Shown in pieces: positions 1-40,279 of a stretch of DNA of 40,279 nt. Numbering within the stretch: the first letter of the stretch is position 1; each line of letters begins with the position of its first letter. The stretch is from Deltaproteobacteria bacterium (GTDB taxonomy: Bacteria; Desulfobacterota; Desulfovibrionia; Desulfovibrionales; Desulfovibrionaceae). The stretch spans positions 1 through 40,279 of the forward strand of contig JAITGZ010000041.1 in the NCBI GenBank assembly GCA_031280335.1, in the 5' to 3' direction. Under the pieces are notes generated by a model, which was given only the letters and a program-made list of their open reading frames with translations, did not search any database and had not been told where the DNA came from. Both the position numbers and the translations under genes were made by a program.

Positions 1-103
1 CATCGGCGGGATCACCCCTGCCATGAAGCTGAAGCAAGCGGCATAGGCTCTACTTTGAAGAGCTGCTAAAAAGGGGAGGATTACCAAAGACCTTATTTTT
101 CAG

Positions 104-898
104 TTGGGATATCTGCAAATGCACGCTTCGGAAAAAACTATTGCCGCTGTTTTGGACGAATTGGTAAAAATTATTCAGAGTTTGTACGATTTCAGTTCAA
201 CCGAAGAACAGAACAAACAGGAAGCAATGCCGGGTTTTTATTCTTCGCTCTCGGAATCTCTTTTCAAAATAGTTTCCACGCTTAAAACCGATTTATATGG
301 GCCAACAAGTAATCCGATTGCAAAAGAAAAAATGAACAATATTCTAAAAGAGTGCAAGCTGTTTGTGGAAACGGAGGCGCTTAATGGAAAGAAGTTACAG
401 CTATATTTTTGGGATGAACTCCGTAATCAGTTGAAAAATAAAGGATATAACACAATAGATACAGAAAAAAACTTTGCGCCTGATGTTAACGAATATTATG
501 CCCGTGTAAGAAACCGACATATAGATTACGGTTTTGATTTTGAAATTTACAAATTGCAGGATAATACACCTGTAATGTTTAGAATTGGGGTTGATAATAA
601 GTATTATTATGGTTTCCCTCGCTGGTTATACGAAAATGTAAAAGAGGAAAATAAGACGATAATAAGCCAATGTGTTGATAAAATGATAGGATTTAAATCT
701 GACCCTCACCCTTTATGGTTTGGGTGGAGATATTCTCCAAATTACCCTCTGGACTTTTGGAATTTGCGTAGCGAAGGCTTTAATGATCTTAAAGATAAAG
801 ATCCTCGTAAACGAGAAAAATATATTAAAGGTATTGCAAACGAGATAGACATGTATATCAAAGAATTTCGGAAAATTGCCAAAGAACAAAACATATAG
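104..898 (+). CDS. hypothetical protein, AT-rich orphan ORF (no family assignable)
   Basis: Uninterrupted 264-codon ORF (TTG at 104, first ATG at 119) ending in tandem stops TAG-TAA (896-901). The region is visibly AT-rich (about 35-40% GC by eye) against about 60% elsewhere. The product is K/N/Y/F/E-rich and has no motif I recognise. Confidence 0.6.
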   Translation: MGYLQMHASEKTIAAVLDELVKIIQSLYDFSSTEEQNKQEAMPGFYSSLSESLFKIVSTLKTDLYGPTSNPIAKEKMNNILKECKLFVETEALNGKKLQLYFWDELRNQLKNKGYNTIDTEKNFAPDVNEYYARVRNRHIDYGFDFEIYKLQDNTPVMFRIGVDNKYYYGFPRWLYENVKEENKTIISQCVDKMIGFKSDPHPLWFGWRYSPNYPLDFWNLRSEGFNDLKDKDPRKREKYIKGIANEIDMYIKEFRKIAKEQNI

Positions 899-901
899 TA
901 A

Positions 902-1010
902 ACAATGCGGCGGTGCAGCTCTGAAGGGCTTCATGTCTTGCACCCCGCCCTTCAGGACGGGATCGGGCTATTTCCGGCAAGGCCGGGGTCTCAGACCACA
1001 AAGGAACAGG
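902..1010 (+). repeat. GC-rich structured leader element, copy A (homologue at 32170-32330)
   Basis: A GC-rich ~109-nt block sits between two AT-rich genes. It aligns with 32170-32330 along its length (caatgcgg..gtg..cttcagggcttca.gtcttgc.ccccgcc..cttcagg.cggg..gctat.tccgg). Both copies end in an identical 28-nt core, aaggccggggtctcagaccacaaaggaa (979-1006), 4 nt before the ATG at 1011. Confidence 0.6.
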
Positions 1011-1499
1011 ATGAAGTCCTTTGTTGCCATAGATTTTGAAACCGCCAATCAACACCGCAGTATTTGCAGTGTGGGCGTTGTTATTGTAGATAACGGAATA
1101 ATTACCGACAAGTTTTATGAATTGGTCAAGCCAGAACCTAATTTTTTCTGTGGTTGGGCTACAGACTGCCATGGTTTAAGCAAAGCGGACACGGAAAATG
1201 CTAAAATATTCCCGGAAGTTTGGGCCCAAATAGCCGGTAAAATAAAGGGATTTGCCTTGGTTGCTCATAACAGTCCCTTTGACGAGGGCTGTTTAAAGAC
1301 AAATCACGCATTATACGACATGGAATATCCCAACTATCAATTCTACTGCACTTTACAAAAAGCAAGACAGGTAATACCGAACTTGCCCAATTATCAATTG
1401 CACACCGTTTCAGAATATTTAGGATTTAAGCTGGATAATCATCACCACGCGTTGGCCGATGCCGAAGCGTGCGCTTATATTGCAATGAAAATATTTTAA
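1011..1499 (+). CDS. DEDDh-type 3'-5' exonuclease (DnaQ/epsilon-like, stand-alone)
   Basis: The ATG at 1011 is preceded by AAAGGAA. The ~162-aa product carries three exonuclease motifs: FVAIDFETAN (ExoI), AHNSPFDEGCL (ExoII) and HHALADAEACAYI (ExoIII, DEDDh). The 876 start in the ORF track reads through the GC-rich element and is unlikely. Confidence 0.85.
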   Translation: MKSFVAIDFETANQHRSICSVGVVIVDNGIITDKFYELVKPEPNFFCGWATDCHGLSKADTENAKIFPEVWAQIAGKIKGFALVAHNSPFDEGCLKTNHALYDMEYPNYQFYCTLQKARQVIPNLPNYQLHTVSEYLGFKLDNHHHALADAEACAYIAMKIF

Positions 1500-1509
1500 A
1501 AATAAGGTG

Positions 1510-1531
1510 CCTTGGGGTTCCCTCCCCAGGG
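1510..1531 (-). terminator. candidate intrinsic terminator between convergent genes
   Basis: Hairpin ccttgggg-ttccct-ccccaggg (8-bp stem with one G.U pair) lies immediately after the TAA (1532-1534) of the minus-strand ORF. On the minus-strand RNA it is followed by a U-rich tract (cacc UUAUUUUUAAAAUAUUUU). Confidence 0.4.
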
Positions 1532-2119
1532 TTATAACGAGGCGGATTCCGGCACCGCTTCCTCGCAGGCGCGCATGGCCAGCAGGGTTTTTTCCATGAG
1601 AACTTCCAGTTCCCAGCCCAGCATGGCCGCGCCATTTTCTATCACCTCTCTGGAGCAGCCCGCCGCGAAATTTATGGTCTTGTATTTTTTCTTCAAAGAT
1701 TTCACTTCCATATCCTGAACGCTTTTGGAGGGGCGCATGAGGGCGGCCGCGCCGATGAGACCGGTCAGTTCGTCCACCGCGTACAGCACTTTTTCCATTT
1801 CATGCTCCGGCCTGACCTCCGCCGTCAGGCCGTAGCCGTGGCTGCACACCGCGTGAATCAGGGCCTCGCCCGCGCCGGCCGGGCGCAAAATTTCGGGCGC
1901 TTTGCGGCAATGCTCCTGCGGAAAACGCTCAAAATCCACATCGTGCAACAGACCGGCGAGGGCCCAAAAATCCTGATCCTCCGCGTAGCCCAGCTCCACC
2001 GCGAACCAGCGCATGACCCCCTCCAAAATCAGGGCATGGCGTAAATGAAATTCTTCCTGGTTATAGGCGCGTAATAATTCCCAGGCTTTATCCCGCGTCA
2101 GTTCAGTGCGCATGGTCAT
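1532..2119 (-). CDS. HD-domain phosphohydrolase-like protein (possible independent translation start inside the hemA reading frame)
   Basis: AAGGAG followed by 3 nt (TTT) and an ATG (2119) lies within the open frame. The product MTMRTELTRDKAWELL... contains LAGLLHDVD (HD motif) and a second His cluster, HAVCSHGYG. Confidence 0.45.
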   Translation of the reverse strand: MTMRTELTRDKAWELLRAYNQEEFHLRHALILEGVMRWFAVELGYAEDQDFWALAGLLHDVDFERFPQEHCRKAPEILRPAGAGEALIHAVCSHGYGLTAEVRPEHEMEKVLYAVDELTGLIGAAALMRPSKSVQDMEVKSLKKKYKTINFAAGCSREVIENGAAMLGWELEVLMEKTLLAMRACEEAVPESASL

Positions 2120-3511
2120 AAACTCCTTTCGGTCGGCCGCGTGAGCGCCGTATCCTGTTTTGCGCCGGATGATCTTAGAGACGGTCTCGTGCCGTTTGTG
2201 GCGGCCATGCACAAGCTCCGCCGTCCTTTCCTCATCCAGGCCGAAAAGCCGGCGTACCATGTCGGCATACTGCGCGCCGCCTTCGTCTTCGGCCAATTTT
2301 TTTAGAAAAACTATGGGTTTATGATTGATCTTTTTGACAATGGCTTCCAGCATCTGTTCCAATGCCTGGGTTTCTTTGAGGCCCAGCTCCAGCCGCCGTG
2401 AGGTACGCGCCCATTCTTCGCGTATGATGCGCTCTGAATGTTGCAGCAAGGCCACAATGGTGGGCTGCACCTCCAGCGCCTCCAGCCAGCGGCGGAACTT
2501 GCGCGTCTCCTCCTCCACAATATCCGCGGCCTTTACGGCCTCTTCGCGCCGTTGGGCCAGATTCTCCTCCACCACTTCCTTGAGATCGTCTATGTCGTAG
2601 AGGTATATGTTGTCCAGACTGTTCACGCCGGGATCAATGTCACGCGGCACGGCGATGTCAATGAAAAACATGGGGCGGTTTTTGCGTTTTTTCATCACCC
2701 CGGCCATGTCTTCCGCCCGGATGATCGCCTCGGACGCGCCGGTGGAGCTGATGACAATATCCACTTCCGGCAGGTAGTTGACCAATTCTTCAAAAGGCAC
2801 ATCCCTTCCGCCGTAGCGCGCGGCCAGTTCCACCGCCCTTGCCCGGGTGCGGTTGGCCACCAGGATGGATTTAATGCCCGCGTTCATCAGGTGGGTGGCG
2901 GACAACTCAGCCATTTCACCCGCTCCTATGAGCATGGCCTGATAAGATGACATATCGCCGAAAATGCGCTTGGCCAACTCCACCGCCGCATAGCTCACGG
3001 AGACGGCGGCGGCGGCCACCCCGGTTTCACTGCGCACCCTTTTGGCCGCATAAAAGGCGTGATGCAGCAGACGGTTCAGGATCGTCCCGGTACTGCCCGA
3101 CTCCAGGGCGTTTTTATAGGCATCCTTAAGCTGCCCTAGAATCTGCGGTTCGCCCAGAATCATGGAATCCAGACTGGAGGCCACTGAAAACAGGTGACGC
3201 ACCGCCTCATCTTCTTGGCGTACATAGACAAAAGGGCGCAAATCTTCCGTCTTGCCGCCCCTGGCGGCAGCCCAGATGGCAAGGAGCGTTTCCGCCAGTT
3301 CATCGCCTTTGCCCGCAGCCAGTATTTCCACCCGGTTGCAGGTGGAAAGCGCCATGACTTCGCGAATGGGAGATGAAGCGCGTTTTTCAGCGCCAACGGG
3401 CAAAAAAAGGGTGTTTTCCAAAAAATCAGAGCCGGCCAGGGCAAAGGTTTCGCGCGTTTCCACCCCGGCAGTGCGGTGGTTCAAACCAACCAGGCAAAGG
3501 CCTTTGCCCAT
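1532..3511 (-). CDS. hemA: glutamyl-tRNA reductase (HemA) continuing in frame, without a stop codon, into a C-terminal HD-domain module
   Basis: The ATG at 3511 lies 2 nt after the stop of the upstream gene and starts MGKGLCLVGLNHRTAGVETRE. Other HemA marks are the active-site STCNRVEI and the NADPH fold LIGAGEMAEL. The longer track ORF (3733) overlaps the upstream gene. The HemA-like part is ~464 aa, then the frame stays open for another 195 aa down to 1532. Confidence 0.85.
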   Translation of the reverse strand: MGKGLCLVGLNHRTAGVETRETFALAGSDFLENTLFLPVGAEKRASSPIREVMALSTCNRVEILAAGKGDELAETLLAIWAAARGGKTEDLRPFVYVRQEDEAVRHLFSVASSLDSMILGEPQILGQLKDAYKNALESGSTGTILNRLLHHAFYAAKRVRSETGVAAAAVSVSYAAVELAKRIFGDMSSYQAMLIGAGEMAELSATHLMNAGIKSILVANRTRARAVELAARYGGRDVPFEELVNYLPEVDIVISSTGASEAIIRAEDMAGVMKKRKNRPMFFIDIAVPRDIDPGVNSLDNIYLYDIDDLKEVVEENLAQRREEAVKAADIVEEETRKFRRWLEALEVQPTIVALLQHSERIIREEWARTSRRLELGLKETQALEQMLEAIVKKINHKPIVFLKKLAEDEGGAQYADMVRRLFGLDEERTAELVHGRHKRHETVSKIIRRKTGYGAHAADRKEFMTMRTELTRDKAWELLRAYNQEEFHLRHALILEGVMRWFAVELGYAEDQDFWALAGLLHDVDFERFPQEHCRKAPEILRPAGAGEALIHAVCSHGYGLTAEVRPEHEMEKVLYAVDELTGLIGAAALMRPSKSVQDMEVKSLKKKYKTINFAAGCSREVIENGAAMLGWELEVLMEKTLLAMRACEEAVPESASL

Positions 3512-3513
3512 GG

Positions 3514-4353
3514 TCAAATCACCGCCGCCGCGCTGAAACCGTGGCGGGTGGGCATAAATAGATTCACCCCCAGGAGCGAGAACAAAGATATGCTGAAGAT
3601 GGCTATGAGCAGCAGGGCCGCCTTGCGTCCACGCCAGCCGCGCACGATCCGGAGGTAAAAGGTAACGGCGTATAAAAACCAGACAAAGAGCGAAAAAATT
3701 TCTTTGGGGTCCCATCCGCCGCTGCCGCTCCATACTTGGGGCGCCCAGATAAAACCCGCGGCTATGCCCAAGGTGTACAAAGGAAAGCCGAAGATCACCG
3801 CCAGATGGTTAAGGCGGTCATAAACGCCCAGGGCAGGCAGTTCGCGGTCAAATTCCGTAAACTTGGCCTTGGATTTAAGTTTGCGATCCATATGCAAAAA
3901 AAGCAGGGCCGCCCCAAAGGCCAGGGCCAGCAGCCCCAGGCTGGCGTATAGGGGACCTATGTGCAGGATGATGAAAAGCTCCTTCAATGCCCCGGGCATT
4001 TCCACCTGAGCCCCATCGGATTTGCAGAAAGCCAAAATAAAAAGCAGCAGGGCCAGGGGTGAGGCGGTTACGGAAATGAAGCCGGATTTAAGCACCTTCC
4101 AACCCGCAAAATAGGCCAGGAGTATGCTCCAGGCCAACAGTTGCAAAAAATGGCCGCGCGAGAGGTCCTCCGGAGGAGTGAGCAGGATGACGCCCATCGC
4201 CAGCAGGGTGTGCAGGGCTAAGCCGGCCCAGGTGGACATGGCACCCATAAGCCTGACCCGCGCTTTGGAGGCGGATATGCCCCAAAAAACGCCGGCGCTG
4301 CCCAGGGCGTACAGCAGGATGACCAGGGTGGACAGAACATTAGTAAAGGCCAT
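3514..4353 (-). CDS. cytochrome c assembly family membrane protein (CcsA/HemX-like)
   Basis: Polytopic hydrophobic product with a W-rich segment (WAPQVWSGSGGWDPKE) typical of CcsA/HemX-type proteins. It sits between sirC and hemA, as in hemA-hemX operons. The ATG at 4353 has GAGGA 8 nt upstream; the track start at 4368 is a TTG. Confidence 0.7.
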   Translation of the reverse strand: MAFTNVLSTLVILLYALGSAGVFWGISASKARVRLMGAMSTWAGLALHTLLAMGVILLTPPEDLSRGHFLQLLAWSILLAYFAGWKVLKSGFISVTASPLALLLFILAFCKSDGAQVEMPGALKELFIILHIGPLYASLGLLALAFGAALLFLHMDRKLKSKAKFTEFDRELPALGVYDRLNHLAVIFGFPLYTLGIAAGFIWAPQVWSGSGGWDPKEIFSLFVWFLYAVTFYLRIVRGWRGRKAALLLIAIFSISLFSLLGVNLFMPTRHGFSAAAVI

Positions 4354-5020
4354 GCAGTAAATCCTCAATATGCTTATGCAGGGTTTCGGGCAGAATCTCC
4401 CGCAAAATACGCCCCGCCGCCGCGCCGTCTTTACGCCTCAAAGCCGCCCCCAGCCCGGAACCGGCCACGGCCCGGAACAAATCCCTGTTGCTTCCGGCAT
4501 CATTCCCTTCAGCCAGGGCAGGCTGACGCAGGCGCCCCAGCAGCAGCAGCAAAGGCCGGTAATGCTCCGCATACCAGGCTTGCAGTTCCCGCCGCATGAT
4601 CCGGGCCAAGGCGGGGCTTTGCCCTCCGGTGGACAGGGCCAGGGCAAAAGCGCCGTCATGAAAATGGGAGGGCACTATAAAATCACCCTCTTCCGGCGCG
4701 TCCGCCACATTGCAGGGTATGCCGCGCTCCCGGCAGAACAGGGCCAGACGGTGGTTGGCCCCGGCGGAGCCGGAGGCCGCGAACACCAAAGCGCAGCCCT
4801 CGGCATCTTCCGGCACCGCCTCGCGCCGCGCATACTCCACCGCCGGGTGGAGACGCAGGGCCTCAGGCAAATCCCTGGCGTCCACCGCCGGATCCAGCCA
4901 TAACAGACTTGCGGGGCCAGCCGCAAGGATATCGCCCGCCTTGCGCCGCCCCACTTCGCCGGCCCCGGCCAAAAGCACCCGCGCCCGGCTCAAATCCAAA
5001 AACAAAGGGTAATAACGCAT
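4340..5020 (-). CDS. sirC: precorrin-2 dehydrogenase / sirohydrochlorin ferrochelatase (siroheme synthase N-terminal domain type)
   Basis: N-terminus MRYYPLFLDLSRARVLLAGAGEVGRRKA matches the CysG-N/SirC Rossmann signature. It is the first gene of the hemA cluster and overlaps the next gene. Confidence 0.8.
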   Translation of the reverse strand: MRYYPLFLDLSRARVLLAGAGEVGRRKAGDILAAGPASLLWLDPAVDARDLPEALRLHPAVEYARREAVPEDAEGCALVFAASGSAGANHRLALFCRERGIPCNVADAPEEGDFIVPSHFHDGAFALALSTGGQSPALARIMRRELQAWYAEHYRPLLLLLGRLRQPALAEGNDAGSNRDLFRAVAGSGLGAALRRKDGAAAGRILREILPETLHKHIEDLLHGLY

Positions 5021-5085
5021 GCGCCTTTATATACCCGGACGGACGCCTTGTAAAATATGAGCAATCTATTGAAATACCACATCTA

Positions 5086-5229
5086 AGGAAACACTGATTA
5101 ATTCGGGGATCCGCCCCGAACCCCGCTGGGGGAATAAGAAAGGGGCATGTTCACCCAGGCGTTGCTTTACCTCTGCCATCCATCTGCACAACGGCAAAGC
5201 ACCCTCAAGAGAATAAATCAGCGTTTCCT
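5086..5229. mobile_element. MITE-like element, copy 1 (~144 bp, imperfect terminal inverted repeats, TA flanks)
   Basis: The ends aggaaacactgattaattc / gaataaatcagcgtttcct are imperfect inverted repeats. TA lies on both sides (5084-5085 and 5230-5231). Near-identical copies are at 21964-22195 and 31760-31904. Confidence 0.75.
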
Positions 5230-5318
5230 TAAAAACAGGCAGCTTCACCTCCCAAATTCGTTCTATCGCAATGTGGCTTTTCGTGCTATGTCTCACGGCG
5301 TGAGGGGAGGCGTGGGCA

Positions 5319-5993
5319 ATGAACCAAGAGAACCGCGATGCTCAGGGACGCCCCGTGCGGGACAGAGCATTGCCTTTTGTGAAGGCGTTCTTTCCTGCGG
5401 CGCGGGCGTTCAGCGTGCCGGACAAGGAGGCGGGAGATATTCCGGACCGGGAAGCTTGCGCGGCTTTATGGGATAAATACGCCATGCCCGCGCATATCCG
5501 CGCCCATTCCCGTCAAGTGGCCATGATTGTGGAGCATTTGGAGGGGTTTGTGCGTGCTGCGGGCATCAGGCTGGACCCTGCCTTGCTTATGGCCGGGGCG
5601 CTTCTGCATGACATCGCCAAGGCCTACACCATAAGCTTCGGCGGCAACCACGCCCAGTTGGGCGCGGCCTGGATGGCGCGTGAGGGTATAAGCCCTCGTG
5701 CGGCCCAGATGATTCTGCACCACGTACACTGGCCCTGGCAACTGGATATACGCAATGAAAGCATGCTGCCCAGCCTGATTCTGGTTTACGCGGACAAGCG
5801 GGTGCTGCATGACGCGGTGGTCGGTCTGGAAGAACGCTTTAAAGACCTGACCCGGCGTTACGGACATACGGAACGGATACGCATGTTCATCGCCTCGTCC
5901 ATGGCCCAGGGGCGAGACCTGGAGCATTTGTTATCTGAACTTTCGGGAGTGCGGCTGGATGAATATTCTTTTGATTGCGGGCGGCTGGTCTGA
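5319..5993 (+). CDS. HD-domain protein
   Basis: 224-aa ORF with GGGAGG upstream of the ATG. It contains ALLHDIAKAY (HD motif) and HHVHWPW. It overlaps the ddl start by 35 nt, suggesting co-transcription. Confidence 0.75.
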   Translation: MNQENRDAQGRPVRDRALPFVKAFFPAARAFSVPDKEAGDIPDREACAALWDKYAMPAHIRAHSRQVAMIVEHLEGFVRAAGIRLDPALLMAGALLHDIAKAYTISFGGNHAQLGAAWMAREGISPRAAQMILHHVHWPWQLDIRNESMLPSLILVYADKRVLHDAVVGLEERFKDLTRRYGHTERIRMFIASSMAQGRDLEHLLSELSGVRLDEYSFDCGRLV

Positions 5994-6954
5994 GGAACGG
6001 GACGTTTCCCTGCGCGGAGCCGGAGTCCTGGAGGCTGCCCTGCTCCGCTTGGGGCACAAGGTAAAACGCTTTGATCCTGAACACAGCTTTGACGGTCTAT
6101 TTGAGGCCGTCGCGGGGCAGGATTTCGCCTTTATCAATCTTCACGGCGCGCCGGGTGAGGATGGGCTGCCTCAGAGTCTGCTGGAAATCATCGGCCTGCC
6201 TTACCAGGGGTCAGGGCCGGCCGGGTCCTTCATAGCCCTGGACAAGGCCGCCGCCAAGGCGGTCTTTCGCCGCGCCGGTCTCCCCACGCCGGAGTGGCAC
6301 ATGTTGCCGCGCCGTCCGGCGGCGGAGTGGGAGCCGGCTTTCACCTATCCGGTTTTTGTCAAAAAGAACACCGGCGGTTCCAGCCTGGGACTGGTCAAGG
6401 CGCATAATCGTCATGAGCTTGCGGCGGCACTGGATGGTCTGTTTGCGGGCGGCGATGGGGTCATCGTGGAGCCGGCCTGTGCCGGGCAGGAACTAACCTG
6501 CGCCGTTTTGGCGGAACTGGAAGAAAAAGACGGCCTTATGCGTGAAAAACCGCTGGCCCTGCCGCCCATTTTGATTCGCCCCCTGCGCAATACAGAGGGC
6601 ATTTTTGACTATGCCAGCAAGTACGCCGCCAGCGGGGCGGAGGAGCTATGCCCCGCCCCCTTGCCCCAGCCCCTGCTGGAACGGGCGGGACAGTACGCCC
6701 TGGCCGCCCACCGGGCTTTGGGTCTTCGCGGCTACAGCCGTACGGATTTTATCCTGGGGGCGGACGGTTCCCTGACCATACTTGAAATCAACACCCTGCC
6801 CGGCATGACTGAGGCCAGCTTGCTGCCCAAGGCGGCTGCGGCGGCAGGCCTTGATTTTGACCAACTTATCCGCCGCCTGCTGGATCTGGGTTTGGCCGCG
6901 CACAGATCAAAACCCCGCCCCGGTACCGCCGGGACGGGGGAGGTTGAGGCTTAA
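5959..6954 (+). CDS. ddl: D-alanine--D-alanine ligase
   Basis: N-terminus MNILLIAGGWSEERDVSLRGA, ATP-grasp core and C-terminal LEINTLPGMT, all characteristic of Ddl. Length 331 aa. Confidence 0.9.
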   Translation: MNILLIAGGWSEERDVSLRGAGVLEAALLRLGHKVKRFDPEHSFDGLFEAVAGQDFAFINLHGAPGEDGLPQSLLEIIGLPYQGSGPAGSFIALDKAAAKAVFRRAGLPTPEWHMLPRRPAAEWEPAFTYPVFVKKNTGGSSLGLVKAHNRHELAAALDGLFAGGDGVIVEPACAGQELTCAVLAELEEKDGLMREKPLALPPILIRPLRNTEGIFDYASKYAASGAEELCPAPLPQPLLERAGQYALAAHRALGLRGYSRTDFILGADGSLTILEINTLPGMTEASLLPKAAAAAGLDFDQLIRRLLDLGLAAHRSKPRPGTAGTGEVEA

Positions 6955-6964
6955 GTCCGTCCAT

Positions 6965-8269
6965 ATGCTGCTCCATTTATACCGCCTGCTCTGGAAAATA
7001 GCCCGCCCGGCCTTACGCCTGCACCGGCGCCTGGGCGACGGCTTTGAACATCGTCTGGTTCCTCCGCGCTGGCCCTTGCCCCAGGAGGGACGGGGGGATG
7101 GGACAGGCGCGCCGCGCAGGCTCTGGCTGCATTCGGCCTCCGGTGGCGAGGCTTACCTGGTTTATGAATTACTGCATATATTGTCCGCCTGGCCGGGAGG
7201 CACCTGCGACGCGCTGCTCTGCACCAGTTGCACCCGCCAGGGCCTGGAGATTCTTCAGCGGGCGCAACGGGAGTTGCAGCGCGAAGATTGGCGCATGGAT
7301 GTAAACTATTTGCCTCTGGATGAGCTTGATCTCATGCGCCGGGCCGTGCGCCAGGCCTTTGGGCCGCCCGCCGTCCCCGGCGGGCCCAAGGTGCTGGCCT
7401 TGCTGGAAACAGAGCTTTGGCCCGGCCTGCTTCAGGCCTGCCGGGAGTATGGCGCGCATGTTATTATTCTTAACGGGCGTTTGACAGAAGGTTCTTTCAG
7501 GGCTTACCGGTTTATGCGCCCGGCCTTGCGCCGGATCGCTCCGGAGCGCATTCTGGCTGTCAGCCCTGAAAACCTGGAGCGCTTCCGCCTTCTTTTCGGT
7601 CCAAAGACCTCCTGCTCCCTAATGCCCAATATCAAATTTGACCGGGCGGCGAACGCGCCAGACGCCCTTGCCCTGAACTGTGGAGATCGGTATAATCCGG
7701 TCATTGCTCTGGCCTCCATACGTGAAGAGGAAGAAGAGCTGATTCTTCCAGTCTTGGGGGAACTGCTTCGCCTGGAGCCGCGCTGCATCCCGGTGCTGGC
7801 CCCACGCCATCTGCACCGCCTGGAGGCGTGGGAAAAACGCCTGCGGAATCAGCGGCTGGATTTTATCCGGGCCTCTTCCGGGGTGGATTGGGAGCAGGGG
7901 GGGCGCATTGTACTCTGGGACAGCTTTGGTCAGCTGCACCGTCTTTATGCCTTGGCTGGCACCGTTTTTGTGGGGGGGAGCCTTGCGCCGCTGGGCGGGC
8001 AGAATTTTCTGGAGCCGCTGAACTATGGCTTGATCCCCTGTGTGGGGCGTTTTTGGGACAATTTCGCCTGGGTGGGCGAAGAATTATTTGAATTGGGCCT
8101 GGCCCGCCGGGTACAGGATGCCGGCGAGCTGCCCCCGATGCTTCTGGAACAATTGAAGTCTCCTCCGGACAAGGCACTGGTACGCGAACGCTTTACCGGC
8201 TATGTTGCTCCCCGCCGGGGCGGAACCCGCCAGGCTGCGGAGGCGCTGCGGGTTCTTTTGCAAGAATAA
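6965..8269 (+). CDS. waaA: 3-deoxy-D-manno-octulosonic acid (Kdo) transferase
   Basis: The ATG at 6965 (MLLHLYRLLWKIARPAL) gives ~434 aa. Features are LWLHSASGGE (the WxHxxSxGE-type N-terminal motif) and C-terminal GGSLAPLGGQNFLEP. The track start at 6851 overlaps ddl. Confidence 0.8.
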   Translation: MLLHLYRLLWKIARPALRLHRRLGDGFEHRLVPPRWPLPQEGRGDGTGAPRRLWLHSASGGEAYLVYELLHILSAWPGGTCDALLCTSCTRQGLEILQRAQRELQREDWRMDVNYLPLDELDLMRRAVRQAFGPPAVPGGPKVLALLETELWPGLLQACREYGAHVIILNGRLTEGSFRAYRFMRPALRRIAPERILAVSPENLERFRLLFGPKTSCSLMPNIKFDRAANAPDALALNCGDRYNPVIALASIREEEEELILPVLGELLRLEPRCIPVLAPRHLHRLEAWEKRLRNQRLDFIRASSGVDWEQGGRIVLWDSFGQLHRLYALAGTVFVGGSLAPLGGQNFLEPLNYGLIPCVGRFWDNFAWVGEELFELGLARRVQDAGELPPMLLEQLKSPPDKALVRERFTGYVAPRRGGTRQAAEALRVLLQE

Positions 8270-8289
8270 AAACAAGGGGTATCCGGATT

Positions 8290-9306
8290 ATGTATATAGT
8301 TACAGGCGGATCCGGCATGATCGGCAGCGCTTTGATCCACGAGCTGAACGAACGGGGCATCAGCGATATTTTGGTGGTGGATCGTATGGGGTCTTCCGAA
8401 AAATGGAAGAACTTGGTCAAACGCAGCTATCTGGCCTACATGCACTGTGATTTGTTCCTGGAACACATCCGCAGGGACAGCCTGGAAGAAGCTCTGGAGC
8501 GGGAATATGTGCGGGGCTTCCCCTTGGGACGGATTCAGGGGCTGGTACATTTAGGGGCCTGTTCTTCCACCACTGAGAAAGACGCGGATTTTCTTTTGCG
8601 AAACAATCTTGAATACAGCAAAACCCTGTGCATTTACGCCCAAGCCAGGAACATCCGCTATATCCAGGCCAGCAGCGCCGCCACCTATGGGGACGGCAGC
8701 CGGGGTTTCGCGGATGACCCGGACAGCCTGGAAACATTGCGCCCGCTGAATATGTATGGATATTCAAAACATCTTTTCGATTTGTGGGCCAGGCGCACCG
8801 GGCGGCTGGCCGCCCTGGCCAGCGTGAAATTTTTTAATGTATATGGACCCAATGAATACCACAAAGGCGATATGCGCAGTATGGCGCACAAGGCCATGGA
8901 GCAGATTCGCACGGAAGGGCGGCTGCGTCTTTTTCGTTCTCACCGTCCGGAATATCCTGATGGAGGGCAGCTGCGCGATTTTATATATGTTAAAGATTGC
9001 GCGGCCATGCTGGCCGATCTTTTGCAGCGCCCGGCGTGCAACGGTCTGTTTAATCTGGGCACGGGACAGGCGCGCAGTTGGAATGATCTGGCTGCGGCAA
9101 TCTTTGCCGGTCTGGATCAGGAAGCGTGCATTGAGTATGTGGATATGCCCGAAAATCTGCGCGGCAAATACCAATACTTCACCCAGGCCGAAACAGGCCG
9201 GCTGAAGGCGGCCCTTGGCCCAAACACCCCCGCGCCGCGCAGCATGGAAGAAGGCGTGACTGATTATGTGCGTAATTACCTCATGGCGGAAGATGCCTAT
9301 TTATAA
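8290..9306 (+). CDS. hldD: ADP-L-glycero-D-manno-heptose 6-epimerase
   Basis: MYIVTGGSGMIGSALIHELNERGISDILVVD, HLGACSSTTE, SSAATYG, YGYSK and FNVYGPNEYHKG closely parallel E. coli HldD/RfaD. Confidence 0.9.
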   Translation: MYIVTGGSGMIGSALIHELNERGISDILVVDRMGSSEKWKNLVKRSYLAYMHCDLFLEHIRRDSLEEALEREYVRGFPLGRIQGLVHLGACSSTTEKDADFLLRNNLEYSKTLCIYAQARNIRYIQASSAATYGDGSRGFADDPDSLETLRPLNMYGYSKHLFDLWARRTGRLAALASVKFFNVYGPNEYHKGDMRSMAHKAMEQIRTEGRLRLFRSHRPEYPDGGQLRDFIYVKDCAAMLADLLQRPACNGLFNLGTGQARSWNDLAAAIFAGLDQEACIEYVDMPENLRGKYQYFTQAETGRLKAALGPNTPAPRSMEEGVTDYVRNYLMAEDAYL

Positions 9307-9363
9307 TGATTTTCAACCGTGTTTTTCCGCCGCCTCACGGTGTAAAAAATGAAAAGAAGAGAT

Positions 9364-9486
9364 AAGGGCAATTTTATTTTGAAATTGCCTTAAAAATATT
9401 GAGGGGGTTGGAGGGAAATCATTTCCCCCAAATGGGGTTTGGGACGATAGCCCCAATAAAAGATATGCAGGCTCAAAGTTGAAATA
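9364..9486. repeat. modular hairpin repeat (family 2), copy A
   Basis: About 120 bp, nearly identical to 37511-37630. Modules: ggcaatttt-atttt-gaaattgcc hairpin, gagggaaatcatttccccc palindrome, tgggacgatagcccca hairpin. Confidence 0.8.
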
Positions 9487-9515
9487 TTCTGATAAATTGC
9501 GCAGGCGGTGATATT

Positions 9516-10904
9516 ATGAAGGATATGCGGGTGGTGGAAGCGCTGGCAACGCCGAATGCGGCGGCGGATATACGCGTGCGCGGCTGGGTGCGCACGCGGC
9601 GCGATGCCAAAGATATTGCTTTTGTGGAGCTGAACGACGGTTCCTGCCTGGCTAATCTGCAAATTCTGGCGGAAGAAGGCTCCCCGGTTTTCGCGGCCCT
9701 GGCGGGGGCGCAGACTGGTTATGCGCTGGAAGCAGTGGGAGATTTGGTGGAGTCCCCCGGTCAGGGGCAACGCTGGGAACTCAAGGCCAGGGAAATACAT
9801 ATTTTGGGCGCTGCGGATCAAAGTCTTTATCCCTTGCAGAAAAAGCGGCACTCGGACGAATTTTTGCGTGGTATAGCCCATTTGCGCCCGCGTACCAACA
9901 AATATGGGGCGGCCTTCAGGGTGCGATCCGAAGCGGCCTTTGCCATACACAGCTTTTTTCGCACGCGGGGCTTTTATTATGTGCATACGCCCATTCTCAC
10001 CGGCGCGGACTGTGAGGGGGCAGGCGAGATGTTCAGAGTGACCACCCTGCCGATATGGAATGAGACAACGCGGTCAAATGAGGAAGACCCCCTGGCTGGC
10101 GATTTTTTTGGCCGGGAGTGCAATTTGACGGTTTCCGGACAGTTGGAGGCTGAAGCCCTGGCCATGGGCCTGGGCAGGGTCTATACCTTTGGCCCGACTT
10201 TTCGGGCGGAAAATTCCAACACTCCCAGACATGCCGCTGAGTTTTGGATGATCGAACCGGAGGCGTCCTTTTTTGATCTCACTGACAATATGGCCCTGGC
10301 GGAAGATCTTGTACGCCATGTCTCCAGGCATGCCCTGGAACATTGCGCGGCGGATTTGGATTTATTCAACCGCTTTGTGGATAACGGCCTTATGGATCGC
10401 TTAAGGTCTTTGGCCGAAGGCACTTACCAGCGGGTGAGCTATGGCGATGCCATTGAAATTTTGGCCAAATCCGGACGCAAATTTGAATTTACGGCGGTTT
10501 TCGGTCAAGATCTGCAGACAGAGCATGAGCGCTTTCTGGCCGAAGAGTATTTTTGCGGACCGGTTACGGTGTTCAACTATCCTAAGGAAATAAAGGCCTT
10601 TTACATGCGGGCCAATGACGATGGCCGCACGGTGGCGGCCATGGATCTGCTGGCCCCGAAGATCGGCGAGCTGATTGGCGGCAGCCAGCGTGAAGAGCGC
10701 CTTGGCCGGCTGGAGCAGCGCCTGGCAGAATTGGGGCGGGATATTAAAGATTATTGGTGGTACCTGGATCTGCGCCGTTTCGGCTCAGTGCCGCACTCCG
10801 GCTTTGGTCTGGGTTTTGAACGGCTGATCATGTTGCTCACTGGCATAGGCAATATCAGGGATGTGCTGCCTTTTCCCCGCACGCCCAAAAATTTGGAATT
10901 TTAG
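9516..10904 (+). CDS. asnS: asparagine--tRNA ligase
   Basis: 462 aa with class II motifs (FRAENSNTPRHAAEFWMIEPE; GFGLGFERLIMLLTG) and the AsnRS-type C-terminus PFPRTPKNLEF. Confidence 0.9.
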   Translation: MKDMRVVEALATPNAAADIRVRGWVRTRRDAKDIAFVELNDGSCLANLQILAEEGSPVFAALAGAQTGYALEAVGDLVESPGQGQRWELKAREIHILGAADQSLYPLQKKRHSDEFLRGIAHLRPRTNKYGAAFRVRSEAAFAIHSFFRTRGFYYVHTPILTGADCEGAGEMFRVTTLPIWNETTRSNEEDPLAGDFFGRECNLTVSGQLEAEALAMGLGRVYTFGPTFRAENSNTPRHAAEFWMIEPEASFFDLTDNMALAEDLVRHVSRHALEHCAADLDLFNRFVDNGLMDRLRSLAEGTYQRVSYGDAIEILAKSGRKFEFTAVFGQDLQTEHERFLAEEYFCGPVTVFNYPKEIKAFYMRANDDGRTVAAMDLLAPKIGELIGGSQREERLGRLEQRLAELGRDIKDYWWYLDLRRFGSVPHSGFGLGFERLIMLLTGIGNIRDVLPFPRTPKNLEF

Positions 10905-10931
10905 AGCAATTTCAAAGCGAAATTGCTCTAA
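10905..10931. repeat. 11-bp-stem palindrome between convergent genes (GCAAT-TTC module; possible bidirectional terminator)
   Basis: agagcaatttc-aaagc-gaaattgctct starts directly after the asnS TAG. The same gcaat(t/c)tc...ga(a/g)attgc module recurs at 9367, 33845 and 37513. No clear U-tract follows. Confidence 0.5.
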
Positions 10932-10959
10932 ACTATTTCTATATAAAAGTTAAATAGCT

Positions 10960-11523
10960 CTAATCTGTCAGATAGCTGACTGCACGTTTACGTGGTACGG
11001 GAGACGGTGCCGGGCCATCGGGCCAGCCTATGGCGGCGCAGCCATAGACGTGGTTTGTTTCGGGCACGCCCAGTTCCGTGAGCCGGGCGCGGAAGCCACT
11101 GTCGGCGCAGGCGCTGCCTAGTTGGTTGATCCAGCAGGAGCCCAGCCCCAGGGCGTGGGCGGCCAAAGCGATATTTCCCATGGCCAGGGCGCAGTCGGCT
11201 TCGGCTGTGGACAGCGCCGGGTCGGCCGAAACCAGAATGCAGACCGGGGCATGGTAATTCACTGTGTAGTTCGGGGAGCCCACGTACTGTTTATAGGGGT
11301 TATGGGACATGCGCGCCACAGCTTCCTTGAGGGCCAGAGTGAGACCGGCCAGACGTTCCTGACCGGTCAGCACGGCAAAGTGCCAGGGTTGCCTGCCCAT
11401 GCCGCTGGGGGCATGGAGTCCGGCTTCCACAATTTGTTCCAGGATATCCCTGGGCACAGACTTGGTCAGGAATTTGCGGATGCTGCGACGGGTGAGAATA
11501 TTTTCCAGTACGGCATTTTTCAT
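10960..11523 (-). CDS. nitroreductase family protein
   Basis: 187 aa. N-terminus ILTRRSIRKFLTKSVPRDILEQIVEAGLHAPSGMGRQPWHF is the classical FMN nitroreductase signature. Confidence 0.85.
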   Translation of the reverse strand: MKNAVLENILTRRSIRKFLTKSVPRDILEQIVEAGLHAPSGMGRQPWHFAVLTGQERLAGLTLALKEAVARMSHNPYKQYVGSPNYTVNYHAPVCILVSADPALSTAEADCALAMGNIALAAHALGLGSCWINQLGSACADSGFRARLTELGVPETNHVYGCAAIGWPDGPAPSPVPRKRAVSYLTD

Positions 11524-11635
11524 GTAATATCTCCTGCAAAGAAATGATTATAATTTAAGGCATACGGTCTTTTCAAGCTATTTCGTCTGAGCTTGGCGGG
11601 CGGCTTTGACCTTGGAAATCAGGACGGCGGACAAG

Positions 11636-12928
11636 TTATTTCAGAGCGGCTTGCTCCGCGTCCGCCCCAATCATGATTTTCAGCACCTCCTCGTCTGTGG
11701 CGTGCATGCCTACGCTGGCCAGGCGGCCCACGCTGCGGATGGTCTCTTCCACATCCTGTTGCACAATGCCTTCGCCAGGAGAAAAGGAGTGGCTGCTCAT
11801 GGCCAGATCGTGGGCCATAATGGCGGCATCCAAGGCCGAGGCGATTTTTGCCGCGCAGGAGGGTTTTGCTCCGTCGCAGACAATGCCGGAGACATTGGCC
11901 AAGGTGTTGGTTATGGTATCCGTGATTTGTTTGAAATTGCCGCCGCTCAGCCAGGTAATTGCCGCCCCGCTGCCACAGGCCGCGCTTACCGCGCCGCAGT
12001 AAGCCGAAAGTTTGCCGATGCCGGATTTTTGATGGATGGCGATGAGGTTGCTGACCAGGAGGGCGCGGTATAACTTTTCTTGAGACAGGTTGAACTCCCT
12101 GGCATATTCAATAATAGGCAGAGAAACGGCCATGCCCTGGTTGCCGCTGCCCGAGTTGATGACAACCGGCAGCTCGCACCCGCTCATACGGGCATCGGAA
12201 CCGGCGGCGGCCCTGGCCTTGGCCCGGTTGCGCACGTCATCGCCTCGGCTGACCAGAAGCGTCCGCCCCACTCCGGCACCGTAGTTTCCGTGCAGTCCCT
12301 CCTCGGAAATATTCAGATTGCAGACGATTTGGCGATCCAGCACGTCGCGCGTCCAGGCGAGATCGCTGGTTTCGGCGAATTCCAGTATGCCGGCGACAGA
12401 CATGAAATCACGGCGGTGATCTTCCCGTTTGGCCGGTATATACGGGCCTCCGGCCAGAATGACGCCATCTTTTTCCTGGCGCACCACATTGGTATGGCTT
12501 TCGGCAATCTCTACCACCGCCTCATGCTCTTCCGCCCTGGCGGTCATGATAATGTGCAGGTTTTCCGACCCCGGCAGCAGTTCCACCCGGCAGAACCCTG
12601 AGTCCGCAAGTTCTTTGGCCCGCTCCACATGTTCCGGCCGCACACCGGAAAGCACCTCCAGCTTCCTGTCCGGGTCGCCGCCAAGAGCGCCCAGAATGGC
12701 CGCAATTTCCATGCCCTTCTGTCCGCCTGAGTTTGGCACAACCACGCCTTTGACGTTTTTAACAATATTGCCGCTGCAGGCCGCGTACAGGTTTTGAGGC
12801 TCACATCCCAGCAGACGGGTGGCCAGGGCACCGGCCAAGGCAACGGCGATGGGCTCCGTGCAGCCCAGGGCAGGCACCAGTTCTTCGTGCAGGATGTTGA
12901 CATATTGCCGGCAAAGGACAGCGTCCAT
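11636..12928 (-). CDS. UPF0597 / CyuA(YhaM)-type L-cysteine desulfidase homologue (serine dehydratase alpha-like)
   Basis: 430 aa. LVPALGCTEPIAVALAGA near the N-terminus and a Gly/Ala/Cys-rich core (GSGNQG, SAYCGAVSAACG) are typical of the family. It starts 4 nt after the NrfD-like gene ends. Confidence 0.75.
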   Translation of the reverse strand: MDAVLCRQYVNILHEELVPALGCTEPIAVALAGALATRLLGCEPQNLYAACSGNIVKNVKGVVVPNSGGQKGMEIAAILGALGGDPDRKLEVLSGVRPEHVERAKELADSGFCRVELLPGSENLHIIMTARAEEHEAVVEIAESHTNVVRQEKDGVILAGGPYIPAKREDHRRDFMSVAGILEFAETSDLAWTRDVLDRQIVCNLNISEEGLHGNYGAGVGRTLLVSRGDDVRNRAKARAAAGSDARMSGCELPVVINSGSGNQGMAVSLPIIEYAREFNLSQEKLYRALLVSNLIAIHQKSGIGKLSAYCGAVSAACGSGAAITWLSGGNFKQITDTITNTLANVSGIVCDGAKPSCAAKIASALDAAIMAHDLAMSSHSFSPGEGIVQQDVEETIRSVGRLASVGMHATDEEVLKIMIGADAEQAALK

Positions 12929-12932
12929 ACGT

Positions 12933-13919
12933 TTACCCGCTTATGCGCCAAGCGATTTGGGCAGTGGCGATCGCAAGCCCGATGCCCCCTATGCAAACGC
13001 GTGTTTCCATATGCGAGGGGGTGTATGATATCCTCGCTTGCCATTGGGCATAGGGCGCGGGCAGGCGGTTCTCCCGCTGGAGTTCCAGCATCATCCGTCT
13101 CTTTTCCCAGACCAGCAAGGCAATGGCCCCCAGGGCGGCGGGCCGGATCATAAAAACGGCCGGAGTATAAAGGCTCAGGAGTGCCGCGCCCGCCACGGCG
13201 AGGTCCGCGCAAAGCGCCCAGGAAAGGCGGGAGAGCGGCGGGGAGTCTTCAGGGTGTTTCAAGGCGAGCCTGGAGGCGCAATGCGTTAGTGCGGCCAGCA
13301 AGGAGAGGCCGAGAAAAAGCTTGGGAGCCGCGCTGGATATGGCGAGGCAACTGAGCAGGCCGGCCCCGCCGCAGGCGGCGCGGATCAACACTTCCAGAGC
13401 CAGGAACGGCTTGCCTTCGCCATTGCCGGCCAGGAGCAGCGCATGTGTCAGCAAAAAAGCGCCGGATGCGATTATGGAGCATATGGCCCAGGGCAGTCCC
13501 GGCGTCAGATTGCGGGCGCTGTAAACTACGCCCGCCATGACCAGTATGGCGTTCAGACAGAAGAGGTAAAAATCCCAGGTCATGGGAGACCCGGGATTTT
13601 TACCAAGAATCAGGAGAGGGCTGCGGAGGGGTTTGCCCAGATCCGCCGCAAGCAGGAGGCCGCCTCCCACAAGGCAGCCCATCGCCAGGGCGGGTGCCGC
13701 AGCAGGCATCACATTGGTGGCAAGGCGGCTTAAGCCCGCCAGAAGCAGCAGACCGCCTGCCAATGACCCCAAGGTAAAGAACCCCTGAATATACAGGCCC
13801 CAGGGGACGCGATCCGACAGGGCCGTGGCATTCAATCCGGCTGCCATCTGCCGCCGCAGCGCATGGGCACCGGCCAGCGCGGCCAGAAGGGCAAGGCACA
13901 GCGATATCCAGAAAAACAT
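12933..13919 (-). CDS. NrfD/PsrC-family polytopic membrane subunit
   Basis: RVPWGLYIQGFFTLGSLAGG and ADLGKPLRSPLLILGKNPGSPMTWD match NrfD-family hallmarks, and the product has multiple TM segments. The ATG at 13919 has GGAGG 5-6 nt upstream; the track start at 13982 overlaps the tautomerase gene. Confidence 0.75.
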   Translation of the reverse strand: MFFWISLCLALLAALAGAHALRRQMAAGLNATALSDRVPWGLYIQGFFTLGSLAGGLLLLAGLSRLATNVMPAAAPALAMGCLVGGGLLLAADLGKPLRSPLLILGKNPGSPMTWDFYLFCLNAILVMAGVVYSARNLTPGLPWAICSIIASGAFLLTHALLLAGNGEGKPFLALEVLIRAACGGAGLLSCLAISSAAPKLFLGLSLLAALTHCASRLALKHPEDSPPLSRLSWALCADLAVAGAALLSLYTPAVFMIRPAALGAIALLVWEKRRMMLELQRENRLPAPYAQWQARISYTPSHMETRVCIGGIGLAIATAQIAWRISG

Positions 13920-13962
13920 AAGGCCTCCGTACGGTCGGGAAAAAAAGTAAATCAGTATTTCC

Positions 13963-14163
13963 TCAACGTTTGGACCAGTCAATGTCGCTCGCCAGTTCTC
14001 CGCCAGTGGACCAGTTTTCCGTTTCGTAGTCCGTGAACAGGACGGTAATATTGGGGCGGCGTTTTTTAGCGATGCGCTCCACGCTGTCGGTAATTTCTTT
14101 GGCCAACTGGGCCTTTTGCTCGTGTGTGCATCCTTTCCAGAGTTCTACTTTGATGATGGGCAT
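13963..14163 (-). CDS. 4-oxalocrotonate tautomerase family protein
   Basis: 66 aa. MPIIKVELWKG has Pro right after Met (the catalytic Pro1 of the tautomerase superfamily), and the size is typical of the family. Confidence 0.75.
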   Translation of the reverse strand: MPIIKVELWKGCTHEQKAQLAKEITDSVERIAKKRRPNITVLFTDYETENWSTGGELASDIDWSKR

Positions 14164-14233
14164 AAGGTATTGTCCTTTGTCTTTTGTAATGTTTCAATGG
14201 TGAGATTGGGCAGTCAATTTACTTTAAAATGCT

Positions 14234-14860
14234 CTAATATTGCGGTGTTGCTCCGGGCAGGCATCTGTACCATACCGCAGGTTCTGTGCCCAGTTCCGGC
14301 CGCAGCCTGGAAGCATCGTGCCTGCCCAGCAGTCGCGAGATTTTAGAATCTTGATCCTCCATGTCGCCAAAGACGCGCGCGGCTGTGGGGCAAGCCTCCA
14401 CGCAGCCGGGCTCCCTCCCCTGGGCGCGGCGGGCGCGGCAGAAATCGCACTTCGCCACCGTGCCGGGTTCGAATTTTTTGCGGGCAAGGATTTCGTAGGG
14501 CGTGGGTTCCTCGTCCGGCCAATAGTTTCTGAAGGTCCAGAGAAAACGGCGAGCCTCATAAGGGCAGGCTTGCATACAGGCCCGGCAGCCAATGCAGGTG
14601 CCGGCATCGATCATCACCGCGCCGTCGGCCTCACGGCGGGTCGCCCCGGTGGGACAGGCGCGCAGACAGGGGGCGACGGCGCAGTGCATACACAGCACGG
14701 GCAGGGTATGCAGTCTGGAGTGCGGATAGGGGCCGTTTTCGTATTTAAGTACCCGGCTGAACAGAACCCCGGCCGGGGCACCCTGAATCTGGCGGCAGAT
14801 CATGGCGCAGGCCCCGCAGCCGATGCACTTTTGCAGGTCAATGAGCATTCCGACGCGCAT
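14234..14860 (-). CDS. 4Fe-4S ferredoxin-type electron-transfer subunit (DmsB/PsrB-like)
   Basis: 208 aa with four Cys clusters (CIGCGACAMIC, CMHCAVAPCLRACP, CIGCRACMQACP, CDFC...CVEACP). There is no N-terminal signal or Tat motif. Confidence 0.85.
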   Translation of the reverse strand: MRVGMLIDLQKCIGCGACAMICRQIQGAPAGVLFSRVLKYENGPYPHSRLHTLPVLCMHCAVAPCLRACPTGATRREADGAVMIDAGTCIGCRACMQACPYEARRFLWTFRNYWPDEEPTPYEILARKKFEPGTVAKCDFCRARRAQGREPGCVEACPTAARVFGDMEDQDSKISRLLGRHDASRLRPELGTEPAVWYRCLPGATPQY

Positions 14861-14877
14861 GGCGTACCTTCAGCGCC

Positions 14878-16224
14878 TCAGCCGCGCACACCGGCCACTT
14901 CAAGGATGGCCAGGGCTGAGACTTGGCAGTGTTTGATGAGTTGCGCCACACTTACCCGTTCATCCGGCGTTACCGGTACGACCCCGGCACCGTAATTCAG
15001 GCCGGGAATGCCCGCTCCCGCGAAGGAAACCAGGTCCGAACCGGCATAACGGCACCAATCCACCACCCGGTCCAGGGTGGTACCGTTGCTTTCCACGTCC
15101 ACAATCAGTTCTTCGCCGAAGATTTCCCTGTGCGCGGCCTTTAAGGCACCCAAAAGCGGCAGGTCACGCGGCGGGGCCACGGGTTTGTCCAGTTTAAGCC
15201 CGCCGGGTTCCGCGCCGGAAGTCACCGTAGCCCGCAGGCTTGGGTCTTCCACCCGCAGGTTGTAAACGATGCGCTCCAGATCGCGTTTTACGCTCTGGCG
15301 ATCCATGCCGGCCGGGTAACGCACATCGATCATGATGGAGCATTCCTCCACCCCCAAGCAGGGACGCGAGCCTGTACCCGGTACCTTGGAGGTGATCCGG
15401 CCAAAGGTGATAATGGGGTCGCCCAGAAAATGCCCGCGCTCATAAACGAAATTTTTGCGTACATTTTTGACTTCATTGAGTATCTTCAACATTTTATCCA
15501 CCGCGTTGACCTGGCGGAAGCCATCGTACGATGGGTGCAAGGTATAGCGCGAACTGTTGTGTCCCAACTGGCCGTACGTGGTGATGGTGAAAACCCCCAT
15601 ACCCACATTGGTGGACCATACGGAGCAGTCCGTCTGTTCGCCGTCGAAGATCATGTCCGGTTTGGGGCCCAGGCCGAGCGTGTCCCAGTTGGCGGCCATA
15701 TAGCGGGAGCCAACCAGTCCGCCGTTTTCCTGGCACCATCCGGCAAAAAGCAGATCCCCATCCAGTTCCGCGCCTGATTCCACAATGGCCTTGAAGGCTT
15801 CCATGAAAGACGCCACAGATTGTTTCATGTTAACCGTGCCCACGCCGTAGATATAACCATCGGCCACATCGCCGGAAAAAGGGTCATGGGTCCATTTTTC
15901 CGGGCTCACCACCGGCTCGGTATCCAGGTGGCCGCCGATCATCAGGCGCGGTCCAGTGCCTTTGCCGGGCATAAAGGCCATTACCTGCGGATGGTCGCCC
16001 TCGGTCTGCCCCGGTATATCCTTGGGCAGATCAATCACCTTCACCTTAAGGCCGAGGGCGCGGAAGTAATCGGCCACATGGGCGGCTATTTCCACTTCCG
16101 CGCTGGGTGTCTCCACCACGGAATTCATCCGGATGAGCCGGGAACACAGGGAAGTGAGACGCTCGCCGTTGATCCGCGCCAGCACGGCATCGCGTATTTT
16201 TTTTGGGGTTTTCAGACTGTGCAT
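14878..16224 (-). CDS. M20-family (ArgE/DapE/CPG2-like) metallohydrolase homologue with atypical metal-site residues
   Basis: The ATG at 16224 has GGAGG 5 nt upstream; the track start at 16320 lies in a repeat. GGHLDTEPVVSPEKWTHDPFSGDVADGYIYGVGTVNMK aligns by eye with the DapE GHTDVVP...YGRGAADMKG block. Confidence 0.75.
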   Translation of the reverse strand: MHSLKTPKKIRDAVLARINGERLTSLCSRLIRMNSVVETPSAEVEIAAHVADYFRALGLKVKVIDLPKDIPGQTEGDHPQVMAFMPGKGTGPRLMIGGHLDTEPVVSPEKWTHDPFSGDVADGYIYGVGTVNMKQSVASFMEAFKAIVESGAELDGDLLFAGWCQENGGLVGSRYMAANWDTLGLGPKPDMIFDGEQTDCSVWSTNVGMGVFTITTYGQLGHNSSRYTLHPSYDGFRQVNAVDKMLKILNEVKNVRKNFVYERGHFLGDPIITFGRITSKVPGTGSRPCLGVEECSIMIDVRYPAGMDRQSVKRDLERIVYNLRVEDPSLRATVTSGAEPGGLKLDKPVAPPRDLPLLGALKAAHREIFGEELIVDVESNGTTLDRVVDWCRYAGSDLVSFAGAGIPGLNYGAGVVPVTPDERVSVAQLIKHCQVSALAILEVAGVRG

Positions 16225-16290
16225 GTGTCCTCCATGGAAATATTTTTTTGGGAAACTCCCTGACAGTACGGCTTCCCGCGTTTCGCACAT

Positions 16291-16356
16291 GTTTTCAGCC
16301 TCTTTGCGGCTGAAAAACAACAGGGGGGCTGGGGGGAATTATTCCCTTCCCGGTGG
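16291..16356. repeat. hairpin repeat (family 2 modules) inside the operon
   Basis: ttttcagcc-tctttgc-ggctgaaaa hairpin plus ggggggaattattccc palindrome. The same two modules occur in inverted order at 27140-27207. Confidence 0.7.
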
Positions 16357-16391
16357 TGTTAGGGCAGATACTTGAATTTAATCATCCTTTT

Positions 16392-17408
16392 CTAAAAAAC
16401 AATGACGCTTCTGCCCAGTACTTTGCCGGCGGCCAGGCGTTCAGCGGCCTCGTTGAGTCCCGTGAGAGGGTATTGTTCCGTTACGCAGGGCGTGAGGAGA
16501 CCCTGGCGGACCAAGTCCACGGCATCGGTTACGCACTGTCTGGTCATGCCCAGGGAACCTTTGATGTTGATTTCTTTGAACATGGTCTGCCCCACCGGAA
16601 TGGAGAGGCTTTGATCCGTGGAGCCGACCAGGGCATACACCCCGCCCTTGCGCAGGGCGGCGGCCGAGATGTTGAAACTCTCCTGGCTGACCACATAATC
16701 AATAACCGCGTCCACGCCTTTGCCGCCGGTCAGGCGCAGGGTTTCCTGGAGCAGGTCTTTTTCCCGTGCATTGATGGTTTCGGCCGCGCCGAATTCACGG
16801 GCTTTGTCGAGTTTTTCTTTGGAACGCGCTGTGGCTATGACGCGGCATCCCGCCAGGCGCGCGATCTGTACCCCGTGCAGTCCAAGCCCCCCCACGCCGT
16901 AGATCAGCACGGTATCCGCAAGCCGCACCTGCGCCTGATCGCGTATGGCGTGCAGAGAGGTACAGATGGCATCGGGAATGGCGGCGGCGTCTGTAAAGCT
17001 GATGGTTTCGGGCAGGAGAGCCAATTGGTCTTCTTTGACCGTTACCAATTCAGCATGGCCGCCGGCGCACTCAAAACCCGTGCGAATCAGCCGCACGCAT
17101 AGGTTTTCGTGCCCGGAACGGCAGGCCGGGCAGCTTTTGCAGACATCGTACATATACACGACCACGCGGTCACCGGGGCTGCGGGCGCTCACGCCTGTGC
17201 CCACGGCCTCCACCACTCCGGCGATTTCATGTCCGGGGATATGGGGGAGCGTCAAGGCGGGGTTGCGTCCGGCGCGGATTTTCAGATCCCCGGGGCACAG
17301 GGCCGAGGCCTTGACCCGTACCAGAACCTCACCCGGACCGGGCAAGGGATCGGGCACATCCTCAAAGGCAAAGGGTTCGCCGAATTTTTTGATCAGGGCT
17401 GCTTTCAT
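16392..17408 (-). CDS. zinc-dependent medium-chain alcohol dehydrogenase (butanediol/threonine dehydrogenase-like)
   Basis: 338 aa. Catalytic-Zn ligands lie in ALCPGD and PGHEIAG, the structural-Zn motif is CKSCPACRSGHENLC, and the NAD fold is IYGVGGLG. Confidence 0.85.
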   Translation of the reverse strand: MKAALIKKFGEPFAFEDVPDPLPGPGEVLVRVKASALCPGDLKIRAGRNPALTLPHIPGHEIAGVVEAVGTGVSARSPGDRVVVYMYDVCKSCPACRSGHENLCVRLIRTGFECAGGHAELVTVKEDQLALLPETISFTDAAAIPDAICTSLHAIRDQAQVRLADTVLIYGVGGLGLHGVQIARLAGCRVIATARSKEKLDKAREFGAAETINAREKDLLQETLRLTGGKGVDAVIDYVVSQESFNISAAALRKGGVYALVGSTDQSLSIPVGQTMFKEINIKGSLGMTRQCVTDAVDLVRQGLLTPCVTEQYPLTGLNEAAERLAAGKVLGRSVIVF

Positions 17409-17488
17409 CAGAATGTCCTTGTAAAAATGCTTTGGAATGGTTTAACTTTGAGATCATACATGATCGGAACCCGCCATATTCAACATGT

Positions 17489-20116
17489 TCATTTCGAAAA
17501 TACTCCGGGCTGGCGGCCGATCGGGTACACCTTGACCTTGGGGGAGTTATCCAGGCCGCCGGAAATGGGATCCAGGTTTTCCGCTTCTTCTGCGGGCAGG
17601 AGTATGTTGAACCAAGCTCCTCCAGCTGGCATGACCGGGTTTATATAGTGTTCGTTGTAACCGCCGTAATTGCCGGGTATGCCCAGCACCTTGGGGTGGA
17701 TAAGCCCGGTAAGGCGCAGCTTGCCCCTAGTCTTGCCGTGCATGGACTCCACCCAGACTTCCTGACCGTCGTCCAGGGATTTTTCCTTGGCGGTGGCCGG
17801 GTGTATATGGATAAACATCTCGTAAGGGTCATCCTCGCGCAGCTCGTTGATCCAGGGATTGGCCATGTTGCCGCCTGTACCGTGCAGGCGGAAGCCGGTC
17901 TTCCAGTTGATGACGTAAAGATCGTATTCCGGCGGCGCTTCCCGGACATGGCTGGGGAACCAGAAGGGCACACCCGTGTAGTAGGCGAAAAAGTCTTTTT
18001 CCTCATTCACATAAGCGGGGTGGCGTATGCCGGCCTTGCGGAGATTTTCCCGCAGCTTCTTTGCGGTGCGCGGCAGACGCTCGAAATAGAAGGGGTGCCG
18101 TGTGGCGCTGCCCGGCCAATAGAAATAGTTGTAGCCTTTTTTGCCGGTGGCCGTGTATTTGTATAACTGCCCGGCCGCCTGGGCGGAGCGGTAGCTGTGC
18201 CCGTCGCCGAAGAGTTCGGCAATGAGGCGATCCCAGATATCCTCCAGGGGGTACTCCCGCTCCGGGTCAAGCCGGTGTTTTTCCGACAGGCGGTTCATCC
18301 GGTTGATCAAGCTGTGCATTTCCGGCAGGAATCCTCCCGCTCGGGCCAGGTCGTACAGTATCTGGTCGCTGCTTTTGGTGTCAAAGCGGCGGGGCACGGG
18401 ATTGCGCGCCAGGATCATTTCCAGCCCGCGCAGATCATCGTCAATGCTCTGTAAAGGCGGTTTGTAGATACGGATGCCGTCTTTTTCCAGAAAATGCGAG
18501 ACCGGCAGGATGATATCCGCAAGGCAGGAGGTTTCGTCAAAGTTGATGTTGATGCTGACCACCAGCGGCACCTTGCTCATGGCCTGGATCCAAAGATCCT
18601 GGTCGCTGATGCTGCGCACCGGGTTGGCACCCGCGAAGATAAAGAGTTCGATATCGTAGTCCAGATGATAACGTTTGGGGTCAAGAATATTACGTACCAC
18701 GATGGGCGGGGTGGTGTGCTTGTGCGGGAAGAACTCCCCGCCGTCGATATGGTGGGGGGGGAAGTGGAAGTCGCGGGGCACGGCCTCAACAATGGGCGTG
18801 ACCGTGCCGTCTTCGTCAGGCCGCAGTATATCGGGGCAAGGTCCGGGGCGGCTGCCTCCCGTACAGGCACCGGGCAGTTCCATGGCCCCCATGAGCATGT
18901 TGATGATCTTTACGCAGAGATCAAAATGGGTGCCGTTGCGGTGCGAGCAGGCACCCCGGCCGGAACCGCCCATCTGCACGGGCCGGAAGGGGAATTCAAA
19001 ACCGTCAATGACAATGGTCTTGCCCAGGCAGGCGTGTTCCACAAACTCCCTGGTGACCGTGCGGATGTCTTCCGCCGTAATGCCGGTGATTTTTTCCGCC
19101 CATTCCGGCGTGTATAAACGCATGCCGTTTTTCAGCAAACGAAAGCCTGTGCTGACTGGTTCTCCTTCCACTTCCAGGTCGGCGTCCAGTATGGGGTCCC
19201 GCACCTGGTCAAAAGGACGTGGTCCGTCGCTGCCCAGCATGAGCGGCTTGCCGCTTTGCGCATCACGCAGATAGGTGCCGTCAGGCGAGATGAGGTATGG
19301 CGCGTTGGTGCGTTCTTTCAGAAAATGCTCATCGTACGTGCCCAGCTCAAAGAGTATGCCGTGGATCATGGCCAGGGCAAAGGCCAGCTCCGTGCCCGGC
19401 AGAATGGGCAGCCACCTGTGGGCCTTGGAGGCTTCGGGCGAATGGCGCGGGTCAATGACCACCAGCTTCATGCCGCGTTCCAGGGCCCTGGTCAGACGTG
19501 CGGTGGAGTGCGGGCAGACAGTGTTGCCGCCCACAGTGCGTCCCGGCGCGATGAGATAGGTGCAGTATTCCAGGTCGGCAATCTGCTCCGGGTGCTGCGC
19601 GTGGACCAGGTTGGAAGCGAAGTGGATGGGGCAGAGTATGCCGTGGGAAGGCACATTGTTGGGCGTGCCGAAGGCTGTTGCAAAGATGCTGCCGTGGGCC
19701 ATACCCCCGGTCTCCGGGTTTTTGAGCATGATTTCACGCGCGAAAAGTTCATCGCAAACGCCCCAGCCCTCCATAAAGGCCATCTTGCGGGGGTCTGAAG
19801 CGCGTATTGCCCGCATTTTGGAGCCGATGAGCGCATATGCCTCATCCCAGGAAATGGCCTCCCAACCCGGATCTTCCGTGAGTCCTTTTTTGGGGTTGGT
19901 GCGGCGCATGGGGGAGCGGACGCGCTTGGGATCGTAATAACCCGGAATGGAGGCCAGCCCGCCCCGCATACAGAGTTTGCCCCGGTTGGTGGGCGTATCC
20001 GGGTCGCCGATGGTTTCCGTGACCACGCCGTCTTCCATGCGTATGAGCATGCCGCAGTCGTTCTGCAGGCACATGGCGCACCAACCCTTCAGCCAAACGG
20101 TATTTCCTTCAGACAT
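17489..20116 (-). CDS. molybdopterin (Mo/W-bisPGD) oxidoreductase catalytic subunit, PsrA/PhsA/acetylene-hydratase-like, no Tat signal
   Basis: 875 aa. The N-terminal FS0 motif CAMCLQNDC-x27-C starts at residue ~13 with no RRxFLK leader. FGTPNNVPSHGILC resembles the Cys-ligand segment of PsrA-type enzymes. Confidence 0.85.
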   Translation of the reverse strand: MSEGNTVWLKGWCAMCLQNDCGMLIRMEDGVVTETIGDPDTPTNRGKLCMRGGLASIPGYYDPKRVRSPMRRTNPKKGLTEDPGWEAISWDEAYALIGSKMRAIRASDPRKMAFMEGWGVCDELFAREIMLKNPETGGMAHGSIFATAFGTPNNVPSHGILCPIHFASNLVHAQHPEQIADLEYCTYLIAPGRTVGGNTVCPHSTARLTRALERGMKLVVIDPRHSPEASKAHRWLPILPGTELAFALAMIHGILFELGTYDEHFLKERTNAPYLISPDGTYLRDAQSGKPLMLGSDGPRPFDQVRDPILDADLEVEGEPVSTGFRLLKNGMRLYTPEWAEKITGITAEDIRTVTREFVEHACLGKTIVIDGFEFPFRPVQMGGSGRGACSHRNGTHFDLCVKIINMLMGAMELPGACTGGSRPGPCPDILRPDEDGTVTPIVEAVPRDFHFPPHHIDGGEFFPHKHTTPPIVVRNILDPKRYHLDYDIELFIFAGANPVRSISDQDLWIQAMSKVPLVVSININFDETSCLADIILPVSHFLEKDGIRIYKPPLQSIDDDLRGLEMILARNPVPRRFDTKSSDQILYDLARAGGFLPEMHSLINRMNRLSEKHRLDPEREYPLEDIWDRLIAELFGDGHSYRSAQAAGQLYKYTATGKKGYNYFYWPGSATRHPFYFERLPRTAKKLRENLRKAGIRHPAYVNEEKDFFAYYTGVPFWFPSHVREAPPEYDLYVINWKTGFRLHGTGGNMANPWINELREDDPYEMFIHIHPATAKEKSLDDGQEVWVESMHGKTRGKLRLTGLIHPKVLGIPGNYGGYNEHYINPVMPAGGAWFNILLPAEEAENLDPISGGLDNSPKVKVYPIGRQPGVFSK

Positions 20117-20134
20117 GGCGGGTCCTTTGTTACC

Positions 20135-21439
20135 TCAAAATCCCATAAGCAGGGTCGGTAAAAAGAGTACTACGTGCGGCCAGGCAATCAAGACCGCCAG
20201 CAAAGCTATGGCGGCGAGCATAAAGGGGGCCACGCCCCGGTAGAGCAGCCCCAGGTTGTAGCCCGAAAGGCTTTTCAGCACAAAGACGTTGAGTCCAATG
20301 GGCGGGGAGATCTGGCCGATGTTGATGATGACCATGTTCACGATGCCCCACCAGACCAGGGAATAACCCATGCCGGTGATGATGGGCACTACCAGGGGCA
20401 GGGTGATGAGCATGGCGGCCAGACAGTCGAAGATCGCGCCCATGATAAAATAAACGAACATGAGCAGGGTAATGATCAGCCAGTTGGGCATGCCTGCGGC
20501 GGTAATGGCGTCAACCGTCACCTGCGCTATGCCGGAGAGGGCGATGAAGTAGCCGAAGATACCCGCGCCGATCATGATAATGTAAATCATGCCCATGGCC
20601 ACCACAGTGTCTTTGATGATCGCGCCGATGGTCTTGCGGTTGATCGCTTTACGGATGACGGCGAAGATAAGTGAAAGCACGCAGCCCACAGCCGCGCCTT
20701 CGTTCACGGTAAAGATGCCCGCGTAGATGCCGCCCAGTACGCCCAAAAGCAGCAAGATGGCGGCCCAGCTTTTTTTGAAGGCGTCAAGGACTTCCATGGC
20801 GCTCCGGCGTTGCCCCGCCGGTCCGGCTTGAGGATTGACAAGGCAGATCAGCCACACGGTAACGAAGAAGAGCAGAATGCACAGCATGGCGGGAATGAAA
20901 GCGGCCATGAAGAGTTCCACAATGAACTGGCCGGTCATGACCGCATAGAGTACCAGGGGAACTGAGGGAGGCACCAGGGTGCCCAGGCACCCGCCCGCAG
21001 CAATGACTCCTGTGGCTAAATATTTTGAATAATTACGGTTAATCATTTCAGGCAGGGCTACACTGGTAAAGGTGGCCGTGGTGGCCGCCGACGAGCCGCA
21101 GATGGCACCGAAAAAGCCGCAGCCGGCCACGGTGGCCATGGCCAGCCCGCCCCGGAAGTGCCCCACGCAGACATGAGCCAGCCGGTACAGATCGCCGGAC
21201 AGACCGGAAATGGTCGCCAGATTCCCCATGAGCAGGAACATGGGTGCCACGGCCGTATCCGGGCTGGAAAATTTGGCCATCACCTCTGTGGAGAGAAAAC
21301 TCATGGCGGCGGGGCGGCCGATGATGGCAGCGCAGCCGGCCAGGCCGGCCACGCACATGGCGATGCCGATGGGTACGCGCAGGATGATTAGGGCGAACAT
21401 GCCCGCTATGCCGAAGATGGCGAGGGTGGTGGGTTCCAT
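20135..21439 (-). CDS. dctM: TRAP transporter large permease (DctM family)
   Basis: The ATG at 21439 (MEPTTLAIFGIAG...) overlaps the DctQ stop (ATGA). The product is ~434 aa and highly hydrophobic, with typical DctM length. Confidence 0.85.
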   Translation of the reverse strand: MEPTTLAIFGIAGMFALIILRVPIGIAMCVAGLAGCAAIIGRPAAMSFLSTEVMAKFSSPDTAVAPMFLLMGNLATISGLSGDLYRLAHVCVGHFRGGLAMATVAGCGFFGAICGSSAATTATFTSVALPEMINRNYSKYLATGVIAAGGCLGTLVPPSVPLVLYAVMTGQFIVELFMAAFIPAMLCILLFFVTVWLICLVNPQAGPAGQRRSAMEVLDAFKKSWAAILLLLGVLGGIYAGIFTVNEGAAVGCVLSLIFAVIRKAINRKTIGAIIKDTVVAMGMIYIIMIGAGIFGYFIALSGIAQVTVDAITAAGMPNWLIITLLMFVYFIMGAIFDCLAAMLITLPLVVPIITGMGYSLVWWGIVNMVIINIGQISPPIGLNVFVLKSLSGYNLGLLYRGVAPFMLAAIALLAVLIAWPHVVLFLPTLLMGF

Positions 21440-21945
21440 CACGCCTCCTTGGGGGTGGAGAGGTTGCGGATGCCGTTTATTATGGGAGTCAGGGCAGCGA
21501 TGGAGGCAAAGAGGAAACATGCGGCCACCAGGGTCCACCACGGTTCCAGGGGAACGCCCAGCACCTGCGTAACCTCATTGTTCTCCCCCATGTACTCCGC
21601 CGCCTTCCATACCTCCCAGGCGATGCCCATAAAGATGCAGGCAGTGAGTATATTGGCCAGTACCGCCAGGATGCTTCCAACTTTTTTACCCACCACGAGT
21701 ACGATGAATTCCACGGCAATATTGCCTTCTTTCATCAGCAGTACCGGCATGGTCAGGCCCACGCACACCGCGATGAACAGCGAGAGCAAATCGCGTACGC
21801 CCGTGATGGGCGCGTTGAAGCAATAGCGCATGATGACATCCGCCGCGATGGAACAGGAAAGCACCACCAAACCGGTTATGCCGATGATGGCAAGCATCCA
21901 GGCAATTCTGGTGACTGTTCGGATAAAAAGTTCAAGCGCACGCAT
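21439..21945 (-). CDS. dctQ: TRAP transporter small permease (DctQ family)
   Basis: The ATG at 21945 (MRALELFIRTVTRIAWML...) gives ~168 aa with 4 TM segments. The track start at 22155 reads through the MITE. Confidence 0.8.
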   Translation of the reverse strand: MRALELFIRTVTRIAWMLAIIGITGLVVLSCSIAADVIMRYCFNAPITGVRDLLSLFIAVCVGLTMPVLLMKEGNIAVEFIVLVVGKKVGSILAVLANILTACIFMGIAWEVWKAAEYMGENNEVTQVLGVPLEPWWTLVAACFLFASIAALTPIINGIRNLSTPKEA

Positions 21946-21963
21946 TCGGAATCCTTTCCTGTA

Positions 21964-22195
21964 GAGGAAACACTGATTAATTCGGGGCTTCGCCCCGAAC
22001 CCCGCTGGGGGGAATAAGAAAGGGGCATGTTCGCCCAGGCGCAGCCTTATCCTTGCGCTATCCGTTAGGGTGCCTTGCCGCCTAAGGGATAGCGCAAGGG
22101 GGCAAAAGGGGCATGTTTGCCCAGGCGTTGCTTTACCTCTGCCATCCCTCTGCACAACGGCAAGGCACCCTCAAGAGAATAAATCAGCGTTTCCC
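21964..22195. mobile_element. MITE-like element, copy 2, carrying a nested ~86-bp insertion
   Basis: It has the same ends as copies 1 and 3 and TA on both sides (21962-21963, 22196-22197). The internal extra segment (about 22041-22126) has a perfect 12-bp stem, cttgcgctatcc...ggatagcgcaag, and duplicates aaaggggcatgtt.gcccaggcg. Confidence 0.75.
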
Positions 22196-23256
22196 TAAAT
22201 CTTATTGGTTTTGATGTATTCGCGGGCCTTGGTCACTTCCTCGATATACATTTCATAAACCGGCGGGAAGCGCTTGTCGGTTTTGAGCCATCCCTGCACT
22301 GCCGAATCCAGGGCTTTTTTCCATTCCGCAGCCAGGGTTTCGTCCAGATCGATGTTGGTGGAGCGGGGGTCGGCGCGCTCGCGTTTTTCCACGCCGGCGT
22401 TAAAATCATCCCATTCCTTGGAATAGGTGATGCCAAGTTCCAGGCCGCTGTGCTTGAGCAGAATGTCCTTGGCCGCTGCCGGCAGTTTGTCGAAGGAGCG
22501 TTTGCTGATGACAATGGGGAAGAGGTTGGTGCCGAAGGGAATATAGGTGTGGCACTTAGCCACATCCACCACGCGGAAGGTCTCCATGCCCTGCCATTCT
22601 CCCACCGTACCCTGCATGACGTTGCGGCTGATGTTTTCCGCGACTTTGGAGATGCTTTCGGCCACCGGGGTGCCGCCTGCCGCCAGGATTAGGTCCTGCT
22701 GCATCTTGCCGGCGGTGCGGATTTTCAGCCCGGCCATATCCTTGGGGCTGCGCACAGGTTTGATGGTGTGCAGAAAGTACTGGGCCTGGGCGTTCATGCT
22801 CAGGGGAATAATGTCGCGCCAGCCGCTGAACGCGTTTTTCAAGTACATGTTGTGTACGGCAATGGTGGCTTCCAGCATGTTGTAGGCCACAAAGGGCACA
22901 TTGGTCACTGTGGCTTCGGGGAACCGCCCCGGCGTGTAGGGTACGCTGGCCCCCAGGGTGATGTCGGCCACGCCGTCGATGATCATCTTGAGCTGCTGGG
23001 TGGGGTCGGGGCCAAGCTGTCCGTTGGGGTAGAAGTCGATTTTAAGCACCCCTTCCCCGGCCTGGTTGATTTTGTTGATCCAAGGGATGAGTACCTTGAC
23101 CGGGGAAAAAGCCTGCGCCGGTTCATAGGTGCCGAACTTCAGCACTGTGGGCGCGGCTTGGGCCCTGCGCAGCACTGCGGGAAAACCGATGGACGCCGCA
23201 GCCAAACCGCCGACGGCAATGCCTTTGAGAAATTTACGCCTGGTGTAAGTAGTCAT
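22195..23256 (-). CDS. dctP: TRAP transporter substrate-binding protein (DctP family) with twin-arginine-type signal peptide
   Basis: The ATG at 23256 has GGAGG 7 nt upstream. The product starts MTTYTRRKFLKGIAVGGLAAASIGFPAVLRRAQA. The DctP fold includes GLKIRTAG, the position of the conserved carboxylate-binding Arg in the family. Confidence 0.85.
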   Translation of the reverse strand: MTTYTRRKFLKGIAVGGLAAASIGFPAVLRRAQAAPTVLKFGTYEPAQAFSPVKVLIPWINKINQAGEGVLKIDFYPNGQLGPDPTQQLKMIIDGVADITLGASVPYTPGRFPEATVTNVPFVAYNMLEATIAVHNMYLKNAFSGWRDIIPLSMNAQAQYFLHTIKPVRSPKDMAGLKIRTAGKMQQDLILAAGGTPVAESISKVAENISRNVMQGTVGEWQGMETFRVVDVAKCHTYIPFGTNLFPIVISKRSFDKLPAAAKDILLKHSGLELGITYSKEWDDFNAGVEKRERADPRSTNIDLDETLAAEWKKALDSAVQGWLKTDKRFPPVYEMYIEEVTKAREYIKTNKI

Positions 23257-23355
23257 GGGAACCTCCGTAGCAAAGGAATGGTTTGATGCAGTTTTGCCAT
23301 AAATTCCATAAACAGCAACCCCCATCGCCTGCTTGTGGGCGCGGGCGAAAGACGG

Positions 23356-24612
23356 TCAAAAAACCTCGCATCCCGGCAGGCCGCAGGATATGAGATGGTC
23401 ACTGGGAAAATTTGTGATGATTTCACAGCCGTTTTTGGTAACCACCACCTCCTCTTCAATGCGGGCCGCGCCGGAGCCGTCAGCCGAACCGCACCATGTT
23501 TCCACGGCAAAGACCATGCCTTCCTTGAGTTCCGTGGGATAGTCGAAGTTGAAGCGGCGGGACAGGATGGGCCTCTCCCATAGGGAAAGGCCGATGCCGT
23601 GCCCGTACTGCAAAAGGTAGGCTTCATGTTCGTCTTTTAGGCCAAAGGCTTCAGGCGCCGGCCAGGCGGCGGCCACATCGGCCGTGCTGGCCCCGGGTTT
23701 GATGCGGTCAATGGAGTCCGAGAGCCAGCGTGAAGCTTTTTCGTACGCCTCCATCTGGTATTTGTTTGGTTTGCCGCAGATGAAAGTTCGGTAATAACAG
23801 GTGCGGTAGCCGTTAAAGGAGTGCATGATGTCCAGAAAAACCATGTCGCCCGGCTGAATGATGCGGTCCGCAAAAGTGTGGGAGTGGGGCATGCCCCGTG
23901 GTCCGGAATTGGCGTTTACCGCCTCTACCCATTCGGAACCCAGACGGTACAGGGAGTCGTTGGCAACGGCCACCAGCTCGTTTTCACGGCGTCCGGGCCG
24001 TATGGCCCGGACTATGTCCGTATAGGCGGCGTCCACCATGGCGGCGGCCTGCTTAAGCAAATCTATTTCATCCGGGGTTTTGATCTCCCTGGCGTCCAGC
24101 AGGGCCTGCATGCCGTCCCTGACCTTGATGCCTTCATCCTGGAGCGCCTGCAGCATGGACATTTCCATAAGATCCACGCCCAGCGGCTCGTTGTCGCAAC
24201 CCATGCCGGCGAGGGTTTCTTTTATTTGGCGCGCGAAGGTCTTCTGCACCTCCATGGAGGGAGGCAGCGCGCCGCACATGTTGGAGATGGGCGGAGAAAG
24301 GCGGTCTTCCAGCCAGGGGCAGGTGAGGCGTTTGGCCGGCACGGCCGGGTCAAAGAGCCAGGGTTTACCTTTGGCCGGGCACAGGGCGTAACGGTTCATC
24401 TTGTCGCGGCACCACTGGCCGATATGGGTGCCCGTCACATAGCGGATATTGTCGAAGTTGAAGACCAGCACAGCGCCCAGGCCGTGGGCGCGCAGGGCTT
24501 CCTGCGCCCTGGCGATGCGCTCGCGGATAAGGCGCCGGAAATCAACCCCGGCTTCCCAGTCTTTGTCCATAGTTCCGAAACGGGCTGTGGCATGGGGGTG
24601 GTTGTAGAGCAT
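23356..24612 (-). CDS. M24 pita-bread-fold hydrolase (creatinase / Xaa-Pro peptidase / DoeA / DddP superfamily)
   Basis: 418 aa with an N-terminal creatinase-like domain and a C-terminal M24 core (PGDMVFLD, YGHGIGL, FAVETW, ARIEEE). Its AAGGAG RBS overlaps the stop codon of the E2 gene (12-nt gap). Confidence 0.8.
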   Translation of the reverse strand: MLYNHPHATARFGTMDKDWEAGVDFRRLIRERIARAQEALRAHGLGAVLVFNFDNIRYVTGTHIGQWCRDKMNRYALCPAKGKPWLFDPAVPAKRLTCPWLEDRLSPPISNMCGALPPSMEVQKTFARQIKETLAGMGCDNEPLGVDLMEMSMLQALQDEGIKVRDGMQALLDAREIKTPDEIDLLKQAAAMVDAAYTDIVRAIRPGRRENELVAVANDSLYRLGSEWVEAVNANSGPRGMPHSHTFADRIIQPGDMVFLDIMHSFNGYRTCYYRTFICGKPNKYQMEAYEKASRWLSDSIDRIKPGASTADVAAAWPAPEAFGLKDEHEAYLLQYGHGIGLSLWERPILSRRFNFDYPTELKEGMVFAVETWCGSADGSGAARIEEEVVVTKNGCEIITNFPSDHLISCGLPGCEVF

Positions 24613-24624
24613 GGGGAATCTCCT

Positions 24625-25935
24625 TTACACCAGCATCCTGATGGGATTTTCCAACAGTTCTTTAAGATATTTGATAAAATTGGCGGCCAGTAGCCCGTCA
24701 ATAAGGCGGTGGTCCGCGCTGAGCCTGATACCCATGACGGGCCGGACGGCAATGGCGTCTTCCCCGTCCGCGCCGCTTATGACCACCGCCTTTTTGCGTA
24801 CGGCGCTGACGGCCAGGATGGCGGCTTCCGGCGGGTTGATGATGGCGGTAAAGTCTTCAAGGCCGAAAGGACCCAGGTTGGATATGGTGAAGGTGCCGCC
24901 GGAATACTCCTCAGGCAGAAGGCGGCCCGCCCTGGCCCGCTCCACCAGATCGCGGGTCTCCGCAGCAATGTTTTCAAGGCTTTTTTCCTGCGCGTCCTTC
25001 ACCACCGGCACAACCAGCCCGTTGTTTCCGGCCACGGCCAGGCCGATGTTGATGCCGGCGTAGGCAACAATCCGATCTCCTTCCAGGGAGACGTTGATTT
25101 CAGGATAGCGGCGCAAGGCTTTGCAGACGGCCAGGATCAGCAGATCGGAAAAGCCCGCCCTGACTCCACCCTCCAGGAGTTGTGCGCGAAAGGCGTTCAG
25201 GCGCGCAACATCCACACTGTCGGCAAAGTAGGCGTGCGGGGCGGAAAACTTGCTGTCCGCCAGACGCTCGCCGATGATCCGGCGTATGCCGCTGTAAGGC
25301 TGGACGGAATATATCTTTTTTGTCTCCGCATGGGGGGCTGGAGCCGCAGCCCGCACGTCGGCCTGCATTACCTTTCCCCCAATGCCCGTACCATGAACCG
25401 AAGCCAAATCAACCCCTGCCTGGGCGGCGGTTTTGCGCGCCAAGGGAGAGGCTTTGATGTCCCTGGCCGTGATGCCCCCTTGGAAGCCGGTGCCCTGCAC
25501 AGAGGCCAGGGAGGGCAAGTAAAGACCTTCTTCTTGCGCCATTTTTCTGGCTTTGGGGGTCAGGCGCAGAGCCGTAGATACGGGTACGCCCTGACCGGAC
25601 GGGGCCGCTCCGCCGGGATTTTTTGACGGCGCATCCGCTTGGGCAGTGGCGGACGCAGGCGCACCGGCCGCAGCCAAGGCGGCGTCTGGGTCTTCCCCCG
25701 CCTGCCCCAGCACGGCGACGGGGGTAAAGACCGGGGCGCGCTCCCATTCCTGCAGCATAATCTTCAAGAGTACCCCATCCACAGTGGACTCCACCGGCAT
25801 GGTGGTTTTGTCGGTATGGATATCAAAGAGGGTGTCGCCTTTGACCACCCGCTCCCCGACCTTTTTGTGCCATTTGACCAGCTGCCCTTCGTCCATATTG
25901 AAGCCCAGCTTGGGCATGATGACAATATGAGCCAT
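24625..25935 (-). CDS. acoC: dihydrolipoamide acyltransferase E2 component (AcoC-like)
   Basis: The ATG at 25935 (MAHIVIMPKLGFNMDEG) has GGAGG 6 nt upstream. Features: lipoyl motif HTDKTTM, two PSBD-like segments (PKARKMAQEEGL...GTGFQGGITARDI; SPLARKTAAQAGV...GTGIGGKVMQADV) and catalytic DHRLIDG. Confidence 0.85.
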   Translation of the reverse strand: MAHIVIMPKLGFNMDEGQLVKWHKKVGERVVKGDTLFDIHTDKTTMPVESTVDGVLLKIMLQEWERAPVFTPVAVLGQAGEDPDAALAAAGAPASATAQADAPSKNPGGAAPSGQGVPVSTALRLTPKARKMAQEEGLYLPSLASVQGTGFQGGITARDIKASPLARKTAAQAGVDLASVHGTGIGGKVMQADVRAAAPAPHAETKKIYSVQPYSGIRRIIGERLADSKFSAPHAYFADSVDVARLNAFRAQLLEGGVRAGFSDLLILAVCKALRRYPEINVSLEGDRIVAYAGINIGLAVAGNNGLVVPVVKDAQEKSLENIAAETRDLVERARAGRLLPEEYSGGTFTISNLGPFGLEDFTAIINPPEAAILAVSAVRKKAVVISGADGEDAIAVRPVMGIRLSADHRLIDGLLAANFIKYLKELLENPIRMLV

Positions 25936-25960
25936 ACGCGCCTCCATCCTCCGCCGGGGG

Positions 25961-26959
25961 TTACGCGGTTCCGCCGGGCCGGACCATCTCCCTGATTTTT
26001 GCCGCAATGGATTTTTCATCGGGAATCAGGGGGAACTCCAGGGCCGGGCTGAAGGGCATGGGGACATCCGCCGTGCCCAGGCGTTCAATGGGGGCATCCA
26101 GATCATAGAAAACTTCCGGCATGATGCGCAAGGCGATTTCGCCGCTGATGCCAAAGCCGGTATGCCCTTCATCCACTATGAGAAGTCTGCCGGTTTTCTT
26201 GACGGAATGGATGATGCTGTTCGTATCCAGCGGCACGATGGTACGCAGGTCGATGAGCTCCACTGAAATACCTTCCGCCTCCAGAGAGGCGGCGGCCTTT
26301 TCCGCCTTGTTCACCATCATGGAGAGCGCCGCCACGGTGATGTCCCCGCCCTCTCTTACCATACGGGCCTTGCCGAAAGGAATGGGCGCGCCTTCGTCTT
26401 TGTCCGGAACATCGTTGAATTTGACGGTGTAGAGCATCTTGTGTTCAAAAAAAATGACCGGGTTATTGTCGCGTATGGCGGTCTTGAGCAAGCCTTTGGC
26501 CTCTCCGGCGGTGGCGGGCAGAACCACCTTAAGGCCGGGACAGTGGGCCATCCAGGCGTGCGGACTCTGGGAATGCTGGGCTGCGGAGGAACGCCCCCCG
26601 CCCAGGGGCATACGGACGACCAGGGGCACGCACGCCTGCCCGCCGGACATATATGAAATTTTAGCGGCCTGGTTGCAAATCTGATCCATGGCCACTGTCA
26701 GAAAATCCGCAAACATGAGTTCCACCACCGGCCGGCAGCCGGCAATGGCCGCTCCCACGCCCAAACCCACAATACCTGCCTCGGAAATGGGGGAGTCCTT
26801 GCAGCGCAGGTCGCCGTATTTTTCCAAAAGACCCACGGTGCATTTGAAATTGCCGCCTATAACCCCCACATCCTCTCCAATGACAAATATGGTTCCATCC
26901 CTGGCCATTTCCTCGTCCAGGGCTTCTTGTATCGCCTCTCTGTACATGATTTCGCGCAT
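25961..26959 (-). CDS. acoB: TPP-dependent (acetoin/2-oxoacid) dehydrogenase E1 beta subunit
   Basis: 332 aa. MREIMYREAIQEALDEEMARD, GEDVG..GG and the transketolase-like C-terminal domain are typical of E1 beta. GGAGG lies 9 nt upstream. Confidence 0.85.
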   Translation of the reverse strand: MREIMYREAIQEALDEEMARDGTIFVIGEDVGVIGGNFKCTVGLLEKYGDLRCKDSPISEAGIVGLGVGAAIAGCRPVVELMFADFLTVAMDQICNQAAKISYMSGGQACVPLVVRMPLGGGRSSAAQHSQSPHAWMAHCPGLKVVLPATAGEAKGLLKTAIRDNNPVIFFEHKMLYTVKFNDVPDKDEGAPIPFGKARMVREGGDITVAALSMMVNKAEKAAASLEAEGISVELIDLRTIVPLDTNSIIHSVKKTGRLLIVDEGHTGFGISGEIALRIMPEVFYDLDAPIERLGTADVPMPFSPALEFPLIPDEKSIAAKIREMVRPGGTA

Positions 26960-26994
26960 TGCGCATATCCTCCGGCGTCAGTTCTTGGGGGCTG

Positions 26995-27210
26995 CCGCCT
27001 TGAAAGCATTTTAAATTTGGGGCTATCGCCCCAAACCCCATCCGGGGGGAATCATTCCCCCCGGACCCCCTCTACATTGAGTCAAAGTTTAGGGTGCCGA
27101 GCAGGGTGCCTTAAAGTTAATATGCTCCAAACCCGCCATTCGTGGGGGAATGATTCCCCCACGAAACACCGCGTTCTTTTTTCAGCCGTCTTGCGGCTGA
27201 AAAAACGTGT
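26995..27210. repeat. cluster of family-2 hairpin repeats filling the E1alpha-E1beta intergenic gap
   Basis: Modules present: ttggggctatcgccccaa, ggggggaatcattcccccc, gtgggggaatgattcccccac and the 16-bp-stem hairpin ttttttcagccg-tcttg-cggctgaaaaaa. The first part is the reverse complement of the 9364/37511 copies. Confidence 0.8.
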
Positions 27211-27222
27211 GGGCGCGGCGCT

Positions 27223-28179
27223 TTAGTCCGCGAAGACATCGGTATAAGCTTCCGCAGCATCGGCGTAAGCGCTTTTTTCCGCAAAGGAGCAGGCTGCCGC
27301 GATCTCTTCATCCACGCTGTCGCGGATGGTTTTGATTTTCAGAGCGGTAAGCAGACCGGCTTTTTCCAGCCTGTCCAGAGGGTCTCTGGCTTTCCATTCC
27401 GCTACCTCGCTTTCCGGACGGTACACGCCAGGGTCGCCGACATGGTGCCCCTGATGGCGATAGGTCAAACACTCCACCAGGCTCGGCCCCTTGCCCTCGC
27501 GGGCGCGGGCCACAGCCAAGCCTACCTCTTTGTACACGGCGAAGACATCATTGCCGTCGATGGTGCTGCCAGGGATGCCGTAGCCCTCGGCTCTTTTGGA
27601 GAGCCGAGGTTCTTTGGTGACTTTGCGTATATCCACAGAAATGCCGTACAGGTTGTTTTCTATTACAAACACCACAGGCAGATCCCAGGCTGCGGCCATG
27701 TTGAGGCTTTCGTGGAAGACACCTTCGTTGGCGGCGGAATCGCCGAAAAAGGAAAGGGTTACGGACTCATTTTGCAGCAGTCTGGAGGCATACGCCGCGC
27801 CCACGGCAATGGGTATGCCGCCGCCCACAATACCGTTGGCACCCAAAATGCCTTTGTCCAGGGCCATGATGTGCATGGAGCCGCCCTTGCCTTTGGAATA
27901 GCCCGTGCCCTTGCCGAGAATCTCCGCCATCATGCGCTTGAGATCCGCCCCGCTGGCGACCAGATGCCCGTGTCCCCGATGCGTGCTGGCAATGTAGTCG
28001 GAATCCTTTAAGGCTCCGCAGGCTCCGGCGGCCACGGCCTCCTGCCCCAGGTACAGATGGGCAAGCCCAGGCATCAGCCCGCGCTTGTAAAACTCAAAGA
28101 CTTCTTCCTCGAAACGCCTGGTGCGGTACATGACCGTATAGAATTTTCCGGCCAGATCCCTGTTTTCATCCAGACGCAT
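27223..28179 (-). CDS. acoA: TPP-dependent (acetoin/2-oxoacid) dehydrogenase E1 alpha subunit
   Basis: 318 aa. RFEEEVFEFYKRGLMPGLAHLYLGQEA, HRGHGH and the TPP-binding GDSAANEGVFHESLN are present. GGAGG precedes the ATG at 28179. Confidence 0.85.
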   Translation of the reverse strand: MRLDENRDLAGKFYTVMYRTRRFEEEVFEFYKRGLMPGLAHLYLGQEAVAAGACGALKDSDYIASTHRGHGHLVASGADLKRMMAEILGKGTGYSKGKGGSMHIMALDKGILGANGIVGGGIPIAVGAAYASRLLQNESVTLSFFGDSAANEGVFHESLNMAAAWDLPVVFVIENNLYGISVDIRKVTKEPRLSKRAEGYGIPGSTIDGNDVFAVYKEVGLAVARAREGKGPSLVECLTYRHQGHHVGDPGVYRPESEVAEWKARDPLDRLEKAGLLTALKIKTIRDSVDEEIAAACSFAEKSAYADAAEAYTDVFAD

Positions 28180-28324
28180 GGTTTCCTCCAGGGGCGTTTT
28201 GTCTTTGAAAGGCCGCCCGCCCTAAGCGTACATGTCGTACGCAAGGGGGGATTTCCGGCGGGGAAAGGGCGCGCGGACATCCAGGCGGGGGTTCACGGGC
28301 GGAGGCCCGCAATCTGTTCCTCCA

Positions 28325-28340
28325 TGCAAAAGGCGTTCCC
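28325..28340 (-). promoter_or_regulatory. candidate sigma-54 (-24/-12) promoter for the aco-like cluster
   Basis: The minus strand reads gGGaACGccttTTGCA. GG and GC have the canonical 10-nt separation and the -12 TTGCA is perfect. It lies ~147 nt upstream of the E1alpha ATG and is divergent from a sigma-54 activator gene. Confidence 0.6.
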
Positions 28341-28492
28341 TTTTTCCGCCTGCAGTGAGCCGCCATGTGGCAGTCATTACCTTGCTTTTGTTTGCGCGGT
28401 CGCAGAAGTTTCTTGACTGACTATGCGGCGGGGTAAATCAGCGCCGGATTTGTTTCCCATGCCCGTGCGCACATGCGCGGTTCTGGTGGACA

Positions 28493-28508
28493 TGTGCCAC
28501 TTGGCACA
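28493..28508. promoter_or_regulatory. palindrome TGTGCCA-CT-TGGCACA, candidate enhancer (UAS) or operator for the AcoR-type activator
   Basis: 7-bp inverted arms lie ~160 bp upstream of the -24/-12 element (minus-strand sense) and ~30 nt upstream of the activator ATG. A second palindrome, GTGCGCAC, is at 28466-28473. Confidence 0.4.
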
Positions 28509-28536
28509 GTATGCTGGCACAAACAAAGGAAGGGTT

Positions 28537-30519
28537 ATGTATTCCGACGAGACGCGCATGAAGATACGCGAGGCCAGGGAACAATTCCGCCGGGGCCTGT
28601 CTGTGGACGAGAGCTGTGTACGCCGTGAGATTCTGGAATCCTGGCGGCGTTCCCGCGCCTATGGCCTGGACTTTGACAAGGGCGACAAGCGCCTTATACC
28701 GCCGGAGGAGCTGCGCGGGAGAATTGAGGAGCGGCGCGTCCTTTACGACCTCGCGGTGCCGGTTATGGAGCAGCTTTACGACTTCACCACCGGCTCAGGC
28801 TTTCTTTCCTCCTTGAGCGACGAGGAGGGCTACCTGCTTAAGACCATAGGAGATGAAGAGATCATGGCCGCAGCCCTCCGTAACAAGTTTCAAGAGGGCT
28901 GCAACCGCAACGAACGCCGCCTGGGCACCAACGGCATTGGCACGGCCCTGGTTACGGGCAGGCCGATTCAGGTCTTTGCGGAAGAACACTATTATGAACT
29001 GCACCAACAATGGGTATGCTCCGGCGCGCCCATTTCCGATCACGAAGGGCGCACGGTGGGGGTGTTCTGTCTCACCGGTCTGTGCGGGCAAGTTTCTTTT
29101 CACACCCTTGGCTTGGCGGTTTCCGTGGCCAATTCCATCAGCCAGCAGTTGGTCATGCGCAAGGCTTACGACGAAATCGCCCGCATCCAGCATCAGACGA
29201 AGGCCATTATCGAAAGCGTACCTTCGGGTATTCTGCTGCTCAATCAGGCCCTTAAGGTCATTCAGATGAACAGCCAGGCCGCCGCCCTGCTCATGCTGCC
29301 GGAAACGCGCATTCTTGGCAGGAGACTCCACGAGATTATCGGCGGGCACCCTCTGGATGCCGGAACCCTGTATGAAGCGCTCAATGACAGAAGTATCGCC
29401 ATTGAGCGGCACGGGCAGGTTCTGCGCCTGATGTTTTCTTTGAACCGCGCGGATGCGGAAAATATTGTGCTTACCTTTGCCCGTACGGAATCCCTGCACA
29501 AAAAGGTACACCACATCATCGGCTCAGAGGCGCGTTTCACCTTTGATGACATTGTGGGACAAAGCCCGGCCCTGCGCAATGCCGTTTCCCTGGCGCGTAT
29601 CGCCGCAGGCAACGAATCCACGGTGTTGCTGACCGGGGAGAGCGGCACGGGCAAGGAACTCTTCGCTCACTCCATCCATAATGCCGGCCCGCGTGAAAAA
29701 GGCCCCTTCATTGCCATCAACTGCGCCGCCCTGCCCAAAAGCTTGGTGGAAAGCGAACTCTTCGGCTATGAAAGCGGCTCCTTCACCGGCGCAAGGCGCG
29801 AAGGTGCCGCCGGAAAGTTTGAGCTGGCCAACGGGGGAACCATCTTTTTGGATGAAATCGGCGACATGCCCCTGGATGTGCAGGCCAGCCTGCTCCGTGT
29901 GCTGCAGAACCGCGAAGTCACTCGCCTGGGCGGCAGCCGGGCCGTCAAGGTAGATGTGCGCATTATTGCCGCTACCAACAGAAACCTGGCCGCCGCCGTG
30001 GAGAATGGCGCCTTTCGTGATGACCTGTATTACCGCTTGAATGTGTTCGGCATACATATACCCCCCCTGCGCGAGAGGGCGGGCGATATCCGCCTTCTGG
30101 CCGATCACTTCCTGCGCAAGTATGCCAGATTTTCCGCCCGGCCCGCGCAAGGCTTCAGCGAGGACGCTTATCTTGCTCTGGAAGAACACGTCTGGCGGGG
30201 TAATACCAGGGAGCTGGAGAATGCCGTTGAACGGGTCAGCTATATGGCGCGTACGCCGATCATTTCCAGGGAATGCCTGCATTTTTACCGCCCGTCCCCC
30301 ATTCCTGCCGGGCATGTGAGAGGGCGCAGCCCGGAGGATCCGCCGGTACGGGCAGCCGGCGGCGTGAAAGACAGCGCCGAAGCCGTGGAGCGCGCCTTGG
30401 CCGCCACCCGCGGCAATGTGCGCCGCGCCGCCGGCCTTTTGGGCGTGAGCCGCCGTACTCTGTACAGGAGGATTGCGCGCTACGGCTTTGACCCCGCGTC
30501 GTTACGCCGCAGGGTATAG
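28537..30519 (+). CDS. acoR: sigma-54-dependent transcriptional activator, AcoR family (GAF-like sensor, PAS, AAA+, Fis HTH)
   Basis: The ATG at 28537 follows AAAGGAAGGG. Features: AcoR-type sensor block LGTNGIGTALVTGRPIQVFAEEHY...WVCSGAPI, AAA+ motifs GESGTGKE, ESELFGYESGSFTGA and FLDEIGDM, and C-terminal HTH GNVRRAAGLLGVSRRTLYRRI. Confidence 0.9.
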   Translation: MYSDETRMKIREAREQFRRGLSVDESCVRREILESWRRSRAYGLDFDKGDKRLIPPEELRGRIEERRVLYDLAVPVMEQLYDFTTGSGFLSSLSDEEGYLLKTIGDEEIMAAALRNKFQEGCNRNERRLGTNGIGTALVTGRPIQVFAEEHYYELHQQWVCSGAPISDHEGRTVGVFCLTGLCGQVSFHTLGLAVSVANSISQQLVMRKAYDEIARIQHQTKAIIESVPSGILLLNQALKVIQMNSQAAALLMLPETRILGRRLHEIIGGHPLDAGTLYEALNDRSIAIERHGQVLRLMFSLNRADAENIVLTFARTESLHKKVHHIIGSEARFTFDDIVGQSPALRNAVSLARIAAGNESTVLLTGESGTGKELFAHSIHNAGPREKGPFIAINCAALPKSLVESELFGYESGSFTGARREGAAGKFELANGGTIFLDEIGDMPLDVQASLLRVLQNREVTRLGGSRAVKVDVRIIAATNRNLAAAVENGAFRDDLYYRLNVFGIHIPPLRERAGDIRLLADHFLRKYARFSARPAQGFSEDAYLALEEHVWRGNTRELENAVERVSYMARTPIISRECLHFYRPSPIPAGHVRGRSPEDPPVRAAGGVKDSAEAVERALAATRGNVRRAAGLLGVSRRTLYRRIARYGFDPASLRRRV

Positions 30520-30524
30520 ATTGT

Positions 30525-30540
30525 TGGCATACCGTTTGCA
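30525..30540 (+). promoter_or_regulatory. sigma-54 (-24/-12) promoter for the Fe-ADH gene
   Basis: TGGCATaccgtTTGCA has canonical GG-N10-GC spacing and matches the consensus except C->T at the last -24 position. It lies 108 nt upstream of the ATG at 30648. Confidence 0.7.
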
Positions 30541-30647
30541 CTCGTCCGTACATGGGGGCGGGGCCGGGTACTCGGCTTTGATGCCCTCTCTGCGCTCGTC
30601 CGTTCACGCGGCGGGGACTGAACCCGATCATTCAAGGAAGGTATGCC

Positions 30648-31760
30648 ATGAAATTGCTGACACTGAAACCGGAGATGCACCTGTATGATACATGCAAGGA
30701 ATTTCATGCGGAGATCGGGTTCAGGGATACAGACCTGATCATCACCAACAGGTATATTTTTGAGCCGTATTTTTCCGGCCTGCCCTGTAAAGCCAGGATA
30801 ATCTGGAGTGAAGACTACGGTTCCGGGGAGCCTTCCGATGAAATGGTCGAAAAGATGTTACCCGATACACAGGGCCCATTCCGGAGGGTGATTGCCATCG
30901 GCGGGGGGGCCATCATTGATATTGCCAAATTGTTTGCCCTGCGGCGGGTATCCCCGGTGCAGGACCTTTTCGACCGCAAGCTGGAGATTGTCAGGAATAA
31001 GGAGCTGATTGTCGCGCCCACCACCTGCGGCACAGGGAGTGAAGTTACCAATATCTCCATTCTGGAAATGAAAAGCCGCCGTACCAAGCTGGGTCTGGCA
31101 GCGGACGAACTTTACGCGGATCGTGCGGCACTCGTCCCCGAACTGCTTTCCGGCCTGCCGTTCAAATTTTTCGCCACCAGTTCCGTGGATGCCCTGATCC
31201 ATGCCTTTGAAGCCTCTCTTTCTCCCAAGGCTACCCCTTACACTTCGCTTTTCGGGCATAAAGCCATAGAGATTATTCTCAAAGGCTACAGGGATATCGC
31301 CAATAAGGGAGAAAAAGCCCGCCTGCCCCTGTTGAGGGATTTTCTCATCGCCAGCAACTATGCCGGGGTAGCTTTCGGTTCTGCCGGCTGCGCGGCGGTA
31401 CATGCCATGAGTTACCCCTTGAGCGCCGCCTACCATGTGCCTCATGGCGAAGCCAATTACGCCATATTTATGGGGGTATTCAAAACATACCAGCGTAAAA
31501 ATCCGCATGGCGGCATCAGGGCGTTCAATGCCTTTCTGGCTGGAATTCTTGAATGCGCTCCTGACACCGTCTATGAAGAGTTGGAAAAATTGCTTGCGGC
31601 GGTAATCCCCTTGAAAGCTTTGCGGGAGTATCAGTTAACCCGGCGGGATCTTTCTGATTTTACTCGCAGCGTCATGGAGCGGCAGGGCCGGCTTATGGCC
31701 AACAACTACACGGAATTGGATGAAAAAACCGTTCTGGGCATTTATGAGTCCTTATATTAG
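30648..31760 (+). CDS. iron-containing alcohol dehydrogenase, 4-hydroxybutyrate dehydrogenase (4HbD)-like
   Basis: 370 aa. MKLLTLKP..., GEPSDEM, IAIGGGAIIDIAK, PTTCGTGSEVTN and HVPHGEANY are present. Length and these blocks resemble the ~371-aa NAD-dependent 4-hydroxybutyrate dehydrogenase subgroup, from memory and not by database search. Confidence 0.75.
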   Translation: MKLLTLKPEMHLYDTCKEFHAEIGFRDTDLIITNRYIFEPYFSGLPCKARIIWSEDYGSGEPSDEMVEKMLPDTQGPFRRVIAIGGGAIIDIAKLFALRRVSPVQDLFDRKLEIVRNKELIVAPTTCGTGSEVTNISILEMKSRRTKLGLAADELYADRAALVPELLSGLPFKFFATSSVDALIHAFEASLSPKATPYTSLFGHKAIEIILKGYRDIANKGEKARLPLLRDFLIASNYAGVAFGSAGCAAVHAMSYPLSAAYHVPHGEANYAIFMGVFKTYQRKNPHGGIRAFNAFLAGILECAPDTVYEELEKLLAAVIPLKALREYQLTRRDLSDFTRSVMERQGRLMANNYTELDEKTVLGIYESLY

Positions 31761-31904
31761 GGAAACACTGATTAATTCGGGGCTCCGCCCTGAACCCCGC
31801 TGGGGGGAATAAGAAAGGGGCATGTTCGCCCATGCGTTGCTTTACCTCTGCCATCCCTCTGCACAACGGCAAGGCACCCTCAAGAGAATAAATCAGCGTT
31901 TCCT
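31760..31904. mobile_element. MITE-like element, copy 3
   Basis: Same sequence family as 5086-5229, with TA flanks at 31758-31759 and 31905-31906. The left TA is part of the Fe-ADH TAG stop, and the right TA is part of the TAA of the minus-strand fragment. Confidence 0.75.
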
Positions 31905-32173
31905 TAGGTGTTTAGTCCCACATTGCGCAGAGGCATCCACAGGGAGCTGTATTTTTTCCCGAACGGCGTTCCCTCATGGGCGGCCACAGCCACGGCCATG
32001 ACCCAGATGAACAGCGCGGAAATCACGGCCAGCGCCACCAGATTGAAGGCGCTGAACATTTCCAGCATGAGTTCCGCTGCCTGAGGGCCGCCAAGCCCTT
32101 CGCCCCAGGTATCCCACCCCTGTCCGAGCAGGGCGTCCAGGAATTGCTTACCGGCGTCGGTTTGCAGAAGCAA
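31904..32173 (-). pseudogene. DotA/TraY-like (type IVB conjugation) gene fragment
   Basis: The 89-aa ORF contains MFSAFNLVALAVISALFIWVMAVAVAAHEGTPFGKKYSSLWMPLRNVG. This resembles the conserved MFGVFN...TAHEGE.LGKRWSS.W.PLR block of DotA/TraY proteins (recalled from memory). These proteins are many hundreds of aa long, so this is only an internal fragment. Confidence 0.4.
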
Positions 32174-32330
32174 TGCGGTAGTGAAGCCCTTCAGGGCTTC
32201 ACGTCTTGCGCCCCGCCGGGGTTTGCGTCCCCGGCCAAGCTTCCGCCCGGAAGGAAACCACGCCCTTCAGGGCGGGGCCTTGCTATATCCGGCCTGAAGG
32301 CCGGGGTCTCAGACCACAAAGGAATAGAAG
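32170..32330 (+). repeat. GC-rich structured leader element, copy B (with a 45-nt internal insertion)
   Basis: It aligns with 902-1010. Structures: perfect 9-bp stem gtgaagccc-ttca-gggcttcac (32181-32202), hairpins ccgggg..ccccgg, cttcc-gccc-ggaag, gccc-ttca-gggc and ccggcc-tgaa-ggccgg. The identical 28-nt core at 32297-32324 lies 6 nt before an ATG (32331). Confidence 0.6.
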
Positions 32331-32390
32331 ATGATTTCCAATATTGCGGGAATTTCAGCGGCCATAGCGTTTTCTCCGGTTACGTTTCAC

Positions 32391-32418
32391 TTGACATGGT
32401 GCCCGTTTGAGCTACAAT
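32391..32418 (+). promoter_or_regulatory. sigma-70-type promoter for dinJ-yafQ
   Basis: TTGACA (32391-32396), a 16-bp spacer, then TACAAT (32413-32418). It lies ~24 nt upstream of the AAGGAGG RBS and the ATG at 32442. Confidence 0.6.
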
Positions 32419-32441
32419 CCATACATGCAAGGAGGGTTCTC

Positions 32442-32699
32442 ATGCCCGCAAACGATTATGTCCGCGCCAGGATTGATCCCGCGATTAAAAATGAAGCCGC
32501 CTGTGTGCTGTCCACTCTTGGGCTGACCGTTTCCGATGCCTGCCGTATGATGCTGACGAAAATAGCTAGGGAAAAACGACTGCCTTTCGGTACAGAAGAG
32601 CCGAACGAGGAATCGCTGGCCGCAATCAGGGAAATCGAAGAAGGCAAAGGAGTGCGGTTTCATTCCGCCGAAGCGCTGTTTGAGGATTTGGGGATATAG
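32442..32699 (+). CDS. dinJ: type II antitoxin DinJ (RelB/DinJ family)
   Basis: 85 aa. MPANDYVRARIDPAIKNEAACVLSTLGLTVSDACRMMLTKIAREKRLPF closely parallels E. coli DinJ (FVRARIDEDLKNQAADVL...LTKVAREKALPF). Confidence 0.9.
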   Translation: MPANDYVRARIDPAIKNEAACVLSTLGLTVSDACRMMLTKIAREKRLPFGTEEPNEESLAAIREIEEGKGVRFHSAEALFEDLGI

Positions 32700-32702
32700 C
32701 GT

Positions 32703-32975
32703 ATGCGCAATCCTGTCCGCTCCAGCCACTTTAAGCGGGATGTAAAAAAAGCGGAGCAACGCGGCAAGCACATGAATAAACTGCGTGTCGTGCTTGCTCT
32801 GTTGATTCAGGAACAGCCTTTGCCCCAGGCATACCAGGACCATCCGCTGAAAGGCCTCTGGAAAGGACATCGTGGAGCGCACATTGAACCGGATTGGATT
32901 TTGGTTTACCGCATTGACGGCCAAGACCTGCATTTGACCCGTACCGGCACTCATGCCGACATATTTTCTATCTGA
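32703..32975 (+). CDS. yafQ: type II toxin YafQ (RelE/ParE superfamily mRNA interferase)
   Basis: 90 aa. HPLKGLWKGHRGAHIEPDWILVYRIDGQDLHLTRTGTHADIF parallels E. coli YafQ (HPLQGSWKGYRDAHVEPDWILIYK...RTGTHAALF). It starts 3 nt after the dinJ stop. Confidence 0.9.
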   Translation: MRNPVRSSHFKRDVKKAEQRGKHMNKLRVVLALLIQEQPLPQAYQDHPLKGLWKGHRGAHIEPDWILVYRIDGQDLHLTRTGTHADIFSI

Positions 32976-33328
32976 TTGTGTCATAACCGCGCCTCTTATT
33001 GCTACGCACCGACCATGCGCGTGCAGGGATCGCGCATGGCTTTGCCGTCCGCGCCTTCCATGCGCGTCAGGTAGTCCAGTGAGGCCAGGAAGGTCAGGCG
33101 ACCCAGAAATTCGTTGTTTTTTCGCATGAATTCGAGTTGGAGAGCCTGCGTCAGCACTATTTCGCGCAAACAGCCCGGCTTCTGTGGCTGACGTGACCTG
33201 AGCGAACCAATTGGGGTTTGCCGGCCGCATCTGCGTGAGCAGCTTGAACAGACCGGCACCAAGGGAGCTTGCCCCGCACAAACCGGCAGGTCGGGTCGCT
33301 TTGCCGTATATGTCCTCAAATATGGTGG

Positions 33329-33844
33329 TTATTCGCGCCTCTCAAGCATGCCCGCCTGGTAGCGCGGTAAAATTTCCGCCGGCGGGCCGTAATCCAGTAC
33401 CCGGCCTTTTTCCAGCCAGACCAGAGTGTCGCAGTGTTCCACCGTGGTCAGACGGTGGGCGATGATGATGCTGGTCGTTGTTTGCGGCAGATTTCTGATG
33501 GTTTCCGCGATGATGTTTTCGCAGGCCTGATCCAGGGCGGAAGTCGCCTCGTCAAAAATAATGATGTCGGGCCGGGTGAACAGCGCCCGGGCAATGACCA
33601 CCCGCTGCGCCTGTCCGCCGGAAAGACCGCCTCCGCCGCTGCCCAGGGCGCGGTCCAGGTCAAAATCCAGCGCCGCCTGCCGGCAGGCCTGTTCCGCGTC
33701 CCGCCGGTCGTAGCTTTCACCCCAACGGCTGAAGGCCACGTTATCCGCCACAGTGCCCGGCAGGAGCAGAGGATTTTGAGGGACAAAGCCGACCAGCCGC
33801 GTATAGGCGGCCCGGGCGGCGGGAGAGAGTTCGCGCCCGTCCAC
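33329..33844 (-). pseudogene. 5'-truncated ABC transporter ATP-binding domain (exporter type)
   Basis: It has the Q-loop VPQNP, signature LSGGQAQR, Walker B IIIFDEATSALD and H-loop IIIAHRL, but no Walker A and no membrane domain. The ORF opens at a GTG directly next to the 33845 palindrome. Confidence 0.7.
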
Positions 33845-33871
33845 CGAGCAATCTCACTTTGAGATTGCTCG
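33845..33871. repeat. 11-bp-stem palindrome (GCAAT-CTC module) at the truncation point of the ABC gene
   Basis: cgagcaatctc-acttt-gagattgctcg is the same module type as 10905-10931 and the first hairpin of the 9364/37511 repeats. Confidence 0.6.
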
Positions 33872-33977
33872 GCGGAGGATAAGGCGCAGCCCTGCCTCCC
33901 TGCGGGAGACAGGGCGGGTTCCGTAAACGGCAAAACCGCGCCGGCCCTTGCGGGGAGCGCGTCAGACGGCGTTGTTA

Positions 33978-34017
<40 letters not shown>

Positions 34018-34176
34018 CAAAAAGCCGGCCAAAACTACTGGTTTGGCCCGCGCTTCTCAAAATTTTTGCTGCCAGCTTAATCACACGCTCACCTCAACCT
34101 GAATACATAAACCAAAATTTAGATATTTGGCAAGAAAAAAATAGGGACGCCTTTGTTTTCTAGGGATAGGCGCGGT

Positions 34177-35028
34177 TCATCCCTCAAGCAGAATTTTTTC
34201 CACTGCGCGTATATGCGCGTCAGGCGTGGAGGCACCTGCGGTCAAGCCCACCGGCTGTAAGTCTTTTAATCGCCGCAGGGGCAGATCTGTTGAGCTTTCG
34301 CAATGTACGGTAAAAATGCCCAACTGGCGTGAAATGTCCGCCAATCTGCGCGTATTGCCGCTGTTAAGGCCGCCGACAATAACCATGCTGCGCGTTTTGC
34401 GGGTCAGCTCCAGCACATCGTTCTGGCGGTCCATGGTGGCATCGCATATGGTGTTCAGTACGGACGGCGGGCGGTGCAAAAAATGTTTCAGATAATCCAG
34501 CACATCCGCAAAGGCGTTTTTGTCCTGGGTGGTTTGGGCGGCCGCAAAACAGGGCTGGTCCGGGCGCAGGGGCAGGGCGCGGAGATCATCAAGGTTGCTG
34601 AAGACCAGGGCGTCATCCCCGGCATAGCTTAAAAGCCCGCGCACCTCCGGGTGGTCTTTTTCTCCAAAAAGCAGCAGCTTGCCCAGGCCTGCGGCCTGGG
34701 CTTTTTTTATCCCCATCTGGGCGGCCTTTACCTTGGGACAGGTGGCGTCAACCACATTCAGCCCGTGCCGCCGCAAATCTTCTTCCAAGGCGCGGGGCAG
34801 CCCGTGCGCCCGGATGACCACAGTGGAACCGGCCGCAGCCAGACGGTGATCTTCCAGGCACTGGGCACCTTTGGCTTCATATTCCCGCACTACGCGGGGG
34901 TTATGGATAATCGGCCCCAGGGTGTATAAATTTTTACCCTTTGTGCGTTCCAAGGCCTTGTCCAGCTTGTTTACGGCCAGACTGACGCCCATGCAGAATC
35001 CTGCTGTGGGGGCTTTAATGACCAGCAT
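34177..35028 (-). CDS. ispH: 4-hydroxy-3-methylbut-2-enyl diphosphate reductase
   Basis: 283 aa. GFCMGV, IIHNPRVV and ATCPKV (three conserved Cys contexts) and VVGGLNSGNTRRL are typical of IspH/LytB. Confidence 0.9.
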   Translation of the reverse strand: MLVIKAPTAGFCMGVSLAVNKLDKALERTKGKNLYTLGPIIHNPRVVREYEAKGAQCLEDHRLAAAGSTVVIRAHGLPRALEEDLRRHGLNVVDATCPKVKAAQMGIKKAQAAGLGKLLLFGEKDHPEVRGLLSYAGDDALVFSNLDDLRALPLRPDQPCFAAAQTTQDKNAFADVLDYLKHFLHRPPSVLNTICDATMDRQNDVLELTRKTRSMVIVGGLNSGNTRRLADISRQLGIFTVHCESSTDLPLRRLKDLQPVGLTAGASTPDAHIRAVEKILLEG

Positions 35029-35035
35029 GTTTTGT

Positions 35036-36064
35036 TTATTCCTTGAAGTATTCTTCCATCAGGTTGTAAAAAACATCCCAGTCGGCGCAAAGACTCAGGC
35101 AGCGGCGAAATTCCTTGCTGCCGGGCATATCCCTGGTGTAGAGCAGAACAGCCCCGCGCAGGCGCGGCAAAAGAAAGAGAGGATTTTTCCTCTCCTCGGA
35201 TCCGGTGGCGGCCAAGTCTTGCATCAGGGAGGCGTGGCGCAGAATCAGGGTTTTCAGTGCGCGCGTTTTTTCCGCCGGGGCCGGGGAGGCGGCCGGTGGC
35301 ATACCTTGGCGCGCTTTAAGATAATCCCTGAATATGGCCGGGTTCCGCAATGCGCCACGGGCGAACATCAAGCCGTCAGCTCCGCTTTGGCGCAGGCAGA
35401 GCAGGGCGTCTTCCGGCGTGAACAGGTCGCCTCCGGCAATGACCGGGATACGCAGGCGGTCTTTCAGCGCGGCTATGGCCGTCCAGTCCGCCCGCCCGCT
35501 GAAGCTTTGCGCGGCATGGCGCGGGTGCAGGGTGATCCAGGCGGCACCGGCTTTTTCCAGCTCTCGGCCCAGTTCAAGATAATTTTCTTCCGTCCTGTTC
35601 CAACCCAGGCGCAGCTTGCAGCCCACAGGTAAGGGAAAGGCCGCTTCAAGCATGGCCGCAGCCGCCCGGACGGCCTGCTCCGGCTTTCTGGCCAGGGCCG
35701 CCCCTGCTCCGGCCTTGAGTACTTTGGGGGCGGGGCAGCCCAGGTTGAGATCGAAAAAACGGTACCCCCAAGAGCGGAGCAGTTTTATTGCTTCCGCCAG
35801 AAAGAACGGTTCATCGCCGAAAAGCTGCGCCACCAGGGGAGCATCCTGAGGCATGGTGCGCAAAAGCCTTTTGGTGGCGGAGGTCTTTGCTCCTCCTCTT
35901 TCGCCATACACCAGCCCCTTGGCGCTGATCATTTCGGTGCAGGCCACAACCGCCCCCTGTTCGCGGCAGAGCAGGCGAAAGGGCAGGTCCGTATGCCCGG
36001 CCAGAGGGGCCAGCCAGGGAAGATCCGGCCCTATGGGCGGCAGGGCGGCGGGGGGGTTATTCAA
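35036..36064 (-). CDS. dus: tRNA-dihydrouridine synthase
   Basis: 342 aa. LAPLAGHTDLPFRLLCREQGA, FDLNLGCPAPKV and ITLHPR are present (Dus family FMN TIM barrel). It overlaps the acpS end by 8 nt. Confidence 0.85.
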   Translation of the reverse strand: MNNPPAALPPIGPDLPWLAPLAGHTDLPFRLLCREQGAVVACTEMISAKGLVYGERGGAKTSATKRLLRTMPQDAPLVAQLFGDEPFFLAEAIKLLRSWGYRFFDLNLGCPAPKVLKAGAGAALARKPEQAVRAAAAMLEAAFPLPVGCKLRLGWNRTEENYLELGRELEKAGAAWITLHPRHAAQSFSGRADWTAIAALKDRLRIPVIAGGDLFTPEDALLCLRQSGADGLMFARGALRNPAIFRDYLKARQGMPPAASPAPAEKTRALKTLILRHASLMQDLAATGSEERKNPLFLLPRLRGAVLLYTRDMPGSKEFRRCLSLCADWDVFYNLMEEYFKE

Positions 36065-36425
36065 AAATCACCACTGCAACGGCGTTATCTCGGCTGTGGG
36101 TCAGGCTGAGCAGGCAGCGCTTTGCTCCCACCTCCGCAAAACGCCTCAGAGCCGCGCCGTATAAAAGCAGTTCAGGCAGTCCCGTGGCTGTCTTGCGCAC
36201 ACAAAAGCTTTGAAAGTTGATTTCTCCGGTAAAACCTGTGCCCAGCGCTTTGACCGCCGCCTCCTTGGCGGCGAAGCGCGAGGCCAGAAAGGCCGCCGGG
36301 GCCTTAGGCAGGGCCTCCAGTTCCAAGGGGTGCAGAATGCGGCGGGCGAAGCGCGGCCCGAAGCGCTCATGCAGCCTTTGCATACGGGATATTTCCGCCA
36401 GGTCCAGGCCGAGTCCCAGGATCAT
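36057..36425 (-). CDS. acpS: holo-[acyl-carrier-protein] synthase
   Basis: 122 aa. MILGLGLDLAEISR... and FAAKEAAVKALGTGF are classical AcpS motifs. Confidence 0.9.
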   Translation of the reverse strand: MILGLGLDLAEISRMQRLHERFGPRFARRILHPLELEALPKAPAAFLASRFAAKEAAVKALGTGFTGEINFQSFCVRKTATGLPELLLYGAALRRFAEVGAKRCLLSLTHSRDNAVAVVIFE

Positions 36426-36440
36426 ATGTTTTTGTGTCCT

Positions 36441-36520
36441 TTTGGATTTGGAGCTATAGCTCCAAAGCCCATCCGGGGGAATGATTTACCCGGACCCCTT
36501 CACCGGTGATGGGCTTTTTC
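36441..36520. repeat. family-2 hairpin repeat between nadE and acpS
   Basis: tttggagctatagctccaaa hairpin followed by ccgggggaatgatttacccgg. It is related to 27017-27070. Confidence 0.65.
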
Positions 36521-36544
36521 AAGTTTGTCCGCTGAAGATGGCAA

Positions 36545-37405
36545 TCAGTTCCCGGTTAGGAAGCCCGCCGGGATTTTGCCGCGCAGGGGCAGGGCGGGCG
36601 GGCTTTGCCGGCGCTTGAATTCAGCGGCGCGAATCATGTTCAGCACCTGACGCACGGTTTCCCGGTCATGTCCGGCCCGGACAAGCGCGGCTTCGTCCAG
36701 GCCCTGTTCCTGGTGGTCGTAAAGAAGGGCGTCCAGTACCGGATAGGGGGGCAGGGCGTCTTCGTCCTTTTGCCCTGGATAAAGCTCTGCCGAAGGGGGC
36801 CGGGTAAGAATTACTGCTGGTATATAGTCCCGGCCTTTGCGCGCATTCAGGCGGCGGCAGACGGCATAGACCTCGCGCTTGTACAGGTCGCCGATCACGG
36901 CCAGGGCACCGCAGCTGTCGCCGTAAAGGGTACAGTAGCCCACGGAACCTTCGGATCTGTTGCCCGTGTTCAGCACCAGACAGCCGAATTTGTTGGAAAC
37001 GGCCATGAGCAGCGTGCCGCGTATGCGCGCCTGCAGGTTGTCTTCGGCCACATTGGGGGGCAGATCGGCAAAGATTGGGGCCAGAACCGCGCCAAAGGAC
37101 TCCATGATGGGAGTGATGGGCAGGGTAATGGTGCGCAGTCCCAATTCTTTGGCCAGTCCGGCGGCGGCGTCCAGGCTTTCCCTGCTGGTGTGCGGCGAGG
37201 GCATGAGCGCTCCGCGCACATGTTCCGGTCCCAGTGCCTCCGCCGCCGCCGCCGCCACTAAAGCGGAATCCACCCCTCCGGAAATGCCGATTACGGCCGT
37301 GCCGTTGCCATGCGTGCGGACAAATTCACGCACGCCCTCAGTCATGGCCTGCCATATGGCGTCTTCCACCTCGTAGTCAGTTGGTTTTTGTCTGTCGTGT
37401 TTCAT
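36545..37405 (-). CDS. nadE: NH3-dependent NAD+ synthetase
   Basis: 286 aa with the PP-loop GISGGVDSALVA and a NadE-type C-terminal region. Confidence 0.85.
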   Translation of the reverse strand: MKHDRQKPTDYEVEDAIWQAMTEGVREFVRTHGNGTAVIGISGGVDSALVAAAAAEALGPEHVRGALMPSPHTSRESLDAAAGLAKELGLRTITLPITPIMESFGAVLAPIFADLPPNVAEDNLQARIRGTLLMAVSNKFGCLVLNTGNRSEGSVGYCTLYGDSCGALAVIGDLYKREVYAVCRRLNARKGRDYIPAVILTRPPSAELYPGQKDEDALPPYPVLDALLYDHQEQGLDEAALVRAGHDRETVRQVLNMIRAAEFKRRQSPPALPLRGKIPAGFLTGN

Positions 37406-37510
37406 GGGCTGTGTCCGTGGCTGGAAGGTTCAGGCTGAGGCCGAAAGTATAGAATTATTTTCACATGGAAGCAAGTTATGCCTTTCAGGAGCCATCCTGT
37501 TGATGAACTT

Positions 37511-37630
37511 AAGGCAATTTCATTTTGAAATTGCCTCAAAAATATTGAGGGGGTTTGGGGGAAATCATTTCCCCCAAATGGGGTTTGGGGCGATAGCCCC
37601 AACAAAAGATATGGATCTCAAAGTTGAATA
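37511..37630. repeat. modular hairpin repeat (family 2), copy B
   Basis: Nearly identical to 9364-9486. Modules: ggcaatttc-atttt-gaaattgcc, gggggaaatcatttccccc, ttggggc-gata-gccccaa. Confidence 0.8.
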
Positions 37631-37781
37631 CTATGGGGGCGTCCCAAACCGCGTTTTGGGCGTATTAATCGGCGGAACCAGGTTATATTTCAACATTTTC
37701 AAAGTATGCACCGCCCTAAAAATAAGTTTTCCCGGCAGAGAATTTTTGTTATAAACGACAAAATCGCTCAAGGAGTTGAAT

Positions 37782-39065
37782 GTGCGCGTACTGATTATCG
37801 GATCCGGCGGGCGGGAACATGCTTTGGCCTGGAAACTGGAGCAAAGTCCACAGGTAAAGAAACTGCATCTGGCCCCGGGCAATGGAGGTGAGGGCGCATG
37901 GTCCAATGTCCCCATTGAAGCGGACGACATTGAAGGCTTAGTACGCTACGCTGTGGATAAGGGCATTGATCTTGTGGTTCCCGGAGGCGAAACGCCGTTG
38001 GTCATGGGCATTGCGGATGCCTGCCGGGAGAGCGGGCTGCTTTGCTTCGGGCCGGACAGTTACGCGGCTCGGCTTGAGGGTTCCAAGCTTTTTGCCAAAG
38101 AGGTTATGGCCGAGGCCGGCATACTCACCGGCGCCTGTCTGCCGGTGCAGAATTTTGACTCCGCTCTGGCCGCGCTGGAAAATTTTCCCAAGGCTGTGGT
38201 CATCAAAGCCGATGGTCTGGCGGCAGGCAAAGGTGTGGTTATAGTCCAAAATCAGGAGGAGGCCAAAGAAGTCCTGGATGGCATGTTCAACCGCAAGACC
38301 GTGGGTGAAGCAGCCCATACCGTTCTACTGGAAGAATTTTTGGAAGGGGAGGAGGTCTCTCTGTTGGCTTTCTGTGATGGGGACAAGGCCGTGCCTTTGC
38401 CCTCAGCCCAGGATCACAAGCGCGCCTTTGACCATGACGCCGGCCCCAATACCGGGGGCATGGGCGCATACAGCCCCGCCCCCATGCTGCCGGACGGCGC
38501 GGCGCGTAAGATGTGCGGCCAGGTGATTTCGCCGGTGCTGCGTGTACTCAAATCCAGGGGGCATCCCTTCAAGGGGGTGCTTTACGCCGGACTGATCCTG
38601 ACCGAACGCGGCCCCATGGTGCTGGAATATAATGTGCGCTTCGGCGACCCTGAGTGCCAGCCCCTGCTCATGCGTTTGCAGGGGGATCTGCTGGAAATAA
38701 TGCTGGCCTGCGTGGAAGGACGTCTGGAACAGGTTAAAATGGATTTCAGCCCGCAGCATGCCGTGTGCGTGGTACTTGCCGCCCAGGGCTACCCCGGTTC
38801 TTATCCCAAAAAATTGCCCATTTCCGGATTGGCCGAGGCCGAGGCCACGGAGCCTGAGCGCATCAAGGTCTTTCACGCCGGGACCGTGCGCGAGAGGGGG
38901 CGGCTGCTTTCCAACGGCGGCAGGGTGCTTGGGGTAAGCTGCTTGGGTGAAGACTTACTCCAGGCGCGCACGCTGGCCTATGCTGCTATGGATAAAATCC
39001 ACATGCCCCAGTCTTTTTTTCGGCGCGACATCGCTGATAAAGGCTTGCAATTCAAAGGGCGTTGA
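37782..39065 (+). CDS. purD: phosphoribosylamine--glycine ligase
   Basis: The GTG at 37782 lies 6 nt after AAGGAG and starts VRVLIIGSGGREHALAWKL. ATP-grasp core with GPNTGGMGAY. The track TTG start at 37776 abuts the RBS. Confidence 0.9.
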   Translation: MRVLIIGSGGREHALAWKLEQSPQVKKLHLAPGNGGEGAWSNVPIEADDIEGLVRYAVDKGIDLVVPGGETPLVMGIADACRESGLLCFGPDSYAARLEGSKLFAKEVMAEAGILTGACLPVQNFDSALAALENFPKAVVIKADGLAAGKGVVIVQNQEEAKEVLDGMFNRKTVGEAAHTVLLEEFLEGEEVSLLAFCDGDKAVPLPSAQDHKRAFDHDAGPNTGGMGAYSPAPMLPDGAARKMCGQVISPVLRVLKSRGHPFKGVLYAGLILTERGPMVLEYNVRFGDPECQPLLMRLQGDLLEIMLACVEGRLEQVKMDFSPQHAVCVVLAAQGYPGSYPKKLPISGLAEAEATEPERIKVFHAGTVRERGRLLSNGGRVLGVSCLGEDLLQARTLAYAAMDKIHMPQSFFRRDIADKGLQFKGR

Positions 39066-39094
39066 GCCCCCGTCAGATCAACGGAAGGACTCCC

Positions 39095-39943
39095 ATGCCC
39101 GCATATGGTGAACTTGTCATTTTGCTTTCGCCCAAAGGACGAAAATACCTGCGCCGTTTGGAACCGGGAGTGGATATCCATGGCGAGGGGGGCGTGCTGG
39201 CGGCGGCGGATATTGCGGCCGCTGACTTTGGCGGTGAGGTGCTTACCCACCTGGGTGCGCCCTTTCGTCTTTTGCGTCCCGGCCTGTATGACCTGGTGCG
39301 CGGAGTGCGCCGTCAGACCCAGGTACTCTACCCCAAAGACATCGGTTATATTTGCCTGCGCCTGGGCGTGGGCCGGGGCAGCCGGATCATTGAGGCCGGT
39401 TCCGGTTCCGGCGCTTTGACCCTGGCCCTTTCCTGGTTCAGCGGCGAAAACGGCAGGGTTTACAGCTATGAGAGCAGGGAGGAGTTTTACAAACTTTGCC
39501 GGCGCAACTTGGATTGGGCCGGGTTGGGGGCGAATGTAACCCAACACTGCCGGGATATTGCCGAGGGTTTTCTGGAGACCGGGGCAGACGCGCTTTTTCT
39601 GGATGTGCGCACCCCCTGGGCCTATCTGGATCAGGCGGCGGCGGCGTTACGGCCCGGGGGCTGCACGGCCTTTCTTCTGCCCACCACAGGGCAGGTGGAG
39701 GAACTGCTTTTGGGGTTGGAGCGGGGCGACTTTGCCGAAGTGGAGGTGGAGGAGCTTTTACTCCGCCGCTGGAAGCCCCTGCCGGATCGCCTGCGTCCGG
39801 ATGACCGCATGGTCGCCCATACCGGGTTTTTGGTCTTTGCCCGTAAGCAGCGTAAAAGCGAGGCATTTGAGCAGGCCGCGCCCAAGGGTACCCGTGAGCG
39901 CAAACAGGATGCGGCGCGCTTGGGCAGATTGGCGGATGAATAA
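39095..39943 (+). CDS. trmI: tRNA (adenine-N1)-methyltransferase (TrmI/GCD14 family)
   Basis: The ATG at 39095 follows GGAAGGA. YPKDIGYICLRLGVGRGSRIIEAGSGSGALTLAL is the GCD14/TrmI SAM-binding block. Confidence 0.8.
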   Translation: MPAYGELVILLSPKGRKYLRRLEPGVDIHGEGGVLAAADIAAADFGGEVLTHLGAPFRLLRPGLYDLVRGVRRQTQVLYPKDIGYICLRLGVGRGSRIIEAGSGSGALTLALSWFSGENGRVYSYESREEFYKLCRRNLDWAGLGANVTQHCRDIAEGFLETGADALFLDVRTPWAYLDQAAAALRPGGCTAFLLPTTGQVEELLLGLERGDFAEVEVEELLLRRWKPLPDRLRPDDRMVAHTGFLVFARKQRKSEAFEQAAPKGTRERKQDAARLGRLADE

Positions 39944-40021
39944 TTGAAAAAATTTATCCTTAAAATTCATATATAAAGCCTGTCTATTGGTTTAATAAGG
40001 CCAAAAATGTTCTGAAAAAAG

Positions 40022-40267
40022 TTGACTGTCTTCCCGGCCTGGGGCATAAGGCATCCCCTGTGCTTTATGCCGTTTGGAGCAGTGAATATGCTCTAAATAT
40101 GACCGGCGCAATTGATTTGAAAAAGTAAAGCATTGATGGTTCTTTGACAAAGGAATAGCGAGTCGGGTTTGAAAGAAATCAGCCGGCAGTCTCATGCGGG
40201 CGGAGGCATGGCCTTTGCTTGTGTGGGACGCAGAGCGGCCAGAGATGGTGCTCGAAGGTTTATCATT
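40022..40267 (+). promoter_or_regulatory. rRNA operon promoter/leader region with boxA-like antitermination element
   Basis: An A-rich tract (aaaaatgttctgaaaaaag) precedes TTGACT (40022-40027), with a weak -10 (cataag) 17 nt later. ggttctttgacaaag (40138-40152) resembles boxA (TGCTCTTTAACAA / GTTCTTTGAAAA types). The region runs directly into a 16S 5' end. Confidence 0.5.
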
Positions 40268-40279
40268 TTAACTGGAGAG
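40268..40279 (+). rRNA. rrs: probable first bases of a 16S rRNA gene (truncated by the window edge)
   Basis: The window ends ...ttttaactggagag. The final agag is the start of the universal AGAGTTTGATCMTGGCTCAG site, and aactggagag matches the usual ~8-nt lead-in of mature 16S. Only about 12 nt are visible. Confidence 0.45.

Follow-up and report, generated by a model that had tools for sequence, protein, structure and literature searches.

A Dispersed Family of Small, Hairpin-Rich Repeats Bordered by ATGA in Termite-Gut Desulfovibrio, with Features of REP and IS200/IS605-Like Mobile Elements

Introduction

Insertion sequences of the IS200/IS605 family lack inverted ends, generate no target duplication, insert at a fixed tetranucleotide and carry subterminal hairpins (PMC3333891, PMC10055086). 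REPs are marked by GTAG on the 5′ side of a palindrome's foot, a signature that RAYTs recognize (PMC3333891, PMC3733652). The MIRUs, as summarized in PMC12548453 with reference to Supply et al. (1997), are small intergenic repeats reported to insert at start codons such that their own reading frame overlaps the gene by −4 (ATGA), which limits the effect on expression. Little has been documented on how hairpin repeats that lack inverted ends, REP-like ones included, come to spread, and exact filled and empty alleles with a defined target are seldom available for them. The family described here offers both. It was encountered as two copies, A and B, in a Desulfovibrio-like stretch of DNA of 40,279 nt (57.6% GC), referred to below as the window.

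Results

Two Copies of the Repeat in the Window

An earlier note on this DNA, made from the sequence alone, had described positions 902–1010 and 32170–32330 as two copies of one GC-rich, structured element. Both stretches are present as claimed, approximately 31.3 kb apart and in direct orientation, and a MAFFT alignment joins them end to end, the sole break being a block of approximately 50 nt (32213–32260) that contributes two extra hairpins to copy B and is absent from copy A. The 28-nt core, AAGGCCGGGGTCTCAGACCACAAAGGAA, is identical in both copies (979–1006 and 32297–32324) and occurs nowhere else in the window, with two exact occurrences observed versus zero expected from 100 shuffles. 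The core includes both the palindrome GGTCTCAGACC and the Shine-Dalgarno (SD)-like motif AAAGGAA, and it is separated from an ATG by 4 nt in copy A (ATG at 1011) and by 6 nt in copy B (ATG at 32331). The hairpin CCGGC-AAG-GCCGG of copy A and its counterpart CCGGCC-TGAA-GGCCGG of copy B are likewise real, the loop being altered and the pairing retained.

The two copies have GC contents of 62% (copy A) and 64% (copy B), and the genes next to copy A have GC contents of 35% and 41%, in line with the contrast first reported. The location of copy A between these foreign-looking genes fits a host-resident element that inserted after they had been acquired. The description of the element as structured stands for copy B, which folds better than shuffled sequences (z = −3.9), but not for copy A (z = 0.08); one copy from a metagenome-assembled genome (MAG) introduced below, at locus L004, reaches z = −5.95. 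Copy A is a degenerate, decayed copy without the two middle hairpins; at 80% identity, the metagenome yields no relatives of its 5′ third. The two copies and their surroundings comprise the following features.

104–898: AT-rich open reading frame of no recognized identity, upstream of copy A
902–1010, plus strand: copy A, 109 nt, degenerate, 5′ boundary uncertain by 0–4 nt (nhmmer E = 3e-26)
979–1006, plus strand: 28-nt core of copy A, an exact match comprising the 3′ half of hairpin H5, hairpin H6 and the SD-like motif
987–997, plus strand: H6 of copy A, GGTCTCAGACC, within the core
1000–1006, plus strand: SD-like AAAGGAA of copy A, within the core
1011–1014, plus strand: ATGA after copy A, its ATG being the start of an RNase_T-type 3′-5′ exonuclease gene
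1011–1499, plus strand: RNase_T-type exonuclease gene (Pfam RNase_T over residues 5–157 of the 162-residue product)
32170–32330, plus strand: copy B, 161 nt, full length, both ends fixed by an empty site (nhmmer E = 1.5e-49)
32331–32334, plus strand: ATGA after copy B, a pre-existing target that is also present in the empty site
32391–32418: near-consensus relB promoter (11/12 match)
32442: start of relB (85-residue product, Pfam RelB match from residue 4)

Two direct copies separated by 31.3 kb could reflect a segmental duplication, or the attL and attR repeats of a 31-kb island. The interval between them is, however, core metabolism, encoding glutamyl-tRNA reductase (hemA), D-Ala-D-Ala ligase (ddl), asparaginyl-tRNA synthetase (asnS), a TRAP transporter, the E1 and E2 components of a pyruvate-dehydrogenase-type (PDH) complex and similar housekeeping functions. 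There is no integrase signature, and no tRNA or tmRNA that could serve as an integration target is found in the window. An island with att repeats was ruled out on the basis of the housekeeping interval and the missing tRNA. Many more copies in two lineages, and related strains that lack copy B alone and retain both of its flanks, speak against either version, and this reading is given virtually no chance. An integron attC site was rejected as well; GTTRRRY-type ends are absent, and copies lie at core genes. The window also holds a TIR-MITE, at 5087–5231, 21966–22197 and 31761–31906.

Family Size and Distribution

In a search of 185,579 species genomes, a 21-mer of the core is found at four loci, all of them in the termite-gut MAG Desulfovibrio sp. 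Pc512_bin87 (loci L001–L004). A further full copy in L003, detected with nhmmer, brings the count to six copies in 32 kb of the MAG. The window and the MAG loci are both represented in the termite-gut metagenome run X1, the source metagenome of the window, and define a window-type and a MAG-type form of the element. In X1, the window-type element has a depth of approximately 1000–1850 with flanks at 10–34, and the MAG-type element has a depth of 2300–5700 with flanks at 9.5–12, giving element-to-flank ratios of 30–500. The number of contigs on the element is 96–211, and many of these are variants with the middle shortened or skipped. Because these values are assembler word depths summed over the metagenome, they convey copies per genome as an order of magnitude only, and they place the copy number in termite-gut Desulfovibrio roughly on the order of 100 or more. 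The density in the window, two copies per 40 kb, fits this figure.

The element thus belongs to a dispersed family of small, GC-rich, hairpin-rich repeats, and a two-copy duplication, the outcome that the earlier note had tied to an absence of further copies, is excluded. The core 20-mer has no match in JGI metagenome contigs or in viral contigs, the 5′ hairpin pattern has none in metagenome contigs, and blastn with copy B finds nothing among 72,556 plasmids and 50,697 phages. The concatenated six-frame translation of the element matches none of 5.8 billion proteins, and an exact protein look-up for the same loci in other assemblies returned nothing. A literature search with the core sequence retrieved only an unrelated primer, and searches by subject retrieved nothing on Desulfovibrio repeats of such kind. 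The family is previously undescribed, in that it is present in no paper or database entry searched.

Filled and Empty Alleles of Copy B

Contigs of runs X1, X4, X5 and X6 contain an empty site for copy B, which reads …GGTTTGCAGA|ATGATTTCC… (also quoted as …GGCGTCGGTTTGCAGA|ATGATTTCC…), with GCAGAA as the left-hand bases. These contigs match the window up to 32169 and again from 32331, so that the insert corresponds exactly to 32170–32330, or 161 bp. Comparison of the filled allele, GCAGAA(161 bp)ATGATTTCC, with the empty allele, GCAGAA|ATGATTTCC, shows no duplicated junction bases at this one locus, copy B. A 2-bp AT duplication considered for the MAG subtype (AT…CTG|AT) was dropped in view of the empty site of copy B, which is without duplication. 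Both alleles of copy B occur within X1 and constitute a presence/absence polymorphism in a single metagenome population. The element is, or recently was, mobile, and its spread is recent, as judged by this polymorphism and by the near-identity of copies. Runs X1, X5, X6 and X7 show no empty sites for the dnaE and aroA/tyrA copies of the MAG.

The ATGA Junction

ATGA directly follows eight of the nine copies read, and the ninth, at L002, is followed by ACGA. Beyond the copies read, eight independent window-type contigs diverge from one another right after ATGA, and two sets of MAG-type contigs (15 and 13, independent) do so right after ATGA(A), for a total of approximately 36. At the other end, 15 and 11 MAG-type contigs diverge right before ATCC. 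Past both divergence points the consensus is random (agreement 0.4–0.48 beyond the ATCC end), such that a fixed tetranucleotide is present on one side only. ATGA, which reads TCAT on the other strand, has a background frequency of approximately 8 per kb over both strands. Since the empty site of copy B already contains it, ATGA is a pre-existing target that lies outside the element.

The relationship of the junction to gene starts differs from copy to copy. Start codons are proven at three of the seven fully readable copies, namely those at the exonuclease gene, dnaE and tyrA; by our own estimate, approximately 5% of ATGA sites would be expected to be start codons. In L001, the ATG after the element is the true start of dnaE, with the PHP domain beginning at residue 6. 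In L004, excision of the element in silico restores …GCATGAAC…, containing GCATGA, in which the stop codon of aroA overlaps the start codon of tyrA. Copy B, the L003 copy after secG and the short L003 copy are not at proven start codons. Copy B is located upstream of the relB/yafQ pair; since relB has its own promoter and begins downstream of it, at 32442, the ATG at 32331 does not serve as a genuine start codon. The short L003 copy interrupts another repeated open reading frame; at the junction, homologues of this frame in X5 and X7 have the sequence GTG|ATGAGG. This site has been rearranged, as the downstream DNA does not continue the interrupted frame. Each of the seven readable copies has an adjacent gene in the same orientation. 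The view that the repeats lie in accessory DNA holds for copies A and B only; others are found at core genes (dnaE, aroA/tyrA and secG).

Anatomy of the Element

Read from the 5′ end, full-length copy B consists of a short head, a 5′ module, a variable middle module and a conserved 3′ end, with hairpins numbered H1–H6.

32173–32184, plus strand: mini-frame ATG-CGG-TAG-TGA of the window-type head, which supplies stop codons, just 5′ of the 5′ module
32178–32205, plus strand: 5′ module, GTAG, hairpin H1 and CGTC (from the fold)
32178–32181, plus strand: GTAG, directly 5′ of the foot of H1
within 32178–32205, plus strand: H1, TGAAGCCC-TTCA-GGGCTTCA, with a closing G-C pair at 32181–32202
32215–32253, plus strand: variable middle module, H2 (GCCGGGG…CCCCGGC) and H3 (CTTCCG-CC-CGGAAG)
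32261–32274, plus strand: H4, CGCCC-TTCA-GGGCG, with an apex, GCCCTTCAGGGC, identical to that of H1
32289–32315, plus strand: H5 (CCGGCC-TGAA-GGCCGG) and H6 (GGTC-TCA-GACC)
32318–32324, plus strand: SD-like AAAGGAA, the last conserved motif, 6 nt before ATG

H1 has the stem GAAGCCC and the loop TTCA, and a single compensatory change, from C-G to U-A, preserves its stem between the two lineages. GGTAG together with the H1 stem is found in copy B, in both L003 copies and in L004; the corresponding bases are CTAG in L001 and GCGG in copy A. The middle module is missing in copy A, and the MAG copies differ from copy B there in sequence yet still form a hairpin; H2 and H3 thus differ between lineages with pairing kept. 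In many metagenome variants this module is shortened or skipped, with skips of 94–109 nt, and the minimal form of 58 nt (the short L003 copy) is made up of the two ends only, so that element sizes range across copies from approximately 58 to 170 nt. The loop of H5 varies (AAG, TGAA or TTTC) on a retained stem. With approximately five informative sequences, the conservation of hairpins between lineages is suggestive only and does not separate a constraint on DNA from one on RNA.

The ends of the element are not related to each other by inversion. The 5′ ends (GCAATGCGGTAG… in the one form and ATCCAAATGAGGTAG… in the other) bear no relation to the reverse complements of the 3′ ends (CTTCTATTCCTTTG… and CAGAACTTCCTTTG…), and there are therefore no terminal inverted repeats. 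The palindromes are instead subterminal, with H1 beginning 12–15 nt from one end and H6 and H5 approximately 16 nt from the other. The MAG subtype can be written as ATCCAAATGAGGTAG-(hairpins)-GGGGTCTCAGACCACAAAGGAAGTTCTG.

At the 3′ end, the order is ACAAAGGAA, a stretch of 5–7 nt and the target ATG. AAAGGA is complementary to the 3′ end of 16S rRNA, and its distance to the ATG is 5 nt in copy A and 7 nt in copy B and the MAG copies. The motif AAAGGAA is invariant in nine of nine copies read, and because this includes the copies away from gene starts, it is part of the element. The opposite end carries stop codons. The MAG-type head, AAATGAGGTAG, has TGA and TAG in two different frames, and TTC-TGA-TGA, which overlaps the ATG, closes the third incoming frame of the MAG subtype. 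Copy B closes two of its three incoming frames and leaves one open. In both lineages, one frame of the element ends in a TGA that overlaps the ATG.

Regulatory and RNA Readings of the Structured DNA

A structured element that adjoins an SD-like motif and an ATG, and retains some pairing through sequence change, could be a cis-regulatory RNA, that is, a riboswitch or leader in the 5′ UTR of the following genes. A gathering-threshold Rfam scan of the whole window gives no match, and in a permissive scan of copy B the best score is 21.8 bits, below a threshold of 51. No pathway unites what follows the copies, which ranges from an exonuclease, dnaE, tyrA and a permease to an absence of genes; one copy is located within another repeated open reading frame, the middle of the element is dispensable, and the same locus occurs with and without the element in a family on the order of 100 or more copies. 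A riboswitch or leader is accordingly highly improbable and, for practical purposes, excluded.

The remaining proposals of the earlier note were a portable promoter/5′-UTR cassette of a mobile element and a single-strand-active leading-region signal. Of its three candidates the cassette is the closest, in that the element is portable and presents an SD-like motif before start codons; it differs in that the element is itself the mobile unit, rather than part of a larger one, and contains no sigma-70-type promoter. As a portable promoter, or a leading-region promoter active on single strands, the element has nothing to recommend it beyond its position upstream of genes. No −35/−10 match is found in either copy, the context is chromosomal housekeeping DNA, which also disposes of a leading-region signal, and the plasmid and phage collections searched above hold no match; the chance that either promoter reading is correct is negligible.

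A further reading is that of a palindrome-associated element that also encodes an omega-RNA-like guide for a TnpB or IscB nuclease. IS200/IS605-derived mini-elements (PATEs) and guide RNAs encoded at an element end are known (PMC10055086), and one end of the present element is highly conserved, with 28 nt identical across two lineages. No gene for TnpB or IscB was found, however, and Rfam gives no omega-RNA-like match. Among RNA runs none matches the element, one metatranscriptome contig covering relB/yafQ only, and the conserved end abuts the target side rather than the side from which a guide would read into the flank under the IS605 convention. This reading is considered very unlikely.

Host Repeat or Mobile Repeat

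The GTAG-tagged H1, the high copy number, the GC-rich, stable stems and the location between co-directional genes match REPs (PMC3733652, PMC3333891), and a terminator-like site predicted within copy B on the minus strand would suit a REP/BIME-type structural repeat of the host. Such a repeat would have a mainly physiological role, in stabilization of mRNA 3′ ends, insulation of operon junctions or binding of nucleoid proteins; a RAYT would have dispersed it in the distant past, with the SD-like motif and the association with ATGA as by-products. The polymorphism within one metagenome population and the near-identical copies indicate recent spread instead. In addition, the unit is an asymmetric composite of 58–170 nt rather than a palindrome of 20–40 nt or a REP/iREP pair, and no strict ATGA junction is known for REPs. 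A primarily physiological role is thus unlikely.

Discussion

Proposed Mode of Transposition

The probable explanation is that copies A and B are non-autonomous, REP/IS200-IS605-like mobile elements that were placed 5′ of ATGA by an HUH-type, single-strand route. The absence of inverted ends and of a target duplication, the tetranucleotide on one side, the subterminal hairpins and the dispensable interior together point to HUH transposition directed by a tetranucleotide. An HUH-type enzyme encoded elsewhere in the genome, such as an IS200/IS605 TnpA, a RAYT or an IS91-type enzyme, would move the element in trans. An IS91-type enzyme shares the geometry of IS200/IS605. The enzyme would recognize the subterminal hairpins, one of which bears the REP-type GTAG tag, and transposition would take place on a single strand, acting on the strand that reads TCAT|….

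Some observations fit this scheme less well. No IS200-TnpA-like or RAYT-like open reading frame is detected in 72 kb (the window and L001–L004) by tblastn with approximate sequences of an IS200 TnpA and an E. coli RAYT as queries. On a naive reading, TCAT shows no obvious pairing with the 4 nt on the 5′ side of each terminal hairpin. The TCAT strand, which would be the active one under the IS200/IS605 convention, is the minus strand for copies A and B alike, and the GC skew of the window is positive throughout; for these two copies, this would be the opposite of the lagging-template bias reported for that family.

The choice of target may also account for the placement of the family. Very frequently, ATGA is a start codon with A after it, or the TGA/ATG overlap of stop and start codons inside an operon, and for that reason many of the copies that selection spares sit exactly at gene starts. 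With an SD-like AAAGGAA borne by the element 5–7 nt before the target ATG, the downstream gene would keep a ribosome-binding site, and the stop codons of the 5′ end would terminate the upstream gene. Survival at gene starts would then reflect selection combined with the element-borne motif and stop codons, and the family has probably spread with little harm to neighboring genes. Two findings fit this account less well: start codons are proven at only three of the seven readable copies, and the set of stops is complete only in the MAG subtype, with one frame open in copy B.

A stronger version, which is put forward tentatively and with rather more doubt than belief, holds that the repeat is a “start-codon-seeking” single-strand transposon. 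Directed to ATGA by an HUH enzyme, such an element would have evolved a portable ribosome-binding site and frame-closing stop codons, would cause no polar damage at essential genes such as dnaE and aroA/tyrA, and would for this reason have reached a copy number on the order of 100 or more. If the design holds, the repeat would be a selfish element that lowers its own cost by replacing the translation signals it displaces, and translation of dnaE would depend on an element-borne ribosome-binding site. Gene callers might extend or misplace starts at element sites, and MAG contigs would break at element repeats. If the design fails, the family would be one more lineage-restricted small repeat.

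Comparison with Known Systems

The proposed HUH-type mobile element would work in the manner of the PATEs of the IS200/IS605 family or of REPs. Like PATEs, it has no terminal inverted repeats, no target duplication, a precise empty site, a fixed tetranucleotide on one side, subterminal imperfect hairpins at both ends and a dispensable interior. Unlike PATEs, it has no cognate tnpA, and no full-length relative with matching ends that encodes a Y1 TnpA, in the 72 kb searched, and it carries an outward-facing SD-like motif. An ATGA/TCAT target was not found to be reported for the IS200/IS605 family in the literature searched, and the strand bias of the two window copies runs against the lagging-template rule. 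Several defining features of IS200/IS605 mini-elements and of REPs are present, but the decisive one, a cognate transposase, is not among them.

The similarity to REPs, BIMEs and REPINs resides in GTAG at the foot of a GC-rich imperfect palindrome with a stem of 8–9 bp and a loop of 4 nt, and in a high copy number and an intergenic location between co-directional genes (PMC3733652, PMC3333891). The mobile unit differs from all of these in that five or six different hairpins make up an asymmetric composite, with a strict ATGA junction. A REP is a single palindrome of 20–40 nt, usually with an inverted partner (iREP, CTAC), and no inverted copy of H1 with CTAC is found inside the element; the REP survey lists no Desulfovibrio family. 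Classical MITEs, including Correia, ERIC and the TIR-MITE of the window, are comparably small, non-autonomous, amplified and able to alter the expression of adjacent genes, but have the terminal inverted repeats and target-site duplications that this element lacks. The element falls outside the definitions of both the classical MITE and the REP/iREP pair.

The MIRUs of mycobacteria differ from the Desulfovibrio repeat in phylum and show no sequence similarity to it. They form tandem arrays of 46–101 bp with a translated internal open reading frame, in contrast to the hairpin-rich single copy per site observed here, in which an SD-like motif takes the place of the open reading frame; within the element, no ATG, GTG or TTG is present in the frame whose terminal TGA overlaps the ATG (L004 sequence). 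The two are alike in their placement at ATGA and start codons, and here too the TGA of one frame overlaps the ATG. By this analogy of placement, the mycobacterial MIRUs are the closest functional analogue of the family.

Genes near the two window copies

104-1499: AT-rich gene pair, a 264-aa ORF of unknown kind and an RNase_T-type exonuclease
1532-3733, minus strand: 733-aa ORF with HemA domains and a C-terminal region
31904-32173, minus strand: 89-aa ORF with a hydrophobic segment
32391-32975: relB/yafQ toxin-antitoxin pair (relB, 32442-32699; yafQ, 32703-32975)

Copy A of the GC-rich element is located exactly at the junction between the two AT-rich genes, which have GC contents of 35% and 41% compared with 58% for the genome and were probably acquired horizontally. 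In the neighboring 733-aa ORF, the glutamyl-tRNA reductase (HemA) domains are complete, and the C-terminal region gives a weak HD-domain match that falls under the cut-off (17.5 bits); this ORF could be a gene fusion or a read-through of two genes.

Copy B is adjoined by the 5′ end of the 89-aa ORF, for which no Pfam match was found. In related strains that lack the element at this site, the sequence runs on into …ATGATTTCC…, and insertion of the element may thus have severed the original start of the ORF. The relB/yafQ pair is preceded by a sigma-70-like promoter (32391-32418, 11/12 match), and one metatranscriptome contig (run X11) covers positions 32553-32762 within the pair.

Element copies in a termite-gut Desulfovibrio MAG

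L002, 7936-8000: element copy, directly followed by ACGA rather than ATGA
L003, 2042-2230: 58-nt minimal element copy and the ORF that it interrupts

The L002 locus terminates within its element copy. A short ORF precedes a gene for an ABC-type permease here, and the ACGA may be what mutation has left of the start codon of that ORF. The ORF interrupted in L003, which we take to resemble the N terminus of an IS630-type transposase, is itself repeated, with two variants in X1, the metagenome run from which the window derives, and homologues in runs X5 and X7; its 42-aa fragment has no Pfam match. The DNA past the 58-nt copy does not carry on the interrupted ORF, which suggests recombination between element copies at this site.

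Other repeats in the window

9356-9467 and 37502-37613; 27017-27078, reverse strand; 36440-36479, partial: third hairpin-repeat family, intergenic
33979-34015: perfect dinucleotide microsatellite, (TG)18.5
5087-5231, 21966-22197 and 31761-31906: classical MITE family

Small repeats are unusually abundant in this genome. The third hairpin-repeat family has the sequence GGCAATTTCATTTTGAAATTGCC … GGGGGAAATCATTTCCCCC … GGGGCGATAGCCCC. The MITE copies carry terminal inverted repeats of ~16 nt, GGAAACRCTGATTWAT and its complement, and are flanked by YTAR-like repeats (TTAG…TTAG at 31761-31906, with copy B following just 264 bp downstream); the copy at 21966-22197 contains an additional internal palindromic segment of ~86 nt. 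This MITE family is separate from and unrelated to the family of copies A and B.

Follow-up and report, generated by a model that had tools for sequence, protein, structure and literature searches.

A putative sigma-54-activated gene cluster of a Desulfovibrionaceae bacterium that joins two conserved modules

A 40,279-nucleotide stretch of deltaproteobacterial DNA (the window) carries 14 co-directional minus-strand genes which, judged from sequence comparison, form a real, widely conserved and uncharacterised cluster that joins two conserved modules. The explanation we tentatively favour is a single sigma-54-activated regulon, in which both modules cooperate in the anaerobic oxidative breakdown of a TRAP-imported hydroxy-aromatic (polyphenolic) acid. 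The first-pass annotation could not map the gene set to a described pathway, and indeed neither such a pathway nor a published account of the set was found in the literature searches made.

Gene content, promoters and junctions

All 16 proteins of the first-pass annotation, including its 14-gene co-directional cluster, are present at the coordinates listed here, and their Pfam/NCBIfam domains (profile search) agree with the identities given. A nitroreductase gene is a possible fifteenth member.

10960-11523, minus: nitroreductase-family flavoprotein (domain match)
11636-12928, minus: SDH_alpha (UPF0597/CyuA-like) protein (Pfam SDH_alpha, 225 bits)
12933-13919, minus: NrfD/DsrP-like membrane anchor, quinone-side (about 8 TM helices)
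13963-14163, minus: 4-OT (4-oxalocrotonate tautomerase) family protein (Pro1 kept)
14234-14860, minus: four-cluster 4Fe-4S electron-transfer (FeS) subunit, DsrO/ArrB/PadC-like
14878 to about 16290, minus: M20 (ArgE/DapE-type) metallohydrolase (domain match)
16392-17408, minus: Zn-dependent medium-chain alcohol dehydrogenase, Zn-ADH (domain match)
17489-20116, minus: Mo/W-bisPGD catalytic subunit, 875 aa (domain match)
20135-21442, minus: DctM, TRAP large membrane subunit (domain match)
21439-21945, minus: DctQ, TRAP small membrane subunit (domain match)
22195-23256, minus: DctP, TRAP solute-binding protein (Tat signal RRKFLK)
23356-24612, minus: atypical M24 metalloenzyme (domain match)
24625 to about 25947, minus: E2 lipoyl acyltransferase (lipoyl, E3-binding and catalytic domains)
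25961-26959, minus: E1beta (Pfam Transket_pyr and Transketolase_C)
27223-28179, minus: E1alpha, ThDP-dependent subunit (Pfam E1_dh, 277 bits)
28340-28325, minus: putative -24/-12 element GGGAACGCCTTTTGCA, about 146 nt 5' of the E1alpha start codon
28423-30519, plus: GAF-PAS-AAA+-HTH_8 sigma-54 activator, divergent from the operon
30525-30540, plus: -24/-12 promoter TGGCATACCGTTTGCA, 5' of the Fe-ADH gene
30648-31760, plus: iron-containing alcohol dehydrogenase, Fe-ADH (Pfam Fe-ADH and ADH_Fe_C)

Translation of E2 probably begins at the ATG at 25947 or at that at 25935, and the M20 start is uncertain (16290 or 16224). An E3 gene is absent from the cluster.

The activator has Pfam Sigma54_activat (237 bits), GAF, PAS_4 and HTH_8 domains, and its full-length identity to the activator of an E1/E2/M24 cluster in Desulfovibrio inopinatus is 39%. 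The promoter previously proposed before the Fe-ADH gene matches the consensus perfectly. The single site proposed at the cluster top, as read from the sequence, keeps an intact GG-N10-GC but is two positions off consensus. Across the window as a whole, loose -24/-12 matches are about as frequent as chance predicts (85 vs 75 expected).

Many junctions had been described as tight. This is true of E2/M24 (12 nt, the M24 ribosome-binding site overlapping the E2 stop codon), DctM/Mo (18 nt), M20/FeS (17 nt) and the step from the anchor to the CyuA-like gene (4 nt), but not of E1alpha/E1beta (263 nt), DctP/DctQ (up to 249 nt) or ZnADH/M20 (71-167 nt). At DctQ/DctM, where an ATGA overlap had been reported, the DctM start overlaps the DctQ stop codon and the junction reads GTGATG. 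The E1alpha/E1beta spacer (26960-27222, minus) is structured, with an RNA fold z-score of -5.8. It contains REP-like palindromes, as do the ZnADH/M20 and DctP/DctQ spacers, the latter together with hairpins, and the motif GGGGGAATNATTCCCCC is present in 5 copies in the window vs 0.08 expected. With three such long structured spacers, the cluster could be transcribed as more than one unit. The nitroreductase gene is co-directional, 112 nt beyond the CyuA-like gene, and has its own sigma-70-like match at 11576-11547; L011 and the P0020 contig, two of the related clusters, also contain a nitroreductase.

Two modules and their conservation

Module i comprises the activator, E1alpha, E1beta, E2 and M24, and recurs in D. 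inopinatus and many soil metagenome contigs; a Rhodocyclaceae MAG also carries it. In D. inopinatus the cluster consists of the activator, E1alpha, E1beta, E2, E3, M24 (77% identity), a bicupin and a beta-hydroxyacid dehydrogenase. Module ii, comprising TRAP DctPQM, the Mo and FeS subunits with their NrfD-like anchor, Zn-ADH, 4-OT and M20, recurs in uncultured anaerobes (L001, L084, L085, L086, L087 and the P0020 contig), with identities of 54-74% for the Mo subunit; M20 is 81% identical in L086 and 62-65% in L001 and L084. Both modules are found together in at least five lineages of different phyla (the window, L001, L009, L011, with an E1alpha 73% identical, and L013). Because it is conserved in other phyla, the gene arrangement is far beyond chance. 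In the closest relative, L086, module ii has no module i immediately upstream, and thus the modules can work apart.

The earlier proposal of a co-conserved catabolic cluster under sigma-54 control is borne out. The proposed partition, an acetoin/butanediol module with inserts, is rejected in favour of module i plus module ii. Zn-ADH travels with the Mo enzyme and 4-OT: in L001, L084-L087 and the P0020 contig its gene is next to the Mo gene or close by. M24 travels with E1/E2.

The molybdenum enzyme

The Mo subunit is predicted to be cytoplasmic and Cys-ligated. It has an N-terminal 4Fe-4S motif and a metal ligand, Cys162, that aligns with PsrA Cys173. Neither the Mo nor the FeS subunit has a signal peptide, and about 8 helices were found in the anchor (TM scan), which matches Pfam NrfD at 28 bits and NCBIfam DsrP at 42 bits; anchor homologues adjoin Mo-FeS genes in L003, L010 and L011. 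The Mo clade of the window is sister to PadB (phenylacetyl-CoA:acceptor oxidoreductase). An Aromatoleum homologue of 29% identity lies inside a pad cluster, in which PadE, PadG, PadH and PadI exceed NCBIfam cut-offs. PadBCD converts -CH2-CO- to -CO-CO-, yielding a 2-oxo acid that is then decarboxylated by a ThDP enzyme (PMC5109826). Relatives of the window enzyme also pair repeatedly with ThDP enzymes.

The best family models, PhsA (208 bits) and ArrA (135 bits) for the Mo subunit and DsrO and ArrB for the FeS subunit, would suit a mere side-by-side placement of functionally separate units. An acetoin/pyruvate dehydrogenase module would then adjoin a cytoplasm-facing Mo enzyme with a role in respiration or detoxification, such as a sulfite:quinone oxidoreductase of the SoeABC type or a reductase of the Psr/Phs type, and the TRAP transporter and hydrolases would be unrelated. 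The TRAP/Mo block of L086 without E1/E2 upstream, the long structured spacers and the single sigma-54 promoter-like site found for about 17 kb are consistent with such an arrangement. Nevertheless, it is highly improbable. All four models score far under their cut-offs. In every close relative, TRAP, Zn-ADH, 4-OT and M20/M24 genes accompany the Mo gene, and in five lineages E1/E2 does so too. Moreover, the short E2/M24, DctM/Mo and M20/FeS junctions run across module borders, and terminator-like sites are not above chance (28 vs 20.5 +/- 5.1 expected).

Candidate substrates and a proposed route

The M24 ligand set is D261, C272, H338, E371 and E386, an invariant Cys standing where a metal-binding Asp is usual. 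Creatine, ectoine and DMSP, put forward earlier as first substrates, are poor choices given this ligand, the M24 scores against the creatinase, DoeA and DddP models (114, 92 and 62 bits; cut-offs 600, 575 and 613) and the DctP matches. The best PDB matches of DctP appear to be aromatic-acid-binding proteins, and none of its PDB matches is known to be an ectoine-binding TRAP protein. More than 280 metagenome loci carry the M24 family, conserved at 68-85% identity, and E1/E2 is directly 5' of it in 10-14 of 80 loci. Its commonest partners are beta-hydroxyacid dehydrogenase, a CobW-type GTPase, succinate-semialdehyde dehydrogenase, E1/E2 and an acetylene-hydratase-like Mo protein, none of them handling nitrogen.

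These partners, like the M24 scores (also far under the PepQ cut-off), the Cys ligand and the DctP matches, argue more broadly against the model of the first-pass annotation, an operon for an N- (possibly S-) containing carboxylate. The substrate might be an N-acyl or amidino amino acid, a compound of the ectoine/creatine type or a conjugate resembling an opine. In this model M24 and M20 would deamidate or ring-open the substrate, the Mo enzyme would hydroxylate the skeleton, and E1/E2 would turn a 2-oxo acid into acyl-CoA. Several genes would be at home in such a route. Nearly all related clusters encode an amidohydrolase-fold enzyme (M20, M24, creatininase or a metal-less creatinase-like M24). 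A class-III aminotransferase gene is immediately 5' of the Mo gene on the P0020 contig, in L085 and in L087, and the P0020 contig also has octopine and saccharopine dehydrogenases. L003 has an Opp-type peptide ABC transporter together with M20, and the window has the CyuA-like deaminase/desulfidase. We nevertheless regard this route as unlikely. The window has no urease, transaminase or ammonia-handling gene. The CyuA-like gene, the sole basis for suggesting sulfur, is in none of the related clusters examined and is therefore an accessory gene of the window genome. Nitrogen had been deduced only from amidohydrolase-type folds, which in the phloroglucinol pathway can act as C-C ring hydrolases (PMC10470551).

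E1alpha matches NCBIfam PDH_E1_alph_y at 352 bits, under the 394 cut-off, E1beta matches PRK09212 at 391 bits, above the 321 cut-off, and no acetoin-specific family model was reached in the NCBIfam comparison. This last result weakens a further explanation, namely an oxygen-free alpha-oxidation route for ketones acting on a non-aromatic (aliphatic or alicyclic) hydroxy- or keto-acid. Zn-ADH would produce a ketone, the tautomerase and Mo enzyme would oxidise the adjacent carbon, giving an alpha-hydroxyketone or diketone, and an acetoin-dehydrogenase-type E1/E2 would release acyl-CoA and an aldehyde for the Fe-ADH. The activator is of the AcoR/DhaR-like GAF-PAS type, which responds to small carbonyl compounds. 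The PadBCD chemistry suits this route (PMC5109826), as do an aldehyde:ferredoxin oxidoreductase in L011, the Fe-ADH with its own sigma-54 promoter (top NCBIfam match just 111 bits) and GFO/IDH/MocA (inositol-DH-like) genes near M24 in 12 metagenome loci. The D. inopinatus cluster also resembles the acetoin operon of Pelobacter carbinolicus in carrying LplA and a radical-SAM (lipoate synthase-like) gene. The route is doubtful, however, as it accounts neither for the pyrogallol-transhydroxylase and phloroglucinol-pathway genes around related Mo enzymes nor for the decarboxylase and demethylase-like accessory genes.

The neighbours of related Mo enzymes point to polyphenols rather than N/S compounds. 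In L088 (Mo 53% identical) they are SDR, 3HCDH and BKACE genes; the top PDB match of the SDR is 5G4K (241 bits). In L172 (Mo 50% identical) they are a BKACE gene and a homologue of pyrogallol hydroxytransferase that scores 1144 bits. SDR, 3HCDH and BKACE are the families of the phloroglucinol-pathway enzymes PGR, TfD and TAL (PMC10470551), and D. inopinatus degrades hydroxyhydroquinone, according to a reference cited in PMC5447228. Related clusters also contain UbiD decarboxylase, Amidohydro_2 and URO-D/B12 genes. The Amidohydro_2 family includes aromatic-acid decarboxylases. Genes for a phloroglucinol pathway, a decarboxylase or a demethylase are absent from the window itself, and we infer a polyphenol substrate from the neighbours of homologues that are just 50-53% identical.

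Gene content, topology signals, family placement and co-conservation are established by the comparisons above; for the favoured polyphenolic-acid regulon, we infer the substrate, the order of steps and the direction of electron flow as follows. DctPQM would import an organic acid, for which a phenolic acid of plant type is the likeliest candidate. The cytoplasm-facing Mo/W-bisPGD enzyme would oxidise or hydroxylate an activated substrate carbon with oxygen from water, for which its relative PadBCD is the model, and electrons would pass through the 4Fe-4S subunit and membrane anchor to menaquinone. Zn-ADH and the Pro1 tautomerase, which presumably lacks Arg11 and Arg39 of the canonical enzyme, might convert the intermediate between its hydroxy, keto and enol forms. 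By ThDP/lipoyl chemistry, E1/E2 would then cleave the 2-oxo or alpha-dicarbonyl (quinone-like) compound so formed to acyl-CoA, and M24 and M20 might open or trim the product in what may be C-C rather than amide hydrolyses.

Several points count against this explanation: the missing E3, the long structured spacers and L086 without module i. The recurrence of M24, M20, creatininase and class-III aminotransferase fits an N-containing substrate equally well, and electron transfer from a phenol to menaquinone makes less evident energetic sense in a sulfate reducer than in nitrate reducers. The general scheme of the first-pass annotation, from TRAP import through Mo-dependent oxidation to the quinone and ThDP-dependent cleavage to acyl-CoA, fits the comparative evidence.

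A parallel is the resorcinol pathway of Aromatoleum anaerobium, in which a Mo hydroxylase and a PDH-like ring-cleaving complex occur together with sigma-54 GAF-PAS activators, RedR1/2, whose domain architecture equals that of the window activator (PMC10084136). If the proposed route is correct, the cluster would be the equivalent, in a strict anaerobe, of the oxidative resorcinol/hydroxyhydroquinone route.

Organisation and regulatory signals of the cluster

Of the interpretation offered in the first-pass annotation, the general logic stood, but the division of the genes into modules and the suggested substrates did not. All of the genes it had named were recovered by an ORF map and profile searches, with the same coordinates and strands.

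Genes of the cluster, with minus-strand genes numbered in transcription order
27223-28179, minus, 1st: E1alpha (E1_dh, 277 bits)
minus, 2nd: E1beta (Pfam Transket_pyr/Transketolase_C)
minus, 3rd: E2, full-length (Pfam Biotin_lipoyl, E3_binding and 2-oxoacid_dh)
minus, 4th: M24 protein
minus, 5th to 7th: DctP, DctQ and DctM (Pfam DctP, DctQ and DctM)
17489-20116, minus, 8th: Mo/W-bisPGD catalytic (Mo) subunit, 875 aa, 4Fe-4S motif at the N-terminus
minus, 9th: Zn-ADH
minus, 10th: M20 hydrolase
minus, 11th: four-cluster ferredoxin-like (FeS) subunit
minus, 12th: 4-OT family protein, 66 aa, Pro1 retained
12933-13919, minus, 13th: NrfD/DsrP-like membrane protein (anchor)
11636-12928, minus, 14th: CyuA-like protein (Pfam SDH_alpha, 225 bits)
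28423-30519, plus, divergent from the cluster: GAF-PAS-AAA+-HTH sigma-54 activator
30648-31760, plus, next after the activator: Fe-ADH

The starts of E2 (to ~25947 or 25935), DctQ (21945) and the anchor (13919) were corrected. DctP starts at 23256, which gives it the Tat signal RRKFLK; the TRAP transporter is complete, with DctP, DctQ and DctM together and an export (Tat) signal on the binding protein. The single NCBIfam match of the CyuA-like protein, to sda_alpha, reached 21.7 bits, with the cut-off at 243. A co-directional nitroreductase gene lies 112 nt downstream of the CyuA-like gene, so that the cluster may reach 10960. It is flanked by housekeeping genes and thus forms an island of ~21 kb.

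A perfect -24/-12 element, TGGCATACCGTTTGCA, precedes the Fe-ADH gene at 30525-30540, and a -24/-12-like element, GGGAACGCCTTTTGCA, precedes the E1alpha gene at 28340-28325 (minus), both by sequence match. Loose -24/-12 matches across the window occur only at chance level, and additional internal sigma-54 promoters were rejected. A single 10-mer, GTGAGCCGCC, is found upstream of both promoters, at 28355-28364 and 30445-30454 (~0.08 expected by chance), and could, weakly, be part of a candidate binding site for the activator.

The tight junctions previously reported were confirmed in part. Several are 4-25 nt long or overlapping, but E1alpha/E1beta are separated by 263 nt, DctP/DctQ by up to 249 nt and Zn-ADH/M20 by 71-167 nt, and these three spacers contain REP-like palindromes. 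The palindrome GGGGGAATNATTCCCCC is present in five copies in the window, where 0.08 are expected (27045-27061, 27144-27160, 16332-16348, 36475-36491 and 37558-37574); three lie in operon spacers, two in E1alpha/E1beta and one in Zn-ADH/M20. The E1alpha/E1beta spacer is predicted to fold much better than shuffled sequence (z = -5.8). The DctP/DctQ spacer (21946-22194) carries the hairpin GGGC(A/G)AACATGCCC twice, each time followed by a T-rich tail, together with a 13-bp inverted repeat, CCTTGCGCTATCC...GGATAGCGCAAGG, and a GGGGTTCGGGGCGAAGCCCCGAA element resembling one in the E1alpha/E1beta spacer. Judged from its sequence, this spacer may act as a partial terminator, so that more DctP than DctQM is made. 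The number of intrinsic terminators predicted within the operon is not above chance.

Three further features of the window were recorded. The coding region of the anchor includes a perfect 17-bp hairpin, GGTAAAAATCCCGGGTC...GACCTGGGATTTTTACC, at 13565-13604 (minus), which is odd for coding sequence. An ORF at 33448-34032 (minus) starts with the His-Thr repeat HTHTHTHTHT (~33970-34032), a CA/TG dinucleotide microsatellite, and has no Pfam match; it is probably not a gene. Within positions 1-2000 the G+C content is as low as 0.445, compared with ~0.58-0.60 elsewhere.

Gene neighbourhoods of the Mo and M24 genes

The first search for homologues of the Mo subunit returned 1229 proteins at E <= 0.001, none with an informative name, and over 580 matches were confirmed in species-representative genomes; a look-up of identical sequences returned no second contig. 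One set of partners accompanies the closer homologues (54-74% identity) again and again: DctPQM, the FeS subunit, a Zn-ADH of 338 aa, a tautomerase of 66-71 aa, and M20 or M24. The tautomerase is absent only from locus L086, whose contig stops inside the M20 gene. For the membrane partner there are two types, an NrfD-like anchor and, where this is missing, a membrane-bound ferredoxin of 310-334 aa (L085, 13257-14201; L001, 15924-16871; L084, 12033-12965) that has about five transmembrane helices at its N-terminus and a 2x[4Fe-4S] domain at its C-terminus. From this architecture, the latter may be another membrane exit for electrons. In most of these Mo clusters the Zn-ADH gene stands immediately ahead of the tautomerase gene. 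With this recurrence, the Zn-ADH is a partner of the Mo enzyme rather than of E1/E2.

The M24 protein comes from a very large and strongly conserved family (6806 proteins at E <= 1e-30, and more than 280 metagenome loci at 68-73% identity). Genes for a beta-hydroxyacid dehydrogenase and a CobW-type GTPase are commonly found beside it, as is E1alpha-E1beta-(succinate-semialdehyde-DH-like)-E2 directly upstream. In Desulfovibrio inopinatus a sigma-54 activator, 39% identical to that of the window over its full length, is divergent from E1alpha-E1beta-E2-E3-M24-bicupin-beta-hydroxyacid DH, and the M24 protein there is 77% identical to ours. Together, these neighbourhoods place the activator, E1/E2 and M24 in a second module. 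The cluster had been read as an acetoin module with inserts, but that partition fails, as the Zn-ADH goes with the Mo enzyme and the M24 protein with E1/E2. The Aromatoleum anaerobium resorcinol cluster may carry M24-like, succinate-semialdehyde-DH and beta-hydroxyacid-DH genes; this is not used as evidence here.

Both modules are found together in the window and in loci L001, L009 (Chloroflexia), L011 (a Spirochaetes MAG, with E1alpha 73% and E1beta 76% identical to those of the window) and L013 (Actinomycetota), a co-occurrence that argues for a functional link. This link is facultative, since in the closest relative, L086, the Mo module has no E1/E2 upstream.

Mo enzyme, M24 protein and substrate class

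The Mo and FeS subunits both lack Tat and Sec signals, and about eight helices make up the anchor, which places the complex on the cytoplasmic side of the membrane with a connection to the quinone pool. Cys162 of the Mo subunit, invariant in 45 aligned homologues, corresponds to Cys173, the Mo ligand in Thermus polysulfide reductase; a Cys ligand of this kind is that of the Psr/Arr/AH lineage. No named family model is reached (the best, PhsA, scores 208 against 694), nor did a PDB search match pyrogallol hydroxytransferase at E <= 1e-5.

A full-length homologue with 29% identity is encoded in Aromatoleum toluclasticum, immediately upstream of genes for an FeS subunit, a membrane protein, FdhD, PadE, PadG, PadH and PadI. 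As all four Pad neighbours exceed their NCBIfam equivalog cut-offs, this homologue is PadB, the catalytic subunit of phenylacetyl-CoA:acceptor oxidoreductase. The PadB enzyme turns an alpha-methylene into a 2-oxo group, after which a ThDP enzyme makes benzoyl-CoA (PMC5109826). In a neighbour-joining tree of 85 Mo homologues there are two supergroups; one, with PadD-type anchors, contains true PadB, and its sister holds the Mo subunit of the window together with every member linked to E1/E2. Given this separation and the low identity, the window Mo subunit is a homologue of PadB, not an orthologue. The FeS subunit is 43% identical to that adjoining PadB; sequence comparison of the anchor, which is NrfD/DsrP-like, detected no similarity to PadD. 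The topology, with signal peptides missing and an NrfD-type anchor, would also suit a cytoplasmic sulfite:quinone oxidoreductase similar to SoeABC, a reading disfavoured by the conserved linkage of the Mo gene to genes of organic-acid catabolism.

The M24 protein keeps four of five ligands of the dinuclear site (D261, H338, E371 and E386, aligned with Pyrococcus prolidase and DddP), and Cys272 stands where the second Asp is canonical. Among 127 family members, 125 carry this Cys; it is missing from the metal-less, creatinase-like M24 proteins of L085 (15515-16702) and L087 (15561-16748), in which the ligands are mostly lost (D to S, C to G, E to S). These belong to a different, ligand-poor subfamily, so the M24 slot is held by two non-equivalent enzymes. 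The M24 protein of the window thus has neither the canonical Asp-Asp-His-Glu-Glu site nor, as in creatinase, a loss of all ligands. Along with the frequent CobW partner, the Cys ligand suggests that the metal site differs from the usual one and that the reaction is probably not that of a peptidase. None of the family models is reached (DddP, 113.9 against 600; DoeA_2, 92.1 against 575; ectoine_eutD for DoeA, 62 against 613; PepQ, 89.5 against 630). On these scores, the Cys ligand and the structure matches of DctP, the candidates proposed earlier, ectoine, creatine and DMSP, were rejected as first-choice substrates.

Members of this Cys-ligand family are often accompanied by a dedicated CobW metallochaperone and by a Mo protein resembling acetylene hydratase. 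Nine M24 loci encode a Mo protein of 725 aa whose best structural relative is acetylene hydratase (2E7Z, 359 bits). On soil, freshwater and Rhodocyclaceae contigs a Cys-ligand M24 gene (~70% identical) forms an operon with the CobW-type GTPase and this Mo protein, and on other contigs it accompanies succinate-semialdehyde DH, fused E1alpha-beta, a VOC protein, E2, E3 and beta-hydroxyacid DH (both arrangements are represented among L151, 10001-14690; L170, 4446-15699; L100, L126, L129, L133, L135, L143 and L147). This looks like a separate, uncharacterised system. Most of the recurring families of unannotated ORFs beside M24 in metagenome loci were discarded as spurious antisense ORFs.

Genes near the Mo homologues bear on the substrate. 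In L088 (Mo 53% identical), SDR, 3-hydroxyacyl-CoA-DH-family and BKACE genes stand directly ahead of the TRAP-Mo-FeS-NrfD genes, and the top structure match of the SDR is 5G4K (241 bits; next 191 bits), which we take to be Clostridium phloroglucinol reductase. The three families are those of phloroglucinol reductase (PGR), TfD and TAL (PMC10470551). In L172 (Mo 50% identical), a gene ~4 kb from Mo-FeS-NrfD scores 1144 bits against the large subunit of pyrogallol hydroxytransferase, and a beta-subunit-like partner of this transhydroxylase homologue and a BKACE gene are also present. Among the loci examined before L172 was added, the PGR/TfD/TAL-like trio was seen only in L088. Accessory genes of related clusters encode UbiD decarboxylase, cupins, Amidohydro_2 proteins (aromatic-acid decarboxylases are among the members of this family), small ferredoxins together with flavoproteins of the fumarate-reductase type, and URO-D-family plus B12-binding pairs. 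The latter, of a methyltransferase/corrinoid, O-demethylase-like kind, sit within two Mo + E1/E2 clusters of unrelated phyla (L001, 16971-18983; L013, 13467-14177 and nearby) and, as gene content goes, hint that methylated (methoxylated?) derivatives might enter the same pathway. The best structure matches of DctP are presumably TRAP proteins with aromatic acids as ligands. For TarP-type proteins the ligands are lignin-derived acids (PMC3610893), and D. inopinatus is described as a hydroxyhydroquinone degrader in a reference cited in PMC5447228.

The Mo-gene neighbours, the accessory genes and the D. inopinatus and resorcinol precedents point to hydroxylated aromatics as the substrate class, all by way of homologues at 50-60% identity; none of the accessory or phloroglucinol-pathway genes of the related clusters is found in the window itself. 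A nitrogen-containing substrate would suit the aminotransferase, M20/M24/creatininase, opine-DH-like and Opp genes of related clusters just as well, although amidohydrolase-like folds are no proof of nitrogen, since the isatin-hydrolase-like "cyclase" of the phloroglucinol pathway is a retro-Claisen C-C hydrolase (PMC10470551).

Homology shows the first step to be import of an organic acid by the TRAP transporter. Topology and the PadBCD precedent suggest that it might then undergo Mo/W-dependent oxidation or hydroxylation in the cytoplasm with oxygen from water, electrons passing through the FeS subunit and the anchor to menaquinone. Zn-ADH and the Pro1 tautomerase could interchange hydroxy, keto and enol forms, and E1/E2, with E3 from elsewhere, would cut a 2-oxo or quinone-like product to an acyl-CoA, with Pad and Bqd as precedents. 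More speculatively, M24 and M20 might serve in ring-opening or trimming, and the CyuA-like protein, nitroreductase and Fe-ADH might be genome-specific accessories. By analogy with RedR1, the inducer sensed by the GAF-PAS activator may be a carbonyl or quinone intermediate.

A bolder proposal, which we consider rather unlikely, is that the cluster represents an unrecognised, widespread, O2-independent ring or chain cleavage of strict anaerobes. Here a menaquinone-wired PadB-sister Mo/W enzyme would form a quinone or alpha-dicarbonyl by oxidising a carbon that is enolisable or phenolic, the lipoyl E1/E2 would cut the product, and the Cys-ligand M24 would found a new non-peptidase class acting on hydroxyquinone-type intermediates. 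Anaerobic mineralisation of polyphenols and other compounds recalcitrant without O2 is only partly known, and polyphenol breakdown bears on carbon storage in peat and sediment and on gut metabolism of plant phenolics. Entry points are offered by the large uncharacterised sister clade of PadB with its defined partner enzymes, and by the very large M24 family with its unusual thiolate-containing metal site. If the substrate were assigned, annotations would follow for hundreds of MAGs in the phyla Thermodesulfobacteriota, Chloroflexota, Actinomycetota, Spirochaetota and Bacillota.

Comparison with known systems

The cluster resembles AcoABC(L)/AcoR in its heterotetrameric ThDP-type E1alpha/E1beta/E2, divergent sigma-54 GAF activator and alcohol dehydrogenase. 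Regulation is of the Aco type, with a sigma-54 activator carrying an N-terminal GAF domain and predicted -24/-12 promoters. However, the window meets no acetoin-specific model (the sole match is confined to the lipoyl domain and scores 85 bits where 307 are required), the alcohol dehydrogenase is tied to the Mo enzyme, and E1/E2 are tied to M24, which to our knowledge is absent from canonical aco operons. No E3 gene (Pyr_redox_2/Pyr_redox_dim) was detected in the window cluster; E3 is present in L001, L013, L169 and L170. RedR, DhaR and MimR-type regulators share the architecture of the activator (PMC10084136), and its type is therefore not diagnostic of acetoin.

With the gallate/pyrogallol to phloroglucinol route (Mo transhydroxylase; PGR, DPGC, TfD, TAL) the cluster shares an amidohydrolase-like fold, there a C-C ring hydrolase (PMC10470551), and genes of that route adjoin Mo homologues at 50-53% identity. 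None of them is in the window, which has a ThDP/lipoyl complex instead, implying that ring destabilisation is oxidative, not reductive.

PadBCD has homologous Mo-bisPGD (29%, full length) and FeS (43%) subunits, no export signal and a membrane anchor, and with the phenylglyoxylate oxidoreductase PadEFGHI of the anaerobic phenylacetate pathway of Thauera/Aromatoleum it follows the same logic of a Mo enzyme, a 2-oxo compound, a ThDP enzyme and an acyl-CoA (PMC5109826). In contrast, the window Mo protein lies in the sister clade and has an anchor of the NrfD/DsrP type, and a lipoyl E1alpha-beta/E2 replaces the ferredoxin-type 2-oxoacid oxidoreductase as ThDP partner. TRAP, Zn-ADH, 4-OT, M20 and M24 are added, and the CoA ligase PadJ is missing; profile searches of the window returned neither a CoA ligase or transferase nor a homologue of PadE-I.

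In the resorcinol pathway of Aromatoleum anaerobium a membrane-associated Mo hydroxylase is combined with a PDH-like complex that cleaves the dearomatised ring, under sigma-54 GAF-PAS activators and several -24/-12 promoters (PMC10084136). By description, this resorcinol/hydroxyhydroquinone pathway (RehLS, BtdLS, BqdLMS, RedR1/RedR2) has a comparable combination of components, although RehL is of the Ser-ligated pyrogallol-transhydroxylase lineage, whereas the window Mo enzyme is Cys-ligated and outside the AthL/RehL lineage; neither a DoxX-type BtdS nor E3 was seen in the window. Literature searches with the gene combination, PDB codes and btd/bqd names returned nothing useful, and within the literature searched neither this gene set nor the PadB-sister clade nor the family of Cys-ligand M24 proteins seems to have been described. 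As a kind of system, an anaerobic Mo hydroxylase with ThDP cleavage under sigma-54 control is already known, and the module of activator, E1/E2 and M24 is orthologous to that of the hydroxyhydroquinone-degrading sulfate reducer D. inopinatus.

Follow-up and report, generated by a model that had tools for sequence, protein, structure and literature searches.

Our analysis suggests that three genes on the minus strand of the window (the whole stretch of DNA analysed, 40,279 nucleotides from a respiratory member of the Desulfovibrionaceae, a relative of gut-type sulfate reducers) probably specify a PadBCD-like membrane complex that faces the cytoplasm and serves as the redox step of organic-acid catabolism, by means of a water-dependent oxidation with menaquinone as electron acceptor. 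The three genes encode a catalytic subunit (A), an iron-sulfur subunit (B) and a membrane subunit (C), and the order along the cluster is A - Zn-ADH - M20 - B - tautomerase - C. The gene set is conserved and uncharacterised, and the anaerobic pathway has been undescribed so far; the architecture itself is already known from PadBCD and SoeABC. The genes concerned are as follows.

28423-30519, plus strand: sigma-54 activator, GAF-PAS-AAA+-HTH (Pfam Sigma54_activat, GAF, PAS_4, HTH_8)
24625-28179, minus strand: PDH-type 2-oxoacid dehydrogenase genes, head of the same-strand cluster (the Pfam models matched by the E1/E2 genes include those named in the next three lines)
27223-28179, minus strand: E1 alpha (E1_dh)
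25961-26959, minus strand: E1 beta (Transket_pyr)
24625-26019, minus strand: E2 (2-oxoacid_dh)
23356-24612, minus strand: M24 (creatinase/prolidase-fold) metallohydrolase, 418 aa (PF00557, PF01321)
20135-23325, minus strand: TRAP transporter, whole (PF03480, PF04290, PF06808)
22195-23325, minus strand: DctP, with Tat-type signal RRKFLKG
21439-22155, minus strand: DctQ
20135-21541, minus strand: DctM
17489-20116, minus strand: subunit A, predicted catalytic Mo/W-bisPGD subunit, 875 aa (Pfam PF04879, PF00384, PF01568)
16392-17408, minus strand: Zn-dependent medium-chain alcohol dehydrogenase (Zn-ADH), 338 aa (PF08240, PF00107)
14878-16320, minus strand: M20 (ArgE/DapE-like) metallo-amidohydrolase, ORF of 480 aa (PF01546, PF07687)
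14234-14860, minus strand: subunit B, predicted four-cluster [4Fe-4S] electron-transfer subunit, 208 aa (Pfam Fer4_11 and related models)
13963-14163, minus strand: 4-oxalocrotonate-tautomerase family protein, 66 aa (PF01361, 54.9 bits; TIGR00013)
12933-13919, minus strand: subunit C, NrfD/PsrC family, 328 aa, 10 TM helices (Pfam NrfD, AlphaFold2)
11636-12928, minus strand: SDH_alpha-fold protein related to L-cysteine desulfidase, 430 aa (PF03313, 225 bits)
10960-11523, minus strand: nitroreductase-family flavoprotein, 187 aa (PF00881, 106.8 bits)

Catalytic and iron-sulfur subunits

Subunit A contains the Pfam domains Molybdop_Fe4S4, Molybdopterin and Molydop_binding, and the cysteines of its FS0 [4Fe-4S] cluster (C13, C16, C21 and C49) are conserved across 25 homologues. 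Alignment, proposed earlier as a check on the Mo-ligand residue, points to Cys162 as the putative metal ligand; it is invariant in 25 homologues and stands opposite Cys173 of PsrA (2vpw). Does A truly lack a twin-arginine leader, as the preliminary description had it? An in-frame TGA lies 21 nt 5' of its ATG, which leaves no room for a leader and rules out an upstream in-frame start that would add one, and a Shine-Dalgarno-like AAGGA precedes the ATG. Subunit B, said to be leaderless and to start directly with a ferredoxin motif, is bounded in the same manner by an in-frame TGA 12 nt 5' of its ATG. In other words, these two stops make a Tat leader impossible on either protein. Moreover, both match profiles of periplasmic enzymes only from approximately positions 38-47. 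In particular, B aligns with the DsrO, NrfC and TtrB profiles from their positions 38-43 onward only, meaning that the signal region of those proteins is missing from B, and the ArrB profile is likewise matched only from about 38-43 onward. Neither a signal peptide nor a TM helix was found in B. By eye, its 16 cysteines fall into four ferredoxin-type motifs. In most related loci, the gene adjoining the Mo subunit is 40-71% identical to B. That a Tat-type leader is visible on DctP, as had been remarked, is borne out by TIGR01409 (20.1 bits against 16.7).

The best PDB matches of A are ArrA (6cz7, 2e-36) and PsrA (2vpw, 1e-27), with PhsA and ArrA reaching only about 125-128 bits. By sequence comparison, the closest characterised relative of A is PadB, a subunit of the membrane-bound Mo-FeS enzyme PadBCD that oxidises phenylacetyl-CoA (PMC4453571, PMC5109826). 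Namely, A aligns end to end with a context-defined Aromatoleum PadB at 29% identity and 340 bits. We take this Aromatoleum toluclasticum homologue to be PadB because it lies directly upstream of padE/G/H/I genes passing the NCBIfam equivalog cut-offs, and the kinship with PadBCD, put forward in the preliminary description, is upheld by this comparison. That said, we rejected A as a PadB orthologue, since in our tree the PadB clade has 100% bootstrap and A falls outside it, in a separate clade. Given the different clade and an identity of only 29%, substrate and chemistry may differ entirely. The tree does not place A inside the periplasmic clades either: its own clade belongs to a mostly leaderless radiation, and a node with 82% bootstrap sets this radiation apart from PhsA and the basal Tat-bearing sequences. 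Some Tat-bearing relatives (e.g., loci L008 and L009) are nested among the leaderless ones.

Membrane subunit and predicted orientation

The open reading frame of C spans 12933-13982, but translation almost certainly begins not at 13982 but with the ATG at 13919, which gives 328 aa: in the sequence, GGAGG lies 6 nt upstream of this ATG, homologues of C begin at the same point, and the gene call P0121 starts there as well. Pfam NrfD matches C at 28.2 bits (cut-off 25.8). The AlphaFold2 model (pLDDT 93.9) has 10 helices, and in Foldseek it resembles ActC (TM 0.72-0.77) and PsrC (2vpw_C, 0.71); judging from this model, C is a real 10-helix protein of the NrfD/PsrC fold. The motif-bearing loops of C carry WG and DLGKPxR.

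Lysines and arginines of C number 15 on the conserved-motif side and 3 on the opposite side. PadD (15:0) and the NrfD protein of locus L090 (14:2) are inside-positive in the same way, whereas the ratio is reversed in E. coli NrfD (6:8), E. coli HybB (7:11) and a Tat-partnered Sulfuricella NrfD (5:8). When we compared charge bias with the leaderless or Tat-bearing state over approximately 40 loci, the NrfD gene showed the motif-side bias in 36 further loci with a Tat-motif-free Mo subunit, while the Tat-bearing loci L039, L042, L051, L065 and L086 had the opposite bias or none. Following the positive-inside rule, which is a statistical predictor, the topology of C is predicted to be inverted relative to Psr, Nrf and ACIII, with the FeS-docking loops in the cytoplasm. 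Consequently, the leaderless A and B, together with an inverted charge bias of C that tracks the leaderless state, argue for a complex facing the cytoplasm, and the orientation originally proposed holds up, including in the topology check of the subunits. The idea that cytoplasmic NrfD-type complexes are unusual fares less well, as PadBCD, SoeABC and bacterial SreABC are precedents, the latter two being listed as cytoplasmic (PMC10100899).

Gene neighbourhood, proposed pathway and known systems

The subunit genes had been described as split by unrelated enzymes. While A, B and C are indeed non-contiguous, "unrelated" is wrong, as the intervening genes are conserved neighbours. Namely, in relatives at least 53% identical, Zn-ADH, Pro1 tautomerase, M20 or M24 and TRAP genes recur beside the Mo subunit; PDH-type E1/E2 genes are also recurrent, but less often. 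Zn-ADH, tautomerase, M20/M24 and DctPQM recur in loci L001, L083, L084, L088, L089, L094, L095 and the JGI contig, and the closest relative on a long enough contig keeps the same order, DctPQM - A - ADH. On this comparative evidence, these genes and the Mo enzyme form one functional module.

As for the individual members, the tautomerase has Pro1 right after the initiator Met, is 70% identical to the L001 tautomerase and adjoins the Mo subunit in L001, L083, L084, L088, L089, L095 and the JGI contig. The Zn-ADH matches PDB alcohol dehydrogenases with up to 197 bits and is 61% identical to the L001 ADH; a 338-aa ADH also occurs in L084, L088, L089, L094, L095 and the JGI contig. The M20 protein scores 138 bits with TIGR01910, under its cut-off, is 65% identical to the L001 M20 and has counterparts in L088, L095 and L003; since its ORF of 480 aa exceeds the approximately 454 aa of homologues, its true start may be internal. 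For M24, the nearest PDB entries are prolidases and DddP-type M24 proteins (about 90 bits); the actinobacterial L007 has an M24 with 52% identity to it that neighbours E1/E2 and the Mo subunit, and further M24 genes occur in L084 and L089 as well as in the JGI contig. DctPQM adjoins the Mo subunit in L001, L083, L084, L088, L089, L090 and L094 (the ORF starts of DctQ and DctM here are probably over-extended). E1 beta passes the NCBIfam PDH E1 beta cut-off (391 against 321 bits), and loci L001, L005 and L007 have E1/E2 homologues adjoining the Mo subunit. In some relatives, the NrfD subunit gives way to a protein of about 315 aa that combines a 2x[4Fe-4S] domain with 4-5 TM helices. The window operon has no Mo-enzyme chaperone of the NarJ/TorD or FdhD type; L090 and the pad cluster have one Mo-enzyme chaperone each.

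How might these proteins act together? We infer that A, B and C assemble, and likewise which way electrons flow and how the steps follow each other. The TRAP transporter would import an organic acid, of whose catabolic gene set the complex would be the redox step. A and B would sit on the cytoplasmic face, docked onto the 10-helix, quinone-interacting C. At the Mo site, the substrate would be oxidised by hydroxylation of an activated or sp2 C-H, the oxygen coming from water, and electrons would travel via FS0 and the four clusters of B, reaching menaquinone at C. The tautomerase could then convert an enol or lactim product to the keto form, the Zn-ADH could interconvert alcohol and carbonyl, the M20 and M24 hydrolases could cleave amide bonds, and the PDH-type E1/E2 could form an acyl-CoA from the 2-oxo acid thus produced. 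As to the substrate class, there is a weak lead towards aromatic or heteroaromatic acids. It is the kinship with PadB and the catabolic neighbours that point to oxidation as the catalytic direction. On the other hand, many relatives in the wider Psr/Phs/Arr group are reductases, and in a sulfate reducer thermodynamics would make it difficult to hydroxylate a poorly activated C-H with menaquinone as acceptor.

Among known systems, PadBCD shares a leaderless catalytic subunit of about 870 aa with FS0 and the aligned Cys, a four-cluster B, a membrane subunit in the DmsC/NrfD clan with the same inside-positive docking side, and an anaerobic organic-acid catabolic cluster with a 2-oxoacid-oxidising enzyme encoded nearby. 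It differs in that the window is without padJ (CoA ligase) and padEFGHI, having PDH-type E1/E2 instead, while the pad cluster is without Zn-ADH, tautomerase, M20/M24 and TRAP partners. C, with 328 aa and 10 TM helices, shows no BLASTP similarity to PadD (299 aa, 8 aligned helices). The hosts differ as well: Thauera and Aromatoleum are denitrifiers, whereas for our Desulfovibrionaceae host menaquinone use is presumed. SoeABC sulfite dehydrogenase and SreABC sulfur reductase, compared by description only, are likewise cytoplasmic, three-subunit, Psr-type, Cys-ligated enzymes (PMC10100899) with NrfD-type anchors; they act on inorganic sulfur compounds, however, and the window is without a sulfur-oxidation context. 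PsrABC, PhsABC and ArrAB(C) provide the best structure and curated-profile matches (ArrA 6cz7, PsrA 2vpw, PhsA profile) and have the same cofactor domains, Cys ligand, four-cluster B and NrfD-fold C. However, they bear Tat leaders and face the periplasm, their NrfD charge bias is opposite, they have contiguous genes and act on inorganic substrates, and the window protein is far under the equivalog cut-offs (208 against 694; 135 against 1600). Finally, the resorcinol pathway of Azoarcus anaerobius is comparable in that one anaerobic catabolic cluster brings together a cytoplasmic Mo-bisPGD hydroxylase, RhLS, and a PDH-like E1/E2/E3 complex, BqdhLSM. RhL, however, belongs to the Ser-ligated pyrogallol-transhydroxylase lineage and not to the Cys-ligated Psr/PadB lineage (PMC10100899).

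Alternative readings and flanking elements

Could the same architecture, in the same cytoplasmic orientation, be a terminal reductase? Menaquinol would then be oxidised at C and electrons would run from B to A, which would strip oxygen or hydroxyl from a TRAP-imported S-oxide, N-oxide, nitro or hydroxylated compound, conserving energy in a NarGHI-like geometry. We regard this as unlikely. In its favour, ArrA, PsrA and PhsA, the nearest solved or curated relatives, are reductases, the host is respiratory, the cluster closes with a nitroreductase-family gene both here and on the JGI contig, and a cytoplasmic active site with periplasmic-side quinol oxidation would be electrogenic. Still, the closest characterised relative, PadB, is oxidase-type, and the PDH-type E1/E2, aminotransferase, amidohydrolases and ADH look carbon-catabolic rather than devoted to an acceptor only; moreover, we know of no cytoplasmic organic-acceptor reductase with such a subunit set.

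A soluble cytoplasmic enzyme made up of A and B alone, comparable to acetylene hydratase or pyrogallol transhydroxylase, with the NrfD-like gene serving another function, is quite improbable. The three genes are non-adjacent, and L007 and L091 have no detectable membrane partner in the sequence examined, but in 36 other loci an inside-positive NrfD/DmsC-type gene lies within a few kb of a leaderless Mo subunit, the TM-ferredoxin fusion often substitutes where NrfD is absent, and NrfD proteins are as a rule paired with a four-cluster B (PMC6303296). A SoeABC-type cytoplasmic sulfite:quinone oxidoreductase, disposing of sulfite from an imported organosulfur compound, would have the same plan of leaderless A, FeS B and cytoplasm-facing NrfD-type C; SoeA is cytoplasmic and Cys-ligated (PMC10100899), TRAP transporters take up sulfonates in Desulfovibrionaceae (PMC11668362), and a cysteine-desulfidase-like gene adjoins C. 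We nevertheless give it very little weight, as the window yielded no desulfonating enzyme of the Xsc, SuyAB, IslA or CuyA type, a sulfate reducer would send sulfite to reduction via Dsr, and the ADH, tautomerase and M20/M24 set would have no role in sulfite oxidation. Least probable of all is a complex that is periplasmic after all, through an unannotated start codon or through Tat hitch-hiking, which is known for some redox enzymes. The nesting of the Tat-bearing L008 and L009 among leaderless relatives would favour it; however, neither A nor B can be extended upstream, the operon has no third Tat-bearing redox subunit, and the charge bias of C is inverted, as cytoplasmic docking predicts.

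Turning to the flanks of the cluster, the SDH_alpha-fold gene lies directly downstream of C and matches the L-cysteine desulfidase 9he0 in the PDB (2e-26). The nitroreductase gene is the last on the same strand, and the JGI contig likewise has one trailing the cluster. Here the gene may be transcribed from a promoter of its own, a sigma-70-like site (11 of 12 positions) lying ahead of it at 11576-11547. At the other end, the divergent sigma-54 activator is a candidate regulator of the cluster; L084, L089 and the JGI contig too have a sigma-54 activator ahead of the Mo cluster, and a GG-N10-GC element, GGGAACGCCTTTTGCA, was recognised by eye at 28340-28325 on the minus strand.

The catalytic and FeS subunits and their relatives

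The genes of the complex belong to one long run on the minus strand, extending from approximately 28.2 kb down to 10.9 kb of the window, with a sigma-54 activator gene divergent from it. Judging by homologues of the adjoining asparaginyl-tRNA synthetase, the contig belongs to an uncultured lineage of the Desulfovibrionaceae, the best named matches being a Desulfovibrionaceae MAG (78% identity) and genomes of Desulfovibrio sp. OttesenSCG-928 (71-73%).

Genes of the cluster and the divergent activator
27223-28179, minus: PDH-type E1 alpha
25961-26959, minus: PDH-type E1 beta
24625-26019, minus: PDH-type E2
23356-24612, minus: M24 metallohydrolase
22195-23325, minus: TRAP DctP
21439-22155, minus: TRAP DctQ
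20135-21541, minus: TRAP DctM
17489-20116, minus: Mo/W-bisPGD catalytic subunit (A)
16392-17408, minus: Zn-dependent alcohol dehydrogenase (ADH)
14878-16320, minus: M20 amidohydrolase
14234-14860, minus: four-cluster ferredoxin-type subunit (B)
13963-14163, minus: Pro1 tautomerase, 66 aa
12933-13919, minus: NrfD-like membrane protein (C)
11636-12928, minus: SDH_alpha / L-cysteine-desulfidase-like protein
10960-11523, minus: nitroreductase-family protein
28423-30519, plus: sigma-54 activator

Subunit A (N-terminus MSEGNTVWLKGWCAMC) scores 67 bits against PF00384 and 41 bits against PF01568, both above the gathering cut-offs, and 33.7 bits against PF04879. Across 25 diverse homologues, C13, C16 and C49 of its N-terminal [4Fe-4S] site (FS0) are invariant and C21 is at least 90% conserved. 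Also invariant in 25 homologues is Cys162, to which the alignment proposed in the preliminary description as a way of finding the Mo ligand leads: it is aligned with Cys173 of Thermus PsrA (2vpw), the Mo ligand in that enzyme. By its domains, FS0 motif and putative cysteine ligand, A is predicted to belong to the Mo/W-bisPGD (DMSO reductase / MopB) superfamily.

The preliminary description had held that A and B lack leaders, with FS0 close to the start of A, and that an upstream in-frame start adding a twin-arginine (Tat) leader would speak against this; no such start exists. Namely, in-frame TGA codons stand 21 nt before the ATG of A and 12 nt before that of B, and therefore an N-terminal extension is impossible for both. 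Profiles of exported enzymes (PhsA, ArrA, NapA and QrcB; DsrO, NrfC and TtrB) match A or B only from profile positions 38-47 onwards, the unmatched first part being their signal-peptide region, which is absent here. In other words, neither subunit carries the twin-arginine leader of the periplasmic Psr/Phs/Arr/Ttr-type reductases. Elsewhere in the cluster, DctP has RRKFLKG and clears the Tat-signal model, in keeping with what had been read from its sequence.

The protein collection contains 1141 homologues of A at E <= 1e-10; among the full-length ones, those with the best scores are all of leaderless length (850-920 aa), and none of them is functionally named. Scanning one genome per GTDB species with A yielded 79 loci (L-numbers below denote loci with relatives of A). 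The most informative one is L029, from Aromatoleum toluclasticum, where the A homologue is followed by an FeS gene, a 299-aa DmsC/NrfD-clan membrane gene, fdhD, and then pad genes that clear the NCBIfam equivalog cut-offs for PadE, PadG, PadH and PadI. Given this content, the locus is a pad cluster and its Mo subunit is PadB, part of the membrane-bound Mo-FeS phenylacetyl-CoA:acceptor oxidoreductase PadBCD (PMC4453571, PMC5109826). Window A aligns with PadB over the full length at 29% identity and 340 bits, which upholds the analogy with PadBCD drawn at the outset, while its scores against Salmonella PhsA (approximately 125 bits) and ArrA (128 bits) are far lower; B, a 16-Cys protein, is 43% identical to PadC. 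Against the equivalog models of periplasmic reductases, A likewise stays far below the cut-offs (PhsA, 207.7 against 694; ArrA, 135 against 1600; TtrA, 34.6 against 1750). That said, NCBIfam holds no PadB or SoeA model and PadB itself obtains merely a weak PhsA score there, so that membership in curated profiles cannot be used for classification.

We also built a neighbour-joining tree (116 sequences, 798 columns, 100 bootstraps). The window subclade, at 54% identity or above, has 100% bootstrap support, as does the PadB clade (L029, L030, L034, L046, L052), and window A falls outside the latter; A is, consequently, not placed as an ortholog of PadB. The window clade joins Sporomusa, Dehalococcoidia and two Deferribacterales sequences at 98%, and the whole radiation is set apart from PhsA, the Sulfuricella Psr-like enzyme and other Tat-bearing sequences at 82%. 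Placement inside a characterised periplasmic clade, which the preliminary description had named as an outcome contrary to its reading, is not what the tree gives. The locus marks out a large group that is sister to PadB and has so far been uncharacterised. With N-termini scanned at their longest possible extension, most members of the radiation have the first FS0 cysteine at approximately residue 16-30 and no RR motif, and eight loci have clear Tat motifs. Two of these eight, from Deferribacterales (L008, L009), are nested beside the leaderless window clade, and orientation has therefore probably switched during the evolution of the group.

Several features of the relatives deserve mention in their own right. 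The two Deferribacterales loci are 34% identical to window A and carry Tat signals (SRRTVLKAAG), with the Mo-subunit N-termini upstream of position 10001; an NrfD-type ORF was detected in neither locus. A separate leaderless clade from Proteobacteria (L066, L072-L082; Magnetospirillum, Woeseiaceae, Amphritea, Burkholderiaceae), at 25-30% identity and with the N-terminal motif YCYQCVAGPD, has an adjoining FeS gene and an inside-positive NrfD, and could be the SoeA lineage. Finally, a subclade at approximately 52% identity, comprising the collection proteins P0022, P0024 and P0025 and locus L004 (N-terminus CMMCMQADDG), has lost the third of the FS0 cysteines and fails to match Molybdop_Fe4S4; near the L004 gene, an FeS-B gene was not detected. 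This subclade may be a variant without FS0.

Fold and orientation of the membrane subunit

For the C gene, the most likely start is the ATG at 13919, which is preceded by GGAGG 6 nt upstream and at which all homologues begin, and not the TTG at 13982; in this respect the preliminary description, which had correctly seen an NrfD-type gene here, probably placed its start too far upstream. Since the Pfam match is marginal (PF03916, 28.2 bits against a cut-off of 25.8), the fold was tested. A profile search with C among 1.84 billion representative proteins gave 973 relatives at E <= 1e-3, and an AlphaFold2 model calculated with 49 of them in the alignment has ten transmembrane (TM) helices, with pLDDT 93.9 and pTM 0.93. 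In Foldseek, this model matches ActC of alternative complex III (ACIII) with TM-scores of 0.72-0.77 and PsrC with 0.71 (PsrC-normalised), at E-values of 1e-7 to 1e-5. The model thus assigns C to the NrfD/PsrC family, with a predicted fold of two four-helix bundles. The gene of a cognate four-cluster FeS protein, B, lies 315 bp upstream, the tautomerase gene alone standing between them. BLASTP of C against PadD gives no match; PadD is found by the window NrfD profile at 2e-11, and it also matches the Pfam DmsC model.

Orientation was addressed by aligning reference NrfD proteins to the family profile and counting K+R in the loops on each face. Side A was defined as the face with the conserved WG and DLG(K/R)PxR motifs, to which, in the structures of Psr and ACIII, the FeS subunit is docked.

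K+R in loops, side A : side B
Window C (leaderless partner), 15 : 3
PadD, Aromatoleum (leaderless partner), 15 : 0
L090 NrfD (leaderless partner), 14 : 2
E. coli NrfD (exported partner), 6 : 8
E. coli HybB (exported partner), 7 : 11
Sulfuricella NrfD (exported, Tat-partnered), 5 : 8

With 15 K+R against 3, the docking side of C is not the K/R-poor one of the periplasmic Psr/Phs/Arr/Ttr-type NrfD proteins, and, following the positive-inside rule, it would therefore face the cytoplasm. The distribution in the representative set is bimodal: almost all near relatives of C have many more such residues on side A, and the majority of the more distant family members have more on side B. The count was repeated for every NrfD-type ORF detected in the retrieved loci. 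In 36 other loci whose Mo subunit has no Tat motif, it gave 9-16 K+R for side A against 0-5 for side B, and in Tat-bearing loci (L039, L042, L051, L065, L086) the bias is reversed or absent. The charge bias is evidence for a cytoplasm-facing complex that is independent of the absent leaders, so that the orientation proposed in the preliminary description is backed both by the stops upstream of A and B and by the inverted bias of C. What is more, it provides a sequence-only rule for this enzyme group, in which loss of the Tat leader accompanies a flipped charge bias of the NrfD anchor, and in metagenomes this rule can serve to annotate which way Psr-type complexes face and hence their bioenergetics.

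A leaderless PadB-like A, a four-cluster B and a membrane subunit of the DmsC/NrfD clan are all present in the window, as in PadBCD. By analogy, the window complex would resemble PadBCD in its architecture and, probably, in the way electrons flow, although it differs from it in clade, in gene context and in membrane-subunit sequence. In particular, neither the padJ ligase gene nor the padEFGHI phenylglyoxylate dehydrogenase genes, which are present in L029, occur in the window. A cytoplasm-facing complex of the Psr type is also less rare than had been implied: SoeABC (sulfite dehydrogenase) and bacterial SreABC are classed as cytoplasmic in a survey of MopB enzymes that describes a large, under-appreciated SreA/SoeA radiation (PMC10100899), and together with PadBCD they mean that the architecture is not new. 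Leaderless 'Unk' subgroups and long branches for Azoarcus/Dechloromonas had been pointed out before, in an earlier phylogeny (PMC2500031). This clade, with its fixed set of companions, seems not to have been described, and our literature search found no paper describing the combination of this Mo subunit with tautomerase and TRAP genes. The locus is a solid and testable lead to an anaerobic pathway, and no surprise for specialists.

A conserved gene neighbourhood

Neighbourhoods were read from public contigs for relatives 53-78% identical to A.

Gene order around relatives of A (identity to A in brackets)
L094 (74%): DctPQM - A - ADH - (cut)
L001, L088 (61-62%): GntR - DctPQM - A - B - ADH - tautomerase - M20 - membrane ferredoxin
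L095 (59%): ADH - tautomerase - M20 - A - B - membrane ferredoxin
L084, L089, JGI contig (54-57%): sigma-54 activator - class III aminotransferase - A - B - membrane ferredoxin - ADH - tautomerase - M24 - ... - DctPQM
L083 (62%): A - tautomerase - DctPQM - B - NrfD
L003 (71%): A - B - NrfD - Opp transporter - M20
L090 (53%): DctPQM - A - B - NrfD - NarJ-type chaperone

The subunit genes are indeed interspersed with others, as first described, and interleaving is also seen in L083 and L094. That said, the intervening enzymes can no longer be called unrelated, as ADH, tautomerase and M20 or M24 recur beside A: the window shows one of several arrangements of a conserved module, to which the intervening genes belong as partners. 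Between the window and L001, ADH is 61%, tautomerase 70% and M20 65% identical, and the window M24 is 52% identical to that of the actinobacterial L007, where the order is M24 - E1 alpha - E1 beta - E3 - E2 - A - B. In L001 and L005, too, A has PDH-type E1/E2 genes in its vicinity. The window tautomerase begins MPIIKVE, with the catalytic Pro1 and the length of approximately 60-70 aa typical of its family, and it scores 54.9 bits against PF01361 and 53.1 bits against TIGR00013, slightly below the cut-off of 56.9. The E2 ORF overlaps that of E1 beta by 59 nt, and its true start is therefore probably internal.

The PDH-type set (24625-28179) stands at the head of the cluster in a member of the Desulfovibrionaceae, in which pyruvate:ferredoxin oxidoreductase would be expected instead. 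Such a set adjoins the Mo subunit in three other phyla as well (L001, 19031-22664; L007, 3938-9057; L005, 4264-6251), with an additional E3 in L001 and L007.

As to regulation, a search allowing at most one mismatch found no consensus sigma-54 promoter upstream of the operon; the sole site precedes an Fe-ADH gene, and the number of matches is not above chance. This near-consensus site, TGGCATACCGTTTGCA at 30525-30540 on the plus strand, directly follows the activator gene and stands before the Fe-ADH gene (30648-31760). The E1 alpha gene is preceded by a weaker GG-N10-GC element spotted by eye, GGGAACGCCTTTTGCA (28340-28325, minus strand). A terminator-like hairpin with a 17-bp stem, GGTAAAAATCCCGGGTC...GACCTGGGATTTTTACC, followed by a T-rich tract, lies on the minus strand at 13604-13565 inside the NrfD gene, that is, within the coding region, where it overlies the conserved GKNPGSPMTWDFY motif.

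In many relatives, a protein of approximately 315 aa stands in for the NrfD subunit. Its N-terminal part, covered by no Pfam model, consists of 4-5 TM helices and has conserved histidines; towards the C-terminus there are a 2x[4Fe-4S] ferredoxin domain and, in addition, a CxxC...CxxC pair. It may be an unclassified quinone-interacting anchor, possibly with haem b, and it again places the electron-transfer chain on the cytoplasmic side, tied to the membrane.

Genes of the membrane ferredoxin of approximately 315 aa
L001, 15924-16871
L084, 13257-14201
L088, 12033-12965
L089, 13255-14199
L095, 11440-12429

Two of the clusters, L003 and L083, are paralogues in a single MAG (GCA_031554975.1), 71% and 62% identical to window A, one with an Opp-type ABC and the other with a TRAP transporter and with different companions, which points to diversification of substrate specificity inside a single organism. 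In L095 (1-2147) and L001 (16971-18983), the cluster is adjoined by genes for corrinoid methyltransferases (MtmB-family or URO-D-family, with a B12-binding protein), and the substrate in these lineages could be N-methylated.

Proposed function and substrate

Anaerobes have few ways of attacking inert carbon, among them water-dependent C-H oxidation by Mo enzymes, and to our knowledge few such enzymes have been characterised, namely ethylbenzene and steroid dehydrogenases, PadBCD and resorcinol hydroxylase. We propose that the complex would oxidise or hydroxylate, in the cytoplasm, a compound imported by the TRAP transporter or a product derived from it, with reduction of menaquinone. What the sequence itself establishes is the bis-PGD subunit, complete with FS0 and its putative Cys ligand, the 16-Cys B, the NrfD-fold C with docking loops predicted to be cytoplasmic, the kinship with PadB and the close linkage to transporter and catabolic genes. 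The companion kept nearest A is the tautomerase. Its presence points to an enol or lactim tautomer as product or substrate, such as would be expected once an sp2 carbon has been hydroxylated. Next, ADH might act on an alcohol or ketone, the amidohydrolases on an amide and the PDH-type complex on a 2-oxo acid.

The main rival, less likely but compatible with the sequence, would be the same complex acting as a reductase, with electrons passing from quinol to a cytoplasmic acceptor; PadB, as kin of A, runs in the oxidative direction, oxidising a C-H bond with water and delivering the electrons to a membrane acceptor. A sulfite dehydrogenase of the SoeABC type would share the cytoplasmic orientation, but this role is unlikely, as the gene context is against it and no desulfonation genes were seen in the window. 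Returning to the oxidative reading, it is possible, if less likely than not, that the clade at or above approximately 53% identity to A marks an entire oxygen-independent pathway with fixed tautomerase, Zn-ADH, M20/M24 and TRAP genes, and with PDH-type E1/E2 in some lineages. In such a pathway, the cytoplasm-facing, menaquinone-coupled Mo enzyme would use water to hydroxylate a common imported acid, amide-containing or (hetero)aromatic, and the product would be tautomerised, ring-opened or deacylated and passed to the 2-oxoacid dehydrogenase. The hosts of this clade are Desulfovibrionaceae, other Thermodesulfobacteriota, Chloroflexota, Actinomycetota and Clostridia, and therefore the pathway, if true, would be widespread, amounting to an unrecognised route by which carbon and nitrogen are turned over anaerobically in guts, peat and sediments. 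Given the fixed set of helper enzymes, the substrate should be discoverable.

Weak leads point to an aromatic or heteroaromatic acid as the substrate. Among characterised enzymes, PadB stands nearest; the PDB entries most similar to DctP are 7nr2, 5i5p, 5iga and 7nqg, as well as 5izz, probably aromatic-acid TRAP binding proteins; and UbiD-type and Amidohydro_2-type genes occur in some relatives' clusters. Ectoine, creatine, DMSP, organosulfonates and nitroalkanes, prompted by the M24, aminotransferase and nitroreductase genes, were considered as substrates and found to have no specific support, the scores for DoeA, DddP and creatinase being far under the cut-offs. Equally, M24 or M20 as the ring-cleaving dihydrophloroglucinol cyclohydrolase was rejected, the real enzyme belonging to the 'cyclase' family (PMC10470551).

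In L090 (4180-6964 and 14199-14876), SDR, 3-hydroxyacyl-CoA-dehydrogenase-type and BKACE genes lie beside the 53%-identical Mo subunit, together with a NarJ/TorD-type chaperone and a creatininase-family gene. The three resemble PGR, TfD and TAL, that is, three of the four enzymes of the phloroglucinol pathway (PMC10470551), which hints at a polyphenol-related substrate in the L090 subclade.
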